Shown: piece after piece, positions 1-64,000 of the stretch | Layout: every line of letters begins with the position of its first letter | Numbering within the stretch: position 1 is the stretch's first letter | Virus record (IMG/VR): IMGVR_UViG_3300045988_158059 | Span: 1 to 64,000 of that record | Strand: one strand, 5' to 3' | Source of the DNA: a virus | DNA: 64,000 nt | Program-made: the position numbers and the translations under genes | Notes under the pieces: model-generated | What the model was told of the DNA's origin: nothing | Databases searched by the model: none | Seen by the model: only the letters and a program-made list of their open reading frames with translations

Positions 1-1
1 C

Positions 2-361
2 TTATAATCCTCCTAAACAATTAATATATTGTTTAACATTGCCATTATCATATGTCTTTGTAATCAATACGGCAGACACTGTTTGTCCTATTCTTCCATG
101 ATATTTACGATATGTACTTTCATCACTAAGTGAATATTCCACTCCGTTATAGTCTACCGTAATTTCATACTCGGCATAATCTGTCCGAAATTGTGGAACA
201 TGATTAATTATACCTATGAAACGAGTTTCTTTCGGTTTATAGTATTCATTAACAATTTTGACTTTTACACTTTCTTCTTTCTTATCAATACATTTAGCGC
301 AACCAGTCAACATAAATGCACTGATAAGCAGAAGAATTAATATAGTAGTTACCTTTTTCAT
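2..361 (-). CDS. putative lipoprotein
   Basis: Hydrophobic N-terminal signal peptide ending in the lipobox-like LTGC. Stop codon at the window edge (2-4). Confidence 0.45.
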   Translation of the reverse strand: MKKVTTILILLLISAFMLTGCAKCIDKKEESVKVKIVNEYYKPKETRFIGIINHVPQFRTDYAEYEITVDYNGVEYSLSDESTYRKYHGRIGQTVSAVLITKTYDNGNVKQYINCLGGL

Positions 362-415
362 TTTGATTCCTCCTGCAGTTCCTTTCTTGCTTTCATAAGA
401 ATTTATATGTAACTC

Positions 416-700
416 CTACTGTCCTTTATGTCTTGACATATCGACTGTTGTTTTAAAATATTTACCAATTGTTGCAATTGTTGCACAAATAACAGGGATC
501 ATTGGTTTCGTAAATCTAGTTGTATTAAATATGATATTTAATCCATTAACCAATGCGTCCCCTACAAAAAATTTCAGTATACATCCACCTATGTAAGCAA
601 ACATAAATGATAATGCCGGACTAATAACAAGAGTGAAAATCGCAAGGATGATTACTGTAAACGCACCTATTCCTTCTAATGTATTATCTTTTCTGTTCAT
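416..700 (-). CDS. small integral membrane protein
   Basis: 94 aa with two or three hydrophobic helices. No recognisable motif. Confidence 0.4.
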   Translation of the reverse strand: MNRKDNTLEGIGAFTVIILAIFTLVISPALSFMFAYIGGCILKFFVGDALVNGLNIIFNTTRFTKPMIPVICATIATIGKYFKTTVDMSRHKGQ

Positions 701-1109
701 TTAATTCCTCCGAATCTTTTTCATATTCAACTACAATTACATGTAATCCATATCTTCTTGCAGTATCAATCATATTTTTTGTACCTCGCGATTCACCATC
801 CCAAAATGCGATCAACGTACCAGAGCCTGATTCTGATGCAAATTTTGCCATTTCATTATTACGTCTAGGGCCAGCAGACTTTCCATAAACTCCCCATAAC
901 GCTTGAAATCTTATAACGGAGTAACCATTATCAAACGCATAACATTCACCAAGCCTATCTGCACCTTTTGCACCACCACTGATAACTCTAATTTGCTGAG
1001 TGTTATTAACTTGATTCTCTTCGATATAATCTGACACAGTTTTCTTAAGCAAACGATAATCATCAAAATCTCGTGAACCGGCTATAATAATATTCATCGC
1101 CTCGCTCAT
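684..1109 (-). CDS. DUF2493 / SLOG-superfamily Rossmann-fold protein (DprA/LOG-like)
   Basis: IIAGSRDF...ISGGAKGADRLGE matches the GSRDW...HGGA.GAD signature of the phage-associated DUF2493 proteins. Overlaps the upstream ORF by 17 nt. Confidence 0.55.
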   Translation of the reverse strand: MSEAMNIIIAGSRDFDDYRLLKKTVSDYIEENQVNNTQQIRVISGGAKGADRLGECYAFDNGYSVIRFQALWGVYGKSAGPRRNNEMAKFASESGSGTLIAFWDGESRGTKNMIDTARRYGLHVIVVEYEKDSEELNEQKR

Positions 1110-1606
1110 TCATCCAGCCTCCATAATTCCACATCATAATCTTTAAGTTCCTCTTCAATGATTTTATAAACCATTTCCCAGTCTGCTCCCCCTCTTCCAC
1201 AACCAATCTTATACGGAAGTGCTACTGAAGTTCTACAAAGATCTTTTCCTTCTAGTCCATTTTTTTCACGCCATACTCCAAAATGTTGCGAAATATATCT
1301 TAAACCATATCTAAAAGCTTCAAGATCTGTATACTGTTTACCATCATATCCATATTTATTTTGTGCGAATAAAGACAATACAATTTGACCTCTATCTTTC
1401 AATAAATATGCATCACACGTTCCGAGTAGTTCTTCCGACTCGAACTTACAAAACTCACAAAACTTTCTATAGTGTTTATAAATGCCTTCATCATAATCTC
1501 TTAATGCTTTAGCGACTCCAGTGTTCATTTCTCCTTGGCAGTTAACCTGATGAATTATAAAATCTGTCTTTGCATTAACGATATTACCTTCAATAATTTT
1601 AATCAT
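1106..1606 (-). CDS. macro domain protein, TARG1/OARD1-like ADP-ribose (1''-phosphate) hydrolase
   Basis: IIHQVNCQGEMNTGVAKAL and LPYKIGCGRGGADWEMV parallel the CISEDCRMGAGIA and MPRIGCGLDRLQWENV blocks of TARG1/OARD1. The start is placed at the internal MIKIIEG (ATG 1604-1606), preceded by an AGGAAAAG ribosome-binding site; the longest-ORF start would overlap the upstream gene. Confidence 0.75.
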   Translation of the reverse strand: MIKIIEGNIVNAKTDFIIHQVNCQGEMNTGVAKALRDYDEGIYKHYRKFCEFCKFESEELLGTCDAYLLKDRGQIVLSLFAQNKYGYDGKQYTDLEAFRYGLRYISQHFGVWREKNGLEGKDLCRTSVALPYKIGCGRGGADWEMVYKIIEEELKDYDVELWRLDE

Positions 1607-1616
1607 AAATCTTTTC

Positions 1617-2024
1617 CTATAAATCCTGAAATGTAAACTTCTCGCCACAGGAGCAAATCACTTCTCCAATAGTTCCGATTGATGTTGGTGTAAAGCACCA
1701 TGTAAGAGAGCCGCCTATGCAACCATGTCCCATTGCTCTCTGTTCCATAGTTTTCAAACCATGTTTCTCAGCATCATGTTTTAATTCCCACTCTCTGATT
1801 TTCTCTTGTTCTTTTTCTGAAATTGGAAATCCTCTATACAGATCCTCTTTCGCTTTTTTCAGTTCTGCTTCCATTCTCTGCATTTCAGAATCTTTATAAT
1901 GCTCATCTTTGAGCTTCTTGTTTTCTTCTTCTAAGTATTTAATTCGTTTTTCATAAGTATCTGCTTTATCAACAATCCCCTGACAAAGATCTGAAACTGA
2001 ATCCGTAAAATATGTACTACTCAT
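1617..2024 (-). CDS. hypothetical coiled-coil protein with C-terminal Cys/His cluster
   Basis: K/E-rich heptad region, then GHGCIGG...CSCGEKF, possibly Zn-binding. Located between the macro and KptA genes. Confidence 0.4.
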   Translation of the reverse strand: MSSTYFTDSVSDLCQGIVDKADTYEKRIKYLEEENKKLKDEHYKDSEMQRMEAELKKAKEDLYRGFPISEKEQEKIREWELKHDAEKHGLKTMEQRAMGHGCIGGSLTWCFTPTSIGTIGEVICSCGEKFTFQDL

Positions 2025-2026
2025 TT

Positions 2027-2566
2027 TTATACCTCCTTCATTAAATATTTCACTGGAACCCTTTTAGTCAGCCAAACTCCATTTTTAGATAAGTAAAATT
2101 TGTATCCATCTTTGTACATCTGTTCACTATTGATAGAATAAACAACTTCTTTACCATGTCTCTTGCCGACAGCTTTGGCGGTTTCAACATCTTTTGACAA
2201 ATGAACATATAAACGACTTTTAGGAATCAGTCCATTCTGATCAATAGACGCTATATATTTCTCGCCAGTTCCATGATAAAGAATTTTAGGTGGCTCTTTC
2301 TCTTCCAGTTCTACATCTACCGGAATTGAATGTCCCTGATTCGCTCTGATCAATGTCTTGTCATCATTGAAAGAATATCGCTGCTTATTGTCAGTCCGTA
2401 CAATTTCCTCTAAAAATTCTTTGTTGAATCCGGGATTGTTTTTAGCGATACCCTGAATCAGTTCTTCTACATTCGCCCAACCATGTTCATCTATAGTAAT
2501 ACCAATAACTTCAGGCTTATGTCTTAATATAAGACTTATATATCTACTAATACTTTGTAAATTCAT
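2027..2566 (-). CDS. kptA: RNA 2'-phosphotransferase KptA/Tpt1 family (NAD-dependent)
   Basis: [14 protein letters not shown]...GL..D..GW; RANQGHS; LYHGT; YVHLS. These are the hallmark Tpt1/KptA motifs. AGAGGAG ribosome-binding site upstream. Confidence 0.8.
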
Positions 2567-2581
2567 TCTCTTTACTCCTCT

Positions 2582-3055
2582 TTACTCCATAAATGATGAA
2601 ACGTGTACAGTTACAAAATCACTATGTGCACGAATATAATCCAAAGTTTTTACTGTATCCTCTACAATTGCAATCTGAGACGGCTTAAGCCCAAGCTTTT
2701 GTTGCAGCGTCTGAAGCACAGTAAGTTTTTCTGTCTTTTCTAAAGTAAAATAGATATTATCATCCGGAAGGCCGTAATTATCTTTGATAAAAGCTCTTTT
2801 GCCGGGGATCTCACTGAAAGGACTCTTTGAACAAGCATATACTTTGTCAATACCTTTCTTTTGAATGAACTCTTGCATTAATTTAATCGGACGCACATCT
2901 TTATACGGATTCTCACTGGAAGCTACAAGTCTATCCCATTCATCATCAGTCATACTATGACTTAATTCAGAGAACTCATACGGAGCAAGTACTCCATCTA
3001 CATCCATTACTACAATCACATCATCTTTTAATAAATAATCTGTAATTTTACTCAT
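2582..3055 (-). CDS. HAD-superfamily phosphatase (Pnkp-phosphatase-like or nucleotidase-like)
   Basis: N-terminal VVMDVDGVLA carries the HAD motif I DxDG(T/V). Size (157 aa) is comparable to a stand-alone polynucleotide 3'-phosphatase domain. Confidence 0.5.
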   Translation of the reverse strand: MSKITDYLLKDDVIVVMDVDGVLAPYEFSELSHSMTDDEWDRLVASSENPYKDVRPIKLMQEFIQKKGIDKVYACSKSPFSEIPGKRAFIKDNYGLPDDNIYFTLEKTEKLTVLQTLQQKLGLKPSQIAIVEDTVKTLDYIRAHSDFVTVHVSSFME

Positions 3056-4523
3056 CTTTGTTTCCTCCGTTTAATCTTTCTCTAATGTCTTCAAATGTTT
3101 CTTTATTGCAAGCTTTCCCATCTACAAATACGGTACTTAACGCTCCGTCACGAAATACATCATTATACCCGTCTTCACACTGTAATTCTCCATTGTCATC
3201 GTAATATATACAACAACACCCTTTATGAGATTTTTTCAAATGACTCGTATCGGTTTTTGGATCTTTATAGATCATAATTGGCTCGCCATTGACAATTCCA
3301 TAGGTGGCTTTCATAGCAATACCAAACATATCTCTGGTTACAACAACCATATGTCCATCGGGTTCTATAACTGCTGAGAAGCAAAATGCTCCGACTCCGA
3401 ATACGATATTGTTTGCAGCAAATCCTTTTTTCTTCAGTTTTTCCCATACCTGCTTTACATTATTAAGAGTACATCCGTCCCCATAAATAATTCCAATGTG
3501 CGGATCAAGCACTTTATATCCCTTGCTATTTACTGTTCCGCCGAATGTATTCCAAAGCTTTTCAATTGTCTCTACAGCAATTTCTACCATATCTCCGGAA
3601 TCTGGACGAACCAGAAGTTTACCATTATGCTGCATGATTTCTTTTTTACAAGCCGGAAGAATATTATCAATCATATTCCAGTAATCATAAGTGTCAGATA
3701 CCATACTGAAAGATGCATTAGGATATAGTTCCGTAAGTAGTCTTTTTACAAATGTGATTTCATCACCGTCTACTGCATAATTTGAAGCCATAACTGAATG
3801 TTCTGTTGATACAGCACCAATTCCGATTCTTTTAGTCCAACAGCAAGCATCATAATACGTATCTATATAATCAATGGCCGGAATTGTACTTGTCTTATCA
3901 AATGATAATAACCAAGCAGATGAACATCTTACTGCCTCTTCCATACAAGACATTCCTCTCATACCAAAGTCTGAGCAGGCCATTTCAGGTCTTAAAAAGT
4001 CATCACAGGTCATTTTATAGTAGTCGTTTGCAAGTTCTCTATACATATGACCAATTGTTGCATGAGCACATGGTTTCCAGAGTTCAACCTGCAGGATACA
4101 TTCTATCCACTGTACTACCCAAGCAAAATCTGGATGTGTGTTTGTAATTTCGATGCATGGGATGCCCATTGGTACTAATGTTCCCTCCGGAATAGCACGT
4201 ATCTGAATTGGAAGATAACCTAATTTATGAAGTTTCATAATAGGCTCTAGGTCATAACTATTTCCTAACTGTATATCAATACTGTATTTATATGTATGCT
4301 CAACTTCTACTGCTGTTAATTCAAAAAAGTTTTTATTAAAATAATCAATCAGATATTCTTCAATAAATGCCTGTAGACCAAAGAATACCATTTTGTTCTG
4401 ATTCTTAAGCATTGATCGTCGTGGAGTCCAGTAGGAAACAAGTTTTGTTAATCCTTTTGGATAGATTTTATTATGAATTTGTTTATATGTATCTGAAAGT
4501 AAAATTGCTAAAGTATTATTCAT
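3048..4523 (-). CDS. nadV: nicotinamide phosphoribosyltransferase family (NadV/NAMPT-like or Namat-like)
   Basis: N-terminal LLSDTYKQIHNKIYPKGLTKLVSYWTPR parallels the NAMPT block [29 protein letters not shown]. 491 aa, typical for the family. Confidence 0.8.
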   Translation of the reverse strand: MNNTLAILLSDTYKQIHNKIYPKGLTKLVSYWTPRRSMLKNQNKMVFFGLQAFIEEYLIDYFNKNFFELTAVEVEHTYKYSIDIQLGNSYDLEPIMKLHKLGYLPIQIRAIPEGTLVPMGIPCIEITNTHPDFAWVVQWIECILQVELWKPCAHATIGHMYRELANDYYKMTCDDFLRPEMACSDFGMRGMSCMEEAVRCSSAWLLSFDKTSTIPAIDYIDTYYDACCWTKRIGIGAVSTEHSVMASNYAVDGDEITFVKRLLTELYPNASFSMVSDTYDYWNMIDNILPACKKEIMQHNGKLLVRPDSGDMVEIAVETIEKLWNTFGGTVNSKGYKVLDPHIGIIYGDGCTLNNVKQVWEKLKKKGFAANNIVFGVGAFCFSAVIEPDGHMVVVTRDMFGIAMKATYGIVNGEPIMIYKDPKTDTSHLKKSHKGCCCIYYDDNGELQCEDGYNDVFRDGALSTVFVDGKACNKETFEDIRERLNGGNKDE

Positions 4524-4532
4524 AACTCCTCC

Positions 4533-4874
4533 TTAATCATTCGCTTCTTTTACAAGCTCGTCCACATTGTCTTTCAAATATTGACTGACTTTAATATAAC
4601 CATCTGTATTATTCTTCTCTGCAAATCCTCTGAATTTTACTCTGGCAGGATAAGCATTTGAAACTGATCCGTCTTCTTCGATATCTACACAAATCGCCCA
4701 TCCGAATGTATGTAAAATCATATTAATCCACCAGAGAAATCCGTTATTCTTAAATTCTTCCCATGATTTCTTTTCTACCATTTGAATTTTCTTATACTTA
4801 TCACATGTACTATTCGGACTGCAATAACATCTATCATGTTTATGTACACACGTTTCGCAAATCTGTGCTTTCAT
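4533..4874 (-). CDS. hypothetical Cys-rich protein
   Basis: CETCVHKHDRCYCSPNSTCDKY cluster, possibly a Zn-binding module. No family recognised. Confidence 0.35.
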   Translation of the reverse strand: MKAQICETCVHKHDRCYCSPNSTCDKYKKIQMVEKKSWEEFKNNGFLWWINMILHTFGWAICVDIEEDGSVSNAYPARVKFRGFAEKNNTDGYIKVSQYLKDNVDELVKEAND

Positions 4875-4952
4875 ATACTATTTCTCCATTCCTCTTGCAT
4901 TCTTTCATATTTCACATTGATTCTCCGAAAAAAGATTGCTTTTTTGCATGTA

Positions 4953-5255
4953 TTATTCTTCAAATTCTTTCTGTGCCACAACTCTACAACCATAAAGTCC
5001 TAACAAATCATGTAAATCAAACTCTTCAATATCGTTCTCATCAGCAATCTTATCGCTATGCACAAGAATTTCATCATCCATCTCGGCAGCATGAATTGTC
5101 TGTCTAATAATACTTAACATAGTTTCAACTGCATACTCATAACCTTTAAGATTATCTTCATTCATATCACTCGTAATAGTGTCTTTCATTTTATTCATCT
5201 GTTCCTCTAAAAACTTTGGAACATTACAAACTGTAAACATCATTTCTTCATTCAT
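4953..5255 (-). CDS. hypothetical acidic protein
   Basis: ORF with codon usage consistent with its neighbours. No motif. Confidence 0.3.
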   Translation of the reverse strand: MNEEMMFTVCNVPKFLEEQMNKMKDTITSDMNEDNLKGYEYAVETMLSIIRQTIHAAEMDDEILVHSDKIADENDIEEFDLHDLLGLYGCRVVAQKEFEE

Positions 5256-5718
5256 CCTCTACTGGTTCATATTTTTTAAACAATCTACCCATTGTCAAAT
5301 GATTAAATTTACCCAAATCCATTGCACAAGCAACAACATTATGAGGTGTAGAAGCCCCAATAAATTCACATAAATATTCTGTTAATGATGAATATTCAAT
5401 ATCTGTTGATATTTCTTCATCCCCAGGTTTTCTAATCCATCCAATCATTTTCTTATGATTAATTGTTATTTCTCCTTTATCAAGTGAATATAATACACTA
5501 CCATTGCTACTTCTCCACCAAGCATCTTCACCTGCGAATTTAACAAATTCTTCTTCTGACATATCTGAGATCCTATTAAATGTTTCATCATACATTAACC
5601 AAACTTCATATCTATTACTCTTGTATGTGCATATCGCTCCACATTCTTTTTGGTAATCTAATAAATCTAATAATACAAAAAAGAATTGTTCAAGATTATT
5701 TCCTAAAATTTCTTTCAT
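5248..5718 (-). CDS. hypothetical protein
   Basis: 156 aa ORF in the operon. No motif. Confidence 0.35.
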   Translation of the reverse strand: MKEILGNNLEQFFFVLLDLLDYQKECGAICTYKSNRYEVWLMYDETFNRISDMSEEEFVKFAGEDAWWRSSNGSVLYSLDKGEITINHKKMIGWIRKPGDEEISTDIEYSSLTEYLCEFIGASTPHNVVACAMDLGKFNHLTMGRLFKKYEPVEDE

Positions 5719-5766
5719 TTTCTCACCACCCTAAAGGAATAATAATTTGTTTCATAATATTCCTCC

Positions 5767-6570
5767 TTATCTAAACCTCTCAACCAGTTCAATCTTAGGA
5801 CTTTCCAGATTTGTCAAGATCGTATCTGTCGTATAAATCTTCTCAATCAGTCCATTGTTTTTCAGAAGCTCTCCTTCATAAATAGTGTTTTCACAATGAG
5901 TTACATAAAGATAAATCTTACCTACACCGGCCTCTTTCAGCTTTTTAGCACTATAATAAAAAGTACCACCTTTGCTGCAGATATCATCTACAATCAGGAT
6001 GTCTTTACCTGGTAGCTGATCAATTTCACCTGATAAATCTAAGCCTTTAATCTCTCCGGTCTCCCAATCTCTATTCTTAATACCGAAAGCATATGGAAGA
6101 TGTACTGCTGAAGAATATCGCTTCATGGATCCCGCATCCGGATAAAACATCATAAGGTTATTACTCGCAATCTTCTTAACAGCATCCTCAATCATTCGAT
6201 TCGGGGATTCTACATGTACTTTATTAAATAATGCGGCAGATACATCAGAATGCGGATCTAAAACTTCTACTCTTCCAAAATGTAATGAATTAATAGTCTG
6301 AGCAAAATATTTTAAAGTAAATAATTCGTTCTCATGCTTGACTCGATCCATACGTGCATCTGGGATATAAGGCATATATAAATTAGGCACTACTCTATGA
6401 TCCCAACAATATCTAGTAATATATTCAACTGCTGTTAACTCTTCCATTGATTCAAAGAACCATTCAATATTATCTCTGCACCATCCTCCAATAGGAGGAA
6501 TATCCTTAAATAAGAATGTTCCATCCGGATATTTATCAAGTTTGATTTCTACGCCGTTTAATTTAATCAT
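5767..6570 (-). CDS. ribose-phosphate pyrophosphokinase-like (Prs/Adps family, type I PRTase fold)
   Basis: DILIVDDICSKGGT is the PRPP-binding loop. N-terminal domain as in Prs but shortened (267 aa). Confidence 0.7.
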   Translation of the reverse strand: MIKLNGVEIKLDKYPDGTFLFKDIPPIGGWCRDNIEWFFESMEELTAVEYITRYCWDHRVVPNLYMPYIPDARMDRVKHENELFTLKYFAQTINSLHFGRVEVLDPHSDVSAALFNKVHVESPNRMIEDAVKKIASNNLMMFYPDAGSMKRYSSAVHLPYAFGIKNRDWETGEIKGLDLSGEIDQLPGKDILIVDDICSKGGTFYYSAKKLKEAGVGKIYLYVTHCENTIYEGELLKNNGLIEKIYTTDTILTNLESPKIELVERFR

Positions 6571-7668
6571 TTAGTTCACCTCAAAATAAAAATATTTTAC
6601 TTCCCAATCGTCTTTAAATGTATCACGAACAGATAAAGCTATCTTTCCACATTCATTCATATGAGTCATAGCCAATGTCTTCCGACATGGGATTCCAGAG
6701 GTTTTTATGTCTGCTTGACATCTTTCATGTAATTCTTCCACATTTAACTTCCCATATCTTAAAGTATCCTGATGTGGATTTGGAACATTAGTTAAATCTT
6801 TTATGTCAGGATTAATTTCTTCCTTATTACATTCAGTTGGGAACGCACCGGCTCCATGCCGTGTCATATAGGTACGAGTCACATAACAGGCTTCTATATT
6901 GATTTCATCAGTCCAATTTACAGACTTTATAATTCTTGCAGGATTTTTAATACCAGTGTTGGATGGAGTAAGATGCGGATAATATTCAGTATTATTTTGA
7001 TCTAAAAGAAGCCCCTGCCCATTTTCAAATACTATGGTATCGTATCCATTAAGTAATTGATCATTACTTACAAAATGTACATGTGACATCATAAAATCAA
7101 GATCTTTATAGTAATGATCTCGAAGCCCAGGATTTTTTACGGGATGAAATAATTCTTCTTCCTGTTCAGATAATGTAATTCCCATATGTCTAAACATATC
7201 CATATAATATGACCATGACAATGAATATGAATTAATATGTTTTTTATAGCGTTGAATTGTATTATAAATCCCCATTCCACAGCTTCCGTGTTTATTGTTA
7301 CCACGACTTCGTTCAATAATTTGATTTGCCATCATATCAAAAGGATTTGTAATCATACATTTTTCATGAACATACACATGAGGTTCCCATCCTAATTTCT
7401 TTAACTCTTCCCATTCTTCCTTGAATACCAGAGGATTTAAAATAAAATCCTCCGGTAAATATGTATCTGCTCCATTTAATGTTCCAGAGCCGAAATGATG
7501 AAAGACATGCCGGGTTCCATCTGATTTTAATACTGTATGTCCTCTCTGAGCGCCGCCATTTGAACACACAACGATACAGTTATCTGCATTTTTAGTATAA
7601 TAATCTGTTAATTTACCCTTGCCCTCGTCACCAAAGTTTGCTCCGATGACAATTTTTATATCTTTCAT
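6571..7668 (-). CDS. adenylosuccinate synthetase family (PurA-like, possibly PurZ-like)
   Basis: GDEGKGK P-loop, GGAQRGHT (PurA GGHNAGHT), HGSCGMGI (PurA TTGRGIGP), FENGQGLLLD (PurA FEGAQGTLLD), GAGAFPTE. Only 365 aa; the C-terminal ~60 aa of bacterial PurA are absent. Confidence 0.8.
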   Translation of the reverse strand: MKDIKIVIGANFGDEGKGKLTDYYTKNADNCIVVCSNGGAQRGHTVLKSDGTRHVFHHFGSGTLNGADTYLPEDFILNPLVFKEEWEELKKLGWEPHVYVHEKCMITNPFDMMANQIIERSRGNNKHGSCGMGIYNTIQRYKKHINSYSLSWSYYMDMFRHMGITLSEQEEELFHPVKNPGLRDHYYKDLDFMMSHVHFVSNDQLLNGYDTIVFENGQGLLLDQNNTEYYPHLTPSNTGIKNPARIIKSVNWTDEINIEACYVTRTYMTRHGAGAFPTECNKEEINPDIKDLTNVPNPHQDTLRYGKLNVEELHERCQADIKTSGIPCRKTLAMTHMNECGKIALSVRDTFKDDWEVKYFYFEVN

Positions 7669-7680
7669 AAGTTATTCTCC

Positions 7681-8580
7681 TTACCAAACAATAGCTCCTG
7701 ATTCATCTGTCTCTGCAGAAATTACAGTGGATGAGACTACTACAGGTTCATTATTTTCTGCAGCCGCAACTACAATCTTTACAATTTCATCTGCAATATC
7801 ATCAAGACGATTAATGGTCCTAAAATGATTATCATCAAGATACTCTGAAAAAGACTCAACTATTCCTCTCTGGTCATATCCATCACGATGATTTACATTA
7901 ATGTGATAAATATCAAATTTCTCAGATGTTTCCATATATAAATCTTTAGTTTCTACATCGGCCTGAAGCGTATCGCCAGTTGTAATTCCTAATCCAGAGC
8001 GTCGTCCTGATACTGGTAAGTACGGATTAAGACGTTCGTCCCCAATTGTGATAATTACGCCTTTTTTACCCCTATTCCAACAATCAAGTTTTGTATGACG
8101 AGATCCAAAATACCAAGCAGCAGTATATGACTCGAAACAATTACCTCCGCCGCCAAATTCAAAATAGATTTTATCAAGCTGCTCCGCAATTCTAATATCG
8201 GATTCAAATTGTGATGCCTGAATTGGATAATTATCATATGCTAAATCACCAATACCCATAATCATAAATTCTACATCTTTAATCTGACCATATAATTTTG
8301 TCATGATTTCATTAAGTCTTTTTGCAATTTCTACTGCGGTCTGTCCCATAGATCCTGTGACATCCAAAGCTAAAATGACTGGTAAAGTATTCGGATGCTC
8401 TTCATTATCACAACATTCTCTAATAACACCTTTAGGATCGAGTGCTGCATCAATATTTTTTGCTTTAAACATTTCCTGATTAGAATAACTTCCTGTAACT
8501 ACTCCTCGTGAATCAGTGCCATATCCTTTTGATGTTGAATAACTTACAAAACTTCTAGTATCCCAACTTCCGCTTCCCAT
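7681..8580 (-). CDS. von Willebrand factor A (vWA) domain protein
   Basis: ALDVTGSM is the MIDAS DxSGS motif. Confidence 0.65.
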   Translation of the reverse strand: MGSGSWDTRSFVSYSTSKGYGTDSRGVVTGSYSNQEMFKAKNIDAALDPKGVIRECCDNEEHPNTLPVILALDVTGSMGQTAVEIAKRLNEIMTKLYGQIKDVEFMIMGIGDLAYDNYPIQASQFESDIRIAEQLDKIYFEFGGGGNCFESYTAAWYFGSRHTKLDCWNRGKKGVIITIGDERLNPYLPVSGRRSGLGITTGDTLQADVETKDLYMETSEKFDIYHINVNHRDGYDQRGIVESFSEYLDDNHFRTINRLDDIADEIVKIVVAAAENNEPVVVSSTVISAETDESGAIVW

Positions 8581-8582
8581 AA

Positions 8583-9215
8583 TTATTCATCCTCCTCTAA
8601 ATCATCTTCACTATCTTCTGTGTCTGTATCATCCATGCTAAAATCAAACATACCGTCAAATACATCCCCCATACCACCATTCATCATCATAAATGGCATC
8701 ATAGCGTTCATTGGATTACTGTCTGTTCCAGTTCCGGTACCGGCCGCTCCATTCATCATCTGAGACATCATCATGTATTTAAAGATTTTATTTGCACTAT
8801 TCTTATCTTTTCCAAGATTACTTCCGAACATAGATACAATTTTCCCATAGAAATAAGTATTGCCCATAAATACATGGCGCTCCGGCAGAATTGTTTCAAC
8901 TGTAGAATCTTCATAATTGATTACAGTGATCTTTGTTTTATCTGCTTCGATGACGCACTTAGGTTTGCCATTTACAAGGATGATGTCTCCTTTAGCCACC
9001 TTATTTGTTGGAATGACGAAGAAAAAGTTTTCATCTACTCCAGGAAATACAAAATTACCGCAGTTTGTGAGCTTTCCGGATTTAACATTGTAACTCTTAT
9101 ATCCATTGGAAGTTTTTACTGCAATATTACCGCTCATGGATAACTTACACATTCCACTACCAATTTTCCCAAACATTCCATTCATAAAATTATTCATCAT
9201 TTTAATTCCCTCCAT
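8583..9215 (-). CDS. hypothetical Met/Gly-rich protein with acidic tail
   Basis: Met-rich termini and a DDTDTEDSEDDLEEDE C-terminus. No family recognised. Confidence 0.4.
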   Translation of the reverse strand: MEGIKMMNNFMNGMFGKIGSGMCKLSMSGNIAVKTSNGYKSYNVKSGKLTNCGNFVFPGVDENFFFVIPTNKVAKGDIILVNGKPKCVIEADKTKITVINYEDSTVETILPERHVFMGNTYFYGKIVSMFGSNLGKDKNSANKIFKYMMMSQMMNGAAGTGTGTDSNPMNAMMPFMMMNGGMGDVFDGMFDFSMDDTDTEDSEDDLEEDE

Positions 9216-9223
9216 TGTTTAAT

Positions 9224-9778
9224 TTAATTTCTATTGATTACATTAATCTGGCAGCTTTCCATTACATCAAGAGCCGCTTTATGCTTTTCCGGTGTTGATC
9301 CTGCGCAGCATGATGCATCCACTGTGATTTTTGCCTCTGGATAATAAGTTTTAATCAAAAGAGCGTTCGTAATAACACAAATGTCTGTGCATACTCCAAT
9401 AATTTCAATATCTAATAAAGAAGAATCATATGCGATACCAAATGTTTCTTCCCAATCCCAGTCATCAAATCCAAAAGTAGATTTACAACATACCATAAAA
9501 CTATCGAGATTTTTATAATCAAGTTCATCAACAATTTCCCAACCTTTAGTACCATACATACAATGTTCAGGAAGTTTTCTGCCCTCTGAAGTATCTGCGT
9601 AATCTGAATGATGAGTATCCTTTGTAAGAATTACATAGTTCTTATTATTCTTATATTCATCAAATTTCTTTTTCACATTTGGTACAATAGCTTGTGCTTC
9701 CGGTGTTCCAAGAACTCCTGTCACAAAATCATTCTGCACATCAATTACAATCAGAACTTTCTTCTTCTCTTTTTCCAT
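9224..9778 (-). CDS. isochorismatase-family hydrolase (nicotinamidase PncA-like)
   Basis: VLIVIDVQNDF and IIGVCTDICV (catalytic Cys) are the isochorismatase/PncA signatures. Start placed at MEKEKKK (ATG 9776-9778), preceded by a GGGAG ribosome-binding site. Confidence 0.7.
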   Translation of the reverse strand: MEKEKKKVLIVIDVQNDFVTGVLGTPEAQAIVPNVKKKFDEYKNNKNYVILTKDTHHSDYADTSEGRKLPEHCMYGTKGWEIVDELDYKNLDSFMVCCKSTFGFDDWDWEETFGIAYDSSLLDIEIIGVCTDICVITNALLIKTYYPEAKITVDASCCAGSTPEKHKAALDVMESCQINVINRN

Positions 9779-10100
9779 TTTTATTCTCCCATTCTTTAAT
9801 TTGCTGTGCTCCATCTTCAACTTGCTGCTTATCATGTCTTGAATAATTATCTGCTGGACCATAAGCACCTTTATGTCGATATGAAGCATGTCCTTTACGA
9901 GTATTAGTTTTTACTGCAGTACCACCTCGACCAAGCAAACCATTATGACCTTTTGCTAATATACCAGATTTAAATTCAGGTTCATCAATCCATTCTCCAA
10001 GATATCTTCCGGAATATTTTTGGCCCTTAATTAATCTGCGTCTCTTTTTAATACTTTTTAACCTTTGTTCTCTCAAATATCCTCTTTTACGTTCCGGCAT
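9741..10100 (-). CDS. hypothetical basic protein
   Basis: Arg/Lys-rich 119 aa. GGAGG ribosome-binding site 7 nt upstream of the ATG. Confidence 0.4.
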   Translation of the reverse strand: MPERKRGYLREQRLKSIKKRRRLIKGQKYSGRYLGEWIDEPEFKSGILAKGHNGLLGRGGTAVKTNTRKGHASYRHKGAYGPADNYSRHDKQQVEDGAQQIKEWENKNGKREEESSDCN

Positions 10101-10102
10101 TA

Positions 10103-10402
10103 CTATTCCTCCAGTCTATACAAAATAATTGGTCCACCTTCAATATAGAACGTCGCATTGTAATCTATAAATTCTCTAGCCTCATCTTCTGTCATATCCT
10201 CATGGTTAACTAAAGATTCAATCATTTTTTCGTAATCATATATTGCTCTATCATCAGAAGAAATACCAAGAAATGCATCTTCATAAGATGGATTTGTAAA
10301 AAATATCGTCCCCTCGTATCCGGCCTCTAATAACAACCGTTCTGTTTTTGATGCTTGATCTTCATATATATTATCTGATGTAAGTTCTGACATATCTACC
10401 AT
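10103..10402 (-). CDS. hypothetical acidic protein
   Basis: 99 aa ORF translationally coupled to its neighbours. Confidence 0.35.
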   Translation of the reverse strand: MVDMSELTSDNIYEDQASKTERLLLEAGYEGTIFFTNPSYEDAFLGISSDDRAIYDYEKMIESLVNHEDMTEDEAREFIDYNATFYIEGGPIILYRLEE

Positions 10403-11145
10403 TATGCGATCCTCACAATCTGTTCATATATAACTATATCTTTTATTGTTATTGCTTTATTGTCGTGGTAATGCCCACACAACCAACGCTTATAATCAAC
10501 ATTGCGCCTTATTTCTTCCAGATAATTTGTTAACTTATCCGGCTTATATAGTCCATGTGATAATAATGCTGCTGTAGAAGAAGCTGTACAATGTGTTAAG
10601 ATAAAATCTACCTTATTATTATGTTCTGCCAGATTCTTTATACCCTCATCCATCTCTTCTTGATTTGGCATTTCTCGTTCCCACCATGAAATATGATTGA
10701 TTCGGTACATTTTATCTGGATCATCTCTCCATTCCTTTACTCTTGGATCGTCAATCTCTAATACTCCATCTGAAATATCATGACTGGCAGCCCCTCCAAA
10801 GGTAAAGAATTTTAATCCGTCTATATCAAATACCTGTCCTCTCATAAGATGAATTATCGATGGTTTAATAAAATGCACCTTACCACCATGCCATTCTTCT
10901 ACCGGATAAGAATCTAATATATCGTAATTCTCATGATTTCCGTCAATAAAGAGTGTTGTGAAATGCTTCTCTTCAAGCCAATTCAGATACCACCTTTGCT
11001 GCGGTGAATCTCTCCATATCCCAAAATCTCCAAGAATTATCACATAATCGTCCTTCGACATCTCACGCTGTTCGGGGAAAGAATCCATATTAACTCTATG
11101 GATCCAATCCCCATGCGTATCTCCGGTTACCCAGATTATTGGCAT
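10402..11145 (-). CDS. calcineurin-like metallophosphoesterase
   Basis: VTGDTHGD, ILGDFG and IDGNHEN are metallophosphatase motifs I-III. The track start is TTG; the ATG at MPIIW is preferred here. Confidence 0.75.
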   Translation of the reverse strand: MPIIWVTGDTHGDWIHRVNMDSFPEQREMSKDDYVIILGDFGIWRDSPQQRWYLNWLEEKHFTTLFIDGNHENYDILDSYPVEEWHGGKVHFIKPSIIHLMRGQVFDIDGLKFFTFGGAASHDISDGVLEIDDPRVKEWRDDPDKMYRINHISWWEREMPNQEEMDEGIKNLAEHNNKVDFILTHCTASSTAALLSHGLYKPDKLTNYLEEIRRNVDYKRWLCGHYHDNKAITIKDIVIYEQIVRIA

Positions 11146-11294
11146 AACCCCCAAATGAAGTAGTTAACGCTTAACATAAGTAATGATATTGCAGAAGGCC
11201 AATAACCATCCGGAACAACATTATTCATAACAACGCTCATGCATATCACACTGATAATGAAAAACACAATATTTTTTAATATCGTTTTAATCAT
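11136..11294 (-). CDS. small hydrophobic protein (micro-ORF, 52 aa)
   Basis: Hand-translated MIKTILKNIVFFIISVICMS... Its ATG overlaps the upstream stop (TAATG), with GGAG upstream. Absent from the track because it is under 60 aa. Confidence 0.35.
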   Translation of the reverse strand: MIKTILKNIVFFIISVICMSVVMNNVVPDGYWPSAISLLMLSVNYFIWGLCQ

Positions 11295-11770
11295 TATTTC
11301 GTTAACTCCTTATACTGATCAAGCAAGGCCGCCAGTTCTGGATTCTCAGTCGCATACATTTCATATTTCTTTGTTACATCCATCTGTTTGATAACGGCAT
11401 CCATATCTTTTTTAAGCTTCTCAGCTTTCTTTCTATTTTCAACACGCTGGTCATATGCAGATGTATCAACTCTACAGATAATTTCAGCAGTAATATTTTT
11501 ATTATATTTTACTTCTGCTTCCGGTACTGTTAAAATTTCTTTAATTGTCAGAACATCTTTGTTACAACCACTTACTAAAACCTGGTCTCCGGCTTTATAT
11601 GTATTGCCATCGTCAAAGACTGCATAATAATAGTCTTTCTTACAACAACAAGTTACTTCTTCAATTACTGCTACTGCATAATATCCTGTTAATTTTGCCA
11701 TTTGTCCATTCTCCTCTTCTAATTTAATTATATTTAACAAATAACCTTCATACGTTTTAAACTTAACCAT
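11294..11770 (-). CDS. hypothetical protein
   Basis: 158 aa ORF. No motif. Confidence 0.4.
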   Translation of the reverse strand: MVKFKTYEGYLLNIIKLEEENGQMAKLTGYYAVAVIEEVTCCCKKDYYYAVFDDGNTYKAGDQVLVSGCNKDVLTIKEILTVPEAEVKYNKNITAEIICRVDTSAYDQRVENRKKAEKLKKDMDAVIKQMDVTKKYEMYATENPELAALLDQYKELTK

Positions 11771-11776
11771 ATCTGC

Positions 11777-11950
11777 TTACTTCCCAAATACTGATTTAAG
11801 TAATAAGAATACAAGCCAAATTCCTGTAGCAATCAACCAGCTGAAAGCGACCCCGAAACATAATGTGATCAATTTTATAATTACACATGTTACGATCCAA
11901 CTTAAAGCTAATGCCAATAATGACACAATAATAAGTAAAATTCCCGTCAT
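11777..11950 (-). CDS. small membrane protein (57 aa) coupled to the SPFH gene
   Basis: Hand-translated MTGILLIIVSLLALALSWIV...: two TM helices. ATG 1 nt after the SPFH stop (GGAGAATAAtATG). Confidence 0.45.
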   Translation of the reverse strand: MTGILLIIVSLLALALSWIVTCVIIKLITLCFGVAFSWLIATGIWLVFLLLKSVFGK

Positions 11951-11951
11951 A

Positions 11952-12914
11952 TTATTCTCCTTTTACAGTTGCCGTTCCTGATGTTAAGTCTCCTGCGTCA
12001 ACAATTGTTGCTGCATTTCCACCTTGCACCTTCGGCACATCACCATTCCATTTATCAATTTTCTGTTTCTCAATAAGCTCTGGAGTAAGAGACTCAGCAA
12101 TTTTCTTATTTGCTTCTGCTTCAGCATCCGCTTTAATTCTTGTTGCTTCCGCTTTACCTTCAGCAGTGATCTTCGCCTGTTCAGCCTCAATAGCGGCCTT
12201 TTCTTTATCCTGTTCTGCTGCAATAAGAGCAACTTCTTTATCTTTATCTGCCTGTACCTTTGCAGTCTTAGCTTCAATATTTGCAAGTTCCAGTTCCTGC
12301 TGTGCATTTACTTTCTTCTGAATAGCTGCCTGAGTTTCATCATCGGTTGAAATCGAAGTAAAGTTTACAGTATCAATGATAATTCCATATGGCTCAAATT
12401 TCTTTTTTAAGTATTTGTCAAGTGCTTCATTCAGTTCCTGGCGTTTATCACCAAATACATCTGTTACCGGATACTTAGCAGTTACTTCCTGTGTCCACGC
12501 TTTCATCTTTGGTTTAATGAAAGTATTTTTTACACTTTCACCGGACTGACCTTTAAATCTTGTAAATACATCAGCAACTTGATCCTGATCGAACTTATAA
12601 GAGAATTCCAAATCAACAAGAAGCTGTTTTCCATCAGCAGTAGGTGTTTTAAAACTCTCATCTTTTGGTGAATCACCTTTATCTTCTGAAGTCAGATAAG
12701 ACTGTTCAATACCAATTGAATACAGTGATGTTTTTACTGTAGGTGAAATCAAATGCCATCCCTGTGGAAGAGTATCATTTGAAATTCCGCCGTTCATCTT
12801 GTATTCTACAGCTACATAACCAGCAGGAACTCTTACCGTACACTTTGCTACACAAATTAATCCTGCTACAATTATTACTGCTAATCCAACCCCACCTAAA
12901 AATCCTTTTCTCAT
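11952..12914 (-). CDS. SPFH/band-7 (stomatin/prohibitin/HflKC-like) membrane protein
   Basis: N-terminal TM anchor, SPFH-like core, then a long A/E/K-rich coiled coil. Confidence 0.6.
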   Translation of the reverse strand: MRKGFLGGVGLAVIIVAGLICVAKCTVRVPAGYVAVEYKMNGGISNDTLPQGWHLISPTVKTSLYSIGIEQSYLTSEDKGDSPKDESFKTPTADGKQLLVDLEFSYKFDQDQVADVFTRFKGQSGESVKNTFIKPKMKAWTQEVTAKYPVTDVFGDKRQELNEALDKYLKKKFEPYGIIIDTVNFTSISTDDETQAAIQKKVNAQQELELANIEAKTAKVQADKDKEVALIAAEQDKEKAAIEAEQAKITAEGKAEATRIKADAEAEANKKIAESLTPELIEKQKIDKWNGDVPKVQGGNAATIVDAGDLTSGTATVKGE

Positions 12915-13081
12915 TACTCATTCTCCTTATCTTTTTCTTTATTTTCTTCTCTATTTATTTCATCTGCTGCATCTTTCCAGATCCTATGTAAGAATCTACC
13001 AAATGGATAAAACAATGCAGATAATAGAAACCATAAAATTACTGCTCCAACTAATACTAAAAATATAAATACCGGATTCAT
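12914..13081 (-). CDS. small membrane protein (55 aa), NfeD-like partner of the SPFH gene
   Basis: Hand-translated MNPVFIFLVLVGAVILWFLLSALFYPFGRFL... AAGGAGAA ribosome-binding site. Its stop overlaps the SPFH ATG (TAATG). Confidence 0.45.
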   Translation of the reverse strand: MNPVFIFLVLVGAVILWFLLSALFYPFGRFLHRIWKDAADEINREENKEKDKENE

Positions 13082-13095
13082 ATAATTCTCCTTAC

Positions 13096-13125
13096 TACGG
13101 TATGCGTGTTCTTACGCATACCGTA
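13096..13125. other. perfect 12-bp hairpin (tacggtatgcgt / acgcataccgta, 6-nt loop)
   Basis: Seen directly in the sequence, between the coiled-coil gene stop and the micro-ORF. Possible RNA processing or stability element, or attenuator. Confidence 0.35.
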
Positions 13126-13136
13126 TAATTAAATTA

Positions 13137-14117
13137 TCATTTATTATTCTGCTGAGTCTGACCGTTCAGAATTTTAACTCCACCGGTAGATTCTACAGTC
13201 TTAGCAGCAAGTTCTCTCATCTGAGCATATGCATCGTCAAGTTTCTGCTGTAATTCAACTTTTTCTGCTCTCGCATTAGCCAGATCCTCTGCAAGTCTTT
13301 CATTTTTATCTTCCAGAAGCTGTTTCTGATATTCAGCATCTTTCTTAAGTGCTCTGACCTCAAACGCATTTGATTTATCAGCATCGGCTTTACCTTTTTT
13401 AATACCTTCCTCTGTTGCTGCTGCAATCAATGTCGGAATCTCTTCTACTTTTGCTTCTAATTCCTTTACATGATCAGATTTTGCATTCAGTTCTGTTTCT
13501 TTCTCAAGAGCCGCTGTTTCTCTAAGTTCCAAAATCTTTTCTCTAGCAGCTTTCTCATCTTCCCACTTATCATTTTCAGCTTTACGACTACGTTTCAGAT
13601 TATAGGTATATTCATCTTCCTCACGGCTACGAGTTAATTTAATTTCATTTTCTCTTGCTTTAGCTTCTGCATTGATAGAATCAATAATTTCCTGTTTCTG
13701 CTGCTTCAGTGCCTCAATTTCAGCTTTCAGTGTATCTTTTTTCTCACCCAATTCAGCTTCAATCTCTGCTTCTTTCGCTGCCTGAGTCTCTTTTAACTCT
13801 TCATTTTTCTCTTTATAAGCATTGATCATAGCTGCCATAGCATTTGCTTTTGTCTCAATGCCATATAATTCATCTAACTCAAGCTGTTTAATTTCAATAG
13901 CTTCTGTAAGATCATTGTATTTCTTGATAATCTCTGGATTAAAGATATCCTCTTTTGCTGTTGCATCTGCAGATTCGATAACTTCTACCTTTTTAGCCTT
14001 CGCTGCTTCTTTTGCAGGATCATCAATCATTCGGTCTCTTGTATCAAGTTTCTCCACTGCTGCCTTATACGCTTCCATAATTTCTGCCTTTGTTGATTTC
14101 ATTGTAATTTCTGCCAT
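13137..14117 (-). CDS. hypothetical K/E/A-rich coiled-coil protein
   Basis: 326 aa, almost entirely heptad-like charged repeats. Confidence 0.45.
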   Translation of the reverse strand: MAEITMKSTKAEIMEAYKAAVEKLDTRDRMIDDPAKEAAKAKKVEVIESADATAKEDIFNPEIIKKYNDLTEAIEIKQLELDELYGIETKANAMAAMINAYKEKNEELKETQAAKEAEIEAELGEKKDTLKAEIEALKQQKQEIIDSINAEAKARENEIKLTRSREEDEYTYNLKRSRKAENDKWEDEKAAREKILELRETAALEKETELNAKSDHVKELEAKVEEIPTLIAAATEEGIKKGKADADKSNAFEVRALKKDAEYQKQLLEDKNERLAEDLANARAEKVELQQKLDDAYAQMRELAAKTVESTGGVKILNGQTQQNNK

Positions 14118-14142
14118 GTTTTTAGTTCTCCTTTTTCTCCGT

Positions 14143-14155
14143 ATTTTGTTTAATT
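14143..14155 (-). promoter_or_regulatory. conserved intergenic motif, GTTTAATTAAATT class (representative instance)
   Basis: One of about 25 near-identical AT-rich palindromic motifs, each 15-25 nt upstream of a minus-strand start codon. See the findings for the full list. Confidence 0.5.
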
Positions 14156-14185
14156 AAATTTTTATATCAAAGCTTTAATAGCTTA

Positions 14186-14713
14186 TCAATCATTATTAAT
14201 GCCATCTTTATACAGAACGATCTTTTTCTCTTCGAGTGATCTCTGCACATCAATTACTCTTTGATTAGTTGATCCAGCCCAATGATAATTTACATCTGCC
14301 AAATCTTTCTGAAACATACCGTCTACAATTACATTTGTATTTAACAAAATATCTGTTAAAATAGGAAATGCTTCTTCTATAATTTCATTCCAAGTGTATC
14401 CAGTATAAATCCAAATAGATTTAGAATTACCATATCTTGATTTAATTTTACTTATTAAATTACAAACTTCAACTCTGTTGTTTTCATTTAACGGATCTCC
14501 TCCAGAAAAAGTAATTCCAGAAATATAATCATTATCAAGCTGTTCAAAAATCTCTTCTATTGCTGTATTATCAAATGGAATTCCAGATTTGGTGTCCCAT
14601 GTTTCCGGGTTTTGACAGCCATTGCAATAATGATCACAACCGGAAACAAAAAGCGTGACTCTTAATCCTGGTCCATTGTTCATGTCATCATGTTTAATAT
14701 CGTGATAATTCAT
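14186..14713 (-). CDS. nrdG: anaerobic ribonucleotide reductase activating protein (radical SAM)
   Basis: VSGCDHYCNGCQNPETW carries the CxxxCxxC radical-SAM cluster. Immediately downstream of nrdD. Confidence 0.85.
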   Translation of the reverse strand: MNYHDIKHDDMNNGPGLRVTLFVSGCDHYCNGCQNPETWDTKSGIPFDNTAIEEIFEQLDNDYISGITFSGGDPLNENNRVEVCNLISKIKSRYGNSKSIWIYTGYTWNEIIEEAFPILTDILLNTNVIVDGMFQKDLADVNYHWAGSTNQRVIDVQRSLEEKKIVLYKDGINND

Positions 14714-16890
14714 TACATTGATTTCCTCTCTGCGATTTCAACCATCTTCGCTTTATTTAATCGTGTATCTCCATGGACTCTACTATAAGACAAATATCCA
14801 TTCATACGGTCAATCTTTGTCAGATTCTTGGAACCACAGACCGGACACACGTCCATTTCAAGTTCCTCATGCCCACAGTCATCACAATAGGCAAGTGAAA
14901 GATTTACACCTTCATAATATCCCAGAGACATGGCTCTTCTAACTAATGTAACTACGGCCTCACGATTATAATTGATTGGATACCGAACATATTGAATTTT
15001 GCCTCCATTAAACAGATCCCAGAATCTATTTTCTAAATCCTGCTTCTGAATCGGTGTAATATCTTCCCACACTCCACAGTGGAAACTGTTGCTCACATAT
15101 TCTCTGTCAGAAACCCCTTTCACAATGCCATACATTTTACGGAATTGTTCTACCTGAAGCCCGCAAAGGCTCTCGGCTGGAGTTCCATAAATCGCATATA
15201 ATAATCCATCCTCATGTTTAAATTGAGTAATCTTTTTATTAATGTATTTCATTACATCTACAGCAAACTTACCATCCTCAACTAATGACTTCTTATTATA
15301 AAGTTCCTGCAATTCATTCAAAGCAGTAATTCCAAATGATAAAGTCATAGGTTTAAGAATTGAACGTATTTTTTCATCTGGTTTTAAATAACCATTAAGG
15401 AAACCACCTTCACAGTATGCCAATGGATTCGTACTAGCTTTCATTTCACCAATATAGTCATATGTTCTCTTATGAATGCTACGTATCATCTCAAGATAAT
15501 AATCCAATACTTCATAGAAATCTCTACTTTCACGCTGCGCTTTTGCCAAAATCATTGGAAGATGAAGGCTTACAACACCAAGATTGAAACGTCCTTCAAA
15601 AATTGCTTTATCGTTCTCATCCTCCGGTTCTATTCCACCTTTTTCATACCAAGGGCTTAAGAATGCACGACATCCCATTGGACTAACAACCGTACCATAT
15701 TTTTTGTACATACTTGGTACATATCCTTCACCTGTTAAAGATAACCAGTCTGGATACATTGTCTTCATACTACATTCAATACCTGCATTAAATACATCTT
15801 CATTAACCTTTCCTGGTCCATGTAACTTCTCATCATATAAAAATACCAATTTGGGGAATAACACAGGTTTCTTATTACCGGCTTTACCTTGGCCTTCTTT
15901 ATGAACATTTAAGAATGTAATAGAAGCCATTTTACCAAATTTTGTGGTTGAGAGACCGAATGTCATTGTTACAAATGGATAATCACCTCTTGATGATCCT
16001 ACAGTATTTAACTTATATTCAATTCCCTGCCAGCCCTGTTCAAAATCACGTTTTACTTTATTTGTTGCATATTCACAAGCTTTTTCTTCAATCAAATGTT
16101 CTGATGTTGAAAAAGCATCAACATAAACACCATCAATATCGGAATCAAAAACTTCAAAAAATTCTTTATAATATTTCTGATAACTTTTTTCTGCATATGG
16201 TTCCAAAATCTTGTCTACTTCCGGTACTGTGAATCCGCCATACTGCTGTGCAGCAGTGCTCAGGATAATATCACCCATAACATCAAACGCAGTATCCAGT
16301 GTCTTAGGCTCATTGTACCATACATTTCCCATCTCAAATCCGCCGCTGAGTACAGATGCCACATCAAAGAGACAGCAGTTCATGGTATCCAGACGTGCAG
16401 ACTGGTCATGAATATAAATATAACCATCTTTACATGCCTGAAGTTCATTACGATTCATAAAAAATTTACGATAAAGCTCTTTGTTCAGTTCATTAAAGAT
16501 CAGGCTTCGCTTTGTAGCTACAAGCGCACTGTCTGTATTGGCATTACTCTTATCACCAATATAACGGATTGCCTGACTCTTGGTGAAAACGTCATCCATC
16601 ATATGAACAAATTCTTTCTTATAATTACGATAATCTTTATAAGACTTTGCAATCTTTGGATTAAATTCATCCAATGCGGATTCTACTGCATTATGTAATT
16701 CTTCTACTGTACATGTGGTATTTTCATCTATGTCATCAGCAATAAGCTCGTCCCAAACAAGATCTATGATTCTTTTATAATCATCATTTGTTAACTCGAC
16801 CATTACTCGTGATGCTGACTTATTTACGGCATCAACAATTTTCTGATCGTTAAAAGGTTCAACTGTTAAATCCTTTTTAACTACATTCAT
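14713..16890 (-). CDS. nrdD: anaerobic ribonucleoside-triphosphate reductase (class III)
   Basis: 725 aa; C-terminal Zn ribbon CDDCGHE...CPVCG and the glycyl-radical-like RMNGYLSY. ATG verified at 16888-16890. Confidence 0.9.
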   Translation of the reverse strand: MNVVKKDLTVEPFNDQKIVDAVNKSASRVMVELTNDDYKRIIDLVWDELIADDIDENTTCTVEELHNAVESALDEFNPKIAKSYKDYRNYKKEFVHMMDDVFTKSQAIRYIGDKSNANTDSALVATKRSLIFNELNKELYRKFFMNRNELQACKDGYIYIHDQSARLDTMNCCLFDVASVLSGGFEMGNVWYNEPKTLDTAFDVMGDIILSTAAQQYGGFTVPEVDKILEPYAEKSYQKYYKEFFEVFDSDIDGVYVDAFSTSEHLIEEKACEYATNKVKRDFEQGWQGIEYKLNTVGSSRGDYPFVTMTFGLSTTKFGKMASITFLNVHKEGQGKAGNKKPVLFPKLVFLYDEKLHGPGKVNEDVFNAGIECSMKTMYPDWLSLTGEGYVPSMYKKYGTVVSPMGCRAFLSPWYEKGGIEPEDENDKAIFEGRFNLGVVSLHLPMILAKAQRESRDFYEVLDYYLEMIRSIHKRTYDYIGEMKASTNPLAYCEGGFLNGYLKPDEKIRSILKPMTLSFGITALNELQELYNKKSLVEDGKFAVDVMKYINKKITQFKHEDGLLYAIYGTPAESLCGLQVEQFRKMYGIVKGVSDREYVSNSFHCGVWEDITPIQKQDLENRFWDLFNGGKIQYVRYPINYNREAVVTLVRRAMSLGYYEGVNLSLAYCDDCGHEELEMDVCPVCGSKNLTKIDRMNGYLSYSRVHGDTRLNKAKMVEIAERKSM

Positions 16891-17471
16891 AACGATTTCT
16901 CCTTTTCCATTTCACTCTTAAGTAAGTCACATAATGCTTCTGCAGCTTTCGAAAAGCTCATATCATTCACAAACAAGTGGTCATACCCTTCAGCTTCTTC
17001 ATATTTAGTGAATTGTTCATCTTCACTGTTATATCTGGAGTAAAATTCTTCTTCTGATCCATCTCTTTTAAGGAACCTGTCTTTTGCTAATTCAAATGGT
17101 GAAGAAAAATAAATCTCGATAAATTTAAATTCATCTTTGCAATGTTCTTTCAAATACTTTGCTCCGTTCGGATCAATTACATAAATATCTGAATTCACAA
17201 TTTCATTATATGTAGTGCCATATTTAATTCCGTTGATTTCAGTATACGCTACAAAGCCTTCTTTAAATTTAATTTCATCGAATTCACTCTCAGATACAAA
17301 GTAATGATCTTCATATCCTGTTATTTCATCTTTGCGCGGCAGTCTTGTTGTAATGCTTTTTACCTGTCGAAGTCCTAATGTCTCGCATATATATCTTGCA
17401 AGTGATGATTTACCAGAAGCGGTTCTTCCAATAAATAAAAATACTAACTTCTTATGCATTATTTGTTTCAT
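16887..17471 (-). CDS. gmk: guanylate kinase-like nucleoside monophosphate kinase
   Basis: GRTASGKSS P-loop plus TTRLPRKDEITGYEDHYFVSESEFDE...YGT, the guanylate-kinase signature. Start uncertain (MKQIMHKK versus MHKK). Confidence 0.7.
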   Translation of the reverse strand: MKQIMHKKLVFLFIGRTASGKSSLARYICETLGLRQVKSITTRLPRKDEITGYEDHYFVSESEFDEIKFKEGFVAYTEINGIKYGTTYNEIVNSDIYVIDPNGAKYLKEHCKDEFKFIEIYFSSPFELAKDRFLKRDGSEEEFYSRYNSEDEQFTKYEEAEGYDHLFVNDMSFSKAAEALCDLLKSEMEKEKSL

Positions 17472-17682
17472 TCCTTTCCGGTATATATAAGATGTGATGA
17501 TTTTCATCATTACACATAATCTTAAAAAGTCTTGTGCTTACATTGCCATCTGAATCAAGAAATCTTTTGCAAGTATCTTTCTTGCAGCACTCATTACCAT
17601 CTTTCTGGCAAAAATAATAACTATCTTTTTCATTATCGCATCCAACTACAATATTAGTTCCGTTTGCAAAATATACATTCAT
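17452..17682 (-). CDS. hypothetical small Cys-rich protein
   Basis: 76 aa; CQKDGNECCKKDTC. Confidence 0.3.
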   Translation of the reverse strand: MNVYFANGTNIVVGCDNEKDSYYFCQKDGNECCKKDTCKRFLDSDGNVSTRLFKIMCNDENHHILYIPERNETNNA

Positions 17683-18431
17683 ACATTATTGCTCGCAATC
17701 TTTAAAAGTAATTCTCTATTAATTCCCGGATACCAAGACTCAATCTGATTAATTAAATCTTCAATCATGATCTGAAGCTCCGGAGCAGCTGTTCCATGAG
17801 CGCCACCATCTTTTGATCCTCTCTCAACATAAATATGCGCTAATTCAGTAATATTTATTTTGAAAGTAAAATTCATGGGAATTGCCAGTGGATATAAACC
17901 ACGTTTTACATCTTTATTATTTTCTAATCCTTTTTTGATGAAACCATTATTTGACCTTACATAAGTATCACCATAATAACTAATCTCACCAGGAACTTTC
18001 ATACCAAGATATTTCAATACTTCATCCCATGTGATAATTTTATCTTCGTACCATTCAGAAACTTCTCCTTCATGGTAATCTGCAAGCCTTGTACTGCTAC
18101 GAATAATTCTGTTATCCATTCTCTTTGCGTGGGAGTCAAGATCGTCGGTTGCTCCTCTATGAAGACCTTCTACAACAACTGAAATATCTTCAAATCGCAG
18201 CATTGTGATATGCTTTTGTCCCCATTTAAGAAGTTTTGCTACTTCTTTGTCGAACTTGATTTTTAATTCATCATCCTCTGGCAAATCTAATGGCCTCCCA
18301 TAACGATCTGTGCAATGATCTACCATTTCTTTGAGCTGCTGCTCTATCTCTCCATTCCATGTTCTTTTGCTCATGTACATTGTTCTGATTGCATCTCTAA
18401 TTGAGTGCATTTCTGTAAGGGTTACTTTCAT
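17679..18431 (-). CDS. ThyX-like (flavin-dependent thymidylate synthase-like) protein, divergent
   Basis: EDISVVVEGLHRGAT...SHAKRMDNRIIRSSTR and LYPLAIPMNFTFKIN...GAHGTAAPELQIM loosely parallel the ThyX blocks [24 protein letters not shown]...S and LPLNLYTRFFWTVN...HAQWEIQ. The canonical RHR-x7-S motif is not intact. Confidence 0.35.
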   Translation of the reverse strand: MKVTLTEMHSIRDAIRTMYMSKRTWNGEIEQQLKEMVDHCTDRYGRPLDLPEDDELKIKFDKEVAKLLKWGQKHITMLRFEDISVVVEGLHRGATDDLDSHAKRMDNRIIRSSTRLADYHEGEVSEWYEDKIITWDEVLKYLGMKVPGEISYYGDTYVRSNNGFIKKGLENNKDVKRGLYPLAIPMNFTFKINITELAHIYVERGSKDGGAHGTAAPELQIMIEDLINQIESWYPGINRELLLKIASNNV

Positions 18432-18522
18432 GTCTACATATCTCCTTGAGTTAATTTAATTTGTTTTCCCTGTGTCATTATAATAGCACCGTAGGCTTCT
18501 GATGTCAATACTAAAAGTTAAT

Positions 18523-19296
18523 TTAATTTGTTTTATTTTTTAAAAGTTCATTTACGAATGTTTTCATAGGTTCTCTCATATTAACATTTTCATGTAGCCA
18601 CTCCAGATACTCAGGATCTGTCTTTGCAACATCTGTCAGTAATTCATCCTTATGCTTTTTGTATGGACATTTGTATGTCTCAATATCCGGTAAATCATAT
18701 GCATCAGTATCATCTTTAAAAGAAATATCAATGTCTTTTCTGGAAGCCAAATAATCTGCTACATGTACAATTTTCCCTAACTGTGATTTTGGCTTTGGTA
18801 ATACAATACTTTCTCTATCACTTGTGTTCCATTGTCCCATATGAGACGAAACAGCATCAGCAATAATCTCAAGTTCATCATCTTCGAGATATAATCCTTT
18901 ATAATTACGAATATATTCTGCTGCCAACAACGGATGATTAAATACAGTAAACACCTTTTTTCCATCCTTTGCCTTTTCTTCATATATTTCTGCAGTACCA
19001 GACTTTTGAATATCATGTGCCAAACAAGCAACACGTCCAAGATCTATCCATCTCTCATCAAACTGATTCTGGTACTGTTCTAATCCGATGATATAATTGT
19101 AAATCCTTAATACTGCTTTTGTATGACGCATTAAACCGCCATCACCCAGCGCGTATGCCGGGTGATATTTACCTGTAGAACTTGCCGCAACTTTGAAAAA
19201 ATAGTCTGGGGCATCGTCCAAAACAACTTTTGCAAAATCACGAATATCATCTGAAGTAATTGTTTTTAATTCGTTTTTAAATAATTCTGACTTCAT
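18523..19296 (-). CDS. HD-domain phosphohydrolase
   Basis: KYHPAYALGDGGLMRHT ... RVACLAHDIQK is the H...HD metal-binding motif. Confidence 0.65.
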   Translation of the reverse strand: MKSELFKNELKTITSDDIRDFAKVVLDDAPDYFFKVAASSTGKYHPAYALGDGGLMRHTKAVLRIYNYIIGLEQYQNQFDERWIDLGRVACLAHDIQKSGTAEIYEEKAKDGKKVFTVFNHPLLAAEYIRNYKGLYLEDDELEIIADAVSSHMGQWNTSDRESIVLPKPKSQLGKIVHVADYLASRKDIDISFKDDTDAYDLPDIETYKCPYKKHKDELLTDVAKTDPEYLEWLHENVNMREPMKTFVNELLKNKTN

Positions 19297-21596
19297 TTGC
19301 TCTCCTTTTTGTTTAATTTAATTTTTAACTTCTTTAATATATCTAATAAAAAAGTGTTCCTCTTAAAATTCTCTTTCTTTTTAATGGATCTGTTTACAGT
19401 GTCTTTATCTCCAATATGAAAGCATTTTTCTTTTGTACGTGTTAATGCCACATATAATAAATTAGAATTCATCATATAAGCATGACAAGATGGTGTAAGT
19501 GTAATCGTCACCTTAGCACTTCCTCCTTGGCTTTTATGAATAGAAATTGCATATCCAAGCAGCAACATTGACATTTCTGATTTTTCATATTTTACTCTGA
19601 CACCATCAAAATCAATAATAGCGCCTGTCTTATGTTCATTTGTATATGGAACAATTTCGTCATAAATATCAATAATCTTTCCTAACATACCATTAGGAAT
19701 AAATGTTTTATCTATAGAAGGTTCATCATTTTGAGAAGCATTTTCTATTTCCATATCCCCCATATCTACTTCTGCTTCATAATTATTTTTGATCTGAATT
19801 ACTATATCACCCACGTAATATGTCGTATCTCCAGATTTGATACATTTTTCTGATCCATAGTTTGGATTAGCAATTTTCTGGACTGCATTATTAATTGCAA
19901 TAGTACCACAATCACCTTTATTGAAAGCAGATAGAACAAGAATATCTTCAGGAACATATTGAGAAAGAAGCTTCTGATATAATCCAATTGCACATTTTAC
20001 TGCTTGTTCATTATTAGCATTAATAAAAGTATAATCCTTGCCAAATTTTACCATACCATTACTCAAATCATATAAATATGGTTTCATATTTCTAACATCA
20101 GTAGCAACTTTCATTAACCCACCCTCAGCATACCTGAAAATTTGATTCAAAGTCACTGTAGGTATAACAAATGAATTGATCACATCATAAAGTAGATTTC
20201 CCGGTCCAACAGATGGAAGCTGCGCTGAATCACCTACAACAATAAGTTTCGTTCTGCTAAAATCAATTGCGTCACACAAATGTAAGAACAGAAATATATC
20301 TGTCATAGAGAATTCATCTACAAGAACAACATCAAATGGGAGTTTGCATTCACTATCATATCCCCACCTATTCTTCGGCATATAACCTAAGCCACGATGA
20401 ATTGTAGCCGCTGGCTTACCGGTATAATCACTCAACACTTTTGCAGCGCGTCCTGTTGGAGCCATTAAAGTATATGAAATATTGTTATCCTCCAACATTT
20501 TAATGATCATTGCGGAAGTGGCACTTTTACCTGATCCTGCAAAACCATTCAGTATCATAATATTATTGTTACATATACATTCCAATGCACTGGTTTGTTC
20601 GTCAGTTAAATGATACTCTCCCGACGTCTGATAACTCTTCCAGTCAAAATCCCATATTTTAGGTTTTAAGTTTGCTACAAATAATATAGCAGCTATAGCA
20701 GTTTCAGTATCATGTGTGGCTTTTAAAGATACTTCAAAAGTATCTTTGTTATAATAAATATCTGGATCCTTTAAACATTCAACATAATGTGATGAACAAG
20801 CAGGAACAAGTCTTACAACCTGTTTTCTGAGATCGCGGAGATCCATTTTAGTATTTCCCTCTTTTTGATTCTCTTCCAAATAATATTCCATACATGCTGC
20901 ACATCTTTGCGCAGATGATTTTAATTCAAACGGAAAATTGATCTTGCCAAGTCTCTGCAATTCTAAAAGAATACTATCTGCCTTAATAAAACCTACACCA
21001 GATATTTTTGTCAAAGATTTATATGGTTGTTTTCTCAATTCTTGTTTCATTTTAGGGATTGATTTAAATTCATCATATAATTTCTTTAACATTGACATTG
21101 TGAGAATTCCACCAAATTCAATTACTAAATCATAGATACAATAATTCTCAACTATTTTTGTTTTAATAGTTTCAAATGTTTTTTCTCCGATACCTTTTAA
21201 TTTATCAAGATCAACAGTATCAGCTTCTCCTCTTAACACAATATCAATAATATCTGGATAATGCTGCCAAAGTACTCCTGCCTGGTTCTCAGTTAAAATT
21301 TCTCTTAAGAACATATAAACTTCTTCTTCAGTTTTAGGCTTATCCATTCTCACATTTACAATATCATACCCAAAACCATATTTATCGAGCTGTTCCACAG
21401 CCGTAATTTCATACGACTGTGAAACTACTAAATTATGTACATTTCCATAAATAGTAACATTATCATATTTATTATGCTTAATATTAGGGAACTCTTTTTT
21501 ATCTACGTCTGTAGCATAAATTTTATAATCCTCTGAATTATACATGCACTTTACGATTTTACAATTAAATTTCACTTCTTTTTTACTCATATTCAC
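19293..21596 (-). CDS. RecD/Dda-like SF1 DNA helicase
   Basis: Walker A NGFAGSGKSAT, Walker B VVLVDEFSM, and SF1 motifs including GDSAQLPSVG. Confidence 0.8.
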   Translation of the reverse strand: MNMSKKEVKFNCKIVKCMYNSEDYKIYATDVDKKEFPNIKHNKYDNVTIYGNVHNLVVSQSYEITAVEQLDKYGFGYDIVNVRMDKPKTEEEVYMFLREILTENQAGVLWQHYPDIIDIVLRGEADTVDLDKLKGIGEKTFETIKTKIVENYCIYDLVIEFGGILTMSMLKKLYDEFKSIPKMKQELRKQPYKSLTKISGVGFIKADSILLELQRLGKINFPFELKSSAQRCAACMEYYLEENQKEGNTKMDLRDLRKQVVRLVPACSSHYVECLKDPDIYYNKDTFEVSLKATHDTETAIAAILFVANLKPKIWDFDWKSYQTSGEYHLTDEQTSALECICNNNIMILNGFAGSGKSATSAMIIKMLEDNNISYTLMAPTGRAAKVLSDYTGKPAATIHRGLGYMPKNRWGYDSECKLPFDVVLVDEFSMTDIFLFLHLCDAIDFSRTKLIVVGDSAQLPSVGPGNLLYDVINSFVIPTVTLNQIFRYAEGGLMKVATDVRNMKPYLYDLSNGMVKFGKDYTFINANNEQAVKCAIGLYQKLLSQYVPEDILVLSAFNKGDCGTIAINNAVQKIANPNYGSEKCIKSGDTTYYVGDIVIQIKNNYEAEVDMGDMEIENASQNDEPSIDKTFIPNGMLGKIIDIYDEIVPYTNEHKTGAIIDFDGVRVKYEKSEMSMLLLGYAISIHKSQGGSAKVTITLTPSCHAYMMNSNLLYVALTRTKEKCFHIGDKDTVNRSIKKKENFKRNTFLLDILKKLKIKLNKKESK

Positions 21597-21598
21597 AC

Positions 21599-24500
21599 CT
21601 ATTTAATTACTTCATATTCATCAAGTATATTTTCAAGTTCATCTGTTTCCTGCCATGTTCCATTCACACATTTTTTCTTCTTTTTCTTTGTAAAGTGTGG
21701 AACTTTCAAAATAGAAAATTCACCAAATGGATTATCCTGATATACTTTTATACTGGTTACTCTTGCTTTTACATCCTCTCCGGTTTTAATATTATGTAAT
21801 ACACAATATGGTTTTCTGACTTCCTTGAAAGTTTTATAATCTGTCACGACGTAAAAACATTGATTTACTTTTGGATTTACATATACAACATACTGAAGAT
21901 ATTCCTTTTCGAATTTTACCTGATCAATGACAGACATTGCTTTATTTTCTAAACGACTAGATAACTCAGCTATAAGCCCTGTATTATCCAAATCCCTATA
22001 TTGAGAAGCAGTCTCTTTCCCGGCATATTTCTTCATCAGATACTCTGTCAAGCCAAGACTTTCCATCTTTTTTTTACTGATAATCTTACATAAAGCAAAT
22101 TTGTCGTAGATCTCGGATACTTGCATCAAATACTGATTTTTTCCAAACTCCTCGAAATAATTTAATCCAATAAGAATCGTTAACTGTCTGGAATTCACAG
22201 ATGTTTTTGTATTTACATCTGCCAGAACTTCTGTAAAATTGTTATATCGATTCGTTGCTAATTCAAGAAGATCATCTGCTATTTGAGCATTACAGAATTT
22301 AATTGATGCAATACCCTTATATAATGCATGATTCGCTTTATCTACGGTATATTCAGCTCCGGATTTTCTGAATTTGATATTCTTAATCTCAATATTCTTT
22401 ATCTTCGCCAATTCAGTCCCCATCAGAATATCGTCTGTATTGTTTGCACAGTTTAGATATGCAGCGATAAATTCTTCTGGATAATAATACCGGCAGAATG
22501 CACACATATAACCAATCATAGAATATCCTGTTGAATGGTTATACCCAAATTGATAATTTGCACTATCCTCAATAATCTGTAAGAACGCCCTTGCTTCCTT
22601 CTCTGCTATTTCTCTTGGCTGAGAAGACATTTTACAATACCCATTCAAAATATCAGGCAAAGCTTTCTGCAGTCGATCCATCTGTTTACGTCCGATTGCT
22701 CGTCGAACGTTATCAGCAGCAGACCCACTTAACCCGCATATATTTTGAAGAAACTTAATGGTGTCCTCCTGAAAAATAAGAAATCCTCTATTATCTTTCA
22801 GCAATTCATCAATAAGTGGTGATGGATTTTTATTTGTCTCACCTGCTAGCAGCCTATCTCGATATGAAGCCCCGGATGGTCTTAGTGACGCATTTATCAT
22901 TGATAAATCGTTGATACATTGTGGGCCATAATTCTTAAGCATTTCGTATGCATATGGCGATTCGAACTGAAATACGCCAGCAGGACAAAGAACAATATCA
23001 TTCCATACCTTCTTATCATTCCAGTTAATCTGATGTGATTTTGGATATGGAAGTCCGGCATATTCATAGCACTTTCGAATAATTTCCAGATTCTTTAGGC
23101 CAAGTAAATCGTATTTAACAAGACCGGCTCCATCATGAATTTCTTCCATATTGATGCACATAATACGTTTTCCGTCATTCCAGAACGTTCCATAATTATC
23201 TGGAAGTGTTACTGGAGAAACTACAATACCGGCTGGATGAATTGACTGAGAAACCGGAGTGCCATTAATTCCATCAAAATAATAGAACAATTTCCTGTAC
23301 TGATTATCTTTCAGATCATTCATTTGCTTTATAGCCTTGTCACGCTCAGTTATTTTATTTTCATAATCACGACGTAGGCCATAATATTCTGATTCTTTAT
23401 CTGCCTGTTTAATTTCATCGAAATGAATCATATCTTCGATTTCTTTAATTCTTTTTCCGGTTGATTCAATTGTATCTTTATAGGCACTATACATTTCCTT
23501 AATATGTGCAACCTCATCAAGCGGGATATCTAAAGCTCGCCCGATCTCATCAATAGTGCCTTTATCAGATACGGTTCCGATAGCAAGAATATACGCTGTC
23601 TTATCATATCCAAATGACTCAATGATGTGATTGTAAACTAATTCTCGCTGATCTGGTGAAATATCAAGATCGATATCTCCAACCTCTTCACGATCTTCAT
23701 TTGCAAATCGTGAGAAAATTGTATTCCATATAACTGGATCAACATCAATGATATCTGTTATGTATGCAACAGTAGAACCACCTACAGATCCTCTACATGG
23801 CCCAACTGGTATACCATTTTCCCAACACCAACATACCAGTTCGGACATAAAGAGCATAAATCCAATCATATTAATCTTTTTAAATACACGCATTTCCTCT
23901 TTGATACGCTTCACGTATTCTGGAATTTTTTCCTTTTTGATAATTCCTGCATCAATTTTCTCATGCAATTTATCAAAAATTCTTTTCTTTAATACTTCCT
24001 CTTCATTATCGTATAATTTTGGATATTTTACAGAAGTATCAAGTTTGAAATCAGTAACAGAATCGGCCATCACATTTGTATTTTCTATTGCTTGCAGAAT
24101 CACATCAAATGGAATATCGCAATTCTGAACACGAAACATTTCAACCAACTCTTCGTAAGTCTTTAATGTCAGATCAAATTTATCTTCATCAGCATATTCG
24201 ATACGTTTTGCTTTCTGTAAAATGCTTCTGCATTCAGCTTTATAATAATCAATGCTATGTGTATCTGTTCCGGCGATCAAAGGTTTCCCTGTCTGTTTTG
24301 ATGCAGCATATAAAAATTCGTTATATCGTTTCTGCTCTGGAAAATCGTGCGGCTGGATCTCATAATAGTCATATGTCTCCAACAGCTTATGAAAAATTTC
24401 CCTCGCTGTAACATTCATAAGCTGAACTTCTTCAAGCTGATTGTTATAATACTGTTTCAGTTCATCAATTTGAGCTTCGATATAATGCGGATACAAATCT

Positions 24501-25078
24501 TCAGGGATGCATCCATTTTCATCAAACTGTTTGAACCATTTTATCATGGCTTTTTGATCATTCTTCTGTTTTTCAAGTTCAGCTACTTTATTTGCCAGTT
24601 CCTGCTTTAATGCTGCAGACTTTTCTGCCATTTGTTTCTGGATATCCTTTGGGTATTTATTCAAAGGTGATGCCAAACAAGCAGAAATCTTGATTACATT
24701 ATCTGAAATATTAAAGAACTCTTCAAATGTAATACGTGGTTTATAATATCTATGATCCGGTTGTGTAGATTTATCAATCAAAAGATTGATTTCTTTTACA
24801 CCTTCATAGTTCTTAGCCAAAAGAATTGTATGATAATTGTCCCTTACCTTCTCTTCTAGTGAAGCTGTTAAATAACACTCAACTCCGTGTATGTATTTTA
24901 ATCCTTTTGAATTGATATACATCTTTTTTTCAACCCAATTATAGGCATTCCCATGCTCCGTCAGAGCTAAGGCTTTATACCCTAGCTCCGCTACACGGTC
25001 TGCATATTCTTTATAACCAGTACAACTATCAAGAAGAGAACGGTTTGTATGGCAATGGTAAATAGTATATCGTTCCAT
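21599..25078 (-). CDS. dnaE: DNA polymerase III alpha subunit-like replicase (DnaE family, PHP domain)
   Basis: N-terminal PHP block YHCHTNRSLLDS...LALTEHGN, then the palm/fingers block GYSMIGYMCAFCRYYYPEEFIAAYLN (DnaE AFGYNKSHAAAYAL...YPAEF). 1159 aa. Confidence 0.8.
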   Translation of the reverse strand: MERYTIYHCHTNRSLLDSCTGYKEYADRVAELGYKALALTEHGNAYNWVEKKMYINSKGLKYIHGVECYLTASLEEKVRDNYHTILLAKNYEGVKEINLLIDKSTQPDHRYYKPRITFEEFFNISDNVIKISACLASPLNKYPKDIQKQMAEKSAALKQELANKVAELEKQKNDQKAMIKWFKQFDENGCIPEDLYPHYIEAQIDELKQYYNNQLEEVQLMNVTAREIFHKLLETYDYYEIQPHDFPEQKRYNEFLYAASKQTGKPLIAGTDTHSIDYYKAECRSILQKAKRIEYADEDKFDLTLKTYEELVEMFRVQNCDIPFDVILQAIENTNVMADSVTDFKLDTSVKYPKLYDNEEEVLKKRIFDKLHEKIDAGIIKKEKIPEYVKRIKEEMRVFKKINMIGFMLFMSELVCWCWENGIPVGPCRGSVGGSTVAYITDIIDVDPVIWNTIFSRFANEDREEVGDIDLDISPDQRELVYNHIIESFGYDKTAYILAIGTVSDKGTIDEIGRALDIPLDEVAHIKEMYSAYKDTIESTGKRIKEIEDMIHFDEIKQADKESEYYGLRRDYENKITERDKAIKQMNDLKDNQYRKLFYYFDGINGTPVSQSIHPAGIVVSPVTLPDNYGTFWNDGKRIMCINMEEIHDGAGLVKYDLLGLKNLEIIRKCYEYAGLPYPKSHQINWNDKKVWNDIVLCPAGVFQFESPYAYEMLKNYGPQCINDLSMINASLRPSGASYRDRLLAGETNKNPSPLIDELLKDNRGFLIFQEDTIKFLQNICGLSGSAADNVRRAIGRKQMDRLQKALPDILNGYCKMSSQPREIAEKEARAFLQIIEDSANYQFGYNHSTGYSMIGYMCAFCRYYYPEEFIAAYLNCANNTDDILMGTELAKIKNIEIKNIKFRKSGAEYTVDKANHALYKGIASIKFCNAQIADDLLELATNRYNNFTEVLADVNTKTSVNSRQLTILIGLNYFEEFGKNQYLMQVSEIYDKFALCKIISKKKMESLGLTEYLMKKYAGKETASQYRDLDNTGLIAELSSRLENKAMSVIDQVKFEKEYLQYVVYVNPKVNQCFYVVTDYKTFKEVRKPYCVLHNIKTGEDVKARVTSIKVYQDNPFGEFSILKVPHFTKKKKKKCVNGTWQETDELENILDEYEVIK

Positions 25079-25087
25079 TCTCTCTCC

Positions 25088-26269
25088 TTATAAATCGTTA
25101 AGCCAATCTAAATTGTCAATGTCGTATTCCTCATCCTGATTCTTTTTCGTACCTAGAATATCTTCATTTTTCTTTGCATCCTGGGCATCAAGATAAGCTT
25201 TCAACGGTTTATAAAGTTTAGTGGAATAACCGCACAAATTCGTAAGATAATAACTTTGCTTTTTTAGACTCTCTTCATCTTCCCACCAAAGTTTATCTGC
25301 TTCATCATATTTTCCTGCTGCCTTTAGTTCCGCATATGTAGCTTCTTTATCACGAATCATTTTCATAGTATTGATAATAAAATTTTCCCAATACTGAATC
25401 AGCTCCGGGGTTAAGTCAACATATACATAACAATCATGCAATTCATATTTCTCCTGTACTTCCGGTGGAAGACAGGTAATATCATTTGTTTGAGCTAATT
25501 TATCCAGATACTCCAGCATGTTTTCTTCATATCCAAATTCTTTTAACCACATCTTTGCATTTGCCTGTAGCTTCTCCCCAAGCTCAAAGCGTTCGATTTC
25601 TCTTACTTTCTTTACACCTTTTTTAGATTGAACAGTTACACACTGATATTTAAGAAAATTCCATGCAATTTTGATCTTTTCAAACGGAATTCCCATCTGA
25701 TGTAAAGCCAGAGAGTACATTACCAACTGCCCACATTCATTTTTCGCTTTATCTCCCTTATATATGCTGCTTGTCTTCCAATCTAATATAGTATAATTAC
25801 CATTTTCATCTGTCACCAGAGCGTCAATATACCCCTGGTAATATTCATCGCCAACCTTTACGGTTACAAACTTTTCAATATCAATATGATCAGTAATCTT
25901 CTCGTGTGTCTCAAAGAAATTTTTCAAATCATAATAATACTTAGTTGCAATACTATTGTTTCTGGCACCATCTCCACGAACAAATTTTAGATCAGCAATA
26001 TCAAATGCCATCATCCATCCTTCGTCAAACTCTTCAGCCATTTTTTCATAAGCTAATTCTTCAGTATAAAATCGCTCTATAATATCATGACTAATACCGC
26101 CAGTTACTTTATAAATAGAATCATCACGATCCTCTTTTTTATGTAATACATACTTCAAAAAATACTCATAGAGACCATTGTGTACGCAGTTTACACGGCT
26201 CCATGAATTGAGTCTATCGACTCCAAGTGCCTCGCACATCTTCTGCAGTTCTTCATAGCTTAATCTCAA
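25088..26269 (-). CDS. PD-(D/E)xK nuclease (Cas4/RecB-like exonuclease)
   Basis: GYIDALVTDENGNYTILDWKTS is the D...(E/D)xK core. Adjacent to the replicase. Confidence 0.6.
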   Translation of the reverse strand: MRLSYEELQKMCEALGVDRLNSWSRVNCVHNGLYEYFLKYVLHKKEDRDDSIYKVTGGISHDIIERFYTEELAYEKMAEEFDEGWMMAFDIADLKFVRGDGARNNSIATKYYYDLKNFFETHEKITDHIDIEKFVTVKVGDEYYQGYIDALVTDENGNYTILDWKTSSIYKGDKAKNECGQLVMYSLALHQMGIPFEKIKIAWNFLKYQCVTVQSKKGVKKVREIERFELGEKLQANAKMWLKEFGYEENMLEYLDKLAQTNDITCLPPEVQEKYELHDCYVYVDLTPELIQYWENFIINTMKMIRDKEATYAELKAAGKYDEADKLWWEDEESLKKQSYYLTNLCGYSTKLYKPLKAYLDAQDAKKNEDILGTKKNQDEEYDIDNLDWLNDL

Positions 26270-27349
26270 CTATTTTTTCAAACTCTTTAAATATTCTCTG
26301 TGTTTACTTTCATCATAAGGAATTCTCCATTTAAACAGAAAATTGTATATTTTATTTGGCGCATCTGCAGGTGAGTCCTTTGGGCCAAGCAGTTTCCATT
26401 TATCACGAATGTAGCTGACTTTACGTAATCCGTAAAACTTCTCACACATATTCCAGACCTCTTCTATTGGAACATCATTATCCATCGCGATAATAACTTC
26501 TTCTACTCCGGTACCAAGTATAATTCGCACCTGCTCATCTGAAAGTACATGGCCTTCAATTGCACCGCCGGTTGGATCCATTCTGCTATCTCTTTTAAGA
26601 ACAGATTTCTCGGCCTCGAATATAACAATATATCCTGCTTTCTGAATATCTTTATAATTTTCCCACAATCCATATATATTAATTTCTTTTCGCATCCCAG
26701 GTGTTATAAAGTACTTTGATATTCCAAATTCAGAACAATTTTCGATGGAACTTCTGGCATTATATCCCATCAGAGTTCCATCTAGCCAATATCTAATTGG
26801 AAATATTGTTCTCCTCCATCTATACGAATATCCAAGTCCAAATTTTTTAATTGTTCGTTTTACAATCCCTTCGCGAAATAAATCAATATGAATATATGGA
26901 ACAAAATCATTTAAAATATCTTCACTCATAGGATCAAAGTCATTTACGATACATTTCCTACGCTTAACCACAAATCTTGAGAACACGAACCAGGAATCAT
27001 CCGGCTTTTTCTTCTCCTCTTTTCCTTTGTATAAATTTTTCAATCCTAAAAGTTTATGAAGATATTTCATTGCATTTGCAAAATCAATATTTTTATTATA
27101 CTGAACTAAAGAAATTAAATCCTCACCATCGTCATATTCAACTCCTCTGGTATAATTTCGATAATTCAGATATTTATTATTTCTTATATTGATGGCGGCT
27201 GGATTGTTACAGTCACCACCCACCGCATTAGAGCAGCTATAATAATCCTTGTTATCATGATATACTATATTGCTACACCCAATGCTTTCTAAAACATAAG
27301 GTATTTTTCCATTTTTTTGAATGTATTCCTTAATCTCTAATGCAGTCAT
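26270..27349 (-). CDS. DNA primase (Zn-binding N-terminus and Toprim domain)
   Basis: Cys/His cluster YHDNKDYYSCSN..GGDC, then Toprim-like IVIFEAEKS ... IIAMDNDV. Confidence 0.6.
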   Translation of the reverse strand: MTALEIKEYIQKNGKIPYVLESIGCSNIVYHDNKDYYSCSNAVGGDCNNPAAINIRNNKYLNYRNYTRGVEYDDGEDLISLVQYNKNIDFANAMKYLHKLLGLKNLYKGKEEKKKPDDSWFVFSRFVVKRRKCIVNDFDPMSEDILNDFVPYIHIDLFREGIVKRTIKKFGLGYSYRWRRTIFPIRYWLDGTLMGYNARSSIENCSEFGISKYFITPGMRKEINIYGLWENYKDIQKAGYIVIFEAEKSVLKRDSRMDPTGGAIEGHVLSDEQVRIILGTGVEEVIIAMDNDVPIEEVWNMCEKFYGLRKVSYIRDKWKLLGPKDSPADAPNKIYNFLFKWRIPYDESKHREYLKSLKK

Positions 27350-27362
27350 ATTTACTCTCCGC

Positions 27363-28886
27363 TTAAAAATCTTGTGCTATATTACAAATAGCAACATCTT
27401 TGTGCATATTTGTACTCAGATCATACTCTGAGATTATCTGAAATTGGTCTGTAGCCCCAAATCTATTTTTAGTAATAAATGTAATCATATAATGTTTATC
27501 CGGATCCAGATGATACGGAATCTTTGAGGAATTATTTTTCCCCGCCAACTTATAAGCTTTAATCTCATGTGAACCACCAGGAAACTCATCTTCAAATGGT
27601 TTACGCATCATTAAATTCACACTAAATACATCCAATATATTCTTTGCTTGTCCAATTTCATTATTTGTAAGATACCTCATCTTTACTGAAGCTTTCCCTA
27701 ACTGATATGTAACAAATAATGCTACATTTTTAGCAGCTGGTTTCACAACATCGTAAAGATCAACCATATCTCGTTCCATAGATTTCCATGTTTCTGTGTC
27801 TCTTGAATCAGATGATTCTTTTAATGTATCCAGAACAAACAGCCTTACTCCCATGCTAGAGTATTTTTTTATTACTTTGATTGCTGCTTTGACAGTATAT
27901 TTTTCAAAGGGAACGATTGTAATATTTCTGCGTTCTTTTAACTCTTCAAGATATTTTGCTGCCTTACGAAGCTTATCTAAAACATCTTTACTAAAATGGC
28001 CATCACGTAAAATATATTTATGTAGTCCAGCACTATATAAATTATTTGCAACCCAGACAAGTAACTCTTTCTTTACTTTATCCTGATCTTCTTCATTAAT
28101 CATAATGACCATTTTTTCATTATGTTCTAATACTGAAGGCATTAAGTAGTTGATTGCTGTTGTTGATTTTCCAACACCTGAATTGGCACCTAGACCATAA
28201 ATGTTTCCATTAAAATTAATGCCGCCAATTTCTCTATTCAAAATATCACAATGTTTAAGTGGCATTCCTACCTGACTTCCAGCATTTAATTTATCAATCA
28301 AATCAAATAATCCGTCGCAGGCATTATAAGTTTTAACTTCAGATTCCACATTAATAAATGTGTGATTTAAAAGTGCCTCAAGTTCGTTATATATATCTTC
28401 AGCTTTAGCATCGACATATTTACTTAACTTTTCTTTTACAGGAAAGCCCATTCGGGCTAATTTCATTACAGCGTTCCACTTTTTTACTTCATTCACATAA
28501 GAATCAAAATTAGCCTCTTCGATATATGTAAATGAACTTTCAATCTTCCCATATCCACCGTATTCATCGTATTTCTTACTTAATTTTGAATGTTTCGATA
28601 GATACATATTGATTGTAATTTCATCTAATGTATTTTTTTGTTCTACATTGATGATATCGTTCGCAATTGAAAAATATACTCTCCAAGCATTATTTGTTAT
28701 ATCTTCCAGTTTCAAAGAAGTGTCTCTGACTAAATCCGGGTTCTTGTAAATAGAAGACACTGCATTTGCTTCTGCAATTAACTTATATTCATTTACCTTT
28801 TTAATAGTCTCAATACATTCCTTTTCAAAAGGAGACATTGTTTTCGCACTACTGCGATCCTTCGTCTTAGTAGTGATAGATGTCAA
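27363..28886 (-). CDS. DnaB-family replicative helicase
   Basis: GLGANSGVGKSTTAINY Walker A within a RecA-like C-terminal domain. N-terminal helical domain. Confidence 0.7.
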   Translation of the reverse strand: MTSITTKTKDRSSAKTMSPFEKECIETIKKVNEYKLIAEANAVSSIYKNPDLVRDTSLKLEDITNNAWRVYFSIANDIINVEQKNTLDEITINMYLSKHSKLSKKYDEYGGYGKIESSFTYIEEANFDSYVNEVKKWNAVMKLARMGFPVKEKLSKYVDAKAEDIYNELEALLNHTFINVESEVKTYNACDGLFDLIDKLNAGSQVGMPLKHCDILNREIGGINFNGNIYGLGANSGVGKSTTAINYLMPSVLEHNEKMVIMINEEDQDKVKKELLVWVANNLYSAGLHKYILRDGHFSKDVLDKLRKAAKYLEELKERRNITIVPFEKYTVKAAIKVIKKYSSMGVRLFVLDTLKESSDSRDTETWKSMERDMVDLYDVVKPAAKNVALFVTYQLGKASVKMRYLTNNEIGQAKNILDVFSVNLMMRKPFEDEFPGGSHEIKAYKLAGKNNSSKIPYHLDPDKHYMITFITKNRFGATDQFQIISEYDLSTNMHKDVAICNIAQDF

Positions 28887-29381
28887 TTACCAAATCCCCT
28901 CGAATGTAGAATTTATGACCTCTTCCGTCTGACGTTGATATTTAGCGGCTTCACTATTTTGCGCTCCTATATCAATCTTTTCAGACTTCTCTTCGCTTTT
29001 CTTTGCATTTTTCATTCTGGTGTACATATCATTAATTCGGTTGCTTACAATAGCACAAATGTAAGCCACTTTCTGATCTTCGCTGTTAAATGTTTTTCCT
29101 TTTATTGCTTTTAAAATGACATATTTGTTCGCTTTAAAAGTATTAAAAATAACATCAATAGGATATTCTCCATACATTTCATGAGAATTATTCGCCATAC
29201 TTTGTCCTTTTCTTAGCCCCTGCAATCTTAGACATGCGTTCTTATGCAAACGCTGCGTCCCAGAATACCCCATCAATTCTCTTTCAACCCAATCACACAT
29301 TTGTAAGAAGTCTTCATTTTTCCAACCAGTTGTGTCCTTTTTATTTTCCTTACTCAATGTTATTCTCCTTAGAAATCCCAA
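28887..29381 (-). CDS. hypothetical protein
   Basis: 164 aa ORF between the helicase and the ATPase. Confidence 0.35.
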   Translation of the reverse strand: MGFLRRITLSKENKKDTTGWKNEDFLQMCDWVERELMGYSGTQRLHKNACLRLQGLRKGQSMANNSHEMYGEYPIDVIFNTFKANKYVILKAIKGKTFNSEDQKVAYICAIVSNRINDMYTRMKNAKKSEEKSEKIDIGAQNSEAAKYQRQTEEVINSTFEGIW

Positions 29382-29408
29382 GGCAGAAGCCCTGGGATCA
29401 ATATTTAT

Positions 29409-30557
29409 TTACGCAACAGTAAGTTCAAGAATCTTTTTTGCGTCATCAATATTTGTTACTTTCATCGGATTGTCATAACCCATTTCTTTAGCTGCAGCTA
29501 CAAGTGGTTTTAATTTTGCAGTTTTACCTTTATTAGCAATACAGAACGCCTTAATCTTTTCTGTGATTTCACTAAGTTCTTTCTGTATTTTAGCTTCTGC
29601 CTCAGCTTCCGCAATCTTTTCAGCTCTTTTTTCTGCAGCTGAATCCTGTTCTTTCTTTAATTCATCAACAGATTTACTCCCTTTAGATGCTTCGGCTTTG
29701 ATAGCATCTGTAAGAGCCTTGATTAATGCATCTGAACTAAATTCAATTTCCGGAACAATGTCAGCAAATCTTGATTTGGAATCAATAGAATAAGAATCAT
29801 CACGGAATGTAATTTTACGGCTTTCGCTTGTAATTACACCTTTCATAATATCTACATCTTTTTTACCTTCCTTTTTAGTCTTGCCAGTCTTTTCCTGTAC
29901 GATTTCTCTATCAATAGAAGCAACACCAAGAAAATGTAATTTTGTTTTGATTGCATTAAAATCTCTCATTGACATATTAGTTGTTAGAGAAGTATATGTC
30001 TGTCCTGTTGTTACATCATCTTGTGTACGCTGCTTAACGTGTCCAATAATAATGAAATGAACACCAACCGATTTCAGTTCCCATAACTTATTCAGAACAA
30101 TTTCTGTTGCCTTATCCTCTCCGGCCATATAACCACCAAAAGCTGCTTTGATAGATTTTACCGGTTTCTCAGGATTCTCCGCATTATGCATACGAATAAC
30201 TTCTGGCTTTGCAATTTCTACAAGCTGATCATATGTATCAATAACAACTGTTTTCAAATCAGGATATTCTGTGGATTTATTCTCAACGACATCATCCACA
30301 AAATCTTCAAATCCAATACTGTTTGTTTCTTCATCATAATCCATTGACCATTCCGGACAATTCAAATAGTTGATTCCATTAATACCGTCAGCGCCATCTT
30401 CTTTACCACACTCAAGAAAACGATATCCATCTTCACCTACAAGTTTCTCGCACATCTCTTTAATAATTGTTGTTTTTCCGATACCACTTTCCCCAATAAG
30501 TCCAATATTATATGATAAAGGATCAATTTTAATTGTATTCTTTTTTCCGTATCCCAT
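29409..30557 (-). CDS. RecA-like / Sak4-like (AAA_24) ATPase
   Basis: GLIGESGIGKTT Walker A, VVIDTYDQL Walker B-like. C-terminal A/E/K-rich tail. Confidence 0.5.
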   Translation of the reverse strand: MGYGKKNTIKIDPLSYNIGLIGESGIGKTTIIKEMCEKLVGEDGYRFLECGKEDGADGINGINYLNCPEWSMDYDEETNSIGFEDFVDDVVENKSTEYPDLKTVVIDTYDQLVEIAKPEVIRMHNAENPEKPVKSIKAAFGGYMAGEDKATEIVLNKLWELKSVGVHFIIIGHVKQRTQDDVTTGQTYTSLTTNMSMRDFNAIKTKLHFLGVASIDREIVQEKTGKTKKEGKKDVDIMKGVITSESRKITFRDDSYSIDSKSRFADIVPEIEFSSDALIKALTDAIKAEASKGSKSVDELKKEQDSAAEKRAEKIAEAEAEAKIQKELSEITEKIKAFCIANKGKTAKLKPLVAAAKEMGYDNPMKVTNIDDAKKILELTVA

Positions 30558-30602
30558 AGTATTTGTTTCCTTTCTGTACTTTGTATAATTTAATTATTAT
30601 AG

Positions 30603-31820
30603 TTAATCGTCAAGCAGCGAATCTAACATTGAATCATAATCAATTTCTTCATCCTGATCCGTTGTATCAGTTTCTGAATCTCCTTCTACTTCATCCACTT
30701 CTTCGTCATCATCTGCTTCAATCAGATAATCTAATACAAGATCATCTTCTGAATACATAGAATCAAATTTCTGAATCTGTGGAATCTTAGATCCGTCTTC
30801 TCCAACTAACTTAATAACTGGTCTAGTAAGTAACATCCTGCGTTCTTTACTAGCATTTTCTGTACAAAGTGCTAATGCTTCTTCCAAACTGTAAGCTCCC
30901 ATTTCTACCAGTTCTTTAATATCGTCTGGTAAATCGTCTTCAGTTGTCTGGATCACTGCACCGCCTTCAACAAATACTCCTTGACAAGTAATCAATGTCA
31001 CGTTTTTCTTAACTTTGAAAAGTTTTCCTGCGCGCTCAATAGATTTTTCATCTTCCGGATCATAAACATATTCAAATGTCTTTCTCAAAGGTACAAACTT
31101 TCCGCCTTTTACAGCGCCACCTTCAGTCAAGTCATTACCATTATATTCTTTGAATTTCTCCAGAATGTATGCCGTTATCGGGAACGCACATTTATCTTTA
31201 TCTGCTTTTCCGATTGAATACTTGTCAAGAAGCATCGACTGAGTAAATGCTGCTTCATAAGTATTCAATTCTTTCTCCCTTGGAAGATAAATACTGTTAA
31301 TTTCTTTTCTTACTTGTACATGTTTGTCATATACAGTATATTTTAACTGCCCTCTTACCTTAATCTCCATGCCATCCTGCAATGCTTCAGACAGATATTT
31401 AATTGCATCATATGCATGTAAGAATTTATTGATAACAACTTCACCTTTTGTATCCTTCTCAATACCAATTTTGATAAAGCAAAGTTCTCCGATATCTTTT
31501 AGAATATCCTCGTCAAATCGATCATCAAAATCAATCTGATATCTGTTATCAAAATCATCTCCGCCATTCTCATCTTTGCCATGAACATAAATTACATTGT
31601 TTCTACCAGCTCCATAACCACCCATTAATTCGCAGCCAACTTTTCCGTATTTATCACCGCAGTCAACATTCAGGTTAATAGAATTGTAAATCCAGTCGCT
31701 TTTCTTAGAATGTTCATCAATTTTGAATGTATAATCTTTAATACATGCCTTTCCAATCAATTCAAATGTCTGAACCCAGCCTTTTTTATCTAACGGTTTT
31801 TTTTCTTTCTGTTTTGCCAT
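30603..31820 (-). CDS. hypothetical protein, possible ssDNA-binding protein with acidic C-terminal tail
   Basis: 405 aa ending DDDEEVDEVEGDSETDTTDQDEEIDYDSMLDSLLDD (an SSB-like acidic tail). Located in the replication module. Confidence 0.3.
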   Translation of the reverse strand: MAKQKEKKPLDKKGWVQTFELIGKACIKDYTFKIDEHSKKSDWIYNSINLNVDCGDKYGKVGCELMGGYGAGRNNVIYVHGKDENGGDDFDNRYQIDFDDRFDEDILKDIGELCFIKIGIEKDTKGEVVINKFLHAYDAIKYLSEALQDGMEIKVRGQLKYTVYDKHVQVRKEINSIYLPREKELNTYEAAFTQSMLLDKYSIGKADKDKCAFPITAYILEKFKEYNGNDLTEGGAVKGGKFVPLRKTFEYVYDPEDEKSIERAGKLFKVKKNVTLITCQGVFVEGGAVIQTTEDDLPDDIKELVEMGAYSLEEALALCTENASKERRMLLTRPVIKLVGEDGSKIPQIQKFDSMYSEDDLVLDYLIEADDDEEVDEVEGDSETDTTDQDEEIDYDSMLDSLLDD

Positions 31821-31839
31821 TATTTATTATTCTCCTATT

Positions 31840-32055
31840 CTATACCATGTCATAATCATAATATTTTCTATCATTGTTTAATTTCATCGAGTCATCTTCA
31901 AAATATCGAATCACATTTAATCGCCCACAATGTTTGCATTTCACAAGCTTGGTTGAATATCCATATCCATTCTCATCAAAGATGGCGTCTGTTTGTTTGT
32001 ATGCAAATCTTTTTTTACAAGAAGTACATAATCTACTAAATGCTGTTGCCACCAT
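31840..32055 (-). CDS. small Zn-ribbon protein
   Basis: CTSCKKRF ... CKHCGR. Confidence 0.4.
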   Translation of the reverse strand: MVATAFSRLCTSCKKRFAYKQTDAIFDENGYGYSTKLVKCKHCGRLNVIRYFEDDSMKLNNDRKYYDYDMV

Positions 32056-32073
32056 TCGTGTCCTCCTTTCGCC

Positions 32074-32994
32074 TTACTTTGCTCCAGTCGGACCGAGAAT
32101 AATCTCTCGTGCGTAATTCATCGAAATAACGGAACAGAATTTTCCAAAATATTGTCCTGCTGCTCGAACTACTTCCGGTTCTTCTTTTACACAATCTGTA
32201 TAAATTCTGTTTGGAAGATTCCTTGCAACAGTTTTCATATCCTGTTCACACCACTCTGTTGGGATGATTCCTTCATCACGCATTTTATATAACTCTTTTT
32301 CAACTCTACGCCGCGTCACGACAGATTTTACAAGTTCCTGTGCTTCTGTTCGTTCTTGCAACTTTTGCGGATCCTGAATCTTTTTAACATGATTCATTTT
32401 TGCAACTTCATGAAATTTATCTCCAACGATTTTCACTACAAATGGTAATCTGCTATTCGGATCGTTTAATCTTGTTTGGTTCTTTATAACAATACCTTCT
32501 TGAATTTCTCCATATCCCGGATGATCCATAAAACTTTGTACATGTTCCCAACTGACAAACGGTCCAACATAAAATGTATTGATATATGTAAGTCCATGCG
32601 TTTCTGCAAATGCCTTTACTTCTGACTGAGGAAGATATTTTTCTTCCCTTACATCATAAATATCAAATACGTACCATTTCTTAGTATTTTCTGGATAATA
32701 AATAATCGCATTTCTTGCTCCAGACCATTCTCCAAATATTACATAGTCCGGAACGTCTTTATAATCTTCAGGATTTAACTCCTGCACATAATTATAAAAA
32801 CCATTTAATGTATTGTTCTGATTCAACGTATGTCTTCTGGAAAAAGCTACCATTTTGCCAGTCTCTGCATCATATCTAGCTGCTGCATTAGATCCATCAA
32901 ATTTTTCCTGGATAACAATTAAGTCACCCGGTACAAATCCATCTGCATATCCTTCTTTCAGACGTTGAATATCCATAAATTTCTTCTGCTCCAT
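32074..32994 (-). CDS. ATP-dependent RNA ligase (covalent nucleotidyltransferase, KxDG)
   Basis: VIQEKFDGSNAAARYD is the KxDG(S/T) motif I of RNA/DNA ligases. Size and layout fit the Rnl-type ligases. Confidence 0.6.
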   Translation of the reverse strand: MEQKKFMDIQRLKEGYADGFVPGDLIVIQEKFDGSNAAARYDAETGKMVAFSRRHTLNQNNTLNGFYNYVQELNPEDYKDVPDYVIFGEWSGARNAIIYYPENTKKWYVFDIYDVREEKYLPQSEVKAFAETHGLTYINTFYVGPFVSWEHVQSFMDHPGYGEIQEGIVIKNQTRLNDPNSRLPFVVKIVGDKFHEVAKMNHVKKIQDPQKLQERTEAQELVKSVVTRRRVEKELYKMRDEGIIPTEWCEQDMKTVARNLPNRIYTDCVKEEPEVVRAAGQYFGKFCSVISMNYAREIILGPTGAK

Positions 32995-33132
32995 TATTTC
33001 ACCTCGCTTTCCGAAGTGGAATAACTTTGCAGTTTATTGTCACACTGACATCTATGCACTGATCTTTTAAGATAGTGCTTCAAATATTATTTCCTATTCC
33101 TCATTTATACGTGCCTGTATAATTAAATTTTA

Positions 33133-33501
33133 TTACTTTACAATTTTTACTTTGCAGCCAAACTTTTCTTCAACTTCAGCCATAGTTACTTCCTTAATTA
33201 ACTCTTCATAGATGCATTCAAATCCATGACATTCTGCTGCATTATATTCTGTAATTGCTTTATCACCAAGATAATGTTTGTCTTTCGTTCTCCATACCTT
33301 AATAATACGATTACCTAAATCATATTTAAATGTAAGATCTTCGTTAATCATAGAAAAAGATCTAAATCTGTTAATAACCTGTCCTTTATTATTACTGTAC
33401 CATTTGATTTGATCATCTCCATTAGTTCCGATTAGCACAATACCGTAGCTTCCCTTTGTAGAAAGAACGATATCACCCGTACATAAATCATATTTTGTCA
33501 T
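33133..33501 (-). CDS. hypothetical protein
   Basis: 122 aa ORF. Confidence 0.4.
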   Translation of the reverse strand: MTKYDLCTGDIVLSTKGSYGIVLIGTNGDDQIKWYSNNKGQVINRFRSFSMINEDLTFKYDLGNRIIKVWRTKDKHYLGDKAITEYNAAECHGFECIYEELIKEVTMAEVEEKFGCKVKIVK

Positions 33502-33578
33502 GTTTACTGCCTCCTTAAATATACATTTCAGTAGTTACTATTTTCTTCTGTAATGATCCGCGCGACATCATTACAAAT

Positions 33579-33648
33579 ATGACACAATTGGATTCGAACC
33601 AATATTTCAGCTTAAAAAGCCACGTTCTTTCCGTTAGACTATATGTCA
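33579..33648 (-). tRNA. tRNA-Lys(UUU) candidate (weak stems)
   Basis: Reverse complement reads TGACATATAGTCTAACGGAAAGAACGTGGCTTTTTAAGCTGAAATATTGGTTCGAATCCAATTGTGTCA. Acceptor TGACATA/TGTGTCA, perfect T-arm ATTGG-TTCGAAT-CCAAT, anticodon loop TTTTTAA. The D stem and anticodon stem are poor. Confidence 0.45.
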
Positions 33649-33717
33649 TCTTTTTTTTACATGCATGACCTGTCGTACTGCAGTCACAACAGGATTATGT
33701 GTACTTATTCTTTCTCC

Positions 33718-34044
33718 TTATCCATTATAATTTTCTCCATAGATTGCGATTTCTGGTTTGCCATTTTCATCTAATACGTAATATGGTGTAATGCCACCAA
33801 TGCCACCATAACGGTCTGAACCTTGTACTACATATACAATTTTAGTGGTTTTATAATATACAAAATATTGACTATATCGACTAAACCCATTACTTGATAC
33901 GATTTGTATTTCCTTAATTTCAATAAATTGACCGAATGATTGAACTTTTTCTCCATTGTCATTTATCTCTTTGTCACCACATCCAGTAAACGAAAATGCC
34001 AATCCCGATACAAGCAATCCAATTAATAGTTTCTTAATTTTCAT
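33718..34044 (-). CDS. putative lipoprotein
   Basis: Signal peptide with FTGCGDK lipobox. Confidence 0.5.
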   Translation of the reverse strand: MKIKKLLIGLLVSGLAFSFTGCGDKEINDNGEKVQSFGQFIEIKEIQIVSSNGFSRYSQYFVYYKTTKIVYVVQGSDRYGGIGGITPYYVLDENGKPEIAIYGENYNG

Positions 34045-34084
34045 TCTGTCACCTCTCGAATCTCACATTCCATCGAATCACTTA

Positions 34085-34282
34085 TTATCCTATTAAAAAC
34101 ATCCCAGTAATAAATAATGAGAGTAATATAAACATAAGAATAAAATCACCGATAGCCAAAACAAGTCTCTTTCTATCATCAAGAATATCGAGTCTTGAAA
34201 AAGACATACCAATTGTAAAAATTAATGATAATAGTATTCCTATCAATAATGATCCTATATAAGATTTCATATCTAACCTCAC
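34085..34282 (-). CDS. small two-TM membrane protein
   Basis: 65 aa, two hydrophobic helices. Confidence 0.4.
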   Translation of the reverse strand: MRLDMKSYIGSLLIGILLSLIFTIGMSFSRLDILDDRKRLVLAIGDFILMFILLSLFITGMFLIG

Positions 34283-35058
34283 ATTTCAACAATTCTGTAT
34301 AATTGTCTATTCAGGTAATGTCCAAGTAAATAATCATTATCAAGTCCAGTTCCGTGATAAAATTCTTCCGCAATTCCACCACCTATAGCACATAACGTAT
34401 CCATGTCACACTTTAACGAAAATACATTTCGCAAGAAACTTTCATAATCATCACTTTCCAGAAAACATCTTATTGCAACAGGTACACTTCCTTGACAAAT
34501 TTCATTCCACTGATATGTCTTTCTATAGTCTTCAATTTTATATTCAACACTATATTTGTAATCATCTTTTGGATAGTATTTCTTCACATATTCATAGATT
34601 TCTGCTTTTGTAACACCTGTTCTTGCCATATAAATACACATTGCCGTTGCAACCGCCCCTTTAATTCCTTCTGGATGATTATGTGTACACTCAGCAGACT
34701 TTGTAGCCCATTCGATAACTTCTTTTTCTGTATTAAAATGTTCTCCAATATAAGAACATCTCATTGCAGATCCATTACCGCAACTTCCATATGCAGTTTC
34801 ATCATCGTATCTTAACCACGTTTCAAAATTATTTCCATATCCTGCATTTGGATATTTTCTTCCCCATTCTCTATATGAATCTGAGAAAGATTTATTATTA
34901 ATAATTGCTAATTTAGCAGCAAGTGTCATTACAGTATCATCTGTAAAATAACATCTATCAGTAAATAACTTACAATTCTTCCAATCTAAATCAATTGGTC
35001 TACCAAATTCATATTGTGAACCTGCAATATCACCTAAGATTGCACCAACGATAGCCAT
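34279..35058 (-). CDS. ADP-ribosylglycohydrolase (ARH/DraG family)
   Basis: GAILGDIAGSQYEF, FTDDTVMT, GNGSAMR and THNHPEG match the ARH motifs (GDALG, TDDT, GNG(A/S)(L/A)MR, THxHP). Confidence 0.8.
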   Translation of the reverse strand: MAIVGAILGDIAGSQYEFGRPIDLDWKNCKLFTDRCYFTDDTVMTLAAKLAIINNKSFSDSYREWGRKYPNAGYGNNFETWLRYDDETAYGSCGNGSAMRCSYIGEHFNTEKEVIEWATKSAECTHNHPEGIKGAVATAMCIYMARTGVTKAEIYEYVKKYYPKDDYKYSVEYKIEDYRKTYQWNEICQGSVPVAIRCFLESDDYESFLRNVFSLKCDMDTLCAIGGGIAEEFYHGTGLDNDYLLGHYLNRQLYRIVEM

Positions 35059-35152
35059 AATTTAATCTCCTTTATTTTAAATTATTATTTTTACGGGATT
35101 ATTTATAAGAATTTTATATCTCTCCTTTCATTTTTCTTTTAATGGAAACTCT

Positions 35153-35226
35153 GGGACTCGAACCCAGGACCGACCGGTTATGAGCCGGTTGCTCTAACCA
35201 ACTGAGCTAAGTTTCCATGTAGTGGG
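35153..35226 (-). tRNA. tRNA-Met(CAU) (elongator Met, or Ile2 if lysidine-modified)
   Basis: Reverse complement GGAAACTTAGCTCAGTTGGTTAGAGCAACCGGCTCATAACCGGTCGGTCCTGGGTTCGAGTCCCAGAGTTTCCA. All four arms canonical; anticodon CAT. Confidence 0.85.
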
Positions 35227-35358
35227 CGTTATAATTACACCCACAATATAGAAATGTAACAATATCTGTAAAAAAACTTGCTTATGCAATCGTGTCAGTT
35301 ACACGAACAATCGTCATCACTCTCAAAAGCCCTCCCACATTATTTCTACCTCACTGAC

Positions 35359-35616
35359 TCAATTACTTTTTTGCTTCATAACTAATCTACACATCTGCTT
35401 AACCAGATCATCCTCCAACTTCCCACTTACAACCTCATTAGCACAAAGCACATCTATATAAATGTTTCCTTTCGACGTATCCAAACCATACAACCAATAC
35501 ATCTGCAGCTTCCTCATCACTGGGTTCCAGTATTCCACCAACTTTTCAATCTTCTTTAATGTCCTATAGACGCTATATAATATAAAGGTCAACCTCCCGG
35601 ACTTATTTCTCCTCAT
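35359..35616 (-). CDS. hypothetical protein
   Basis: 85 aa ORF between two tRNAs. Confidence 0.3.
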   Translation of the reverse strand: MRRNKSGRLTFILYSVYRTLKKIEKLVEYWNPVMRKLQMYWLYGLDTSKGNIYIDVLCANEVVSGKLEDDLVKQMCRLVMKQKSN

Positions 35617-35658
35617 TACTATTTAGGCCATCAAGTAAATCCGTAAGAATAGTCCGAA

Positions 35659-35738
35659 TACGGATAGTGGGATTCGAACCCACACGATTTCTCCGAAGGG
35701 TTTGAGCCTTCTACGTCTGCCAGTTCCGTCATATCCGC
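35659..35738 (-). tRNA. tRNA-Leu(CAA), type II (long variable arm)
   Basis: Reverse complement GCGGATATGACGGAACTGGCAGACGTAGAAGGCTCAAACCCTTCGGAGAAATCGTGTGGGTTCGAATCCCACTATCCGTA. 3-bp D stem, anticodon stem GAAGG/CCTTC with loop CTCAAAC, ~13 nt variable arm, T-arm GTGGG-TTCGAAT-CCCAC. Confidence 0.75.
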
Positions 35739-35905
35739 TTATTGTATAAGGTTACTACCGGCTTACCCTTATACAGTTTATTTATACTCGTAAGACCTGC
35801 TTCAAACGAGTTATAAGAGGTAAAAAGTAAAATGAAAGCCACATGCTTATAACCGAACTTCCACATATCTAAAGTTTTTATTCATCGGAATGTTTAATTA
35901 AATTT

Positions 35906-37024
35906 TTATACAGAAAGATTATAATGAAGTCCCTTTTCTTCTTTTCTTGCAAAAACGATACGATCAATTTTAATATTTTCGTATTTTTTCTTTTCTTCTT
36001 TTGTAAGATCCGCATAGTCTTCATCCGGAATAATTTCAACATCTTTTCCATCAACAAAATCAATGTGTCTGTCAAAATCATATCTTACATCAACACCAGA
36101 AAATTTTGTATAGAACCATTTTCCATCTATTGTAAAATATAAACTATGATTAGAAGTCTTATCAAACAAGTCAAGAGTTTTTTCTTCTGTATCTTTTTTA
36201 CCATCTTTAGTATACAAAGTAGCTATATAAACAGTATTATTTATATGAAGGATATTCATATCTTTAATTGCCTCTTGAAATTGTAATCCTGTATTAAGCT
36301 CAAATGCGATAGCTCTTAAACAATCATAATTTAAGCTGACTCTTTTAGAAAATGCAATTACCTTACTAATTTCTCCATAATACTCTTTATGTAACTTGTC
36401 TCTCATATATTCTGTGATTTCAGAATCTGTCGGATAATCAAATCTAAAATGATAATGAAATCTTCCAGGTCTATTTACCAAATAATCACTCAGAGTATTA
36501 AGATTATTACAAGTAATAACATATAACTTTTTCCCTTGAGCTAATCCATCAAATAATGTAAGCAGCTCTGTTTGTGGATTAGCCATACCATCAGCAGCTT
36601 TAATATTACCAAATGTTTTATCAAACTCATCAAACATTACTAATACTTCCTGTTCAATTTCTTCAATAAAATTAGCAATTCCAGGGATATATGTATCAAC
36701 AATAATTACTGGTAATCCTTTTTTTACAGCTTCTACAGCAAGAATCTTAGAAAATAAAGATTTGCCAATTCCTTTGGCTCCAGATAAGATCACGCCAAGA
36801 TTTTTATTGAAATTTGGAAAAGCATTTAATACTTTATTTACTTTTTCCATGTGCACACCGTATATTTTATCTTCATTGATCTCAATATCAGCATGTTTCT
36901 CTAAATAAAATCCTGTCATCTGTGAACATCTGATAGAATAAATTTGTGCCGGAAGTTGATTATGTGTTACAAGATCATCTCCGTAGATTCTAAAAGTGGA
37001 ACCTGTACTAATAATTTTACTCAT
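35906..37024 (-). CDS. AAA+ ATPase
   Basis: ILSGAKGIGKS Walker A, VLVMFDEFDK Walker B, VNRPGRF sensor 2 / Arg finger. Confidence 0.65.
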   Translation of the reverse strand: MSKIISTGSTFRIYGDDLVTHNQLPAQIYSIRCSQMTGFYLEKHADIEINEDKIYGVHMEKVNKVLNAFPNFNKNLGVILSGAKGIGKSLFSKILAVEAVKKGLPVIIVDTYIPGIANFIEEIEQEVLVMFDEFDKTFGNIKAADGMANPQTELLTLFDGLAQGKKLYVITCNNLNTLSDYLVNRPGRFHYHFRFDYPTDSEITEYMRDKLHKEYYGEISKVIAFSKRVSLNYDCLRAIAFELNTGLQFQEAIKDMNILHINNTVYIATLYTKDGKKDTEEKTLDLFDKTSNHSLYFTIDGKWFYTKFSGVDVRYDFDRHIDFVDGKDVEIIPDEDYADLTKEEKKKYENIKIDRIVFARKEEKGLHYNLSV

Positions 37025-37103
37025 TTTTATCTCCTTTTTGTATAATTAAATTATATTTCTCTGCAATTCGGCTGGAGTATATTTGTATAAAATACTTGCC
37101 AAA

Positions 37104-37188
37104 CGGCGGTAGTGGGATTCGAACCCACACGAGCTACTGCTCAATAGAGTCAAAGTCTATTATGTCTAGCCAATTTCATCATACCGCT
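37104..37188 (-). tRNA. atypical tRNA with long variable arm and apparent UUG anticodon
   Basis: Reverse complement AGCGGTATGATGAAATTGGCTAGACATAATAGACTTTGACTCTATTGAGCAGTAGCTCGTGTGGGTTCGAATCCCACTACCGCCG. A1:C72 mismatch, 3-bp D stem, anticodon stem ATAGA/TCTAT with loop CTTTGAC, ~15 nt variable stem-loop GAGC-AGTA-GCTC, perfect T-arm. Confidence 0.55.
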
Positions 37189-37285
37189 ACATTCATTGTT
37201 TGTATAATTAAATTTCTTTCTTCTTTTTATTTAGCACAGGGAGCTTTCACTCCTCTGTGCTGTTGTCATCCTTGACTATGTATTT

Positions 37286-37314
37286 AGTATAGCATATCAA
37301 GTTTCGTTTGTCAA
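37286..37314 (-). promoter_or_regulatory. sigma70-type promoter (TTGACA-17 nt-TATACT) upstream of the atypical tRNA
   Basis: Minus strand reads TTGACAaacgaaacttgatatgcTATACT, a consensus -35, a 17-nt spacer and a near-consensus -10. About 95 nt upstream of the tRNA 5' end, followed by an imperfect hairpin. Confidence 0.5.
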
Positions 37315-37322
37315 TACATAAA

Positions 37323-37337
37323 GTTAATTTAATTTGT
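37323..37337 (-). promoter_or_regulatory. conserved intergenic motif, AGTTAATTTAATTTG class (representative instance)
   Basis: The same 19-nt variant AGTTAATTTAATTTGTTTT recurs at 18452, 18513, 37322 and 47408. Confidence 0.5.
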
Positions 37338-37850
37338 TTTGTTGATTTTGCTTATATAATATGAATTTGCACGTTTCTCAATCAATTTCGCAATTAATCT
37401 TCGCTCTGCCAGTTCCCTACCAAACTTATAATCAAATTGATCTCCTGCTTCAATATTACAAGAAGCCATAGCTTTTACACCGTCGAATTCTACCTGCACT
37501 CTCTTACCATTAGTTCTAACATTATATACTAATAGTTTTTCTCTACGAGAAAATGGATCCATAAAAAAAGTGTAACCTTCTTTCCAGTCTCCCCATTTGT
37601 ACTTAGGTTTTATTTCTTTATCTAATTTATTAACATGTTCTTGTGTAACAAGAACCGGCACATTGTTTGTAATGTTATTCTCTTTGCATAATGACTTATA
37701 TTTTTCTGCTCCAAGATTAACATCAATTGATTTATATGTACCATCTTTAAGTTTTAAAACTATTAATAATGTCCCATCTGGACAAAAAATCCCAATATTA
37801 ATACTGTCTACTTCATATTTATATTTTTCTCCAAATAATGTAAATCCCAT
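37329..37850 (-). CDS. hypothetical protein
   Basis: 173 aa ORF. Confidence 0.4.
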   Translation of the reverse strand: MGFTLFGEKYKYEVDSINIGIFCPDGTLLIVLKLKDGTYKSIDVNLGAEKYKSLCKENNITNNVPVLVTQEHVNKLDKEIKPKYKWGDWKEGYTFFMDPFSRREKLLVYNVRTNGKRVQVEFDGVKAMASCNIEAGDQFDYKFGRELAERRLIAKLIEKRANSYYISKINKTN

Positions 37851-37964
37851 AATTTTTCTCCTTTATTTCTTTAATTTAATTTTTGTAACCAGAATACCTG
37901 CCAGAAAAGCAATAACAAGGCATACAACAAATGTTTCTATATTTAAAGCAACCATAATTACTCC

Positions 37965-39311
37965 TTACTCAATGATCTTAAATGATACATCAGTACGTCT
38001 ATTCATTGCGCGATGTTCATCAGTGTCATTATCAACAACAGGATTGCTGGATCCATTTCCAACTACTACAATACGTCCGTTAGAAATTCCATTCATAACA
38101 AAATAGTTTTTAACAGCTTCTGCTCTTTGTAAAGACAACTTCTGATTATACTCGTCTTCAGGATCTGATTCCGGATTAGGGTCTGTATTTCCTGCAATTT
38201 CAATGATTGCACCGTCAAGTACCTTTGCAATGTCAATAAACTTATTAAGTTCTTTAGATGCTGCAGCAGAATCAGAGAATTTTGCCGTATTCTGAATAAA
38301 TGTAACAGATGCTTTACCCTGTAATAAAGCTTCAGTATCCTGAATTTCCTTTTTATTATCCTCTGTAACCTTTACAGTATTTGTATTAGACACTTTCGTT
38401 GCACTAAATTTATCTGAAATAGCATTAATATATGTATCATCAAAAATACTATTAACAAGATCAGCATTTACAGACTCACCAATTGATGTCCATACGTTAC
38501 ACATATCTGAATAAATTGTCTTTGCAGTTCCATTTAACAGATCTAAATTATCTTTCCATGTTGTCAGTTTTGCAGACTCTGTATTTGCTACAATATCTTC
38601 ATCTGATGCAGTATTGAACATAGGCATTACTTCACGGATTGCATTAAATTCTGTATTATACATATCTGCAGCTTCCAGAGATCCCTGGATAAATTTCTCC
38701 ACTACATCTGCATGTGCTTCTGCAAATTTCTTATCAAACAGAATTCCATCCATAACAAGATTTGAAGAACTTGCAGTGCTAAATAATACATGTGCGTCTG
38801 TCATATTCTTTGCCTGAGTCAGGTATGGTTCCCAGGTTGCTGCAACATCAATCTGACCGGCAAAAAATGCTTTTGCTGCATCATCTGGTGTTGAGAACAA
38901 TACAAGATTATCAATAATCTTTGCTTTGGCTTTATTAGAAAGATCAGAATTATTTACAAACCATACTACAAGTGTTTGAGCTTCAGAGAATTCTGGTACA
39001 CCAATTTTAGCATTTACAAGATCATTTACATTCTGAATAGAAGACTTCGCAATAATACCGTCACCACCATTTGAGTAATTTGTAATATACGGCATCACCA
39101 CTTCTTTTCCGGCATCAGTGAATTTCTTAGATAAGAATGCAGTTCTGTTGATTGTATAACCTGCAGCGTTCAGATCTCCTTTAATCAGAGCATTACTTGA
39201 TTGTGTTGCGTCGTTAATAACATTAATATTTACTTTTACGCCAAGTTTATCATAGATGGAACCTGACTGAGTTGTTAAGCCGCCATTAGCGTCAATAATG
39301 GATTTCCACAT
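37965..39311 (-). CDS. ABC-transporter substrate-binding domain (SsuA/NMT1-like) fused to a C-terminal OmpA-like domain; 3' portion of a split gene
   Basis: GVKVNINVINDATQSSNALIKGDLNAAG and IDVAATWEPY resemble the SsuA/TauA/NMT1 family. The C-terminus LSLQRAEAVKNYF...NRRTDVSF is OmpA/MotB-like. No signal peptide, and the first beta-strand of the binding fold is missing. Confidence 0.55.
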   Translation of the reverse strand: MWKSIIDANGGLTTQSGSIYDKLGVKVNINVINDATQSSNALIKGDLNAAGYTINRTAFLSKKFTDAGKEVVMPYITNYSNGGDGIIAKSSIQNVNDLVNAKIGVPEFSEAQTLVVWFVNNSDLSNKAKAKIIDNLVLFSTPDDAAKAFFAGQIDVAATWEPYLTQAKNMTDAHVLFSTASSSNLVMDGILFDKKFAEAHADVVEKFIQGSLEAADMYNTEFNAIREVMPMFNTASDEDIVANTESAKLTTWKDNLDLLNGTAKTIYSDMCNVWTSIGESVNADLVNSIFDDTYINAISDKFSATKVSNTNTVKVTEDNKKEIQDTEALLQGKASVTFIQNTAKFSDSAAASKELNKFIDIAKVLDGAIIEIAGNTDPNPESDPEDEYNQKLSLQRAEAVKNYFVMNGISNGRIVVVGNGSSNPVVDNDTDEHRAMNRRTDVSFKIIE

Positions 39312-39313
39312 TA

Positions 39314-40162
39314 CTATTGATTCAGTTCGTTACGCTGAACTGTTGATTTCCGTATAGGATATTTTATATTTGGATTATGCCAACTGCCACCATTATTAAT
39401 TCTATAAATCTGAGTAACAGCTCGACCATATAATTTAGCAATATACTTCATAGGAATGCTAGGATCTTCTAACAATTTAATAATTTCTTCTAATTCATCA
39501 TGAGTTAATCCTAATTCTCTGATAGGATATTCATCGTTTTCATCATAATATGTAACACCTTTATTAATGTTTAAAATTACATATCTTTCTACTTTAAACA
39601 TTCTAGCAATATAGTCTATACTATAAAAGCCATCTCGTAACATTTTTTTGATTAATTTAATTTTTTCATGATTTATAGATGGACATATTAAAGGTTCTCT
39701 GATAGGATAAGTGATATCATTTTTTCTCCAAGCTATTCCGGTATTAACATTTCGAATAGTTTTTATTGATACATTATACTTTTCGGCAAGCTTATCAAAT
39801 TCAACGTTCGTTTCTTTTAAATCTTTCATCAATAAATCAACCTGCTGTTGTGTTAACTTACTTTGCGGATTATTTTCTCCAGAACTATCTTGCCCACCAT
39901 TTTGAATATTATATCCGAACTCTTTCTCATTACTGCGATATAATTTAATATATTCCTTTTCTTTTGTATTATAATCTTCTCCGAAATATAATGTTTCTAC
40001 CGAAAAATTTTCCCATCCATATTTATGTATTGCATTATAGATAGGATGATTCATGCGTTTATCATGCCGATGCTCTTTAATACGTCTTTCTAAATTATTA
40101 GTTTGTCCTATATAAATCTTATGATTTATGTTATTCTCTATTTTGTATACATATTTCTCCAA
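39314..40162 (-). CDS. GIY-YIG homing endonuclease
   Basis: KYVYKIENNINHKIYIGQTNNLERRIKEH is the GIY-(10)-YIG...R...E/H motif, followed by C-terminal DNA-binding repeats. TTG start with an AGGAGAA ribosome-binding site. Confidence 0.85.
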   Translation of the reverse strand: MEKYVYKIENNINHKIYIGQTNNLERRIKEHRHDKRMNHPIYNAIHKYGWENFSVETLYFGEDYNTKEKEYIKLYRSNEKEFGYNIQNGGQDSSGENNPQSKLTQQQVDLLMKDLKETNVEFDKLAEKYNVSIKTIRNVNTGIAWRKNDITYPIREPLICPSINHEKIKLIKKMLRDGFYSIDYIARMFKVERYVILNINKGVTYYDENDEYPIRELGLTHDELEEIIKLLEDPSIPMKYIAKLYGRAVTQIYRINNGGSWHNPNIKYPIRKSTVQRNELNQ

Positions 40163-40543
40163 TTCTTTATATTCTCCTTACACGTTACAACACTATATTT
40201 TTCAATATAGATTAGAGTACATCACCATCTTTTATAAGATGCGCCTCCACTGGCTTTAACGAATTTAAAAGCTCTTACTCGTTGAACCTTATCCTGTTCG
40301 GATTTTGGAAGCTGATTCCCCATTCTTACAGCACTTAGCACCTTCTCATATTTCAATGAAAAAGCTTTTATTTCAGCTTATGCCATCTTACTAATTTTTT
40401 CTGCTTTCGCCACATTCACACTTATGCGTATTTCATCATTATGTTGTAGTTTAGTAAGCTTTAGGGTGGCTACGTGTATAGCCTTAATTCCAGCAATTCA
40501 AAGGCGTTCGATCACATTGTCACCAATGTAAAAGGGCTAGAAA

Positions 40544-40831
40544 TTAACCAATCCATTCATCTAATGACACATTAATAACATTATCATCAGCAGTTTTCGC
40601 TTCATCTTTCTTTACAGTGTTTTTCTTGTCATCATCCTCATTATTTGAAGTAGATTCTGTTTTAGCGACTGTTTCTGATGTAGTAGTACCGGATACTGAT
40701 TTATCTTTCTTCGTCTGAATCATTCCAGTCTGTGTTCCTGCAAAGATACCTCCTCCAAGCAGTGCTACAATCAGAACCATAATCAGAATTTTTGCTGCTT
40801 TAGTTAATCTAAATCTTTTTGCTTTCTTCAT
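40544..40831 (-). CDS. signal-anchor plus Ser/Thr/Asp-rich linker; likely 5' exon or N-terminal fragment of the split substrate-binding-protein gene
   Basis: Basic N-terminus, TM helix, low-complexity linker, ending VINVSLDEWIG. That ending resembles the missing first beta-strand (RLGYFPNIT in SsuA-type proteins). Confidence 0.45.
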   Translation of the reverse strand: MKKAKRFRLTKAAKILIMVLIVALLGGGIFAGTQTGMIQTKKDKSVSGTTTSETVAKTESTSNNEDDDKKNTVKKDEAKTADDNVINVSLDEWIG

Positions 40832-40842
40832 TTTACTACTCC

Positions 40843-41580
40843 TTATTTATTATATTTCTTTTTCAAGCTGTTCAGATAATCATTGCTGTTATTCTTTTTT
40901 GCTTCCGCTTCAGCCTTTTCAAGTTTGGTAGACATCTTATTATTGTGTACTACTTTAGATCCTTCCACAATAGCATCCAGATCTCTGTTTTTATCTCGAA
41001 CAGAATCAAGCAATTTATCTGTTGCCGTGACATTTTTCAGTTCATCCATATCATCATAGACTTCCTGAAGCTGCTTCTTTACCTTCATATTCTCCACAAC
41101 TTCTTTACTTTCACGCTTTAGACTTCTAAGATTCTTTTCACACCTTTCCTGTGTCTCTTTTGCAGCGGCCGTAGCTTCTTTATAGGCATTTACCAAACCG
41201 GTAACTCTGCGAATATCTGAAAGAATCTCTTCTCTTTCCTCTGCCTTTAACTGTGCAAGCTCGATCTGATTAGTTTTAACCAGAGATTCACACTCTGCTT
41301 CAACATTAACAAGTCGCTTTCTTTTTCTATCAAGATCTTTCTGCGCATTGCTCAGTTTTCCAGCAGCAATCTTATATGCATTATCCGCTTTATTATAAGA
41401 TTCCTGAGCCTGGTCAATTTTTTCTTCGTAGATAGCCTCTGCTCCTTCTGGTGTGGTTGCCATATCTTTGATAAATAATCTAGTAAATCCAGACAGTAAT
41501 TTTCTTGCTTCCGGAAACAGAATCAGTATCAATACAATAACAACCACTACAACAATAAAAATCAGTTTACCAAGTTCCAT
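40843..41580 (-). CDS. membrane-anchored coiled-coil protein (PspA/IM30-like?)
   Basis: N-terminal poly-Val/Ile TM helix, then ~200 aa of charged coiled coil. Confidence 0.35.
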   Translation of the reverse strand: MELGKLIFIVVVVVIVLILILFPEARKLLSGFTRLFIKDMATTPEGAEAIYEEKIDQAQESYNKADNAYKIAAGKLSNAQKDLDRKRKRLVNVEAECESLVKTNQIELAQLKAEEREEILSDIRRVTGLVNAYKEATAAAKETQERCEKNLRSLKRESKEVVENMKVKKQLQEVYDDMDELKNVTATDKLLDSVRDKNRDLDAIVEGSKVVHNNKMSTKLEKAEAEAKKNNSNDYLNSLKKKYNK

Positions 41581-42113
41581 TATGCATTTCCTCCAACAGT
41601 AAAGTTAATTAAATTTTTAATTCTGTCAATTTCAGCAGTAATAGTTTCATCAGATGTTTTTGTTTCAGCTCTTTGATCAGCAATTTCCTTTTCCAGACGC
41701 TCGATTTCCATTTTGTGTTCTTCAATAGCATTTTCTTTTTCAGTAACAACAGCTTCAGAATCACAAATAATCTTTGAGAGAATGTCGCTTAAAACATCAA
41801 CTCTTTTTTCTCCGTCTGCCTCAACATCAGTCACTGTCAAGCCAAATACACCAAGTGTTGCCAACACTGAATTTCTTTTTGTTTCTGTCGTCATTTCCTT
41901 TGGAAATGATTTTATTAACTCCTCCACTTTAAAAATTGACTGTGTTTTATCTGCCAGATTATTCTGGCTGTAAATATCATCAATCAAAGTGTCAGTGTTA
42001 ACTGAATCAAGCTCTGCGTTGGTCTCGGTTGTATCAAAATCAGTATCTATGTCTGGAATATCAGGCGTCTCATCCGGTACTTCTTCCACAAATAAGTTTT
42101 TTAAAATTCCCAT
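41580..42113 (-). CDS. hypothetical acidic protein
   Basis: 177 aa; D/E/T-rich N-terminus. Confidence 0.35.
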   Translation of the reverse strand: MGILKNLFVEEVPDETPDIPDIDTDFDTTETNAELDSVNTDTLIDDIYSQNNLADKTQSIFKVEELIKSFPKEMTTETKRNSVLATLGVFGLTVTDVEADGEKRVDVLSDILSKIICDSEAVVTEKENAIEEHKMEIERLEKEIADQRAETKTSDETITAEIDRIKNLINFTVGGNA

Positions 42114-42125
42114 AGTATTTCCTTC

Positions 42126-42737
42126 CTAAAATTTCAATATTTCATCACACATTATCTTTGCTTCTGATTCACTGTGTGTGACCATGATCACAGTATTATC
42201 AAGTAACATATGCAAATCCATAATTAACAATTGCATATTACTTCGTGTCTCAGCATCCAGCGCTGACAACGGTTCATCCATTAAAAGAATCTTTGGTTTT
42301 GCAAATAACGTCCTTGCTAACGCAAGTCGCTGTTTCATGCCTCCAGATAACTGCTTAGGATATTTATTTTCGTTTCCATTCAAACCAACTAAATAAAGCA
42401 TCTTCTTAGCTGCTTCTATATCTTCTGGTTCTATATGGCCTTTAACTTTTTTAGCAATTAGTATATTGTCAAGACAATTTAACCAATCAAAAGAAGTATA
42501 GTTCTGATGCATCATATATACTTCATTTTTACTTGCTTTTGTAACCGGATTATTATCTATTATAATTTCTCCAGATAACGGTTTGATTAATCCTGCAACA
42601 GTCCTTAACAAAGTTGTCTTGCCGCATCCAGATTCTCCAAGGATCCCGTAGATCTTATTATCAAAATTATAATTAAACCCAGATAAAAGTGGTTTATCTC
42701 TGCTGTATCCTGTGTATAAATCATGAATTTCAATCAT
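42126..42737 (-). CDS. ABC transporter ATP-binding protein
   Basis: GESGCGKTT Walker A, LSGGMKQRLALAR signature, LLMDEPLSALD Walker B, H-loop. Confidence 0.85.
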   Translation of the reverse strand: MIEIHDLYTGYSRDKPLLSGFNYNFDNKIYGILGESGCGKTTLLRTVAGLIKPLSGEIIIDNNPVTKASKNEVYMMHQNYTSFDWLNCLDNILIAKKVKGHIEPEDIEAAKKMLYLVGLNGNENKYPKQLSGGMKQRLALARTLFAKPKILLMDEPLSALDAETRSNMQLLIMDLHMLLDNTVIMVTHSESEAKIMCDEILKF

Positions 42738-43476
42738 TTATATACCTCCACTTAAAAATTTTCCTTACTAACCATTTAGATACATAATCAAATATAACAC
42801 TGATGATCATAATCACAATGATTGCCATAAATACTAAATCTGTTCTTCCTCTGGAAGATGATTGCTGGATTATATATCCAAGTCCATATTGAGCATTTAT
42901 TGTTTCAGCTACTGCAATATATGTAAATCCAATTCCATACATCATAATGTAGCTATTCAATACTCCTGGCAATGATGCCGGAATCTGGATTCTCCATATC
43001 GTTTGTAATTTGCTCATTCCAATTGTAAGTCCAGTATCTATTAGATCGTTGTTTACTTCCTCCAGGCATAATACAACTGACGGCATCATATATACGAATG
43101 TTGCGATAAACAAAAATACAATTTTCATCATTTCATCTATCCCAAACCACATAATAAGCAATGGATAAAATGCAGTCACCGGAATATATCGCATAACACT
43201 GATTATCGGATTAAGAATATCCTTAGCAATTCTGGAATTATAAACCAGAATCGCTATAGGAAATGCTATTGCTCCAGATATAAATGTAGCAGCAGTTATT
43301 CTTAGAAACGAATATTCAATTGCCTTAATCAACTGTCCGGTATGTATCATGCCTATCAGATCATCAAATACCGTAACTGGCTCCGGAACGAACAAGGGAT
43401 TTACGTGTTTTGCTGTGATATTCCAAATAAGGAGTATCGAAGCAAGTAAAAGAATTCTTTTTGTAAATGTTTTCAT
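42730..43476 (-). CDS. ABC transporter permease (SsuC/TauC-type inner-membrane component)
   Basis: Six hydrophobic segments and an EAA-like loop. Overlaps the ATPase gene by 8 nt. Confidence 0.7.
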   Translation of the reverse strand: MKTFTKRILLLASILLIWNITAKHVNPLFVPEPVTVFDDLIGMIHTGQLIKAIEYSFLRITAATFISGAIAFPIAILVYNSRIAKDILNPIISVMRYIPVTAFYPLLIMWFGIDEMMKIVFLFIATFVYMMPSVVLCLEEVNNDLIDTGLTIGMSKLQTIWRIQIPASLPGVLNSYIMMYGIGFTYIAVAETINAQYGLGYIIQQSSSRGRTDLVFMAIIVIMIISVIFDYVSKWLVRKIFKWRYIND

Positions 43477-43486
43477 TTTATTTCCC

Positions 43487-43660
43487 TTAAAGAATATGGC
43501 GTAAAATATTATACAAAGCTTCTAATTTTCCGGTTTCCTCGTATATAGCTTCTACAATTACAGCTAATACCGCAGCACATATAAAACACAAAATTAGTAG
43601 TAAAATCAATATCACAATCACCATAAACAGAAATGCCGCAATATCTCCGAGTATTCCCAT
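43487..43660 (-). CDS. small membrane protein (57 aa) upstream of the ABC permease
   Basis: Hand-translated MGILGDIAAFLFMVIVILILLLILCFICAAVLAVIV... GAGGAG ribosome-binding site. Confidence 0.4.
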   Translation of the reverse strand: MGILGDIAAFLFMVIVILILLLILCFICAAVLAVIVEAIYEETGKLEALYNILRHIL

Positions 43661-43663
43661 ATA

Positions 43664-44065
43664 TTACTCCTCTAACATGGCTGTCAGTTCTTCGAGACTC
43701 TTGCCTTCCAGAGCTTCGTTCTGCTTTCTCTCAATGATTCTCATAATCTTCTGATTACGCTCTTTCTTATCTTTCGCAGCAAGTCTCTCTGCAGCTTCTG
43801 CCTGTTTTACCTGTACGATGAATTTTACAATCTGAATTTTATTTTCCAGCGCCTGGTCTGCTTCAGATTTAACCTGTAACAGACTTTCTTCATCACTCTG
43901 TTTTTTCTCTTTATTCAGCAGTTTAAATACTGAATCCAGATCCTGTAATTTCAGATCCCATAAATCCTCTACTGAAATCATTCCTTTGAACGGGAATCTG
44001 TATTTATATCTTGTTGCCGCCTCAAAAATATTTGTAAGTTCCATGTTTTTATTCCTCCAATACAT
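43664..44065 (-). CDS. hypothetical protein
   Basis: 133 aa ORF. Confidence 0.4.
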   Translation of the reverse strand: MYWRNKNMELTNIFEAATRYKYRFPFKGMISVEDLWDLKLQDLDSVFKLLNKEKKQSDEESLLQVKSEADQALENKIQIVKFIVQVKQAEAAERLAAKDKKERNQKIMRIIERKQNEALEGKSLEELTAMLEE

Positions 44066-44071
44066 ATAATT

Positions 44072-44566
44072 TTATTTAACAAACATCCAGTCTTCTGCGA
44101 GCATATCCGACTGGGTAGCAAGCCATCCCATCTGTACGCCAGATGTTCCAACAAAAGCGATGGCTTTATTTCCGATTGCGTCATGCTCACAATTTACAAT
44201 CTCATTATCGGCAGTCTTATAAGAAATCCCAGTGGCAAGCTGAATGTACTGTTTCTTTCCATTCCAGCCTTTACGTGCCACTTTAAATCCTCTTTTCAGG
44301 TACTTAATCGCTTCTCCGAATGAGAATGTTGCTTCTCCACCAAGTATTGGGCAGTTCCGACTATCCGCATAAACCCACTCATCGGAAAGAATATTCTGAA
44401 GCGTATACTCCACATTCTGTGTTTCTCTTATATCCAGACAGCCGCCATCTTTTGTGTACATAAGGATTGTCTGGGATTCTTCATCCCACCACCAATAACC
44501 CGCCCATGACGGAAGTTTTACTGGAATTCCAGATTTCATTTCTTCAAATGCTTCTTTAAATTTCAT
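44072..44566 (-). CDS. tandem DUF2829 protein (Tad2-like)
   Basis: Two repeats. The second, FSFGEAIKYLKRGFKVARKGWNGKKQYIQL...WLATQSDMLAEDWMFV, matches the DUF2829 pattern as I recall it (..GEAL.ALK.GKKV.RKGWNG...SQ.D.LAEDWE.V). The first, MKFKEAFEEMKSG...LQNILSDEWVYA, is more diverged. Confidence 0.65.
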   Translation of the reverse strand: MKFKEAFEEMKSGIPVKLPSWAGYWWWDEESQTILMYTKDGGCLDIRETQNVEYTLQNILSDEWVYADSRNCPILGGEATFSFGEAIKYLKRGFKVARKGWNGKKQYIQLATGISYKTADNEIVNCEHDAIGNKAIAFVGTSGVQMGWLATQSDMLAEDWMFVK

Positions 44567-44583
44567 AACTTTCTCCCTTCTTT

Positions 44584-44596
44584 GTTTAATTAAATT
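44584..44596 (-). promoter_or_regulatory. conserved intergenic motif, GTTTAATTAAATT class (representative instance)
   Basis: Minus strand reads AATTTAATTAAACAAagaagggagaaagttATG: motif, then ribosome-binding site, then ATG of the Tad2-like gene. Confidence 0.5.
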
Positions 44597-44599
44597 GTA

Positions 44600-46666
44600 T
44601 TAGAATTTGATTTTTAATACTCGCTCTGTAGCACCCTTTACCTTAATAATCAAATCATTTCTCTTTGTAAGGGAGAATCCTACTCCAGAAAGCTGATCAT
44701 CAATATCTTTTACATGTGCCTTCGCTCCAAGCGCTTCAAATACTCTTCGATGCTGCTCAAGTTCCGGTTTCAAGAATTCATTATAATATCCATTCGGCTC
44801 TTCTGGATTGATGCAGTCCTTCAGCATAAAGAATAAGTGCTGATGACCAATTCCCTTCTGTTCATCCCAGTAATTTGGTGAGTAGCATACAACAGATACC
44901 GGTGTAAACTGCAGAGTTTTAATTCCCCATACATCTTTACTGATCATAGAACAATTTCCTGGAAGTTTGTCCACAATTTTGAAATTACCTGCCTGATCAA
45001 GAATTACTTCTGCAACATCTACATCGCCACGTACTGGAGTATTATATTCATAAGAATGAATTTCTCCATTTACTTCGATTTCGGCTTTAAATCCCTGAGA
45101 TCCTCTGTATGCGAACTGATTTACAAAAAACTTATATGTACCAGGAATCATGCGTTCTTTAGATGGAAATGTAATATTTTCAACGGCAACTCCATTACTA
45201 TTCCAGCACTGATCAACTGGCTGAGTAATATCAATATCCAATTCTCCACCGGATCGTGCTTTTTTGTGACCAAAATAAATATGCTCTCCACGTTTTGGTT
45301 CAATACAATGTGCGTCAAGGTCAGAATTATCTTTTCCATCTTTGTCATTCCATTGAATAGAAAATCTTACAATGCCTGTGACTGAACCACCAGCAGCTTT
45401 TACATTTTCTTTGATATCTGAATCTGTAATATTACCGGTATACGCCCAAGACATTCCATTGTTCCATTTGAACATTGTTTTCGCATCAGCAACTTCTGGA
45501 GCAATCAAAGATACCATATTTTGAATATGTTTATTCTCCAGGTATACTTCCAGTTCCTTTGCCACTGGCAAAACATTCTTAATAAAATCTTCTGCACTTA
45601 TTTCCTCTACCTTAGAGAATCGTTTTGGATCAATTGCAACATCCTGTTCCATTTCATCAAACAAATCCATAGCGCCGGTAATTCTCTTTGCTGCGTCTTT
45701 ATTAGAGAAAAGTATATTGTTCACTGTGATATCATCCAAGGTAGCAAATCTTCTCTGTAATGAATCCATATAACCAAGTTCTGTAATAGTCTTCTTTGCA
45801 TTTTCAAGCATCTTCTTTGTAAAAATTGCCTTTGGACGTTTATAATTTACAGGGGCTACAATCTGCTCATATTTTCTAACGGCAAGGTCAAGATCCATTC
45901 CTTCGGAAATATTCACCAGCAATGTTCCTATGCTATGGTTACGAATCTTACCGATAACGGCACCTGCAGAAATTGACTTTTCCCAGATCCAAAGTTCTTT
46001 CTGTTTATCCGTAAGCTTTCCATATTCTTTCTGATAATTCTTAAATTCAGTAAGTTGCTTTTTCCATTCGGCACCTTTATATAAAGAATTTTGAGCAATC
46101 AGTTCAAGTACAGTATCTACAGCTTCTTTACTAATTTCATCAAGAGAACGTTTAAATACATTACGGACATCTCTGAATTGACTTAAATCACCTTCAAGTG
46201 TATGTCCATAACATTCCTTAAAGATACAAATTTCTGGCAGATCTACGAAGAAATGCTCGTATTTATTAATTTTTCCTGTCGGGAGCATTTCTCTATTTTC
46301 ATGAGTACCAATTCGTTTCTCTTTTTTGAGGAATACCCCTGATACCGCTTTCTGTTTTACATAGGCATCAAGCGCAGCTGCGACTACATTATATTTATCA
46401 TCTGATACTGGATTAATTCCCCAAATGGTATGTAACTCACCATTTTTAATAGATACAACGTTACCAACGTCTCTGATAAAATGTCTACAGCAACTGCAGT
46501 CATATTCTCTTCTTTCTCTGTAAATTTCATTTGTACCTGCCGGAAACGAATCCAGATATAAATTATAAAGCTCCTCGGTGTCCACATTTACTGTGAATAA
46601 TCTTGAAGAATCTTTAGACATCTGCTGTAAATTTTTCTGGATTGCCTTTACAAAATCTCTAAACAT
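44600..46666 (-). CDS. hypothetical large protein (688 aa)
   Basis: Long ORF with no recognisable catalytic motif. Confidence 0.45.
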   Translation of the reverse strand: MFRDFVKAIQKNLQQMSKDSSRLFTVNVDTEELYNLYLDSFPAGTNEIYRERREYDCSCCRHFIRDVGNVVSIKNGELHTIWGINPVSDDKYNVVAAALDAYVKQKAVSGVFLKKEKRIGTHENREMLPTGKINKYEHFFVDLPEICIFKECYGHTLEGDLSQFRDVRNVFKRSLDEISKEAVDTVLELIAQNSLYKGAEWKKQLTEFKNYQKEYGKLTDKQKELWIWEKSISAGAVIGKIRNHSIGTLLVNISEGMDLDLAVRKYEQIVAPVNYKRPKAIFTKKMLENAKKTITELGYMDSLQRRFATLDDITVNNILFSNKDAAKRITGAMDLFDEMEQDVAIDPKRFSKVEEISAEDFIKNVLPVAKELEVYLENKHIQNMVSLIAPEVADAKTMFKWNNGMSWAYTGNITDSDIKENVKAAGGSVTGIVRFSIQWNDKDGKDNSDLDAHCIEPKRGEHIYFGHKKARSGGELDIDITQPVDQCWNSNGVAVENITFPSKERMIPGTYKFFVNQFAYRGSQGFKAEIEVNGEIHSYEYNTPVRGDVDVAEVILDQAGNFKIVDKLPGNCSMISKDVWGIKTLQFTPVSVVCYSPNYWDEQKGIGHQHLFFMLKDCINPEEPNGYYNEFLKPELEQHRRVFEALGAKAHVKDIDDQLSGVGFSLTKRNDLIIKVKGATERVLKIKF

Positions 46667-46689
46667 ATTTTTATCTCCTTATTGTTTAA

Positions 46690-47322
46690 TTAAATTTTTA
46701 TTTTCACTGATTTTTCTTTTCTTATTCGAGACTGATTCTTTTTGAACAATTCATCAAATACTCTTGGAGTATACTTTTTATCTGGCACAATTTTTTCTAT
46801 TCTTTTAGTAGCACTTCCAGATAAAACGCTCGCACATGATTGAATTTTCATTGTATTTATAATTTGCATCTTATTCTTAGCTTCTCTTCGTCTATCACAA
46901 ATCTCTTGCAGCTTTTTGCATAATTTATATCCTTCTGCCGCAGAAAACTTATGAAATTCAATATAATGCAAAATGTCTGAAATTTGTAAATCAGTATATG
47001 AAATAATAGAATTAAGTTCTTTTGAATAATCAGTAATTTCATTCATCTTACTTGAAAATTCATTTATACTACCGATAATTTCACCAACTATATCATCTGT
47101 CGTAATTGCTTCAACTCCATTATAATCGGTTTCACAAATTTCATATGGTCCAAATTTTTTTAATACGTCTGGAATATTATTTGCTTGAATTGCCTTAATC
47201 TTTTTCTTTTCAATTTCAGGAACCAAGAGTGCATCAGCAAGATCAGATACTAATTTGATTCTTCCTGTTGGATCTCTTGCGATGTACTCTCCATTTTTCC
47301 CTTTTAAATAGTAACATATCAT
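46690..47322 (-). CDS. hypothetical protein
   Basis: 210 aa ORF. Confidence 0.4.
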   Translation of the reverse strand: MICYYLKGKNGEYIARDPTGRIKLVSDLADALLVPEIEKKKIKAIQANNIPDVLKKFGPYEICETDYNGVEAITTDDIVGEIIGSINEFSSKMNEITDYSKELNSIISYTDLQISDILHYIEFHKFSAAEGYKLCKKLQEICDRRREAKNKMQIINTMKIQSCASVLSGSATKRIEKIVPDKKYTPRVFDELFKKNQSRIRKEKSVKIKI

Positions 47323-47408
47323 TGTTCATGCCTTTCTGATTGAGTTAATCTAATTCGTTTTGATAGATCAACTATATCACTGTTATTTGCATTTGTCAAT
47401 AGTAAAAG

Positions 47409-49409
47409 TTAATTTAATTTGTTTTTGTATTCTTCTTCACTGATAATAGGAATGTTCAACTCAGAAGCTTTCTTATTTTTACTAGATCCACTGTTTTTAT
47501 CATTGGTAATTAGATAATCAGTTGCCTTTGTAACTCCGGACACAACTTTCCCTCCTTTTGATTCTATATCCGCCACAAGTTCATCCCGGTTAGCAAAAAT
47601 ATGTAACTTCCCAGTGATACAGAATTTCTTTCCGGACAATGAATCGCTTTCAGAAGATATTTTATCATTATTAAGTTTCGAAAATATGAACTGTTCTGCC
47701 AAAGCAATAACGTAATCATAATTTTCCTTAAAATATCTATGGATAGAAATATTTCGCTCCGTCCCTAATCCTTCAATACAGGTAAAATTAAAATCAGAAG
47801 CAGCATCTTTAATAAATGTTTCAAATGGATAGAGCATTCCTAATTCCCTGGTTCTTATTTCTTCATATCTAGCAATATCCTTTGCAGCTCTACCACCAAT
47901 TAACGGAATATTTAATCCTACAATAAATTTTTCTATGGTAGTATTCCTGCTAAACTCAATAGAATCTAAAATATTCGCAATTTTCTTTGCTCCCATTCTA
48001 GGTAATCTGGACAATTCTGTAGAATGATCCTTCAAATAATACAGATCAATTGGTGATGTCACAAGCCCAGTATCAATCAATAGCTGCAATGTAGCCTCAG
48101 ATAATCCATTAATATCATGGGCCTTTTTTCCTACAAAAGCATTTAATTCACCCAGAAGCTTGCCTTTGCATCCAGCATTCATGCACATCAATACTTCAGA
48201 ATCGTTCTCTTTTACGACAGACACTGGTTCTCCACAGATTGGACATATTTTAGGAATTATAAACTTTTCACCGGTATTATAACCTCTTGTTATGTTTTGA
48301 GAAATCTGCGGAATGATCTGGTTTGCCTTATACACAGATACGGTATCATCTTTATGAAGATAAAATCCTTTGAATATACTCACATTGTGTAGGCTCGCTC
48401 TACTTACAGATGTTCCGTCAATATCAACCGGTTCAAAGACTGCTGTAGGCGTTAATTGTCCAGATTTACCCATAGTCCATTCAATATCAGTCAAAACTGT
48501 CTCAAATTCATCATCATAGAACTTGTATGCCAGAGAATGACGTGGATACTTATCTGTGACTCCAAGTGATAATCCATAAGCGATATCATTATATGCAGCA
48601 ACAAGCCCATCAATTGGATAAGATAAGTATGCTGCCTTTTCCTTTAACAGATTAATAAGCTCTTCAAGATTCTGATTTTCTTTATATACACGAATATAGG
48701 GTACAATATCAAATCCAAGTTCTCTTGCTTTTTCAAATCTTGCTGACATTAAAGGTAGCTCGTCCATACCGGCAGGTACCTTCCATACTATAAAACGAAC
48801 ATGACGTTTGGCTGCTACCTTACTATCTAGCTGTCTGACTGATCCTGAAGCAAGATTTCGCGGGTTCTTATATCTATCTTCTTCATGTTTAATTAAATTA
48901 TTAATTTTCTCAAAATCTGTATATGTAATAATAGCTTCTCCTTCGATTTCAACGTGGCCTTTCTGATTAATATGCATAGGAATATTTTCGAACGCCTTTG
49001 CATTGTGAGTAATAATTTCTCCTGTAACGCCGTTTCCGCGAGTTTCAGCCTGGATCAGCTCGCAATCTTCATACGTCAAAAGAATTGTCAATCCATCCAT
49101 CTTACACATTAGCAAAGCATCTTTATCACCAATAAATTTTCGAAGTATATTCACATCTTTAGTTTTATCAAGAGACATCATTAAATGTGAATGCTCAGTT
49201 TTCTCTAATTTACTTTTTACTTCATATCCGACGCTATGGACTGGAGAATTACTTAAAATAACTCCTGTTTCTTTTTCCATTTTTTCCAACTGATCACACA
49301 GATCATCATACTGATGATCCGTAACAATACTCTCTGCATTATTATAATAAGCATCTCGGTACTGATTAAGTTTTTCAACCAATGCTTTCATTTCTTCAAT
49401 CTTGTTCAT
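47409..49409 (-). CDS. ligA: NAD+-dependent DNA ligase
   Basis: KMDGLTI is the KxDG adenylation motif. Also a CPICGEP...C..AGCKG Zn finger, an HhH region and a C-terminal BRCT-like KKFCITGKL. Confidence 0.85.
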   Translation of the reverse strand: MNKIEEMKALVEKLNQYRDAYYNNAESIVTDHQYDDLCDQLEKMEKETGVILSNSPVHSVGYEVKSKLEKTEHSHLMMSLDKTKDVNILRKFIGDKDALLMCKMDGLTILLTYEDCELIQAETRGNGVTGEIITHNAKAFENIPMHINQKGHVEIEGEAIITYTDFEKINNLIKHEEDRYKNPRNLASGSVRQLDSKVAAKRHVRFIVWKVPAGMDELPLMSARFEKARELGFDIVPYIRVYKENQNLEELINLLKEKAAYLSYPIDGLVAAYNDIAYGLSLGVTDKYPRHSLAYKFYDDEFETVLTDIEWTMGKSGQLTPTAVFEPVDIDGTSVSRASLHNVSIFKGFYLHKDDTVSVYKANQIIPQISQNITRGYNTGEKFIIPKICPICGEPVSVVKENDSEVLMCMNAGCKGKLLGELNAFVGKKAHDINGLSEATLQLLIDTGLVTSPIDLYYLKDHSTELSRLPRMGAKKIANILDSIEFSRNTTIEKFIVGLNIPLIGGRAAKDIARYEEIRTRELGMLYPFETFIKDAASDFNFTCIEGLGTERNISIHRYFKENYDYVIALAEQFIFSKLNNDKISSESDSLSGKKFCITGKLHIFANRDELVADIESKGGKVVSGVTKATDYLITNDKNSGSSKNKKASELNIPIISEEEYKNKLN

Positions 49410-49433
49410 TTTTTCCTCCTGTATTATGTATAA

Positions 49434-49769
49434 TTAAATCGTCAAAATATCAAAATGTACTGACCAATGATCACACATCATATCAATTGTTGCATCCGCG
49501 ATATCGTTAACGCACTCGTCATCACATTTGACTGAATCAAACTGAGAAATATCAATATAATGCTCTGCTGTTCCCTCTTCAAAAGTGATAATATTATCAT
49601 TTACTGTAATATTAACTGGATTCAACTGCATATGAGATATTATTGCAGATTCTTTTTCTCCTACAGAGAAATGTACCGCAACAGTTTTATTGTCATATGC
49701 TGCTTTTTCAAACATAATATCGATTTTCTGAGCTACTTTACTTGCATTCTTTACAAATTCTCTAACCAT
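49434..49769 (-). CDS. hypothetical protein
   Basis: 111 aa ORF. Confidence 0.4.
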   Translation of the reverse strand: MVREFVKNASKVAQKIDIMFEKAAYDNKTVAVHFSVGEKESAIISHMQLNPVNITVNDNIITFEEGTAEHYIDISQFDSVKCDDECVNDIADATIDMMCDHWSVHFDILTI

Positions 49770-49842
49770 TTTTTTGTTCCTCGTAATAAATTTGATTTTA
49801 ATGAAAGTTAATTTAACTTGTTACTTTATTTAAACATGGCGA

Positions 49843-50754
49843 CTATATTAAATAGTCACCATATTTTTTAAGAAAATACGCAGGTCTTTTAATTTTTATT
49901 CCATACTGGTGTTCAATCATAGACCGAGTTTCAATATCATATAAAATCTTGTTTTTATTTAAATTATATTTTCGGATTAATTCATTTGCCATATTGATTT
50001 GGCCGGAGATATTGATTTTTTCAGCAGTCATATATGATACATCTATGGACTTCAACGCTGCTGCTAATGAATTATACATTTGTCTCCCAAGACAATGCGG
50101 ATCATCTTTTACAATATGAGATCTTTTTATAATGGTTCCATCGTCCATAAGTTTGGATTTAGTTCCATATGGATATGTTAATTCCATTGTCATATTGCTC
50201 TTTTGTGCAGTTAAAATTAATGCTTCACTTACATTTACAACTCTTCCGGAATACAATTTCATTGTATGATTTTCTACGTCAATATCATCAAGTTTTGCTC
50301 TAATCGTGTCTTCAAAATCTTTAGACTTGCCATATTCAAAAATGCTCAGAATCATGAATCGATCTCTAGGATTCTTTAATGCTTCGATCCATGTTAAAAT
50401 CGTATCTCTTGATACAATCTGATGATTTAACAATGTCTTATTTAATAGTGCTGCCAGCATATCAGGTGTGATAGTTGCATAGATATTTTGTCCATTTAAC
50501 ACTAAATTCTCATTAACACACCAGTCCGTATATTGTGTAAGAGTATTATTTACTACAATAATGGACTCTAATGTTGTAAATTTGAACAACTTATACATTT
50601 CTGTAATCTCATTTAAATTAAAGTCACATAAATCCTTTTGATACATATGTTCAAACGGCGCAACTCTCTTAAATCTAGGTACAAGAGGAGTAACGCTTGC
50701 AACAGTTTTTAACTTAAATTCGTAAAACCTTTGTTTTCTATCTTCGTTATACAT
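49843..50754 (-). CDS. tyrosine-recombinase-like protein (degenerate?)
   Basis: PRDRFMILSIFEYGKSKDFEDTIRAKLDDID resembles recombinase box I (RDRALLELLY.TGLR.SEL..L...DID). HCLGRQMYNSLAAALKS resembles box II (HxLRHTFAT). The terminal catalytic Tyr context is unclear. Confidence 0.35.
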   Translation of the reverse strand: MYNEDRKQRFYEFKLKTVASVTPLVPRFKRVAPFEHMYQKDLCDFNLNEITEMYKLFKFTTLESIIVVNNTLTQYTDWCVNENLVLNGQNIYATITPDMLAALLNKTLLNHQIVSRDTILTWIEALKNPRDRFMILSIFEYGKSKDFEDTIRAKLDDIDVENHTMKLYSGRVVNVSEALILTAQKSNMTMELTYPYGTKSKLMDDGTIIKRSHIVKDDPHCLGRQMYNSLAAALKSIDVSYMTAEKINISGQINMANELIRKYNLNKNKILYDIETRSMIEHQYGIKIKRPAYFLKKYGDYLI

Positions 50755-52035
50755 TTATATTCTCTCCTCTAAAAAAGGAATTAATCTTTTCCTTATCTTA
50801 TTAAAGTTTCTCGAAAAATCATATATTATTTTTTCCTCACGTTCCGCATCATAAATAAGAAAACGCTTATAGTTCTCTATCATTGATATTTTATTTTTTC
50901 CATCATAATAATGAAATAAAATCGTAAGAATTATAATTTCTTTCTTTGAATATTCTTTTTCAAGATACTTATCATCTTCTTCTGTAAGCATATTCAGATC
51001 TTCGATAAATTCCTTTGATACTCTAATGATTTCTTTTCGTTGCTCAGGAGAATCACTTTGCCTTTTACTGAAATATAATCTCTTAATACATTCTGCCAGA
51101 GTTGTTGAATCAATAAGCCCGCCTATTTTTATTTCCCCTTGCAAATTACACATACTGCTTTCATTAATACGCTGGACCACTTTATTCTGAGCTGCATATG
51201 AGTTATATGTGTCGCTTAACTGTTTGCTCATTTTAGTTTTCTGGTCATACTGATATATCATACGGCGAGATTTATCAATGTCAAAGTTTGTAATTCTCAG
51301 CTCCATTGGATAGTTAAAATTTGGATTTTTACTTCTGGCCTGGAACATTGATACATATCTATGATATCCATCGTTTATATCAAACGCCTCTAAAGAATGA
51401 ATAATAAGCTGACGTGATTGCTCATCATAATGAAAATCTGCGTATACATCATCTTTCGGGATATTCAAAGTGATTGTATCCGGAACATAAATATGTTCAA
51501 GCATATCTGCCGTAATTTCTTTTACTGCACTCTTATTCAATGTAATACGATATAGCTCATTATTATCTCGTGTTACTTTAGTCATAGCACGTTGTGTGAC
51601 AGGATTATAGTTAATTAATCCTGATTCTTGCAGAGCGCAAAATGTATCTACATTTAAAGATCCTATCCATTGATCATCGCTTACCTGAATCATATTGAAC
51701 ACCAACGGGAATTCAATTTTATTTGGTTCTTCGTATTGCATCCCACTATATTTACTTATTTCTCTGTCTGTAAAAAAGTCAGATAACTTTTTGCGATAAT
51801 CTTTCTTAGTGGCATTTAATATACTATCTGCAATTACAAAAAGTGTATAATCATTTGCTTCTTCAATACTCTTTCTACTAGATAAAAAATCTGAAAAAAT
51901 GCCTTTGGGATAATTATATTTCTCATATGCATAATTGTAAATTTCTAGCTCGTCACTCTTATTAATTAAGATATTAAAAAACTTTTTGGATAAATAATCT
52001 TCTAAAATACTTCTATCGACATTCATTTTTCTCAC
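50755..52035 (-). CDS. hypothetical protein with DndB/DGQHR-like motifs
   Basis: NPVTQRA and DGYHRY resemble the QR and DGQHR motifs of DndB/DpdB-like proteins. Weak. Confidence 0.3.
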   Translation of the reverse strand: MRKMNVDRSILEDYLSKKFFNILINKSDELEIYNYAYEKYNYPKGIFSDFLSSRKSIEEANDYTLFVIADSILNATKKDYRKKLSDFFTDREISKYSGMQYEEPNKIEFPLVFNMIQVSDDQWIGSLNVDTFCALQESGLINYNPVTQRAMTKVTRDNNELYRITLNKSAVKEITADMLEHIYVPDTITLNIPKDDVYADFHYDEQSRQLIIHSLEAFDINDGYHRYVSMFQARSKNPNFNYPMELRITNFDIDKSRRMIYQYDQKTKMSKQLSDTYNSYAAQNKVVQRINESSMCNLQGEIKIGGLIDSTTLAECIKRLYFSKRQSDSPEQRKEIIRVSKEFIEDLNMLTEEDDKYLEKEYSKKEIIILTILFHYYDGKNKISMIENYKRFLIYDAEREEKIIYDFSRNFNKIRKRLIPFLEERI

Positions 52036-52073
52036 CTCTTTCCTCAGATTATATCACGCAAAGTTAATTTTGT

Positions 52074-53102
52074 CTATATTTTTGATGATAAATTTTTCGA
52101 CATGAACTCCGTTGCTTCCTTTCTTGAGTTATTTTCTTCAACTGTATAAATACTGGTTGTCTGTATATCTGCATGCCCTACGGCATTTTTCGTAGCAACG
52201 ATATCTTTTGTTTCCTTATAATATAATGAAGCAAAAGCAGCTCTTAACTTATGCGGAGACACATGTTTACCAATTCCTTTCTCGGCATATTTGACTACCA
52301 TACAATAGATTGTTTGTGGATCCATACGTTTTCCATTTTTTGATATAAAAAGAGCATCCTCTTTAATCCCCATATTATATAGTATTTTATCTCGATCAAG
52401 GATCCAATCTCTTAATACACGTATGGAATCATCATTTAATTGATATACCTGTTCTTTATCTCGCTTGTCGATAATAGTCAAATTGTGAGTCTCAAAATTT
52501 AAATCACTTAAGTTAATTTCGCTTAATGCAGTTTTTCTCATGCCGGTAACCATAAATAAATATAATATAGCATAATCTCTTGAATGCCATTCTTTTGGCA
52601 TGTAAGAATATTTTACGGCGCCCAATATTCCATTTAAATCATCCATTGATAAAAACACTCTTTTAATCGAGTCTTTTCTAATAGGCCGATTTACATTGTC
52701 CATCGGATTCCTTTCAATATCTCCTCTCCGATACAAAAAATCAAAAAACCTATTTAATGTGCAACATACCAATTTAGTATATGCCACAGACGACTTTTTA
52801 ATTTCACCATTACCATCTTTTACGTATTTAATATGCTCCAGATACCTTGCGATATCATCTGCGTCAATTTCGCTTATATCTTCTACATCTATATAATCTA
52901 AGAAATGATGAAGTTTTCTAACGTAATTTAAACAAGTATTCGGGCTGCGAACAGCCTGAATACTCATATAAAAATCACTCACGCATTGTGGCATATCATT
53001 AAGAATTTTCTTAACATTCTTATTTAATTTTAATTCATGCTCCAACCTTCCATTCATAACTTCATTCTCCTCTCTAACATAATTCCAGCTTGTTGATACC
53101 AT
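52074..53102 (-). CDS. tyrosine recombinase / integrase (XerD family)
   Basis: C-terminal HKLRAAFASLYY....VGHADIQTTSIYTV matches box II with the catalytic Tyr. N-terminal SAM-like core-binding domain. Confidence 0.85.
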   Translation of the reverse strand: MVSTSWNYVREENEVMNGRLEHELKLNKNVKKILNDMPQCVSDFYMSIQAVRSPNTCLNYVRKLHHFLDYIDVEDISEIDADDIARYLEHIKYVKDGNGEIKKSSVAYTKLVCCTLNRFFDFLYRRGDIERNPMDNVNRPIRKDSIKRVFLSMDDLNGILGAVKYSYMPKEWHSRDYAILYLFMVTGMRKTALSEINLSDLNFETHNLTIIDKRDKEQVYQLNDDSIRVLRDWILDRDKILYNMGIKEDALFISKNGKRMDPQTIYCMVVKYAEKGIGKHVSPHKLRAAFASLYYKETKDIVATKNAVGHADIQTTSIYTVEENNSRKEATEFMSKNLSSKI

Positions 53103-53887
53103 GGCAGTATCACACTACAATATTCTTTGACTTTCCATGAATACCATTCTCCAATCCCCATAAACAAAAGTAATCCAATTGCTGAAATAAGTCCTTTGTT
53201 CACCACAATACATAATAATAAACATGGCACTACCCATAACCAATTCGTAGAAAAGTTGCACCATCTTACTAGCCATTTTTCGCTCATACGATCAAAACTC
53301 GTAATTTCATCTGGAGTCAAAGAAGTCTGTGGTGGGTTTGCTTTTGCTCTCCTTTTAACAAGTTCTGCTCCTCCGACATTTTTTTCTCCTGGTTTTATAT
53401 ACTTATTATATTCTTCTGTTATTTTTGATGCTGCTCTTTCTTGTGGTGTCTTTCTTACTTCCGGTATACTCCAAAAAATCATTTCTATTACTTCGATTGG
53501 ATATTCAGGATATAATATGGCTAAAGAAAATCCATTGTCCATTAAATAATATAGAAAACTTACCATTTTTTCTGATTCTGTAAAATCATCCATTTTATAT
53601 CTTGGATCATATGGTGCTACAGCTGAAGAATTGTAAATACGTTCCCTATTTTTAAATTCTTCATATCTTTTTTCAATGTCATTAACACAACGCATATAAA
53701 ATTCTCCAGTAGTAAGCCTTTCTACCTCCACTTTTTCAAATTTTATATTATTTCCATAGACAATGTATTCCTCATCTCTTTCTTCGGGTGTTAAATCATC
53801 ATAAAATTTCTTTGCTTTCTCAATGAGTTGCTTAGGAGTTAGAGCATATCCCTTATATGCTCTGGCTTCTTCTTTTGTTAATCTCAT
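53054..53887 (-). CDS. hypothetical protein with C-terminal TM segment
   Basis: 277 aa ORF; hydrophobic C-terminus. Confidence 0.4.
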   Translation of the reverse strand: MRLTKEEARAYKGYALTPKQLIEKAKKFYDDLTPEERDEEYIVYGNNIKFEKVEVERLTTGEFYMRCVNDIEKRYEEFKNRERIYNSSAVAPYDPRYKMDDFTESEKMVSFLYYLMDNGFSLAILYPEYPIEVIEMIFWSIPEVRKTPQERAASKITEEYNKYIKPGEKNVGGAELVKRRAKANPPQTSLTPDEITSFDRMSEKWLVRWCNFSTNWLWVVPCLLLCIVVNKGLISAIGLLLFMGIGEWYSWKVKEYCSVILPWYQQAGIMLERRMKL

Positions 53888-54375
53888 TTTAAAATCACCT
53901 TACCCCTTTCTAAACAAGTATATCTAATATAATAAGTTTTACCATTTTTAGTAACTATTCCCCAATTACGAATTGGAACCCCCGTGTCTATCATCTTCTT
54001 CAATTTCTCAATTCGCCTTCTGTCAAAACACCATTCAATCATGTAAGAATTAAAGTTCTCAATAAATTCTTCTTTATCAAAAACAAGAACTCCATTTTTT
54101 AAATATGATATGGTCTCTTCTTTTGAGTTACCGTCCTCCATAATTATTTTAAAGTCAGTTAATGGTTTTTCCTCTATTATTTCACCTTCTAATGTTTTAT
54201 AAGACTGCTTATATGTATATTCTGTAAATTTTTGTATTTTATTACAAATCGGACAATACAAATCTTTAATATGCCCCTTTTCTCTCTGTTGTCCAATTTT
54301 TCTTGGGATAGGAAACTCAAGTCCACATTCTGGGCATATAAAATTTGATATAGTGCTTCGTTTCTTTTTAGACAT
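53884..54375 (-). CDS. hypothetical Zn-ribbon protein
   Basis: CPECG ... CPICN. ATG-over-stop overlap with the upstream gene. Confidence 0.4.
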   Translation of the reverse strand: MSKKKRSTISNFICPECGLEFPIPRKIGQQREKGHIKDLYCPICNKIQKFTEYTYKQSYKTLEGEIIEEKPLTDFKIIMEDGNSKEETISYLKNGVLVFDKEEFIENFNSYMIEWCFDRRRIEKLKKMIDTGVPIRNWGIVTKNGKTYYIRYTCLERGKVILK

Positions 54376-54390
54376 TTTAATACTTCCTCC

Positions 54391-54963
54391 TTATGCTGCA
54401 AATCCAAATTCTGATAAATTAATTGTTTCTTTTCGAGGTAAATAATCTGATCCACATGAATCACATATTTTTTTGACTTCCTGATCACTTAATATCTTGA
54501 TTACTTTCATTTCTCCGGCAATGATCCATTCTCCAGTCATTACAGGAGATGTTTTATACCGGTAAAATCCATGTTTTGGAATATAATCTAAGTCAGCTTT
54601 TATATAATTAAATTTTCCAGATTCAGAAATCCCATTTGATTCTGCTTCTTCACAGTAATCATGATCAATACAATATTCAACCATAGCCCATACAGTATCC
54701 GGCCGCATATAAGTAATCTTGCCATTTACCTTTTGCCCTATATGTGAGACATACGGAGCTGCATCATTAATATGAAAGCCAGGACGATATCTCAATGGCC
54801 CAAGTTTGCTTTTTACCTTTCCATTTTCTAATCTTTCTCCTGGTTCTGCACTAATCCATTCTCCAATTGGAATATTCGTATTTGCATTTACATACAGAGG
54901 AAATAGTTTCCCCGGATATTTTTTAGATACCCTAAAAAGCTTATAACCAATTACTGTTTTCAT
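54391..54963 (-). CDS. hypothetical protein
   Basis: 190 aa ORF. Confidence 0.4.
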   Translation of the reverse strand: MKTVIGYKLFRVSKKYPGKLFPLYVNANTNIPIGEWISAEPGERLENGKVKSKLGPLRYRPGFHINDAAPYVSHIGQKVNGKITYMRPDTVWAMVEYCIDHDYCEEAESNGISESGKFNYIKADLDYIPKHGFYRYKTSPVMTGEWIIAGEMKVIKILSDQEVKKICDSCGSDYLPRKETINLSEFGFAA

Positions 54964-55019
54964 TATACCACTCCTCTTTTACGTTTTCAATATTTTATTA
55001 ATCATGTATAATTAAATTT

Positions 55020-55682
55020 TTATTTCAGTTTTTCATTGATATATTTTGTTTTACTTCTTACATAACATTTATGGCATGTAAGGCAGCTCTTTGCCCCGCA
55101 ATTAATATTTACATCGCGCGCGTTGATATAATTTTTATCATATACTGTAAAGATCTTATCAATAAAATCATATCCAGGATCTGCTTGATCATTAATGCAA
55201 GGGCTACTATATATAATCTGTAAGTTACTTGGCTTTTTTTCGCTGGCTTCTAACGCTTCTTCAATAATCCAAGGATTTTTTGTCCATAAAGCAAAGTGCA
55301 CATGTTTATTCTTTTTACAGATATGAAAATAATTAATCACTTGTGTAACATTAATTAAATCACCAAAACTCTCGAATCTAAAAAAGGAAGCATTGATTAT
55401 TGGAATCTCTGCTTCCTTTAATATCCTACCAGTTAAAATTTTTGTATTTCGCTCTAAACATGCATTCAAATTTTTATACATTTTCATTTGTCTTTGTGCA
55501 TAACAATGTGAACACACCAGTTCAGAATTGCTTGATCGATTCTTGCAATATTCATTACACAAGCAGCTAGTTGATAAACTCTGCATTCCTTCCATTTTCC
55601 CTGAATGATTTACAGTATAATGAACTCCAGTTACCTTTTCAGCCTCTACTACTGTTAAAAATTTTTCTCTTACTGTTTTCAT
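55020..55682 (-). CDS. hypothetical Cys-rich protein
   Basis: Multiple CxxC-like pairs (CLCNEYC, CSHC, CLTCHKC). Confidence 0.4.
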   Translation of the reverse strand: MKTVREKFLTVVEAEKVTGVHYTVNHSGKMEGMQSLSTSCLCNEYCKNRSSNSELVCSHCYAQRQMKMYKNLNACLERNTKILTGRILKEAEIPIINASFFRFESFGDLINVTQVINYFHICKKNKHVHFALWTKNPWIIEEALEASEKKPSNLQIIYSSPCINDQADPGYDFIDKIFTVYDKNYINARDVNINCGAKSCLTCHKCYVRSKTKYINEKLK

Positions 55683-55788
55683 TTTATCAGCTCCTATAGT
55701 ATTATATTGTTATTGTATTATATTTTTGCAATATAAAAGAGGCAGCTCTTAGCCACCTCTTTTATCGTTCTTTTATAACCCCAAAATC

Positions 55789-56052
55789 TTATCTCCGTGT
55801 AATTTCTCTGCTACATTTCATCAAATACTGATCAAATTCCATACCAGTAAATTCAAAGAACATTTCTTTTACCGCTTGTTTGTCACTACTTTTATGATAA
55901 ATATTGAATATGTCTTGAGCCATACCAGATATTTCAAAATCCTGCTCGTCCATTATATCTTTTAAAATAGTGTCAGCATCAACAATTTGACCATCCGGAG
56001 TGTTTGTATTCAATTCTTCTACATATTTAAGCAATTGTTCCATAACATACAC
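55789..56052 (-). CDS. hypothetical small protein
   Basis: 87 aa ORF in the small-gene cluster. Confidence 0.35.
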   Translation of the reverse strand: MYVMEQLLKYVEELNTNTPDGQIVDADTILKDIMDEQDFEISGMAQDIFNIYHKSSDKQAVKEMFFEFTGMEFDQYLMKCSREITRR

Positions 56053-56063
56053 CTCATTCTTTC

Positions 56064-56297
56064 TTAATCCGAAACAATCTCGATATCATAATAAAAATCT
56101 TCCCACTGCCATCCGTATTCATCACAAATAGCATCCATAAGGTCTACTGGTGATTCAAACTCCACATTGTTTGTTTTCTGATAATTTTTAATTACTTCTG
56201 TAACATGTTCTTTACTATCGTCAGATATAATAATCATGTTCCATGATTCAAATTCCTCATTAAATTTCCATTTAATACTTAAAGAATACTTGTTCAT
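56064..56297 (-). CDS. hypothetical small acidic protein
   Basis: 77 aa ORF. Confidence 0.35.
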   Translation of the reverse strand: MNKYSLSIKWKFNEEFESWNMIIISDDSKEHVTEVIKNYQKTNNVEFESPVDLMDAICDEYGWQWEDFYYDIEIVSD

Positions 56298-56326
56298 ACT
56301 TTTACCTCCTTAAAAGCAATTCAATC

Positions 56327-56554
56327 TCATAACACTACCCATAGATTTCTACCATAATATTCTTTTCTTATATGATGAATATCATTGTCAATTTTCGATA
56401 ACTCAATCTTTTCAAAAGTTACATTTTTACAGCCATCCATAGTTCTGTTTCCAAATCTATTTTTAGTACATTCAATTCCATTTGATGATTCCTCAACCAT
56501 AACAGAAGTCACTTTTCGTAAATGTTTGATTTTTTGTGTTTCTTCATACGTCAT
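56327..56554 (-). CDS. hypothetical small protein
   Basis: 75 aa ORF. Confidence 0.35.
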   Translation of the reverse strand: MTYEETQKIKHLRKVTSVMVEESSNGIECTKNRFGNRTMDGCKNVTFEKIELSKIDNDIHHIRKEYYGRNLWVVL

Positions 56555-56588
56555 ATTATTTACATCCTTTACAATGAAAGCAATTTTT

Positions 56589-56939
56589 TTATCGTGTCAT
56601 AAATACTACATTTCCGACTAATTTTTCATTTTCCATTTCTTTTATATAATTTTCAATGACGGTAATCTTAACCAAATCATCTAAATTTGTATAAATCACA
56701 ATCATTGGAATAGGTAATCCTTCGTTATCTCTTACTTTTTCTTCTAAATTTTCCATCACAAACTTACAGAAACTTATAGGATCGCACTCTGTATCATACG
56801 TCATATAAGTATCCAGATAACTTGGACAGAAGTCACCATAAGAATAAATAGTAGATTTGTTATATTTTTGAATTGCATAAGCAATTTCAGATTTCTGTTT
56901 TTCTCCTGTTACTCTAATCATCTTTTCACATCCAATCAA
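56589..56939 (-). CDS. hypothetical protein
   Basis: 116 aa ORF. Confidence 0.35.
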   Translation of the reverse strand: MIGCEKMIRVTGEKQKSEIAYAIQKYNKSTIYSYGDFCPSYLDTYMTYDTECDPISFCKFVMENLEEKVRDNEGLPIPMIVIYTNLDDLVKITVIENYIKEMENEKLVGNVVFMTR

Positions 56940-57270
56940 AAATTTATAATTTACCGTTCATAAAATTCATCATAATAAATGAAAAATTTTCTTCATATTT
57001 CTTTTTGCTCACAATACATAAAGTCATCTAATGAATCAATATGTTGTTTATTCATCTATTCCAAACGCATTGTATAAATCCGACTTTAATTCTTCTATAA
57101 CTTTTGCTTTTTCATCATATTCCTGCTTGTCAAATAATGTATATTTTTTCAGAAACACAATTTCGTCAATTATTTCTTTGATTTCGTTACGATCATACAT
57201 AAAATTTCTCCTCACAACAAATCATTGACAGTTATTCCAAATTCACACACCTTGCTTTAATTTTTCCATA

Positions 57271-57477
57271 TTAATCTCCCACACCTTCTAATTTTGCTCC
57301 GCAATTAGGACAATACTTTTCAACATCTTTAATTAAAACCTGCTCTTTACAACCTGAACATTCCATAAAACTATAAATATCATCATTAACAAACATCCAT
57401 CTTCCACCATGATTTTCTATAATCATTCTATACCCTGTGTCTTTTACTTTTGCCATTTGTAACACCATCTTTCTCAC
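57271..57477 (-). CDS. small Zn-ribbon protein
   Basis: CSGCKEQ ... CPNCGAKL. Confidence 0.4.
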   Translation of the reverse strand: MRKMVLQMAKVKDTGYRMIIENHGGRWMFVNDDIYSFMECSGCKEQVLIKDVEKYCPNCGAKLEGVGD

Positions 57478-57494
57478 AAAATGAAAGTCGAAAT

Positions 57495-57716
57495 TTATTT
57501 ATTTTCTTCGTACCACAAATCAGAAATTGCATGAGTTAATTCTATTTGCAACATCCATGTCGTATTTGCTCCAAAATCACAGCTGTAAATTTCTCTGATT
57601 CCACCCAAATCTGTCTCAGGATCAAAAAATCCAGTTTCTTCTACTTTAAGAAATTCACCATACAATTTTACTAATTCTTCTTTTGATTTTGTTTTAAAAA
57701 TATTAACGTGTCCCAT
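57495..57716 (-). CDS. hypothetical small protein
   Basis: 73 aa ORF. Confidence 0.35.
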   Translation of the reverse strand: MGHVNIFKTKSKEELVKLYGEFLKVEETGFFDPETDLGGIREIYSCDFGANTTWMLQIELTHAISDLWYEENK

Positions 57717-57792
57717 ATATCATACCTCCATTTTAATAAATTCAGTCTTTCAATTCCATTATATATACTCCAAAACATCCAGTTTTCCACAT

Positions 57793-57993
57793 CTAATCAT
57801 CCTCCTCGTTATAATCCCATCCGAATATTTCCGCAACTTCTTCTCTTATATCTTCATCAGCCCTCATAGCACTGCAGCAATTACAAACTCGAATTGTTTT
57901 CTGTACTCTTTTCCCTAATATCTTGCCATAATAAGTATATTTTGAATTAGGTGACTTAATTTCACTTGCTCCGCATAACCAACAATGTGTCAT
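57793..57993 (-). CDS. small Zn-binding protein
   Basis: CWLCG ... CNCC. Confidence 0.35.
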   Translation of the reverse strand: MTHCWLCGASEIKSPNSKYTYYGKILGKRVQKTIRVCNCCSAMRADEDIREEVAEIFGWDYNEEDD

Positions 57994-57997
57994 ATTA

Positions 57998-58462
57998 TCA
58001 CTCCATTTTTGATACTGAATTACAAATTTTCTGATTAAGTTTCTGATATATTTTCACTGATTCATCCAATGCTTTAATTATAGATGTTTCACATGTTAAT
58101 TTTTCTGCTTTGTAAGCATTATCAATTAAGCAAATCAATCCATTTGATAAAATACTTATTTCTTCTTGTGTGAGTTCCAATTTAATTTTTTTCGCCTCTG
58201 TTCTTTTTACATAAAACTTATGATCAAATCCCCATTGTGAATATAATACTTTTAATGTCTGATCATAAGTTCCACCAATAACACATCCATCTTCGTAACA
58301 AAATCCTTTACTATCATCAAAATAAATATATTCATCTTCTTCTAATCCATCAGAAAATAATTTATCTGTATTTCCTAATTGGACAGAATTAAGACCTACT
58401 TGTAAAGTAACTTCTCTATATTCATTTGTTGGATAAAATTCCATATATTTCACCTTTCTCAA
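57998..58462 (-). CDS. hypothetical protein
   Basis: 154 aa ORF. Confidence 0.4.
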   Translation of the reverse strand: MRKVKYMEFYPTNEYREVTLQVGLNSVQLGNTDKLFSDGLEEDEYIYFDDSKGFCYEDGCVIGGTYDQTLKVLYSQWGFDHKFYVKRTEAKKIKLELTQEEISILSNGLICLIDNAYKAEKLTCETSIIKALDESVKIYQKLNQKICNSVSKME

Positions 58463-58480
58463 TCTGAAATCATCATTTCA

Positions 58481-58693
58481 TCAAAGTCCTAAAATCATCA
58501 ATGTGAATGCTATTATCAGCATTATAAATGATAAGCAGAATAGACATCCTCTAGTCATACGCTGTTTTCTTTCATCTTTTGGTAAACAAAGCCCTATATA
58601 AAAAATTACAAAACTGATTATCGCACTTGAAATACTTCTCATAATTTCCTCCAATTCTTCTTTTATATTATAATTTGTTAATTTCTTCTGCAA
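58481..58693 (-). CDS. small two-TM membrane protein
   Basis: 70 aa, two hydrophobic helices. Confidence 0.35.
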   Translation of the reverse strand: MQKKLTNYNIKEELEEIMRSISSAIISFVIFYIGLCLPKDERKQRMTRGCLFCLSFIMLIIAFTLMILGL

Positions 58694-58886
58694 TTTTCTT
58701 CAATACATTACCGCCTTCTATTTTCTCAATGCTATCTCCATTTTCCCAGATTGTTAAAATTGGGTAATCATTATATTGTGGATCAAAATAAGTTTTGTCA
58801 CACATTTTCTTTCTTATCATGTTAATATCTTCTGATATGCAAGCAACGCGCCCTGTGTTGTATTCTTCTAATACATATATTTTCAT
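58668..58886 (-). CDS. hypothetical small protein
   Basis: 72 aa ORF. Confidence 0.35.
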   Translation of the reverse strand: MKIYVLEEYNTGRVACISEDINMIRKKMCDKTYFDPQYNDYPILTIWENGDSIEKIEGGNVLKKIAEEINKL

Positions 58887-58900
58887 TTAATTTCCACCTC

Positions 58901-59125
58901 TCAATCACACAGATGATTAATTCTCTCGTTATAACATTCATCTTTGATATGTAATGCATAATATAAACAGGTCTGAATATTTCCTATTTCTTCCATTGTC
59001 AAATCATATTTTTTCGCATATTGTTTTTCTTTAGTAAAAATTCCACCACATAAAAATTCTTCATCATTTAATATTGCTTTAATAACAGGCATTAATGTAT
59101 TCGTCTTCATAATATTTTTCCTCAC
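58901..59125 (-). CDS. hypothetical small protein
   Basis: 74 aa ORF. Confidence 0.35.
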   Translation of the reverse strand: MRKNIMKTNTLMPVIKAILNDEEFLCGGIFTKEKQYAKKYDLTMEEIGNIQTCLYYALHIKDECYNERINHLCD

Positions 59126-59151
59126 TTTCTGTCAGTAAATCATCGTTTCAT

Positions 59152-59394
59152 TTACTTTAATATAATTAACTCTGCTTCTTCGACATATTTCTTTGCAGCA
59201 TTATATCCATTTCTATTAAGTTCACCTTCAATACTAAACCAAAGTGAATCTAAAAAATTTGGAATAGATGCAAAATCTTTGTTTGGATATTTTTCTCTAT
59301 ATCGTTTATACGCCGTTTTATATAATTCATCTACTAAATCACGCTTCATTATATTTCCTCCATTTTCAACCTGAAACTTTTGTTTCAAATACAA
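59152..59394 (-). CDS. hypothetical small protein
   Basis: 80 aa ORF. Confidence 0.35.
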   Translation of the reverse strand: MYLKQKFQVENGGNIMKRDLVDELYKTAYKRYREKYPNKDFASIPNFLDSLWFSIEGELNRNGYNAAKKYVEEAELIILK

Positions 59395-59585
59395 TTCTTT
59401 AGCATTTCTATCGCTTCATTTAACGCTGCCTGTTTTTCATTCAATTCTTTTTGTAACCTCTTTATCGTCTCATCTCTGTCCTTCACCATAAGCTTTAACT
59501 GTTCTTTTGTAGCATTATGTATATTCAAATACTCTCCATTTTCATACTGTTTATTTGTCATAATTTTCTACCCCATATTCCCCCG

Positions 59586-60164
59586 TCAATAAATCAACTT
59601 TGTTCCACATTCCGGACAATGTTTAGGCCGTAACTCTTCTTTCTCATCATTTCTAACTAATGAATAACCGCATTCCGGACATAAAATTTCATCATCAGCA
59701 TCATCTCCCTGGCGTTTTACCTCGATTCCATCTTCATATTTTTGTTGCATTTCTGCCAAAGTAAGAGCCACTGTCTGAAATAAAATTGCCGACTCATGAA
59801 TTTTCTTTTCTAATTTCAATAAATTTTTATATGATTCATAACAATCTTTGATTAAATTATTTTCGTTTCTTGCAAATCGCGGAACAAATGTTCCAAAATC
59901 ATTTTTACTGGCAAAATGTTTTGAAGAAATTGCATCACGATCAATATTTTTATAGATTCCAACGTAATCATGAATAAAATCATTATTAGTAGAATCTAAC
60001 CAAGCCTTTAAATCAATATCAAATACCTGCACTGCATAATTAATATCCATAGAATGACTGAGCCGGGAACTATACATAATTCCCAGCTCCGCTGCTCTAT
60101 CAATTATTTGATTAATCAAAACTACTCTTGTTTTTGCTTCTTTTGTATCTTTTACGTTTTCCAT
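59586..60164 (-). CDS. hypothetical protein with C-terminal double CxxC Zn ribbon
   Basis: CPECGYSL...HCPECGTKL. The start may lie downstream of the track start. Confidence 0.4.
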   Translation of the reverse strand: MENVKDTKEAKTRVVLINQIIDRAAELGIMYSSRLSHSMDINYAVQVFDIDLKAWLDSTNNDFIHDYVGIYKNIDRDAISSKHFASKNDFGTFVPRFARNENNLIKDCYESYKNLLKLEKKIHESAILFQTVALTLAEMQQKYEDGIEVKRQGDDADDEILCPECGYSLVRNDEKEELRPKHCPECGTKLIY

Positions 60165-60420
60165 TCCACTTACCTGCCTTTCGCTTATAATATCTGCTAT
60201 TACAGCAGACCCACATTTTTACTCCGAATACACCAGCAGATACTTGAGCATACTTAAAACTTCTGGATATAAATGAATGCTCATAATCATAAAACGGTGC
60301 TTTTCGAATTTCATCTACGTATCGCTGTTTCATATATTCTGTTGCATCACTAATATTTAAACACTCAATCACCTCTGCCCTCTTATTACTATGTATAATA
60401 ATTACATTTACCTTTTTCAT
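60112..60420 (-). CDS. hypothetical protein (3' part possibly overextended)
   Basis: GGGAGG ribosome-binding site about 10 nt upstream of the ATG at 60420. Overlaps the neighbour at its basic, low-complexity 3' end. Confidence 0.3.
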   Translation of the reverse strand: MKKVNVIIIHSNKRAEVIECLNISDATEYMKQRYVDEIRKAPFYDYEHSFISRSFKYAQVSAGVFGVKMWVCCNSRYYKRKAGKWNGKRKRYKRSKNKSSFD

Positions 60421-60528
60421 GTTATATCAGCCTCCCAGTTATATACGAACGTTCGTTCTGTTTTTTGATATTATTGTTATACCATACTGAGAGGCTGAGG
60501 TCAATATTTAATCGAACATATTTTCGAT

Positions 60529-61728
60529 TTATGCAGATTTTTTAGGATACAGCTCTTTCATCCTCTTGCTGAAATCAAAATCATTTACTTCAATAACGCG
60601 TTTCATGTAAGCAAATAATCTGTAGTATACACCCCTATAGCAATCTACTGCACTTTCTACATCTACAAGAGAATCCTTCAAAGACATCATATTGCCTTTA
60701 ACACCAGGAACTCTGCATCCATGAAACTTAATTAAATTCATAAGTGTATAATAAGAACCTTCTCCCTTGAATGCGTCTTTCCATTCTTTACATTTAGGAG
60801 TTTCATTAGGCAGTCTATACATATTGGTACAGAACTTTCTTAATACTCTATATAAATCTTTATATGAAAATGTCATTGAGTGGTGGTTTCTGATGTTAAT
60901 AACTACTCGTTTTACATCTGCAAAGTTGCTTTTCTGTGGATAATATACATATTTGTTAAGATCTTCAACAAATATATTTCTACCAAAAACCTTCTTATAA
61001 GGAACACCTTTACATTTATGCATCGGAAGTTTATTAACATAAATCTCAAGTTTATTTATATAATCCTCGCAAGTAGCAGAAACAACATCCGGAATAAAGA
61101 ATCTTGATCTTTCAGCAAAAGCTTTCGGATCTCTATCCTGTAATTCGGCTAATACTCGGATTTCTTCTAACATCATTTCAAACTGATACTGATATCCATA
61201 ATGATCATTTAAATATGCGTCATATCCAGATTTACCTGTATAATAACTCTTGTAATTCAGCATTCTGAACATCTGTGCCATAACCCATCTTCGATGTAGA
61301 CGAGTATTTCTTACATATCCATCTTCATAAATCTGAGATAAGAAAGACTCCTCTTCTGAATTCCTTTTCTTCTCTGGACTTACAATGACAGGACTTCCGT
61401 CTTCGCTGATTGTTACATTAATTGTGCTGCCAGGTTTTAAACCTTCCGGTAATGTTACGCTGAAATATTTTCCTGTTTCAATGTTTGCTGCCTTTAATGC
61501 TTCCATTCTGTTCTCTCTTGATTTTTTCATAGTTTTATTCTCCTTTGTATTTGTTTTATTTTCTGTGATTTCTCTCCAACCAAGTACATCAAAATATGAA
61601 TAATTACGCCATTCATAAGTGTCATTTTTACCTTTGATCATCATATCTTTTCTTGTAGTTCCGTCTTTTAAAAGAATTTCTACTTCCTTATATAATTCAG
61701 GGATACTTTCACCATAAATCCAATTCAT
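60529..61728 (-). CDS. hypothetical protein (399 aa)
   Basis: Long ORF with no motif. Confidence 0.45.
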   Translation of the reverse strand: MNWIYGESIPELYKEVEILLKDGTTRKDMMIKGKNDTYEWRNYSYFDVLGWREITENKTNTKENKTMKKSRENRMEALKAANIETGKYFSVTLPEGLKPGSTINVTISEDGSPVIVSPEKKRNSEEESFLSQIYEDGYVRNTRLHRRWVMAQMFRMLNYKSYYTGKSGYDAYLNDHYGYQYQFEMMLEEIRVLAELQDRDPKAFAERSRFFIPDVVSATCEDYINKLEIYVNKLPMHKCKGVPYKKVFGRNIFVEDLNKYVYYPQKSNFADVKRVVINIRNHHSMTFSYKDLYRVLRKFCTNMYRLPNETPKCKEWKDAFKGEGSYYTLMNLIKFHGCRVPGVKGNMMSLKDSLVDVESAVDCYRGVYYRLFAYMKRVIEVNDFDFSKRMKELYPKKSA

Positions 61729-61749
61729 AATCTACATTCTCCTTTTAAT

Positions 61750-62049
61750 TTAATTTTCAAATTCTATTTGCTGTAATTCTTCCATCGTAGAAGCGGATCC
61801 GACAATAGTACAATAAATTACATTAGATACTTTTGTATTTAATTCTTTTGTAAGAGACTTAAAAAGTTCACTTAACTCTTCTGCTCCGGCTCTGGTACCA
61901 ATATGATTTTCAATATCCAGTTGAACTTCATCTTCTCTTCCGTCCAATGTCAAGAATCCTACATTAATAACTGAACAAAAAGATAATGTATCTACTTCCG
62001 ACACAAGCTTCCCCTGTTTAATTAACTGTTTTATTGTCAATGTGATCAC
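61750..62049 (-). CDS. hypothetical protein
   Basis: 99 aa ORF. Confidence 0.35.
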   Translation of the reverse strand: MITLTIKQLIKQGKLVSEVDTLSFCSVINVGFLTLDGREDEVQLDIENHIGTRAGAEELSELFKSLTKELNTKVSNVIYCTIVGSASTMEELQQIEFEN

Positions 62050-62056
62050 CTCGTTA

Positions 62057-62449
62057 TTATAATTCTAACCCAATCATCTCTTTTGCAATTTCTTTAACCG
62101 CTTTTCTCGCCGTCCAATCAGTATACTCTGCAGCACAGGCCACGCAGTGGTCATACATGAACTCCACCAAGTCACCCACATCCTTGATTTTAGCCTTGAT
62201 TTCGGCAATCTTTTTTTCTTCTTCTTTTTTTAATTCTTTTTGAAGTTCTTCACGCGAAGCATACAAATCTTTCAGCAGGCAGCCGCTGTTTCCACCATCG
62301 TCCCACTCAATATCTGCATATGGATATTTTTTCGGGTATCGTACAGAAACTTCTGTTTCGCCAAGTGCCGTAATTTTTGCACTGTGGATACACTGTCCCC
62401 AAGGTTCCAAGAACCAGACTTTCTGACCAATTTTTGGATTATTAATCAT
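62057..62449 (-). CDS. hypothetical protein
   Basis: 130 aa ORF. Confidence 0.4.
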   Translation of the reverse strand: MINNPKIGQKVWFLEPWGQCIHSAKITALGETEVSVRYPKKYPYADIEWDDGGNSGCLLKDLYASREELQKELKKEEEKKIAEIKAKIKDVGDLVEFMYDHCVACAAEYTDWTARKAVKEIAKEMIGLEL

Positions 62450-62462
62450 TATTTATCACCTC

Positions 62463-62954
62463 CTAACATTCAATCCACTTCTTCAGTATAATTAAATCTT
62501 TATCTTTTCCCTGATAAAACCAATGGCTGCCCATCTGCTCTTCATCCCAAGTCAAATATCCTGCCAGAGAAGCACAAAGAATGAATGCTTCAAGCGCAGC
62601 TCTTGCATAATTTCGATCTTCGCCAGTAACCAACTGTCCGTCTGTCATTTCATCTGGCTTTAATGCACGAAAATATTCTCTTTGTCTGTACTTCTCACTT
62701 CTTTCACTTGGAATTGAATATTTATATTTGTGATACAGATTTTCAATAATCTCAAAACATATTTCATTGCATTCCTTTCTTGACGTATCAAAGTTAATTC
62801 CGTCAATAACAATTAAATCGTGACGGATATCATACATAGAAGATTCTATATATTTTTTACCTTCACAAATTAATGTTTTATTCTTTAAATCCGCTTTCCA
62901 TCTTTTGGTTTCGCTAATTTTAAGATCAGATAAAAAATCTCCGTAAATACTCAT
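62463..62954 (-). CDS. hypothetical protein
   Basis: 163 aa ORF. Confidence 0.4.
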   Translation of the reverse strand: MSIYGDFLSDLKISETKRWKADLKNKTLICEGKKYIESSMYDIRHDLIVIDGINFDTSRKECNEICFEIIENLYHKYKYSIPSERSEKYRQREYFRALKPDEMTDGQLVTGEDRNYARAALEAFILCASLAGYLTWDEEQMGSHWFYQGKDKDLIILKKWIEC

Positions 62955-62980
62955 TTTATCTACTTCCTTTCATTTTATTG

Positions 62981-63620
62981 TATATTAACTCTGTATTTCT
63001 GAGACATTCCTTTAATAGTTTCATATATGAAGGTTATCCGGAGGATATCTAGCTCCGTTAGGGGCTTGATTTCCTCCGGATAACCTTCTTATTAAATTTT
63101 AAATACCTTGTTAATATTCACTGCCTTGTGGTTTTATATCAATTCAACATTTCTGAGGTATCACTATAATCATTTCATATCTCCAGAGCAAGCCGTGAGG
63201 CAATTTATTGCCTCAGGTGGTTGTTTCTGAAATTAAATTAAATGTCTTATTGATACTCGTTACCTTACGATTTTTTTTATATTAACTCAACATTTTTAAG
63301 ACATTTCTATAATTGTTTCATATAATGCAGGTTACTGGAGATGTAATCTTCAGGAAGTGCTGGGGATACCCAGAGGTTCCTGAAGAAGACATCTATCTTA
63401 GCCTGCATTATTAAATCTTAAATATCTTATTTGCATTCCGTTATACTCCGGACTGAATATACTCAATTAATCTGGCACATTTCTTTAACAGAGTCATATT
63501 GAGCTGCGATTCTCCTGGTGGAGGATCTTAAAGCCGGTTCGGTAGACCGGATTTCAGATCCGTAACCAGGAATAATGGCAGCACCATTAAATCGTATTAA
63601 CCTTGTATATTCCGAGTGTG
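62981..63620. ncRNA. structured non-coding region with four repeated hairpin modules (candidate small-RNA cluster or cis-regulatory/origin-like region)
   Basis: Module A is a perfect 17-bp stem, 63029-63045/63072-63088. Module B has a 9-bp stem, 63196-63215, within an outer ctgagg/cctcag pair. Module C is a nested stem, 63327-63407. Module D is a multi-branched stem, 63514-63570. Each module is preceded by an aacatttct-like box. No ORF of 60 aa or more. Confidence 0.4.
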
Positions 63621-63640
63621 CTCTCGTTTAATTAAATTAC

Positions 63641-63901
63641 TTATTCAATTACTTTCCAACTTCGTAGAAGTGACTCTAATGAATCTGAAATAGAATCATA
63701 ATCAGTGCCATAAATATTAGCATTAGTGTTACCATCTAATTCCATTTCATAGCTTTTTTTAGGAGGCTCCAAAGTCACACCCTTTTTATCTAAAAAATCT
63801 TCAAAGATATCAATAATACCTCCAATAAGTTCTGTTTTGTCATTCTGGCCAGTCATGTTTTTTGTATCTCGTATTACGAGTTCTGTTTCAATTGGCATCA
63901 C
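63641..63901 (-). CDS. hypothetical small acidic protein
   Basis: 86 aa ORF preceded by the conserved intergenic motif. Confidence 0.35.
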   Translation of the reverse strand: MMPIETELVIRDTKNMTGQNDKTELIGGIIDIFEDFLDKKGVTLEPPKKSYEMELDGNTNANIYGTDYDSISDSLESLLRSWKVIE

Positions 63902-64000
63902 AGCATCGTCTGATAATGTTGCAAATTTGCATGTATTAAGATTGTATGCATTATTATCCTCACCAGAAGTATCTAACTTTAAATAAATATCTCCTGAATA

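Follow-up and report, generated by a model that had tools for sequence, protein, structure and literature searches.

A repeated AT-rich box in the early arm of an SPbeta-like prophage is likely the operator of an MrpR-family repressor

The window, that is the whole stretch of 64,000 nucleotides of viral DNA that was analysed, is part of an SPbeta-like prophage of about 175 kb, whose host is probably Blautia, from the gut. Its minus strand carries the following genes.

52074..53057, minus strand, gene for a YopP(SroD)-like Xer-type tyrosine recombinase (PHROG integrase; XerD-like in a PDB search)
50755..52035, minus strand, gene for a YopQ(SroE)-like DndB/DGYHR protein (Pfam DndB; phi3T_96 by blastp, E 3e-9, with the DGYHR motif aligned)
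49843..50754, minus strand, gene for an integrase-fold repressor of the MrpR/SroF(YopR) family, 303 aa, proposed binder of the motif described below (Pfam, PDB and blastp matches)
49434..49769, minus strand, gene for a small acidic protein, 111 aa, pI 4.5, right after the repressor gene (lineage-specific)

The 303-aa protein matches the Pfam family PF22822, MrpR_N_CB, with an E-value of 1.9e-16 and 60.9 bits (cut-off 27). Over its full length phmmer aligns it in the PDB with YopR/MrpR (8bjv, 8a0a) and with 9rd5, at E-values from 8e-7 to 2e-5, and blastp aligns it with phi3T_97 at 3e-11. The order yopP-yopQ-yopR is the same in the window, in phi3T (phi3T_95-96-97) and in SPbeta. By position only, the 111-aa acidic protein is a candidate antirepressor; small acidic ORFs occupy the same place in three other lineages, and no sequence similarity was found between the 111-aa protein and Sar of phi3T.

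Along the same strand an AT-rich motif recurs in the sub-classes AAATTTAATTAWAC, AAATTAAATTAAAC and AAACAAATTAAATTAACT. In the list, class A stands for aAAAATTTAATTA[A/T]AC, class B for AAAACAAATTAAATTAACT and class C for AAATTAAATTAAAC; boxes and promoters are named in the text by their higher coordinate.

63626..63636, minus strand, class A box, followed by about 680 nt without an ORF, 17.6 bits
62486..62496, minus strand, class A box, 19.7 bits
61743..61753, minus strand, class C variant box adjoining an RBS, 13.9 bits
55006..55016, minus strand, class A box, with the -35 of promoter 54990 15 nt downstream, 22.8 bits
49806..49816, minus strand, class B-like box, after the hairpin (-19.4 kcal/mol) that trails the repressor gene and before the gene for the 111-aa protein, 15.5 bits
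49428..49438, minus strand, class A box, preceding the RBS of the NAD-dependent DNA ligase gene, 16.2 bits
48887..48897, minus strand, class A box within the ligase gene, 20.6 bits
47407..47417, minus strand, class B box, 7 nt upstream of a -35, 20.0 bits
47343..47353, minus strand, class B variant (TTAGATTAACT) in the -10/RBS interval, 13.6 bits
46684..46694, minus strand, class A box, RBS follows, 23.5 bits
44584..44594, minus strand, class A box, RBS follows, 19.6 bits
41603..41613, minus strand, box TTTAATTAACT, RBS follows, 19.6 bits
37869..37879, minus strand, class C variant box, RBS follows, 16.6 bits
37322..37332, minus strand, class B box, 7 nt upstream of a -35, 20.0 bits
37202..37212, minus strand, class A box, 12 nt upstream of the tRNA-Gln gene (37103-37189), 21.0 bits
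37040..37050, minus strand, class A box, preceding the RBS of an ATPase gene, 18.6 bits
35892..35902, minus strand, class A box, 154 nt upstream of tRNA-Leu, 23.5 bits
33117..33127, minus strand, class A box, 20.3 bits
30583..30593, minus strand, box TTAAATTATAC, preceding the first gene of the replication block, which is Sak4-like, 20.6 bits
19311..19321, minus strand, class C box, RBS follows, 21.7 bits
18516..18526, minus strand, class B box, 7 nt upstream of a -35, 20.0 bits
18449..18459, minus strand, class B box in the -10/RBS interval, 19.8 bits
14148..14158, minus strand, class A box, 23.5 bits
13632..13642, minus strand, class B-like box, intragenic, 16.0 bits
13123..13133, minus strand, class A box, then a hairpin and an RBS, 18.4 bits
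9217..9227, minus strand, class C box, RBS follows, heading the NAD block, 21.5 bits
6556..6566, minus strand, class C-like match on a start codon (ATGATTAAATTAAAC), possibly by chance, 16.0 bits

The motif is real, as originally predicted: it is far above expectation, has a conserved core and lies on one strand. TTWAATTAWAC is found 17 times, always on the minus strand, when 0.89 copies are expected on both strands together; TTWAATTAACT is found 8 times (7 on the minus strand, 0.39 expected) and TTTAATTAAA 7 times (0.96 expected). The most over-represented 10-mers of the window, TTAATTATAC, TTAATTAAAC and AATTAACTTT, reach 22-27 times their third-order Markov expectation. A 19-nt matrix at a threshold of at least 16 bits recovers 23-24 coding-strand sites but no site in the opposite orientation, with 0.15 expected per strand. 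High-scoring sites fall at gene boundaries in 21 cases, and in only 3 cases far inside a coding sequence or right where one begins; the three long blocks described as devoid of the motif are so, except for box 6566, overlapping a start codon, and a weak intragenic copy at 57337. At 23 of the 25 positions listed in the original prediction we find a clear copy on the coding (minus) strand. The remaining two are 52059, a half-match only (AAAATTAACTTT) within the spacer of a sigmaA-type promoter, and 63226, a weak copy (12.8 bits) in reversed orientation, on the plus strand. Boxes 37212, 48897, 13642 and 6566 were absent from that list. The conserved stretch is 17-19 nt long and, among close relatives, mismatches amount to 0.5% in the 11-nt core versus 3-5% in the flanks, a difference which, on sequence comparison, indicates that the motif is under selection.

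A functional palindrome, as had been suggested, does not fit these copies. Palindromy of the core, present at 7 sites only, is incidental; the flanks are asymmetric, and orientation tracks gene direction, a rule that one leftward gene outside the window also obeys. The fixed distance to the start codon is seen at 13 sites, where the 3' end of the motif lies 14-25 nt before the start, but at five sites the distance is 30-42 nt. As the motif also precedes tRNA genes, it is independent of translation. In three cases a class B copy and the TTGACA -35 hexamer downstream of it are separated by exactly 7 nt, and these three promoter cassettes are near-identical across about 32 nt. The motif itself is no host sigma70 promoter, in agreement with the original prediction; however, all five of the best sigmaA-type promoters of the window adjoin or contain a copy:

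54962..54990, minus strand, TTGAAA-17-TATAAT (TG), 15 nt downstream of box 55016, the -10 overlapping an ATG
52048..52076, minus strand, TAGACA-17-TGATATAAT, with half-box AAAATTAACTTT (52058-52069) in the spacer, preceding the yopQ-like and mrpR-like genes
47371..47399, minus strand, TTGACA-17-TATAGT (TG), with boxes 47417 and 47353 on either side
37286..37314, minus strand, TTGACA-17-TATACT (TG), with box 37332 7 nt upstream
18480..18508, minus strand, TTGACA-17-TATTAT (TG), of the thymidylate synthase gene, with boxes 18526 and 18459 on either side

For about two-thirds of the boxes, no sigmaA-type promoter lies within 70 nt, and promoter scores there equal the background (8.27 vs 8.04).

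Over the whole early arm of about 94 kb, boxes that score 14 bits or more number about 35, with none on the antisense strand. In 22.7 kb of the late region, covering the YonO-like gene, beta-CASP, ClpP, exonuclease, terminase and portal, we find no box, when about 8 are expected at early-arm density. The phage does have an RNA polymerase of its own, as anticipated: the gene for a YonO-like single-chain enzyme (L375:11693-14557) lies outside the window, some 35 kb upstream, near the start of the divergent operon and with late genes downstream. In SPbeta, YonO transcribes the late region from a single start site, and its promoter sequence is not known even there (PMC5467207).

Related lineages carry unrelated motifs at orthologous places: AATAATGTAAAATTTGAAAA in lineage Z (L031), ATAATGWTTTAATCAAAA in lineage X (L063, L066) and TTGAAACTATCAATAATAAATTT in lineage Y (L027, L085). 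At the places of boxes 30593 and 14158, lineage Z shows a motif of its own; the tRNA-Gln box arrangement and promoter 54990 are conserved in X and Y, and Y and Z show the same early/late distribution of their motifs. The motif switches lineage by lineage together with the repressor. MrpR-like proteins are 92-100% identical inside a motif lineage and 32-37% across lineages, where proteins other than the MrpR-like one keep 61-88% (in the same comparisons ligase 61-69%, p688 75-77%, DnaE 74-79% and YonO-like 75-78%; beta-CASP 84-88% between lineages with unrelated motifs). The YopQ-like protein is 40-45% identical across lineages. In one genome (L058) YopP is swapped (28% identity), the motif of the window is kept and the MrpR-like protein is 92% identical. 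Because the entire immunity module diverges with the repressor, co-variation alone cannot single out the MrpR-like protein.

Taken together, the motif is probably the repeated operator box of a prophage master repressor, corresponding to SPBRE in SPbeta and to Phi3TRE in phi3T. ChAP-seq and EMSA show MrpR of SPbeta on SPBRE, and it represses PaimR and PyosX (PMC10516654). SroF of phi3T binds as a monomer at many genomic sites; in an A-tract-rich box of 26 bp it reads 24 (bioRxiv 10.1101/2025.11.27.690993). In both phages the box bound by the monomeric repressor is long, asymmetric and AT-rich. Judging from sequence, the regulator is likely the integrase-fold repressor of the MrpR/SroF family, and by analogy it is most likely the 303-aa protein that binds the boxes and represses. 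The original prediction left the choice between a promoter of a phage RNA polymerase and an operator for a dimeric regulator; the operator is better supported, but not the dimer, as the phi3T relative binds as a monomer. One monomer would clamp one long, asymmetric, AT-rich box, as in phi3T SroF, and such clamping would account for both the asymmetry of the motif and its constant co-orientation with transcription. The repressor would be expressed from sigmaA promoter 52076, with the half-box in its spacer. In the lysogen it would keep this large prophage silent by occupying the roughly 35 boxes that are spread over the early arm, where replication, nucleotide and NAD genes lie, and over the first part of the divergent operon. 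Initiation or promoter escape would be blocked at the five strong sigmaA promoters, where boxes occupy the spacer, the -10/RBS interval or a position 7-15 nt ahead of the -35. For the other 20 or so boxes, in short intergenic gaps or before tRNA genes with no sigmaA promoter near, we infer a role as polar roadblocks that stop read-through and spurious transcripts. The box-free late operon would presumably be transcribed by the YonO-like polymerase.

Could the motif, or at least the 20 or so copies without a sigmaA promoter, be instead a lytic promoter for the YonO-like polymerase, or for the host polymerase with a phage factor? Starts at its 3' edge would yield 15-20-nt leaders with an RBS, or 12 nt before a tRNA; under a mixed scheme, one and the same box would serve as promoter and as repressor site. 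The early position of the polymerase gene, its promoter being as yet undescribed, the short fixed distance from motif to RBS or tRNA 5' end, the lack of a -35 element or nearby sigmaA promoter at such copies and the 5' hairpin directly after some of them (13133) speak for this, as does the terminator-like hairpin before box 49816, after which the next gene needs a promoter or read-through. Yet the motif is missing from 22.7 kb of the late region, the very part that YonO transcribes in SPbeta, and it is wholly replaced across lineages whose YonO-like proteins diverge no more than the genome average, unlike the MrpR-like ones. Furthermore, the fixed 7-nt spacing of three copies from TTGACA is an operator-like or UP-like position common to SPBRE, the positional counterpart, which is a proven repressor site, and hairpins or terminators upstream, marking starts of transcription units, are not in excess (p = 0.22). 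We therefore regard a promoter as unlikely.

The strictly sense-strand motif, sitting just upstream of RBSs and tRNAs within long operons nearly free of terminators, in a phage encoding a beta-CASP RNase, might also act in the polycistronic transcript, as the target of a phage-specific endoribonuclease or of a translational regulator, which would split cistrons or control them and free tRNAs. This is quite improbable: copies upstream of -35 elements and in sigmaA spacers fit DNA recognition and are common to SPBRE and Phi3TRE, which are bound as DNA, beta-CASP is well conserved where motifs are unrelated, and the motif has no associated structure. Least credible is a motif without regulatory function, either a linker at module boundaries that favours recombination among related phages or a side effect of RBS cassette duplication in AT-rich DNA. 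Copies at gene boundaries, the mosaic flanking gene content among relatives and the near-identical class B cassettes are in its favour, but recombining lineages should share linkers, whereas each has its own motif at the same places; the core is conserved 6-10 times better than its flanks, orientation tracks gene direction in both arms, and shuffles rule out chance.

As probable operators of a master repressor, the boxes can be set beside those of Bacillus phage SPbeta and of phi3T. The SPBRE we derived from NC_001884, CAAATACAAAWAATATGTATAWA, adjoins the RBS of yopV and yopM, flanks a sigmaA promoter as a pair at yonX, lies upstream of the -35 at aimR and in the spacer at yonP, in all cases co-oriented with the gene; Phi3TRE boxes adjoin the -35. 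The motif of the window has the same four placements as SPBRE. It differs in that all inspected SPBRE and Phi3TRE copies are promoter-associated, whereas about two-thirds of the boxes here are without a sigmaA promoter nearby, and in that its conserved stretch is shorter than the 24-26 bp read by phi3T SroF. The system is of a known kind, in a host group that is new for it.

The repeated motif is present where the original prediction had placed it, with a clear copy on the coding strand at 23 of the 25 positions, but rather than palindromic it is asymmetric and strand-specific. The window has a composition of 29-36% G+C and every gene lies on its minus strand; TTWAATTAWAC occurs 17 times, each time on the minus strand (0.89 expected on both strands from shuffles), TTWAATTAACT eight times, seven of them on the minus strand (0.39 expected from shuffles), and TTTAATTAAA seven times against 0.96 in shuffled sequence. 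The top over-represented 10-mers of the whole window are TTAATTATAC, TTAATTAAAC and AATTAACTTT. A 19-nt weight matrix, used in the window with a site threshold of at least 16 bits, detects 23-24 sites, all of them on the coding strand; 0.15 are expected per strand. Given the counts against shuffles and the matrix sites, we conclude that the motif is real. Nearly all matrix sites fall at gene boundaries, in agreement with the earlier claim that the motif is not equally frequent inside coding sequence. Its information is limited to ~18 nt, a search around the sites for a -35-like element or another extension of the motif found none, and a comparison of close relatives shows 6-10 times better conservation in the core than in the flanks. 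An exact 15-mer scan of viral contigs gave mostly chance matches among the matches listed. Three sub-classes can be told apart:

Class A: aAAAATTTAATTA[A/T]AC
Class B: AAAACAAATTAAATTAACT
Class C: AAATTAAATTAAAC

The motif is probably the operator box of a predicted repressor of the MrpR/SroF family that is encoded in the window. MrpR is the master repressor of the Bacillus prophage SPbeta (PMC10516654), and SroF of phage phi3T binds as a monomer that nearly encircles a 26-bp asymmetric, A-tract-rich box, with sites scattered over the phi3T genome and a phage-specific antirepressor, Sar (bioRxiv 10.1101/2025.11.27.690993). The genes concerned are:

52074-53057, minus strand, YopP-like Xer recombinase
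50755-52035, minus strand, YopQ-like DndB/DGYHR protein
49843-50754, minus strand, predicted repressor of 303 aa

The 303-aa protein matches Pfam PF22822, 'MrpR, N-terminal core-binding domain' (E 1.9e-16, 60.9 bits, cut-off 27), and has full-length phmmer matches to the PDB entries of SPbeta YopR/MrpR and of the related 9rd5; unlike the neighbouring YopP-like protein, it gives no match to Pfam Phage_integrase (PF00589). The gene order, with the repressor last, is that of phi3T_95, 96 and 97 and of SPbeta yopP, yopQ and yopR. Directly after the repressor gene is encoded p111 (49434-49769, minus strand), a protein of 111 aa and pI 4.5, and three other lineages have at this place small, acidic, highly diverged proteins (93-103 aa, pI ~4.1). 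By its position p111 is a candidate antirepressor like phi3T Sar; it shares no sequence similarity with Sar, and no GAAC-N4-GTTC (LexA) box was seen by eye upstream of it.

Diverged relatives that do not have the window motif carry a repeated motif of their own at the orthologous places; among these are the pair of sites that flank the thymidylate synthase promoter and the position in front of the tRNA:

Lineage Z (contig L031): AATAATGTAAAATTTGAAAA
Lineage X (contigs L063 and L066): ATAATGWTTTAATCAAAA
Lineage Y (contigs L027 and L085): TTGAAACTATCAATAATAAATTT

With the window lineage this makes four lineages, no two of which have related motifs at orthologous sites. Two MrpR-like proteins share 92-100% identity if they come from the same motif type and 32-37% if they come from different types; for other proteins the identity between types is 61-69% (ligase), 75-77% (p688, the 688-aa protein of 44600-46666), 74-79% (DnaE) and 75-78% (the YonO-like polymerase). 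The recombinant relative L058 has a foreign YopP and a 92% identical MrpR-like protein and keeps the window motif, which excludes YopP as the motif determinant. Where the original prediction had allowed either a promoter of a phage polymerase or an operator, the repressor family and this co-variation speak for the operator, and the promoter half of the claim is the less likely one, the box-free late genes speaking against it.

The further claim that these are not host sigma70 promoters is right for the motif itself, which was compared with -35 and -10 hexamers at 16-18 nt spacing and rejected as a host sigmaA promoter because it is without a conserved -35 and its TTWAAT hexamer is without A at the second position; the five best sigmaA promoters do carry boxes, however. 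These five, on the coding strand of the window, score 11/12 with a TG extension, and each has a copy adjoining or inside it. Three strong sigmaA-type promoters (18508, 37314 and 47399) have a class B copy exactly 7 nt upstream of TTGACA, and at 18508 and 47399 a second copy lies between the -10 and the RBS (18459 and 47353, respectively). Promoter 54990 has box 55016 at 15 nt on its upstream side, and promoter 52076 has a half-box within its spacer. Altogether 9 boxes are associated with 5 sigmaA promoters, and the association is absent for ~20 other boxes. Of classes A and C, ~20 copies occupy short intergenic gaps, with the Shine-Dalgarno sequence 3-10 nt further on, and one box stands 12 nt before the tRNA-Gln gene. 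Upstream of the promoter-less boxes sigmaA promoters show no enrichment over background, sigma70-like matches in the window overall are not above shuffles, and there is no excess of hairpins upstream of boxes. Intrinsic terminators are almost lacking on the coding strand of the window. Some individual sites have features of their own:

54962-54990, minus strand, near-consensus sigmaA promoter (TTGAAA-17-TG-TATAAT) whose -10 overlaps the ATG of gene 54391-54963; the gene has a good RBS, and the overlap is kept in lineages X and Y
37213-37285, minus strand, predicted ~65-nt leader of the transcript of promoter 37314, with the strong hairpin GCACAGAGGAGTGAAAGCTCCCTGTGC (-22 kcal/mol); after it come a box and tRNA-Gln, and lineage X keeps the leader start
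62955-63640, 686 nt without a convincing ORF after box 63636, 338 nt longer in the related contig L001, with a hairpin at 63196-63215, a weak reverse-oriented box on the plus strand at ~63233 and no Rfam match

The wider distribution was read along one collinear 177-kb contig. The window genes belong to a rightward early arm of ~94 kb, which starts at a divergent control region with a motif copy within a promoter spacer. The arm holds ~35 boxes of at least 14 bits, none of them antisense. In the leftward operon a single box, oriented like the genes, stands in front of an Ant-like gene, after which comes the gene of a YonO-like polymerase. In 22.7 kb of the late region we find no box, where ~8 would be expected at early-arm density, and lineages Y and Z have the same distribution of boxes, early versus late. 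Downstream of the sigmaA-type promoter with the motif copy in its spacer, the divergent control region, outside the window, contains ~750 nt of noncoding, G+C-richer DNA (L337:6700-7440, on a related contig), without a match in Rfam, that may encode a large noncoding RNA. In SPbeta, too, there is noncoding DNA, 1.6 kb of it, in the gap from yonN to yonK. This gap contains no sequence like SPBRE, the repeated repressor box of SPbeta; an AT-rich TTAATTAATTATAG within it resembles the window motif, a likeness whose weight cannot be judged.

An RNA polymerase of the phage's own, as the original prediction supposed, was sought and a YonO-like gene was found, outside the window. Located ~35 kb upstream of it (L375:11693-14557, contig IMGVR_UViG_3300045988_154099), this gene encodes a YonO-like single-chain two-barrel RNA polymerase of 954 aa, which is assigned to phrog_8308 (E 1e-86), where SPbeta YonO also belongs, and has the motifs GIRNPH (RNPH) and DFDSD. 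As a candidate RNA polymerase p688 (44600-46666) was rejected, having no DxDGD motif. Beyond the YonO-like gene come 3.8 kb without large ORFs and then genes for beta-CASP, ClpP, exonuclease, terminase and portal; polymerase gene, gap and packaging genes follow one another as in the late operon of SPbeta. SPbeta YonO has a single start site, at B. subtilis coordinate 2225998 (PMC5467207).

If the motif is an operator, a monomer that clamps onto one long A-tract box would explain both the asymmetry and the orientation rule, and boxes at strong early promoters would account for repression, while a late operon without boxes would fit late transcription by the YonO-like polymerase. What, then, is the function of the boxes without a promoter, which make up about two-thirds of the total and which the Bacillus models do not explain? 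We infer that they may be oriented roadblocks inside operons with almost no terminators; a genome-wide array of oriented clamps would in this way silence the 94-kb early arm, cistron by cistron. That the ~20 promoter-less boxes represent a new use of the repressor, be it such a roadblock array or dual elements that would also be minimal promoters of the YonO-like polymerase in a middle phase, is a tentative proposal and on balance a doubtful one. Were the dual-element version true, the promoter type of the YonO-like polymerase family would be revealed.

The main rival holds that the promoter-less copies are promoters, used by the YonO-like enzyme or by a modified host polymerase, or that they combine promoter and operator. 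A short and constant spacing from box to RBS or tRNA would suit a promoter, as would the lack of any other promoter near these boxes and the presence of a YonO-like gene in the phage, yet a promoter of this kind is hard to reconcile with a late region of 22.7 kb that holds no box and with motifs that are unrelated across lineages though their YonO-like proteins are 75-78% identical; we therefore regard this explanation as unlikely. Less likely, too, are a role of the motif at the RNA level and a role as a recombination linker. Cluster K mycobacteriophages have SAS, a 13-nt asymmetric motif repeated directly before many start codons in the orientation of the genes; the RBS is part of it, and it is tied to the starts of translation. 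Unlike SAS, the window motif also lies before tRNA genes (in three lineages, at 12-16 nt) and ahead of -35 elements, and a translation-start-associated motif was rejected on these grounds.

The window contains replication genes (DnaE-type polymerase, RecD-like helicase, primase, DnaB-like helicase), metabolic genes (NrdDG, thymidylate synthase, NAD-dependent ligase, NAMPT and other NAD genes) and four tRNAs, besides which an Rfam search of the window found nothing. Exact protein look-ups place its proteins in 200-250-kb human-gut contigs, with exact copies in ~1,100 to 4,950 indexed blocks of the assembly collection, and IMG/VR holds dozens of relatives of 145-177 kb. A prophage end lies ~7 kb beyond window position 1, where Xis and integrase genes adjoin host hydrogenase genes; the adjoining host gene shares 89-90% identity with genes of Blautia (Lachnospiraceae), the probable host. 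The closest annotated phages are large Clostridioides and Bacillus siphoviruses with 35-45% DnaE identity; megablast of the DnaE gene against GenBank phages gave no close relative, and a first scan of genome contigs with a small phage protein found nothing. Other loci of the prophage are:

1-9200, minus strand, and L005:10427-15000 (a related contig), NAD/ADP-ribose module with NAMPT, a Prs-like protein, adenylosuccinate synthetase, an isochorismatase-type protein, Tpt1 (PTS_2-RNA), YAcAr, NADAR, NAD synthase and an NMNAT-like protein; ADP-ribosylglycohydrolase (34279-35058) and RNA ligase (32074-32994) also belong to it, and we assume that the module may rebuild NAD against host defences
37965-40831, minus strand, split gene, with phrog_25518 positions 1-77 at 40544-40831 and positions 78-526 at 37965-39311; the halves are separated by the gene of a GIY-YIG homing endonuclease (39314-40162) plus ~380 nt that do not code, which makes an endonuclease-carrying intron probable, although Rfam reports no group I intron here
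47409-49409, minus strand, NAD-dependent ligase, ~570 nt longer in many relatives (L067-L081, match of 2569 versus 1998 nt); the alignment breaks near residue 389, which suggests an insertion, e.g. an intron, intein or homing element
L001:3743-5038, ~5 kb upstream of the window, reverse transcriptase gene (RVT_1, 431 aa) among small early prophage genes

Control of this kind is already known, having been described in Bacillus phages between 2023 and 2025; new here are the host group, the box sequences, the several immunity types and the much denser box array. SPbeta-like repressor boxes in phages of Lachnospiraceae are not described in the literature that we searched, and the integrase-fold MrpR/SroF repressor with its boxes has so far been characterised only in Bacillus phages of the SPbeta family. 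The predicted repressor would extend this control logic to a human-gut prophage that is very common. With several immunity types, each with its own box, it would become testable which repressor residues read which box, as would the roadblock action of intergenic boxes and the inducer of the prophage in the gut. In metagenomic SPbeta-like phages, co-oriented lineage-specific boxes would serve as a sequence signature of early versus late regions and also of immunity groups.

The promoters of phage RNA polymerases (T7-like, YonO) resemble the boxes in being short, conserved, phage-specific sequences before many genes, without a -35, that differ between related phages, and here too a phage polymerase gene is present. 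Unlike such promoters, the boxes are absent from late genes, do not follow the divergence of the polymerase and are in some cases found within host-type promoters or ahead of them. As in phi3T, repressor, box and partner come as phage-specific sets and a small acidic protein is encoded just beyond the repressor gene, whereas the conserved box length is 17-19 nt versus 24-26 bp, and only class B copies share the position of the phi3T boxes, which abut the -35.

For SPbeta, the SPBRE as derived from its record is CAAATACAAAWAATATGTATAWA. Its copies abut the RBS downstream of a sigmaA promoter (yopV, yopM), flank a promoter as a pair (yonX), lie upstream of the -35 (aimR) or sit in the spacer (yonP), and are always co-oriented with the gene; all four kinds of placement are present for the window motif. 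The window phage differs from SPbeta in its unrelated box sequence, in a repressor of ~22% identity and in its host, probably Blautia and not Bacillus. Its box density is ~3-4 times higher (~35 in 94 kb versus 7 in the 50 kb of SPbeta examined, where MrpR gives 10 ChAP-seq peaks; PMC10516654), most of its boxes have no recognisable sigmaA promoter, and in the parts examined no arbitrium genes were seen. What the two phages share is a homologous repressor (MrpR_N_CB) in the yopP-yopQ-yopR order, an asymmetric AT-rich box at distant sites that is co-oriented with the downstream gene and placed in the same ways with respect to sigmaA promoters and RBS, and a large temperate siphovirus-type genome with DnaE, a YonO-like RNA polymerase and a box-free late operon.

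Follow-up and report, generated by a model that had tools for sequence, protein, structure and literature searches.

The window analysed here is a 64,000-nt stretch of viral DNA (IMG/VR record IMGVR_UViG_3300045988_158059, positions 1 to 64,000). Its source is a large human-gut phage, and the nearest isolated phages infect C. difficile. The tRNA cluster and its surroundings hold the following features.

32074..32994, minus strand: RNA ligase gene, possible RNA repair context (PF09414, 2e-26; phrog_548, 6e-61)
33579..33648, minus strand: irregular tRNA-Lys(UUU)-like gene, 70 nt (ARAGORN; RF00005, 43.2 bits)
35143..35216, minus strand: tRNA with anticodon CAU, probably tRNA-Ile2 (ARAGORN; RF00005, 73.6 bits; E. 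coli matches)
35659..35738, minus strand: tRNA-Leu(CAA) with A73 and an 11-nt variable region (ARAGORN; RF00005, 50.7 bits)
35906..37024, minus strand: AAA-type ATPase gene between the UUG tRNA and tRNA-Leu (PF00004; phrog_2376, 2e-112)
37038..37052, minus strand: phage motif, copy 2, right cassette border, 26 nt before the ATPase start codon (motif search)
37053..37103, minus strand: 51-nt 3' trailer accompanying the long-arm tRNA (sequence comparison)
37104..37188, minus strand: 85-nt tRNA(UUG), class II with a long variable arm, read here as a probable tRNA-Gln on a tRNA-Leu-like body (ARAGORN, RF00005, covariation, identity marks)
37200..37214, minus strand: phage motif AATTTAATTATACAA, copy 1, left cassette border, with its TTTAATTATACA core 12 nt before the tRNA 5' end (motif search)
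37233..37261, minus strand: stable leader hairpin between promoter and phage motif (folding, relatives)
37286..37314, minus strand: host-type (sigma-70/SigA-like) promoter, TTGACA, 17-nt spacer, TG-extended TATACT (11/12 + TG)
39314..40162, minus strand: GIY-YIG + HTH homing endonuclease gene, upstream of the four tRNAs by 2.1 kb (phrog_7168)

Four tRNA genes in a mobile neighbourhood

We found that ARAGORN and Rfam model RF00005 both recover the four minus-strand tRNAs described in an earlier note on this DNA, with the same positions and all above the RF00005 gathering score of 29. The 85-nt tRNA scores 49.1 bits. Its anticodon loop is CUUUGAC with anticodon UUG, in an identical register by both tools; the length of 87 nt given by ARAGORN reflects an added flanking pair, as it does for the Lys and CAU tRNAs. 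The molecule has 7/5 acceptor/T stems, a 3-bp D stem and a 10-nt D loop, and its 15-nt variable region (U-GAGC-AGUA-GCUC-GU) forms a 4-bp stem, GAGC/GCUC, closed by an AGUA loop. It carries an A1xC72 mismatch, G73 and A15/U48, and its gene encodes no CCA. The UUG anticodon, 3-bp D stem, 15-nt variable stem-loop and A1:C72 mismatch are all as the earlier note had them, and the ARAGORN and Infernal runs that it had proposed gave the UUG register and no Ser or Leu anticodon.

The tRNA with anticodon CAU had been labelled Met. The anticodon is correct, but the best E. coli matches are genes annotated tRNA-Ile (anticodon CAT), and the G1:C72 pair rules out an initiator. This tRNA is probably tRNA-Ile2, lysidine-modified and reading AUA, and not an elongator Met. 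Its T loop is GGTTCGAGTCC, not the GAATCC previously reported.

The gene described as a weak tRNA-Lys(UUU) was found, and its anticodon arm is irregular: its 4-bp stem includes two G.U pairs, and other folds pair 5 bp around a loop of 5 or 3 nt. Six related contigs carry the gene (L018/L203, L262, L267, L268, L269), and in L033 and L237 its U-run is shorter by one base (5 or 4 among relatives). Irregular tRNA-like genes whose anticodon stems are short also occupy slots near the UUG tRNA. We regard as speculation the proposal that this gene replaces a tRNA-Lys cleaved by PrrC. It fits loosely with the RNA ligase gene some 600 nt downstream and with the presence, about 31 kb away within the window, of a Tpt1 gene; the short stem with its two G.U pairs and the variable U-run speak against it.

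The UUG tRNA and the adjacent tRNA-Leu(CAA) have an identical 21-nt T arm (GTGTGGGTTCGAATCCCACTA). The ATPase gene between them is lost in deletion variants L096, L097 and L102, and these deletions arose by recombination between the identical T arms. The neighbourhood also differs among contigs that share an identical ATPase. As judged from its sequence, this is a mosaic, mobile neighbourhood.

A conserved promoter and a cassette between phage motifs

The promoter previously proposed at 37286-37314 is present, with a TG-extended -10 element, and is the best site within 30-42 kb. Among more than 14 relatives, both hexamers are invariant, and the spacer and upstream bases vary. It had been called the only such promoter, but it is one of five 11/12 + TG sites in the window (54990, 52076, 47399, 37314, and 18508), all on the coding strand, compared with 0.4 +/- 0.6 in simulated sequence. 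The tRNA boundary had also been said to do without the phage motif; in fact, TTTAATTATACA ends 12 nt before the 5' end of the UUG tRNA. Both signals are therefore present, and the host-type promoter is not a substitute for the motif. Ten sites in the window match TTTAATTA[ATC]A[CA]A, all on the coding strand, and 5 of the 10 lie 26-29 nt before a start codon. The suggestion that host RNA polymerase transcribes the tRNAs early remains plausible; the promoter is nevertheless neither unique nor the sole upstream signal of the UUG tRNA. Overall, the earlier description is partly confirmed: the tRNAs and the promoter site stand, and the uniqueness of the promoter, the Met label and the T-loop detail do not.

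The leader hairpin folds at -22.3 kcal/mol (z = -5.6), and 0 of 200 shuffles were as stable. In relatives, it changes only in the bulge or loop. It has no U-tail and thus is not an intrinsic terminator.

The UUG tRNA lies within a 141-nt cassette between two copies of the phage motif. In the phage population, the alternative to this long-arm cassette is one with a canonical tRNA-Gln(UUG). The 51-nt trailer also follows a divergent long-arm copy in L039, and the allele with the canonical tRNA lacks it; the hairpin that it can form is weak (-8.4 kcal/mol, z = -1.6).

A covarying long-arm family with Gln marks and a Leu-like body

The long-arm tRNA(UUG) family is phage-borne; viral and metagenome contigs yielded 15 distinct members. 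We found standard pairs in 98.6% of pair cells and double-sided changes in 17 of 24 pairs, including 3 of the 4 variable-stem pairs, with compensatory changes in all five helices. Covariation was 0.618, versus 0.186 in shuffles (0/500), and slid controls gave pairing of only 41-54%. The elements used in translation are kept under this covariation (7/5 acceptor/T stems, U8, A14, G18G19, U33, A37, the T loop, and the 7-nt anticodon loop), and several members encode CCA; the invariance of the CUUUGAC loop is partly imposed by the search patterns. The earlier note had offered a misfolded Ser/Leu tRNA as one reading. We rejected it: two independent tools agree on the UUG register, and the cloverleaf and extra arm covary in 15 members.

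A decaying pseudogene or software artefact, namely, a second copy of tRNA-Leu that acquired the UUG anticodon by drift, would fit the T arm shared with tRNA-Leu, the A1xC72 mismatch and a 1-nt T-loop deletion in one relative (L024). We consider this very unlikely. More than 20 contigs, from different samples, carry the gene with 100% identity; it reaches 49 bits with Rfam and 97 bits with the family model, and it belongs to a divergent family with compensatory changes in every helix, invariant G73 and a Gln-like anticodon arm.

We compared identity marks among tRNAs from the same phage arrays. G73 occurs in 15/15 family members, and position 1:72 is A:U or U:A in 14/15 and A.C in the window type. 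Canonical phage tRNA-Gln has U:A or A:U at 1:72 in 9/9 cases, tRNA-Leu has A73 in 63/64, and tRNA-Ser has G1:C72 in 25/29 and A3:U70 in 20/29. The acceptor-end marks of the family, G73 and a weak 1:72, thus match those of Gln tRNAs and not those of Leu (A73) or Ser (G1:C72). The anticodon arm also resembles that of phage tRNA-Gln, not Leu.

Elsewhere, the comparisons indicate that the body is tRNA-Leu-like. A family covariance model scored its own members at 90-101 bits; of the next 34 matches, 31 were tRNA-Leu, and none of these 34 best nonfamily matches was a Ser or Tyr tRNA. The median variable-region length is 12 in the family, 13 in Leu and Tyr tRNAs and 19 in Ser tRNAs. The earlier claim of an atypical architecture was correct, and the evidence for it goes beyond what was stated there.

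Several features count against a Gln reading. The family does not keep G10, a GlnRS element in E. coli (A10 in the window), and 3:70 is C:G, not G:C. If the host uses a nondiscriminating GluRS with GatCAB, two more do: the D-arm determinants of GluRS are absent, and the window type, with A1xC72, lacks the U1:A72 pair that the amidotransferase reads. Another is that a long arm and G73 are also serine marks (PMC5389517). Some Clostridia have a functional GlnRS (PMC3927822), and an amber tRNA-Ser of class II became a glutamine acceptor after two acceptor-stem base-pair substitutions, showing that pairs 1-72 and 3-70 are identity elements for Gln (PMC9976931).

A same-slot swap with canonical tRNA-Gln and a predicted glutamine decoder

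One contig (L016) has flanks identical to those of the window, including the promoter spacer, but carries a canonical 73-nt tRNA-Gln(UUG) in the slot. Close relatives hold 16 long versus 7 canonical forms, and 10 contigs with an identical ATPase protein hold 7 versus 3. A second slot shows the same exchange, with the long form in L039 and canonical tRNA-Gln in L040 and L041. The canonical tRNA at exactly the same spot in sibling phages suggests a natural tRNA identity switch. Two arrays, one of 21 tRNAs (L128) and one of 32 (L236), have no Gln tRNA other than the long-arm type, and their Leu, Ser, and Tyr tRNAs are present separately.

Taken together, the Gln acceptor-end marks, the same-slot canonical tRNA-Gln and the sole-Gln arrays make an ordinary glutamine decoder with an odd body the simplest explanation. 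We favor, at a probability of about 0.7, a functional tRNA-Gln that decodes CAA, and probably CAG as well, on a class II body derived from tRNA-Leu; its amino acid would be Gln. Simple codon supply fails to explain it, since CAA is the minority Gln codon in the window (36%, versus 64% CAG). Deletion variants without the UUG tRNA exist, so the gene is dispensable at least sometimes.

Could the tRNA instead insert Ser or Leu at CAA, as deliberate mistranslation or an anti-host weapon? As a SerRS substrate it would rely on the long arm and G73, the main SerRS marks, from which Ser identity has been predicted for allo-tRNAs whose anticodons are not those of Ser (PMC5389517), and G2 is present; as a LeuRS substrate it would rely on its Leu-like core (A14, A15:U48, G18G19, D arm). 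We think this unlikely, given that 1:72 is A/U or mismatched and A3:U70 is absent, that the arm is of Leu/Tyr-like and not Ser-like length, and that G73 is invariant, in contrast to the A73 of 63/64 phage Leu tRNAs. Moreover, canonical tRNA-Gln occupies the same slot, the long form fills the Gln place of near-complete arrays, and the open reading frames and stop-codon usage of the window follow the standard code.

It is likewise improbable that the RNA acts off the ribosome, whether by serving a nuclease that targets tRNA-Gln as decoy or sponge or by regulating a synthetase or another protein that binds tRNA. Phage tRNAs can serve as decoys or supplements against tRNA-cleaving defenses (PMC13096335), irregular tRNA-like genes with short anticodon stems occupy adjoining slots, and the gene is dispensable in deletion variants. 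However, every translation element is kept under covariation, several members encode CCA, and two large arrays have this type as their sole Gln tRNA. The "decoding oddity" and "regulatory tRNA-like RNA" of the earlier note are unneeded in light of the acceptor-end marks, the slot replacement and these arrays.

According to the glutamine-decoder model, host RNA polymerase would transcribe the gene early from the conserved TTGACA-17-TGnTATACT, with a probable second transcription from the phage motif, 12 nt before the tRNA. Trimming by RNase P and a 3' nuclease would follow, and the host would add CCA. The charging enzyme would meet Gln-type parts, namely, the CUUUGAC loop (U35, G36), G73, and the weak or open 1:72, on Leu-type D, variable and T arms, and the mature tRNA would be charged with glutamine and used on the ribosome. 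As the reason for the Leu-like body we favor, loosely, escape from a nuclease that recognizes the normal tRNA-Gln body.

Canonical tRNA-Gln(UUG) (class I; U1:A72, G73) has the same CUUUGAC loop, G73, and weak first pair, and the allele in sibling phages has the same slot, promoter, and flanks. It differs in its 4-5 nt variable arm (versus 15 nt), in being of the GCCAAGCGGUAAGGC type where the UUG tRNA has Leu-like D and T arms, and in U1:A72, in contrast to A1xC72 and the missing G10 of the window type. Class II tRNA-Leu of bacteria and phages shares the D arm (GRYGRAAWUGG.UAGAC), A15:U48, arm length and T arm; the UUG tRNA departs from it in having G73 and not A73, a weak A/U or mismatched 1:72 and not G:C/G.U, and a UUG anticodon on a Gln-type anticodon arm. 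The allo-tRNAs of Mukai et al. (2017), which occur in Clostridia and further bacteria and have 8/4 relatives in phages, likewise combine a long variable arm, G73 or U73 and anticodons not of class II amino acids (PMC5389517). They have 8/4 or 9/3 acceptor/T stems and a long tRNA-Sec-like D stem with a tetraloop, unlike the 7/5 stems, 3-bp D stem and 10-nt D loop here.

The engineered amber tRNA-Ser acceptors follow the logic that we propose, a class II body with U35 and a Gln-type acceptor end charged by GlnRS (PMC9976931). Those are laboratory suppressors with a CUA anticodon in E. coli, whereas this is a natural sense-codon tRNA of Firmicutes phages whose charging is predicted. Defense-resistant phage tRNAs (T5 tRNA-Tyr against retron-Eco7; anticodon-loop variants) are likewise altered phage copies of a host tRNA (PMC10264068, PMC13096335). 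From sequence alone, the UUG tRNA resembles them in its putative early expression and in the GIY-YIG endonuclease near its cluster, and T5 tRNA-Tyr has a distinct variable loop comparable to the altered region here. Those tRNAs carry a few loop substitutions, whereas the UUG tRNA has a whole-body swap across tRNA classes.

A conserved UUG tRNA with a long variable arm

We ran ARAGORN and the Rfam tRNA model on the cluster, and both returned the same four minus-strand tRNA genes that the earlier note had read from the sequence:

37104-37188, minus strand: tRNA(UUG), 85 nt; Rfam RF00005 covariance model, 49.1 bits (gathering score 29), and ARAGORN
35659-35738, minus strand: Leu(CAA) tRNA; ARAGORN and Rfam, 50.7 bits
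35143-35216, minus strand: CAU tRNA; ARAGORN and Rfam, 73.6 bits
33579-33648, minus strand: Lys(UUU) tRNA; ARAGORN and Rfam, 43.2 bits

The note had described the 85-nt gene as a type II tRNA with a UUG anticodon, a reading that a different loop register with a Ser or Leu anticodon would overturn. We found that ARAGORN and the Rfam model agree on the type II architecture and on an identical UUG register with the 7-nt loop CUUUGAC; therefore, that test fails and the observation stands. The tRNA has a 7-bp acceptor stem with an A1xC72 mismatch, discriminator G73, a 3-bp D stem, and a 10-nt D loop. Its variable region of 15 nt forms a 4-bp stem (GAGC/GCUC) with a 4-nt loop, which together with the D stem places it in class II (at least 10 nt, a stem-loop, 3-bp D stem). 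It carries all the marks of translation competence that we considered, namely, U8, A14, G18G19, R15:Y48, U33, a purine at 37, T54-Psi55-C56, A58, and 7/5 stems.

The exact sequence was found again in more than 20 contigs. Because these copies are too alike for structure testing, we used a search pattern common to the window copy and a divergent copy in a related stretch, L039. This pattern returned 26 viral and 30 metagenome stretches, which gave 15 distinct sequences. In the alignment of these 15 members, standard pairs fill 98.6% of the cells of the cloverleaf and extra arm, and double-sided changes occur at 17 of 24 pairs, three of them among the four pairs of the variable stem. Covariation scored 0.618, compared with 0.186 in shuffled alignments, and none of 500 shuffles reached the observed value. 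As a control, we slid the 3' partners, and pairing fell to 41 to 54%. The translation-competence marks are invariant or covary over the 15 members; the search pattern itself accounts for part of the invariance of the CUUUGAC loop. By these results, the UUG gene encodes a genuine, structured tRNA rather than a pseudogene.

We considered other kinds of unusual tRNA. ARAGORN's call was 87 nt, which prompted the idea of an 8-bp acceptor stem like those of Sec tRNAs or allo-tRNAs. The eighth pair is a flanking U.G, and ARAGORN adds the same extra pair to the Lys and CAU tRNAs; thus, the UUG tRNA has no 8-bp stem, and covariation backs 7/5. Allo-tRNAs are the closest described oddities (PMC5389517), but theirs are 8/4 or 9/3 stems with a Sec-like D arm, whereas the UUG tRNA is 7/5 with all 12 pairs covarying, a 3-bp D stem, and a 10-nt loop. 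A suppressor tRNA or stop-codon recoding does not fit either, given the UUG anticodon, the use of TAA (56), TGA (17), and TAG (11) as stops, and long ORFs under code 11. This stop usage, together with the long ORFs, shows that the window uses the standard code.

Glutamine marks on a leucine-like body

We compared amino acid identity marks among the tRNAs called in the same phage arrays.

Identity marks by tRNA group in the phage arrays
Leu: A73 in 63/64; 1:72 mostly G:C or G.U
Ser: G73 in 21/29 and U73 in 6; G1:C72 in 25/29; A3:U70 in 20/29
Canonical Gln: discriminator A or G; 1:72 U:A or A:U in 9/9
Long-arm family: G73 in 15/15; 1:72 A:U or U:A in 14/15, A.C in the window type

The anticodon has the YUG form (U35, G36) of tRNA-Gln. 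The family also has the weak 1:72 pair (in bacterial tRNA-Gln, U1:A72) and G73 of tRNA-Gln, a pattern like that of canonical phage Gln and unlike those of Leu, Ser, and Tyr. The marks at 73 and 1:72 point to a Gln-like acceptor end and anticodon arm throughout the long-arm family. The L039 acceptor stem (UGGGGUG/CACCCUA) and anticodon arm closely match the canonical tRNA-Gln at the same slot in L040 and L041, two further related stretches. Of the Escherichia coli GlnRS set (G2:C71, G3:C70, G10), whose rules may not hold for the host, the family keeps G2 as G:C or G.U, while 3:70 is mostly C:G and position 10 is A, G, or U.

A leucine identity is contradicted by the discriminator (G73 in 15/15 members versus A73 in 63/64 phage Leu tRNAs) and by an anticodon that is UUG and not NAG or YAA. 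We judged serine identity by G1:C72, G2:C71, G73, and a long arm (typically at least 16 nt, with a stem of 5 to 7 bp). G73 and G2 are present, yet 1:72 is never G:C, and the median arm is 12 nt, compared with 19 nt for Ser.

Thus, we infer that the amino acid on the UUG tRNA is glutamine. Synthetases of class I, GlnRS among them, approach a tRNA from the side of the acceptor minor groove and the D arm and leave the variable region exposed, so a class II body could still accept glutamine. An amber tRNA-Ser, which is class II, became a glutamine acceptor once two acceptor-stem base pairs were substituted, and the Gln identity elements so established were pairs 1-72 and 3-70 together with U35 (PMC9976931). 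GlnRS was found in 10 of 28 Firmicutes surveyed, and since Clostridioides difficile and Clostridium perfringens do not have gatCAB, GlnRS must be functional there (PMC3927822).

Outside the acceptor end and anticodon arm, the tRNA is Leu-like. A covariance model built from the family scored its members at 90 to 101 bits. The 34 matches that followed comprised 31 tRNA-Leu and 3 further tRNA-Gln of the long-arm kind; Ser and Tyr tRNAs were absent. The median variable region is 12 nt in the family, 13 nt in Leu and Tyr, and 19 nt in Ser. In the window, the 21-nt T arm is identical to that of the adjacent tRNA-Leu(CAA). The family model found no copy of the scaffold with another anticodon in 0.95 Mb of phage loci, a sample biased because the loci were picked by UUG patterns.

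The identical T arms are also the site of a deletion in three related stretches (L096:3400-3720, L097:4210-4530, and L102:1930-2250, corresponding to window 35659-37188). In the resulting hybrid, the UUG tRNA supplies the 5' part and tRNA-Leu(CAA) the 3' acceptor strand; the AAA-type ATPase gene that lies between the two tRNAs is gone, and the hybrid has no ARAGORN call.

We found that the long form alternates with an ordinary tRNA-Gln. From the promoter to the ATPase start codon, the related stretch L016 is identical to the window, promoter spacer included, except for segment 37053-37193. In this segment, the window has the long-arm tRNA and a 51-nt trailer, and L016 has a canonical 73-nt tRNA-Gln(UUG). 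Two copies of AATTTAATTATACAA border the swapped segment. The long form is present in 16 close relatives and the canonical form in 7; of ten contigs that encode the identical ATPase protein, 7 have the long form and 3 the canonical one. The long-arm type is also the only Gln tRNA in arrays of 21 tRNAs (L128) and 32 tRNAs (L236), which have separate Leu, Ser, and Tyr tRNAs.

Taken together, these comparisons describe a conserved tRNA that combines glutamine ends with a class II body of the leucine type, can be exchanged for an ordinary tRNA-Gln, and is probably charged with glutamine. A conserved, covarying 7/5 class II tRNA with glutamine marks would exemplify natural identity transfer to a different body. 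The two-allele slot on one phage background offers a ready-made setting for asking what the extra arm buys (defense resistance, charging, or modification).

Expression signals and the other tRNAs of the cluster

The UUG tRNA is preceded by a host-type promoter, one of five in the window:

37314-37286, minus strand: TTGACA-17-TATACT with TG-extended -10, 11/12 matches plus TG, upstream of the UUG tRNA
54990-54962, 52076-52048, 47399-47371, and 18508-18480, minus strand: four further host-type promoters (11/12 plus TG, 17-nt spacer), at least two of which (47399 and 18508) lie neatly in intergenic gaps

By sequence, the first is a sigma-70/SigA-type promoter (hexamers 16 to 18 nt apart, conserved, and upstream of a gene). 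Relatives share both hexamers without change but differ in the spacer and upstream bases, as expected for a promoter that is used. The earlier note had located this promoter correctly and had taken it to be the only one; the five of this quality, all on the coding strand, compare with 0.4 ± 0.6 in simulations.

Nor does the host-type promoter replace the phage motif at this gene, as had been claimed. The motif has ten sites, all on the coding strand:

55016, 49438, 48897, 46694, 44594, 37212, 37050, 35902, 33127, and 14158, minus strand: phage motif AAAAATTTAATTA[TA]ACA

One copy ends 12 nt before the UUG tRNA, which therefore has both signals. At 5 of the 10 sites, the motif lies 26 to 29 nt ahead of a start codon, and it probably serves the phage as a middle or late promoter. 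The tRNA cassette lies between two copies, which form direct repeats. Early, rapid expression of phage tRNAs is a known way around tRNA-cleaving defenses (PMC13096335), and the UUG tRNA may likewise be expressed early.

Between the promoter and the phage motif lies a very stable leader hairpin (37233-37261, minus strand; z = -5.6), and its changes in relatives are confined to the bulge or loop. It is not a terminator by its sequence, which has no U tract on either strand. We also rejected an operator formed by an 8-nt inverted repeat around the promoter (TATGTATT/AATACATA), as its left arm is not conserved in relatives.

The CAU tRNA exists as reported, but the name Met probably does not hold. 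It has G1:C72 and thus is not an initiator, and the E. coli genes that it matches best are annotated as tRNA-Ile (anticodon CAT). This suggests a lysidine-type tRNA-Ile2 reading AUA, which makes up 18% of Ile codons. Anticodon-based names ("Gln" and "Met") and architecture-based expectations can conflict in phage tRNAs, which is a warning for annotation.

The anticodon stem of the Lys-like tRNA is only 4 bp long and includes two G.U pairs, and an alternative fold, in which the loop has 3 nt, is more stable. The gene occurs in at least six related contigs, in one of which a U-to-C change strengthens the stem; two further contigs have a loop that is one U shorter. Decoding by this tRNA is uncertain, and thus the proposal that it replaces a tRNA-Lys cleaved by PrrC stays speculative. 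Its slot (about 33579-33648) alternates among near-identical phages between Lys(UUU)-like genes, "Cys" genes (ACA/GCA) with a 3-bp anticodon stem, and 8-nt-loop genes (tgtg and catg). Variants in related stretches all have irregular anticodon arms:

L016:6382-6452, L019:6079-6153, L264:5129-5205, and L039:7994-8068: Lys-slot variants

The Leu-to-CAU spacer (35217-35658, minus strand) is 442 nt, relatively G-rich, and conserved in length in relatives. An 85-aa ORF within it (35359-35616) had no Pfam hit. We found no sign of structured RNA in this spacer (z = -0.13) or in the 167-nt Leu leader (z = -0.54), and neither had an Rfam match at E ≤ 1.

Phage linkage, genomic setting, and a possible reason for the long arm

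We searched IMG/VR with a looser pattern, which accepts any UUG tRNA whose variable region is long, and obtained more than 118 stretches. Among the matches listed, at least 45 were tRNA(UUG) of at least 80 nt called by ARAGORN, representing at least 32 distinct sequences. Most of these are a second type, in which a hairpin is inserted in the variable region of an ordinary tRNA-Gln body. A similar, slightly stricter pattern returned 25 stretches from 185,579 species genomes, and 15 of them were such tRNAs. Six of the eight species-genome copies examined lie in tRNA arrays, and five of the eight have ROOL, skipping-rope, RAGATH-27, or internal tmRNA. The two arrays that we checked for flanks (L221 and L227) are bordered by phage-family genes. 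The arrays, phage-associated RNAs, and phage-family flanks thus show that the trait is phage-linked. We rejected the idea that copies in isolate genomes (Dysosmobacter, Hominicoprocola, and D16-76) are native host tRNAs, since they sit in arrays that have ROOL, skipping-rope, or internal tmRNA and phage-family flanks and look like prophages. The long-arm tRNA is frequent in phage sequences from the human gut and rumen, and cellular genomes hardly contain it except in prophage-like arrays.

Individual associations beside long-arm tRNA-Gln genes include ROOL at L227:5044-5608, skipping-rope at L208:4333-4415, and a tmRNA inside the tRNA array at L221:2185-2613. RAGATH-27 at L205:4245-4330 adjoins an L039-type copy in Ruminococcus sp. 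AM36-2AA.

In the textbook account, the class II tRNAs of bacteria are those for Leu, Ser, Tyr, and Sec only. In these phage arrays, we also found long arms on Asn, His, Pro, Trp, Thr, Val, Met, Ile(UAU), and Glu tRNAs. The UUG tRNA is part of a phage-linked tendency to place long arms on tRNAs that normally do not have them. Arrays with unusual long arms include L106, L119 (which alone has five), L128, L131, L143, L168, L175, L182, L184, and L195, and a long-arm Gln(CUG) occurs in L214. Full-text searches of an open-access library turned up no account of a long-arm tRNA-Gln.

Every called gene in the window is on the minus strand. The genes include DNA polymerase III alpha, a RecD-like helicase, anaerobic ribonucleotide reductase, NAD-dependent DNA ligase, tyrosine recombinases, and homing endonucleases. 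By polymerase, the nearest isolated phages are C. difficile phages (45% identity), followed by large Bacillus phages. Close relatives are contigs of 100 to 250 kb from human gut metagenomes, and a more distant, L039-type relative lies inside a 499-kb scaffold of Ruminococcus sp. AM36-2AA. These relationships point to an anaerobic gut Firmicute as the host.

The selective reason for the long-arm body is what we infer next. Codon supply is a poor one, because CAA makes up only 36% of Gln codons in the window. A more speculative reading than that of a working tRNA-Gln, one to which we give a probability of about 0.3, is a natural cross-class identity switch: a tRNA-Leu scaffold re-tagged as tRNA-Gln and kept as one of two cassettes against a nuclease that recognizes the ordinary tRNA-Gln body. 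The tRNA-Leu scaffold would have been re-tagged by G73, by opening of the 1:72 pair, and by an anticodon arm of the Gln type. The nuclease, from the host or a rival phage, would recognize the normal body, and the long-armed copy would escape cleavage. Charging by the Gln enzyme would continue, because this class I enzyme does not occupy the variable-arm side of the tRNA. If this is true, long variable arms on Gln, Asn, His, Pro, Trp, Thr, and other array tRNAs would be a general phage counterdefense tactic.

The reason for the unusual body is the weakest step of the analysis. Several points fit an arms race over tRNA integrity without proving it: the two-allele polymorphism on identical backgrounds, a mosaic neighborhood rich in homing endonucleases, an RNA ligase roughly 600 nt past the Lys tRNA, and a Tpt1 RNA 2'-phosphotransferase about 31 kb off in the window. 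Published cases fit it too: some defenses cleave tRNA-Tyr in the variable loop, and the tRNA-Tyr of T5 resists by a different loop (PMC13096335).

Several genes of the window relate to NAD, ADP-ribose, or RNA repair:

2027-2566, minus strand: Tpt1/KptA RNA 2'-phosphotransferase
3048-4523, minus strand: NAMPT-like phosphoribosyltransferase
5767-6570, minus strand: PRPP-synthetase-like protein
9224-9889, minus strand: isochorismatase/nicotinamidase-like protein
34279-35058, minus strand: ADP-ribosylglycohydrolase

This NAD/ADP-ribose set may provide NAD salvage against NAD-depleting defenses and, with the RNA ligase (32074-32994), RNA repair. A short adenylosuccinate-synthetase-like gene (6571-7668, minus strand; 365 aa; PF00709, 1.4e-38) lies in the same window; PurZ, the enzyme behind 2-aminoadenine (Z) DNA, is homologous to adenylosuccinate synthetase.

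The NAD-dependent DNA ligase is intact in the window (47409-49409, 666 aa). In a related stretch (L265:195-2766), an HNH/NUMOD4 endonuclease insertion splits the gene in two, leaving an adenylation/OB part of 383 aa and a BRCT part of 290 aa. Upstream of the tRNA, contigs with an identical ATPase carry either TerD/vWA/HNH or GIY-YIG/OmpA genes. Finally, a DndB-like protein (50755-52035, minus strand) lies between a tyrosine recombinase (52074-53102) and an MrpR-like core-binding-domain protein (49843-50754), with strong host-type promoters nearby.

Follow-up and report, generated by a model that had tools for sequence, protein, structure and literature searches.

ADP-ribosylation and NAD+ chemistry are central to the conflict between phages and bacteria, as exemplified by DarT, CmdT, Thoeris, NADase effectors and NARP pathways. 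An intact and strongly conserved gene of the ARH/DraG family of ADP-ribosylglycohydrolases is present in a large gut phage, located among tRNA genes in the 64,000-nt stretch of DNA analyzed here (hereafter the window), which raises the question of what its product would remove ADP-ribose from. Our literature searches turned up no experiments on an ARH from a phage.

Family, fold and active site of the phage ARH

The gene, its ribosome-binding site and the codons of its predicted catalytic and metal-binding residues are located as follows.

34279..35058, (-) strand: CDS of the ARH-family ADP-ribosylglycohydrolase, including stop (259 aa; ATG start, TGA stop)
35067..35071, (-) strand: ARH ribosome-binding site AGGAG, 8 nt before the start codon (read from the sequence)
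35008..35010, (-) strand: codon of E17, which corresponds to catalytic residue Glu41 in human ARH3 (GDxxGxxxE; HMMER alignment)
34936..34944, (-) strand: codons of T39-D40-D41, equivalent to the metal-site motif T76-D77-D78 of ARH3 (HMMER alignment)
34396..34407, (-) strand: codons of D218-M-D220-T221, equivalent to the second metal-site motif D314-x-D316-T317 of ARH3 (HMMER alignment)

An earlier note on this DNA had assigned the product to the ARH family, citing four motifs. All four are present in this ORF (GDIAGS at residues 9-14, TDDT at 39-42, GNGSAMR at 94-100 and THNHP at 125-129), as is CDMDT at 217-221. The family assignment is far beyond chance, with matches to Pfam PF03747 (ADP_ribosyl_GH; E=2.1e-28, 100.2 bits against a gathering cut-off of 26.2), in which residues 2-230 align to profile positions 2-275 of 287, and to PHROG 6572 'ADP-ribosylglycohydrolase' (E=1.6e-44). 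The label 'DraG/ARH' given at the time is appropriate for the superfamily, which PF03747 defines, but not for DraG proper, since the protein scores 33 bits against the TIGR02662 equivalog model (cut-off 337.05) and a DraT/nif context is absent. PADLOC defence models gave no match to the ARH.

Conservation was judged on an 18-sequence family alignment and on HMMER alignment to ARH3 chains. The family alignment shows no variation at E17, D40, D41, H126 (in the TH motif), D218, D220 and T221, T39 is kept in at least 90% of the sequences, and the ADP-ribose-binding motifs GNGSAMR (94-100) and T125-H126 are conserved relative to both ARH3 and the family. The earlier note had named missing binuclear metal residues, together with a lack of glycohydrolase activity, as grounds for rejecting its assignment. 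All metal ligands are present by alignment, so that the first of these grounds does not refute it. An AlphaFold (AF2) model has the all-α ARH fold with 14 helices (pLDDT 93.3, pTM 0.92), and Foldseek matches it with a probability of 1.00 to ARH3, MJ1187, DraG and Tri1 (TM 0.66-0.77). As read from these alignments, 34279-35058 encodes an ARH/DraG-superfamily protein with a predicted complete binuclear-metal site. The gene is under strong purifying selection (dN/dS = 0.05-0.16).

By analogy with the family, T39, D40, D41, D218, D220 and T221 would hold two Mg/Mn ions that position the distal ribose of ADP-ribose, and E17 would activate a water molecule that cuts the C1''-X bond, yielding free ADP-ribose and an unmodified acceptor. 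We regard the protein as very probably an active ARH hydrolase.

Its closest solved structures by sequence (HMMER) are ARH3 proteins (E=3e-12). ARH3 (ADPRS/ADPRHL2), the vertebrate hydrolase of Ser-ADP-ribose, poly(ADP-ribose) and O-acetyl-ADPR, is also the reported best structure match (Foldseek probability 1.0, TM ~0.72), and its catalytic Glu, both metal-site motifs, GNGxAMR and the His of the TH motif all align with the phage ARH. However, identity is only 20-25%, and the phage protein (259 aa versus ~350-360) is missing ~90 residues of peripheral helices. DraG shares the fold, a similar size class and the binuclear Mn site, and has the top TM-score of the list (0.77, 2woe), but it is 19% identical, its equivalog model failed, and the phage has no DraT, nitrogenase or PII context. 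Tri1 (PDB 6dre), which provides immunity to the T6SS transferase Tre1, is an ARH-fold eraser with a TM of 0.73 to the phage protein, although identity is 18% and a search with a PF03496-type query places no cognate transferase gene next to the phage ARH. Annotated phage ADP-ribosylglycohydrolases, such as those of Porphyromonas phage005, Bacteroides phage Versailles and Aeromonas phage Aeh1, belong to the same family (PHROG 6572), but members from cultured phages are at most 45% identical to the window ARH, and BFVD viral models are 13-19% identical.

A mobile cassette among tRNA genes, and NAD-related genes elsewhere in the window

The region around the ARH gene contains the following features.

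33702..35111, (-) strand: 1.4-kb cassette comprising ARH, a small membrane ORF and a 108-aa lipoprotein (contig alignment)
34085..34282, (-) strand: small hydrophobic ORF (~61-65 aa), directly 3' of ARH
33718..34044, (-) strand: predicted lipoprotein of 108 aa with lipobox LAFSFTGC, co-transferred with ARH
33578..33649, (-) strand: tRNA-Lys(UUU), downstream of the cassette
35142..35217, (-) strand: tRNA-Met(CAU), 84 nt upstream of the ARH start
35659-35738, (-) strand: tRNA-Leu(CAA) (ARAGORN and Rfam)
37103-37189, (-) strand: tRNA-Gln(UUG) (ARAGORN and Rfam)
32074..32994, (-) strand: ATP-dependent RNA ligase with an Rnl3-like nucleotidyltransferase domain (PF09414, E=2e-26; PHROG 548)

The four tRNA genes, all on the (-) strand, were found by both ARAGORN and Rfam, and the Rfam scan detected nothing else. 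ARH lies between tRNA-Lys and tRNA-Met, which bears out its description as embedded in a tRNA cluster. Besides the tRNA genes, its surroundings in the window comprise small ORFs, the RNA ligase and an AAA ATPase, with neither DraT nor nitrogenase genes. The ligase gene, whose product matches PAB1020 and MthRnl in the PDB, is 1.3 kb downstream of ARH. A promoter-like site (35272-35245) precedes tRNA-Met, but such sites are no more numerous in the region than expected by chance, and promoter and terminator scans generally gave no excess either.

The cassette is the sole long stretch of window positions 24000-45000 that aligns to two other contigs (L013 and L014), with 88-91% nucleotide identity, and beyond it these contigs share with the window only an 82-nt match (~81%) at the tRNA-Met gene. 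Similarly, the 176-kb phage genome MT835469 encodes an ARH that is 95.8% identical, whereas the remaining matching window proteins are only 24-60% identical, and the Tpt1, macro, NARP1-like and RNA-ligase proteins of the window find no homologue in the whole 176 kb. A lipoprotein copy (60% identical) adjoins ARH in MT835469. ARH copies of the cassette, at 95.8-99% aa identity, are placed in phage backbones in which no RNA ligase, Tpt1 or RlaP is near the cassette (none in 176 kb for MT835469). The small hydrophobic ORF, which probably starts at the ATG at 34270, 8 nt past the ARH stop, has no Pfam or PHROG match, and contig L018 has a copy of the cassette without it. These findings show that the ARH gene moves on an accessory cassette common to otherwise unrelated phages.

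Elsewhere, the window encodes further proteins with a likely role in NAD or ADP-ribose (ADPR) conflicts.

1106..1648, (-) strand: macro-domain protein of the TARG1/DarG/Poa1p class, 33 kb from ARH
2027..2566, (-) strand: RNA 2'-phosphotransferase Tpt1/KptA (PF01885, E=3e-48; NF002014, 261 bits against 239)
3048..6570, (-) strand: NARP1-like pair, with Namat/NAMPT-like (3048-4523) and Adps/Prs-like (5767-6570) genes
44072..44566, (-) strand: Tad2-like (Thoeris anti-defence 2) domain protein (PF11195, E=8e-24)

Tpt1/KptA depends on NAD and is able to ADP-ribosylate the ends of nucleic acids; no other gene of the window has a transferase fold, and it is 32 kb from ARH. A nicotinamidase-like protein is also encoded by this phage. 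The presence of the Tad2-like gene indicates that the phage targets ADPR-based immunity, and together with the NARP1-like, macro and nicotinamidase-like genes it makes such immunity clearly a pressure on the phage.

Downstream of the Namat-like gene come first Tpt1 and then, at 1.4 kb, the macro gene. Its product has no Pfam match below E=0.01 and best resembles DarG macro domains (PDB 5m31, E=3.8e-6; PADLOC DarG, 4.9e-15; NCBIfam DarG, 2e-12, which is under the model cut-off), ahead of Poa1p (6lfu, E=0.004), whereas its match to TARG1 is very weak (E ~0.9). Relatives are found in 616 phage records, labelled macro, Appr-1-p processing or phosphatase. The phage thus possesses a second, unrelated ADP-ribose-processing fold, as the earlier note had proposed, but it is 33 kb away. 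In the NARP1 pathway, ADP-ribose is consumed in Adps- and Namat-mediated NAD+ reconstitution, and macro proteins beside Adps/Namat pairs have been shown to be ADPR-1''-phosphate phosphatases (Adpp) (bioRxiv 10.64898/2026.01.28.702374). By analogy, the macro protein of the window may be such a phosphatase. Because macro proteins in this setting have proved to be Adpp, the proposal that the phage has two de-ADP-ribosylating enzymes is not established, and the statement that it must reverse ADP-ribosylation of both protein and nucleic acid was conjecture, the sequence revealing no substrate.

Neighbourhoods of related ARH genes

The window ARH belongs to a compact clade present in at least 579 IMG/VR contigs, which is abundant in uncultured phages and rare in cultured ones. 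Across phage loci its neighbourhoods are variable, with many small ORFs. We surveyed viral neighbourhoods in 42 ARH groups by unbiased clustering of the neighbouring genes. In just five of these groups is there a tRNA gene no more than 10 kb from ARH, and the tRNA embedding is therefore peculiar to the lineage of the window's phage rather than general. The neighbour families ranked highest were RlaP (a nucleotidyltransferase), the CCA-adding enzyme and a linked protein with a palm domain. An RNA-end-repair gene is found within 10 kb of ARH in 16 of the 42 groups and is adjacent (within 350 bp) in eight, in at least five distinct gene orders that include RlaP-ARH-CCA. A rank test gave z=-3.0, which overstates independence because the groups are phylogenetically related. 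It is chiefly in the clade of the window protein that this association is seen, and no pairing with a transferase occurs there. In addition, an NAD-dependent DNA ligase directly adjoins ARH in three groups. The palm-domain protein was considered as a possible transferase and rejected, its model being polymerase-like and not ART-like.

In the reciprocal survey, ARH was within 10 kb in only five of 80 viral loci holding a RlaP/palm-protein/CCA module, fewer than the loci with NARP1-like genes (12) or macro genes (nine). We therefore rejected the idea that ARH is a core part of a RlaP/CCA repair operon. Because so few modules hold ARH, these counts suggest that ARH and RNA-repair genes share accessory islands rather than forming a dedicated partnership. 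Just one surveyed locus has Tpt1 and ARH within 10 kb of each other. ARH never directly adjoins NARP1 genes in the surveyed loci; the distance is 28-31 kb in the window, while one locus (L059) has NARP1-like and macro genes 7-9.5 kb away from ARH.

The picture is different in a sister viral clade (41-46% identity), in which ARH adjoins exoenzyme-type ADP-ribosyltransferases (PF03496) that are either fused to a head protein or stand-alone. Four ARH groups adjoin a head-protein fusion with a PF03496 domain, next to the portal gene, and one has a stand-alone PF03496-type transferase immediately upstream. A tblastn search with a query of this type detected no PF03496-type transferase in either the 64-kb window or the 176-kb MT835469.

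Bacterial relatives of the window ARH are 42-48% identical, belong to the same compact subfamily and come from many phyla. Among 80 genomes, some of them adjoin, sporadically, MacroD-type proteins and NrtR/AraR-type Nudix regulators, and none shows linkage to RNA repair. This is the arrangement of the bacterial ARG-centred systems, in which an ARG, a macro protein and Nudix/WYL regulators are predicted to strip ADP-ribose from host proteins (Iyer et al. 2022, PMC9503650, section 3.8) and which have the same compact ARH subfamily and MacroD/Nudix neighbours. In contrast, the ARH of the phage stands alone on its mobile cassette and has no regulator or macro protein beside it. Fusions in 83 multidomain relatives (DUF6508, SseB, HD_4, ARPP-1, macro, dUTPase and others) are uninformative for substrate, and none involves an RNA-repair domain. 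The cassette, the abundance of the clade, the proximity to tRNA-end-repair genes, the transferase pairing in the sister clade and the bacterial macro/Nudix neighbours are new in this analysis.

Candidate substrates

The explanation we favour is that the ARH, carried by a cassette that recombines between unrelated gut phages, acts as an eraser, most likely early in infection. The ADP-ribose would be placed on a macromolecule needed by the phage, either by a host ADP-ribosyltransferase (toxin or defence) or by a transferase injected by a competing phage. A counter-defence role in erasing a macromolecular adduct is fairly probable, and protection from a hostile ADP-ribosyltransferase, by analogy with Tri1, is the functional model that we prefer. 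In favour of this explanation are the family, fold and active site, the strong purifying selection, the mobile and accessory character of the gene, and the investment of the phage in NAD/ADPR conflicts (Tad2-like, the NARP1-like pair, macro, Tpt1 and nicotinamidase-like). We rank protein above RNA ends, and RNA ends above small ADPR derivatives, as the likely substrate. It is quite possible, and we propose tentatively, that the acceptor is protein, with Arg-type N-glycosidic or Ser-type O-glycosidic adducts on side chains as the most probable bonds. The freed ADP-ribose could feed the phage's own NARP1-like pathway for recycling.

A protein substrate is favoured because nearly all characterized ARH enzymes (DraG, ARH1, ARH3 and Tri1) act on protein. 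The acidic pI (~5) of all members of the window ARH's clade, which ill suits an RNA-binding surface, is a weak pointer in the same direction, and it is weakened further because ARH3 shares the acidic pI and yet works in vitro on RNA ends. Protein is also favoured because the sister viral clade pairs with PF03496 transferases, because the bacterial relatives resemble predicted ARG-centred systems, and because phage ARG domains, which are much scarcer than their macro and NADAR counterparts, have been argued to prefer macromolecular adducts (PMC9503650). Counting against it, the sole recurrent neighbours of the window clade are RNA-end-repair genes, ARH3, the top match in sequence and structure alike, takes non-protein substrates too, and tblastn with a PF03496-type query identified no transferase partner in the window. 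A protein-ADP-ribose eraser would be an ordinary, expected counter-defence enzyme. Knowledge of the substrate would reveal which ADP-ribosylation attack these phages meet, for which the window clade, being compact, readily expressed, abundant, mobile and strongly selected, is a good entry point.

Alternatively, the ARH might work on nucleic acid alongside tRNA or RNA repair, stripping Tpt1/KptA-capped 5'- or 3'-phosphate ends or ADP-ribosylated tRNA, after which ligases and end-repair enzymes would restore tRNA following host attack. This seems rather unlikely to us, and a version in which the ARH belongs to a tRNA-repair toolkit, clearing ADP-ribose from tRNA or from the phosphate ends of cleaved tRNA and leaving RlaP, the CCA enzyme, Thg1 and RNA ligase to complete the repair, is doubtful. 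If true, it would join ADP-ribose removal to the known tRNA-repair steps and imply that gut Firmicutes ADP-ribosylate tRNA or 'cap' broken RNA ends against phage repair, a defence layer that to our knowledge has not been described. Both the location of ARH, which has tRNA-Lys and tRNA-Met on either side and an Rnl3-like RNA ligase 1.3 kb away, and the survey of the 42 groups argue for such a role, with RlaP, the CCA-adding enzyme and the palm protein at the top of the neighbour list, RNA-end genes within 10 kb in 16 groups and within 350 bp in eight (z=-3.0), a link concentrated in the window clade, and DNA ligase adjoining ARH in three groups. There is also biochemical precedent, as both macro enzymes and the ARH-like SCO5809 of Streptomyces coelicolor clear phosphate-linked ADP-ribose that a Tpt1/KptA enzyme has put on RNA ends (PMC11833690), and a T6SS transferase modifies the tRNA anticodon loop (PMC13617354). 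SCO5809, likened here by enzyme description, acts on the product of Tpt1/KptA, and the window phage encodes both Tpt1 and an RNA ligase, but its RNA-end activity is modest next to PARG, and PARG alone reversed 2'-OH RNA ADP-ribosylation (Lu et al., PMC11833690). Moreover, the reverse test is weak (ARH in 5/80 repair modules), the compared groups are related by phylogeny, so that their independence is overstated, the cassette also occurs in backbones with no nearby RNA ligase, Tpt1 or RlaP, and the protein is acidic, with no RNA-repair fusions among its 83 multidomain relatives. A general role in clearing by-products of the phage's own Tpt1 was rejected, because the 95.8% identical ARH of MT835469 occurs in a genome where the window's Tpt1 finds no homologue and Tpt1 is near ARH in one surveyed locus only. 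We found no published link between ARH and RNA repair; an earlier mention in Burroughs & Aravind 2016, on RNA-repair systems, is possible.

It is unlikely that the ARH is a small-molecule hydrolase that cleaves the C1''-linked group of soluble ADPR derivatives, such as the Thoeris signals 2'cADPR/3'cADPR (at their ribose-ribose bond), His-ADPR, ADPR-1''-phosphate or O-acetyl-ADPR, thereby silencing immune signals and supplying linear ADPR to NARP1-like NAD+ rebuilding. The Tad2-like, Adps/Namat-like, macro and nicotinamidase-like genes of the phage fit such a role, as does a compact acidic protein for a small ligand, and locus L059 brings ARH near NARP1-like and macro genes. Furthermore, ARH3 cuts the ribose-ribose O-glycosidic bonds of poly(ADP-ribose) as well as O-acetyl-ADPR (PMC9503650), and an unrelated phage glycosidase, RyDEP, was shown to cut this very ribose-ribose bond in cADPR signals and to feed NARP1 (bioRxiv 10.64898/2026.05.28.727677). 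However, ARH never adjoins NARP1 genes in the surveyed loci (28-31 kb apart in the window), MT835469 has the cassette but no homologue of the window's NARP1-like proteins, the rarity of phage ARG domains relative to macro and NADAR domains has been taken as an argument for macromolecular adducts (PMC9503650), and both the sister-clade transferase pairing and the RNA-repair neighbours would be left unexplained. An antidote to, or regulator of, a possibly virion-packaged transferase of the phage itself, in the style of DraT/DraG or Tre1/Tri1, which would shield phage or host proteins from that transferase until the right time, is very unlikely. It would account for the four groups beside a PF03496 head-protein fusion and the one with a stand-alone transferase upstream, and ART-ARG pairs have been reported in Aeromonas phages (Iyer et al., PMC9503650), but the surveyed pairs all fall in the other major clade, no homologue of their PF03496-type transferase was detected in the 64-kb window and the 176-kb MT835469, and the only transferase fold in the window is Tpt1, 32 kb off. 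Finally, although some phage immune-evasion families hold enzymes and sponges alike (bioRxiv 10.64898/2026.05.28.727677), we consider it most improbable that the ARH is a non-catalytic ADPR-binding sponge or a decaying gene, given the catalytic and metal residues conserved across the clade in the 18-sequence alignment, the low dN/dS and the full-length ORF with its strong ribosome-binding site.

The ARH gene, its active site and its setting

The ADP-ribosylglycohydrolase (ARH) gene at 34279-35058 (-) is an ORF of 259 aa, and sequence reading places an AGGAG ribosome-binding site 8 nt 5' of its start. As assessed by a Pfam profile search, the protein matches PF03747 (ADP-ribosylglycohydrolase) far over the curated cut-off (E=2.1e-28). 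It also matches PHROG 6572 (E=1.6e-44), and its nearest relatives with a solved structure are ARH3 proteins (E=3e-12). It is not a DraG in the strict sense, scoring 33 bits with an equivalog model whose cut-off is 337. Phage ARH domains are already known and annotated (Iyer et al. 2022, PMC9503650; also PHROG 6572).

The motifs quoted in the earlier note are all found in the ORF, i.e. GDIAGS (residues 9-14), TDDT (39-42), GNGSAMR (94-100), and THNHP (125-129). A HMMER alignment to human ARH3, with ARH3 numbers calculated via its chain offset, pairs the following residues, whose catalytic, metal-site, and TH-motif roles are those of the ARH3 literature.

E17: ARH3 catalytic Glu41
T39-D40-D41: ARH3 T76-D77-D78
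H126: ARH3 TH-motif His182
D218-x-D220-T221: ARH3 D314-x-D316-T317

These residues are invariant or almost so in an alignment of 18 sequences (62-82% identity). The AlphaFold2 model is confident (pLDDT 93.3, pTM 0.92), and Foldseek superposes it on ARH3, MJ1187, DraG, and the immunity protein Tri1 (probability 1.0, TM 0.66-0.77). Since the metal and catalytic residues are kept in both alignments, the fold is confident and dN/dS is 0.05-0.16 (pairwise, against relatives of 78-99% identity), the loss of metal-site residues that, by the earlier note, would speak against the assignment is not what we found. Judging from sequence and model, the protein is very probably an active enzyme.

The placement of ARH in a tRNA cluster is borne out by ARAGORN and Rfam, which agree on four minus-strand genes (Lys, Met, Leu, and Gln; 33.6-37.2 kb), with tRNA-Met 84 nt before ARH. 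The tRNA-Gln(UUG) gene (37103-37189, -), of 87 nt and with the anticodon at position 37, is longer than usual for tRNA-Gln; tRNA-Leu(CAA) has 80 nt. Between these two, in the same gene string, lies a 372-aa AAA+ ATPase (35906-37024, -; PHROG 2376, E=2e-112).

The ARH cassette and its distribution

ARH belongs to a short segment that is common to the window and to contigs L013 and L014, at 88-91% nt identity.

33702-35111 (-): ARH cassette (ARH, small membrane ORF, 108-aa lipoprotein)

Outside this segment the two contigs share with the window only an 82-nt match (∼81%) at the tRNA-Met gene, which in them lies ∼4.4 kb from ARH. The cassette is 88-93% nt identical among the window, L013, L014, a third contig (L018) whose copy is without the small ORF, and the 176-kb phage genome MT835469 (33842-35583), while the remaining proteins of these phages are 24-57% identical or absent, which indicates, at the sequence level, recent horizontal exchange. 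ARH is thus, on these comparisons, carried by a small cassette that recombines among unrelated phages. In MT835469, ARH is 95.8% identical and the adjoining lipoprotein 60%, and five further window proteins have matches of just 24-57%. Because this genome has the ARH and no homologue of the window Tpt1, macro, Namat-like, Adps-like, or RNA-ligase proteins, ARH function is independent of those genes.

The family is very large: word-sharing matches at E<1e-5 number >8000, and clustering at 50% identity leaves 1170 representatives with E<1e-30, many of which carry fusions to unrelated domains. The closest 120 matches (62-93% identical) are nearly all full-length, at ∼259 aa, and clade members are all acidic (pI ∼5). 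At least 579 viral contigs of IMG/VR carry a relative, and most of these contigs are 100-250 kb long. Only eight GenBank phage records have one, at ≤45% identity except for one uncultured faecal phage, and among species-representative bacterial genomes the best match (70%) is a Lachnospiraceae MAG contig, the others, across many phyla, reaching ≤54%. Because close GenBank phage and bacterial matches are so few, the clade at ≥60% identity essentially consists of uncultured gut phages or prophages, which agrees with the report that viral ARG domains are much rarer than macro domains (Iyer et al. 2022, PMC9503650).

Genomic neighbours of ARH

To describe the neighbourhood, 92 ARH-bearing viral loci (10 kb each side of the match) were collapsed to 42 groups (ARH ≥85% identity) and all ORFs, called by a crude longest-ORF rule, were clustered into families by BLAST single linkage. 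Within 2.5 kb, the commonest families are RlaP nucleotidyltransferase (10 groups) and CCA-adding enzyme (8); a 318-aa palm-domain protein (X), positioned between these two, is found in 5/42. A DNA N6/N4-methyltransferase family also ranks among the top neighbours (7 groups, but at 5 kb only), followed by NAD-dependent DNA ligase, PNK, Thg1, and RNA ligases. Gene orders vary: Thg1-RlaP-X-CCA-ARH, ARH-RlaP-X-CCA, RlaP-ARH-CCA, RlaP-CCA-phosphoesterase-x-ARH, Rnl1-PNK-sigma-ARH, and Thg1-ARH. An RNA-end-repair-type gene lies ≤10 kb from ARH in 16 of the 42 groups and ≤350 bp in 8, and ARH is nearer to such genes than same-locus genes are (mean rank 0.28, z=-3.0, a value that overstates independence because groups are related by descent). 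In a neighbour-joining tree, these links are concentrated in one clade, and the window protein belongs to it. tRNA genes are ≤10 kb from ARH in just 5/42 groups.

A reverse survey collected 80 viral loci with the 318-aa protein as start.

Genes ≤10 kb from the 318-aa protein (80 loci)
RlaP: 77
CCA-adding enzyme: ∼60
NARP1-like genes: 12
macro genes: 9
ARH: 5

With ARH at only 5/80 module loci, it is an occasional passenger beside the repair module and not a core part of it; these islands also house several other NAD/ADPR-related accessory genes. Against the searched literature, which did not cover the 2016 Burroughs & Aravind survey, both this partial, one-sided link of ARH to tRNA-end-repair operons and the size and mobility of the compact gut-phage clade appear new.

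A second major clade includes ARHs adjacent to PF03496 exoenzyme-type ADP-ribosyltransferases, the one family used as query in our transferase searches. In four loci (L079, L085, L088, and L089), ∼1 kb from ARH and next to the portal gene, a head protein of 830-860 aa carries the transferase as its C-terminal domain; in L091/L092 a stand-alone 199-aa transferase gene is immediately upstream (9174-9773 in L092). Neighbourhoods of bacterial ARH relatives show no linkage to RNA-repair genes. In a few bacterial genomes each (L136, L145, L146, and others), a relative of 42-48% identity has as neighbours a macro protein of the MacroD type and a Nudix transcription regulator of the NrtR/AraR type, matching the ARG-centred systems predicted to remove ADP-ribose from invader-modified host proteins (Iyer et al. 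2022, PMC9503650).

The window itself has an NAD/ADP-ribose gene cluster spanning 684-9889 (-).

684-1109 (-): SLOG/YspA protein
1106-1648 (-): macro protein, TARG1/DarG/Poa1p class
2027-2566 (-): Tpt1/KptA, over the NCBIfam equivalog cut-off
2582-3055 (-): HAD hydrolase
3048-4523 (-): Namat/NAMPT-like
5767-6570 (-): Adps/Prs-like
6571-7668 (-): PurA-like (adenylosuccinate-synthetase-like)
9224-9889 (-): nicotinamidase-like isochorismatase
44072-44566 (-), outside the cluster: Tad2-like (Thoeris anti-defence 2), 164 aa, PF11195 E=8e-24

The cluster resembles the NARP1-AP pathway (Adps, Namat, and macro phosphatase), but with Tpt1 inserted. The TARG1-like macro protein of the earlier note is present, but it may be no macromolecular eraser at all, because Osterman et al. 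(bioRxiv 10.64898/2026.01.28.702374) identified Poa1p-like macro proteins encoded in NARP1 operons as phosphatases of ADPR-1''-phosphate. The Tad2-like protein could act as a sponge for the immune signals cADPR/His-ADPR. Plainly, the phage invests in countering NAD/ADPR-based immunity.

The proposed acceptor and other genes of the window

ARH is very probably an active two-metal hydrolase that frees ADP-ribose from a C1''-linked acceptor. Carried on its mobile accessory cassette, it probably works as an "eraser" in counter-defence. Among acceptor classes, protein side chains rank as likeliest, a tentative preference that follows from the known biochemistry of the family, the pairing of the sister clade with transferases, the bacterial ARG/macro/Nudix context, and the acidic surface. 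The main rival, appreciably less probable, is that ARH takes ADP-ribose off RNA or tRNA ends jointly with repair enzymes. The window setting among tRNA genes and an RNA ligase, and the forward context statistics, speak for it, as do the findings that ARH-like and macro enzymes undo phosphate-linked RNA ADP-ribosylation made by Tpt1/KptA (PMC11833690) and that a transferase toxin targets tRNA directly (PMC13617354), but the reciprocal survey (ARH at 5/80 module loci) and the presence of the cassette in phages without such repair genes argue against it.

Somewhat less probable again, and reasoned by analogy, ARH might hydrolyse soluble ADPR derivatives, e.g. 2'/3'cADPR, supplying the NARP1-like pathway; the RyDEP glycosidase, although unrelated to ARH, would then be analogous. 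It is unlikely that ARH is an antidote to a transferase of the phage's own, and most unlikely of all that this protein, with its retained metal-site residues, is non-catalytic.

Elsewhere, the window encodes an ABC importer, unusual in a phage, comprising an NMT1/THI5-like substrate-binding domain fused to an OmpA-like C terminus, an ABC ATPase, and a permease (37965-39311, 42126-42737, and 42730-43476, -). It also has a GIY-YIG homing-endonuclease-like gene with HTH domains (39314-40162, -) and, as predicted by sequence reading alone, a 725-aa NrdD-like anaerobic ribonucleotide reductase with its activase (14186-16890, -).
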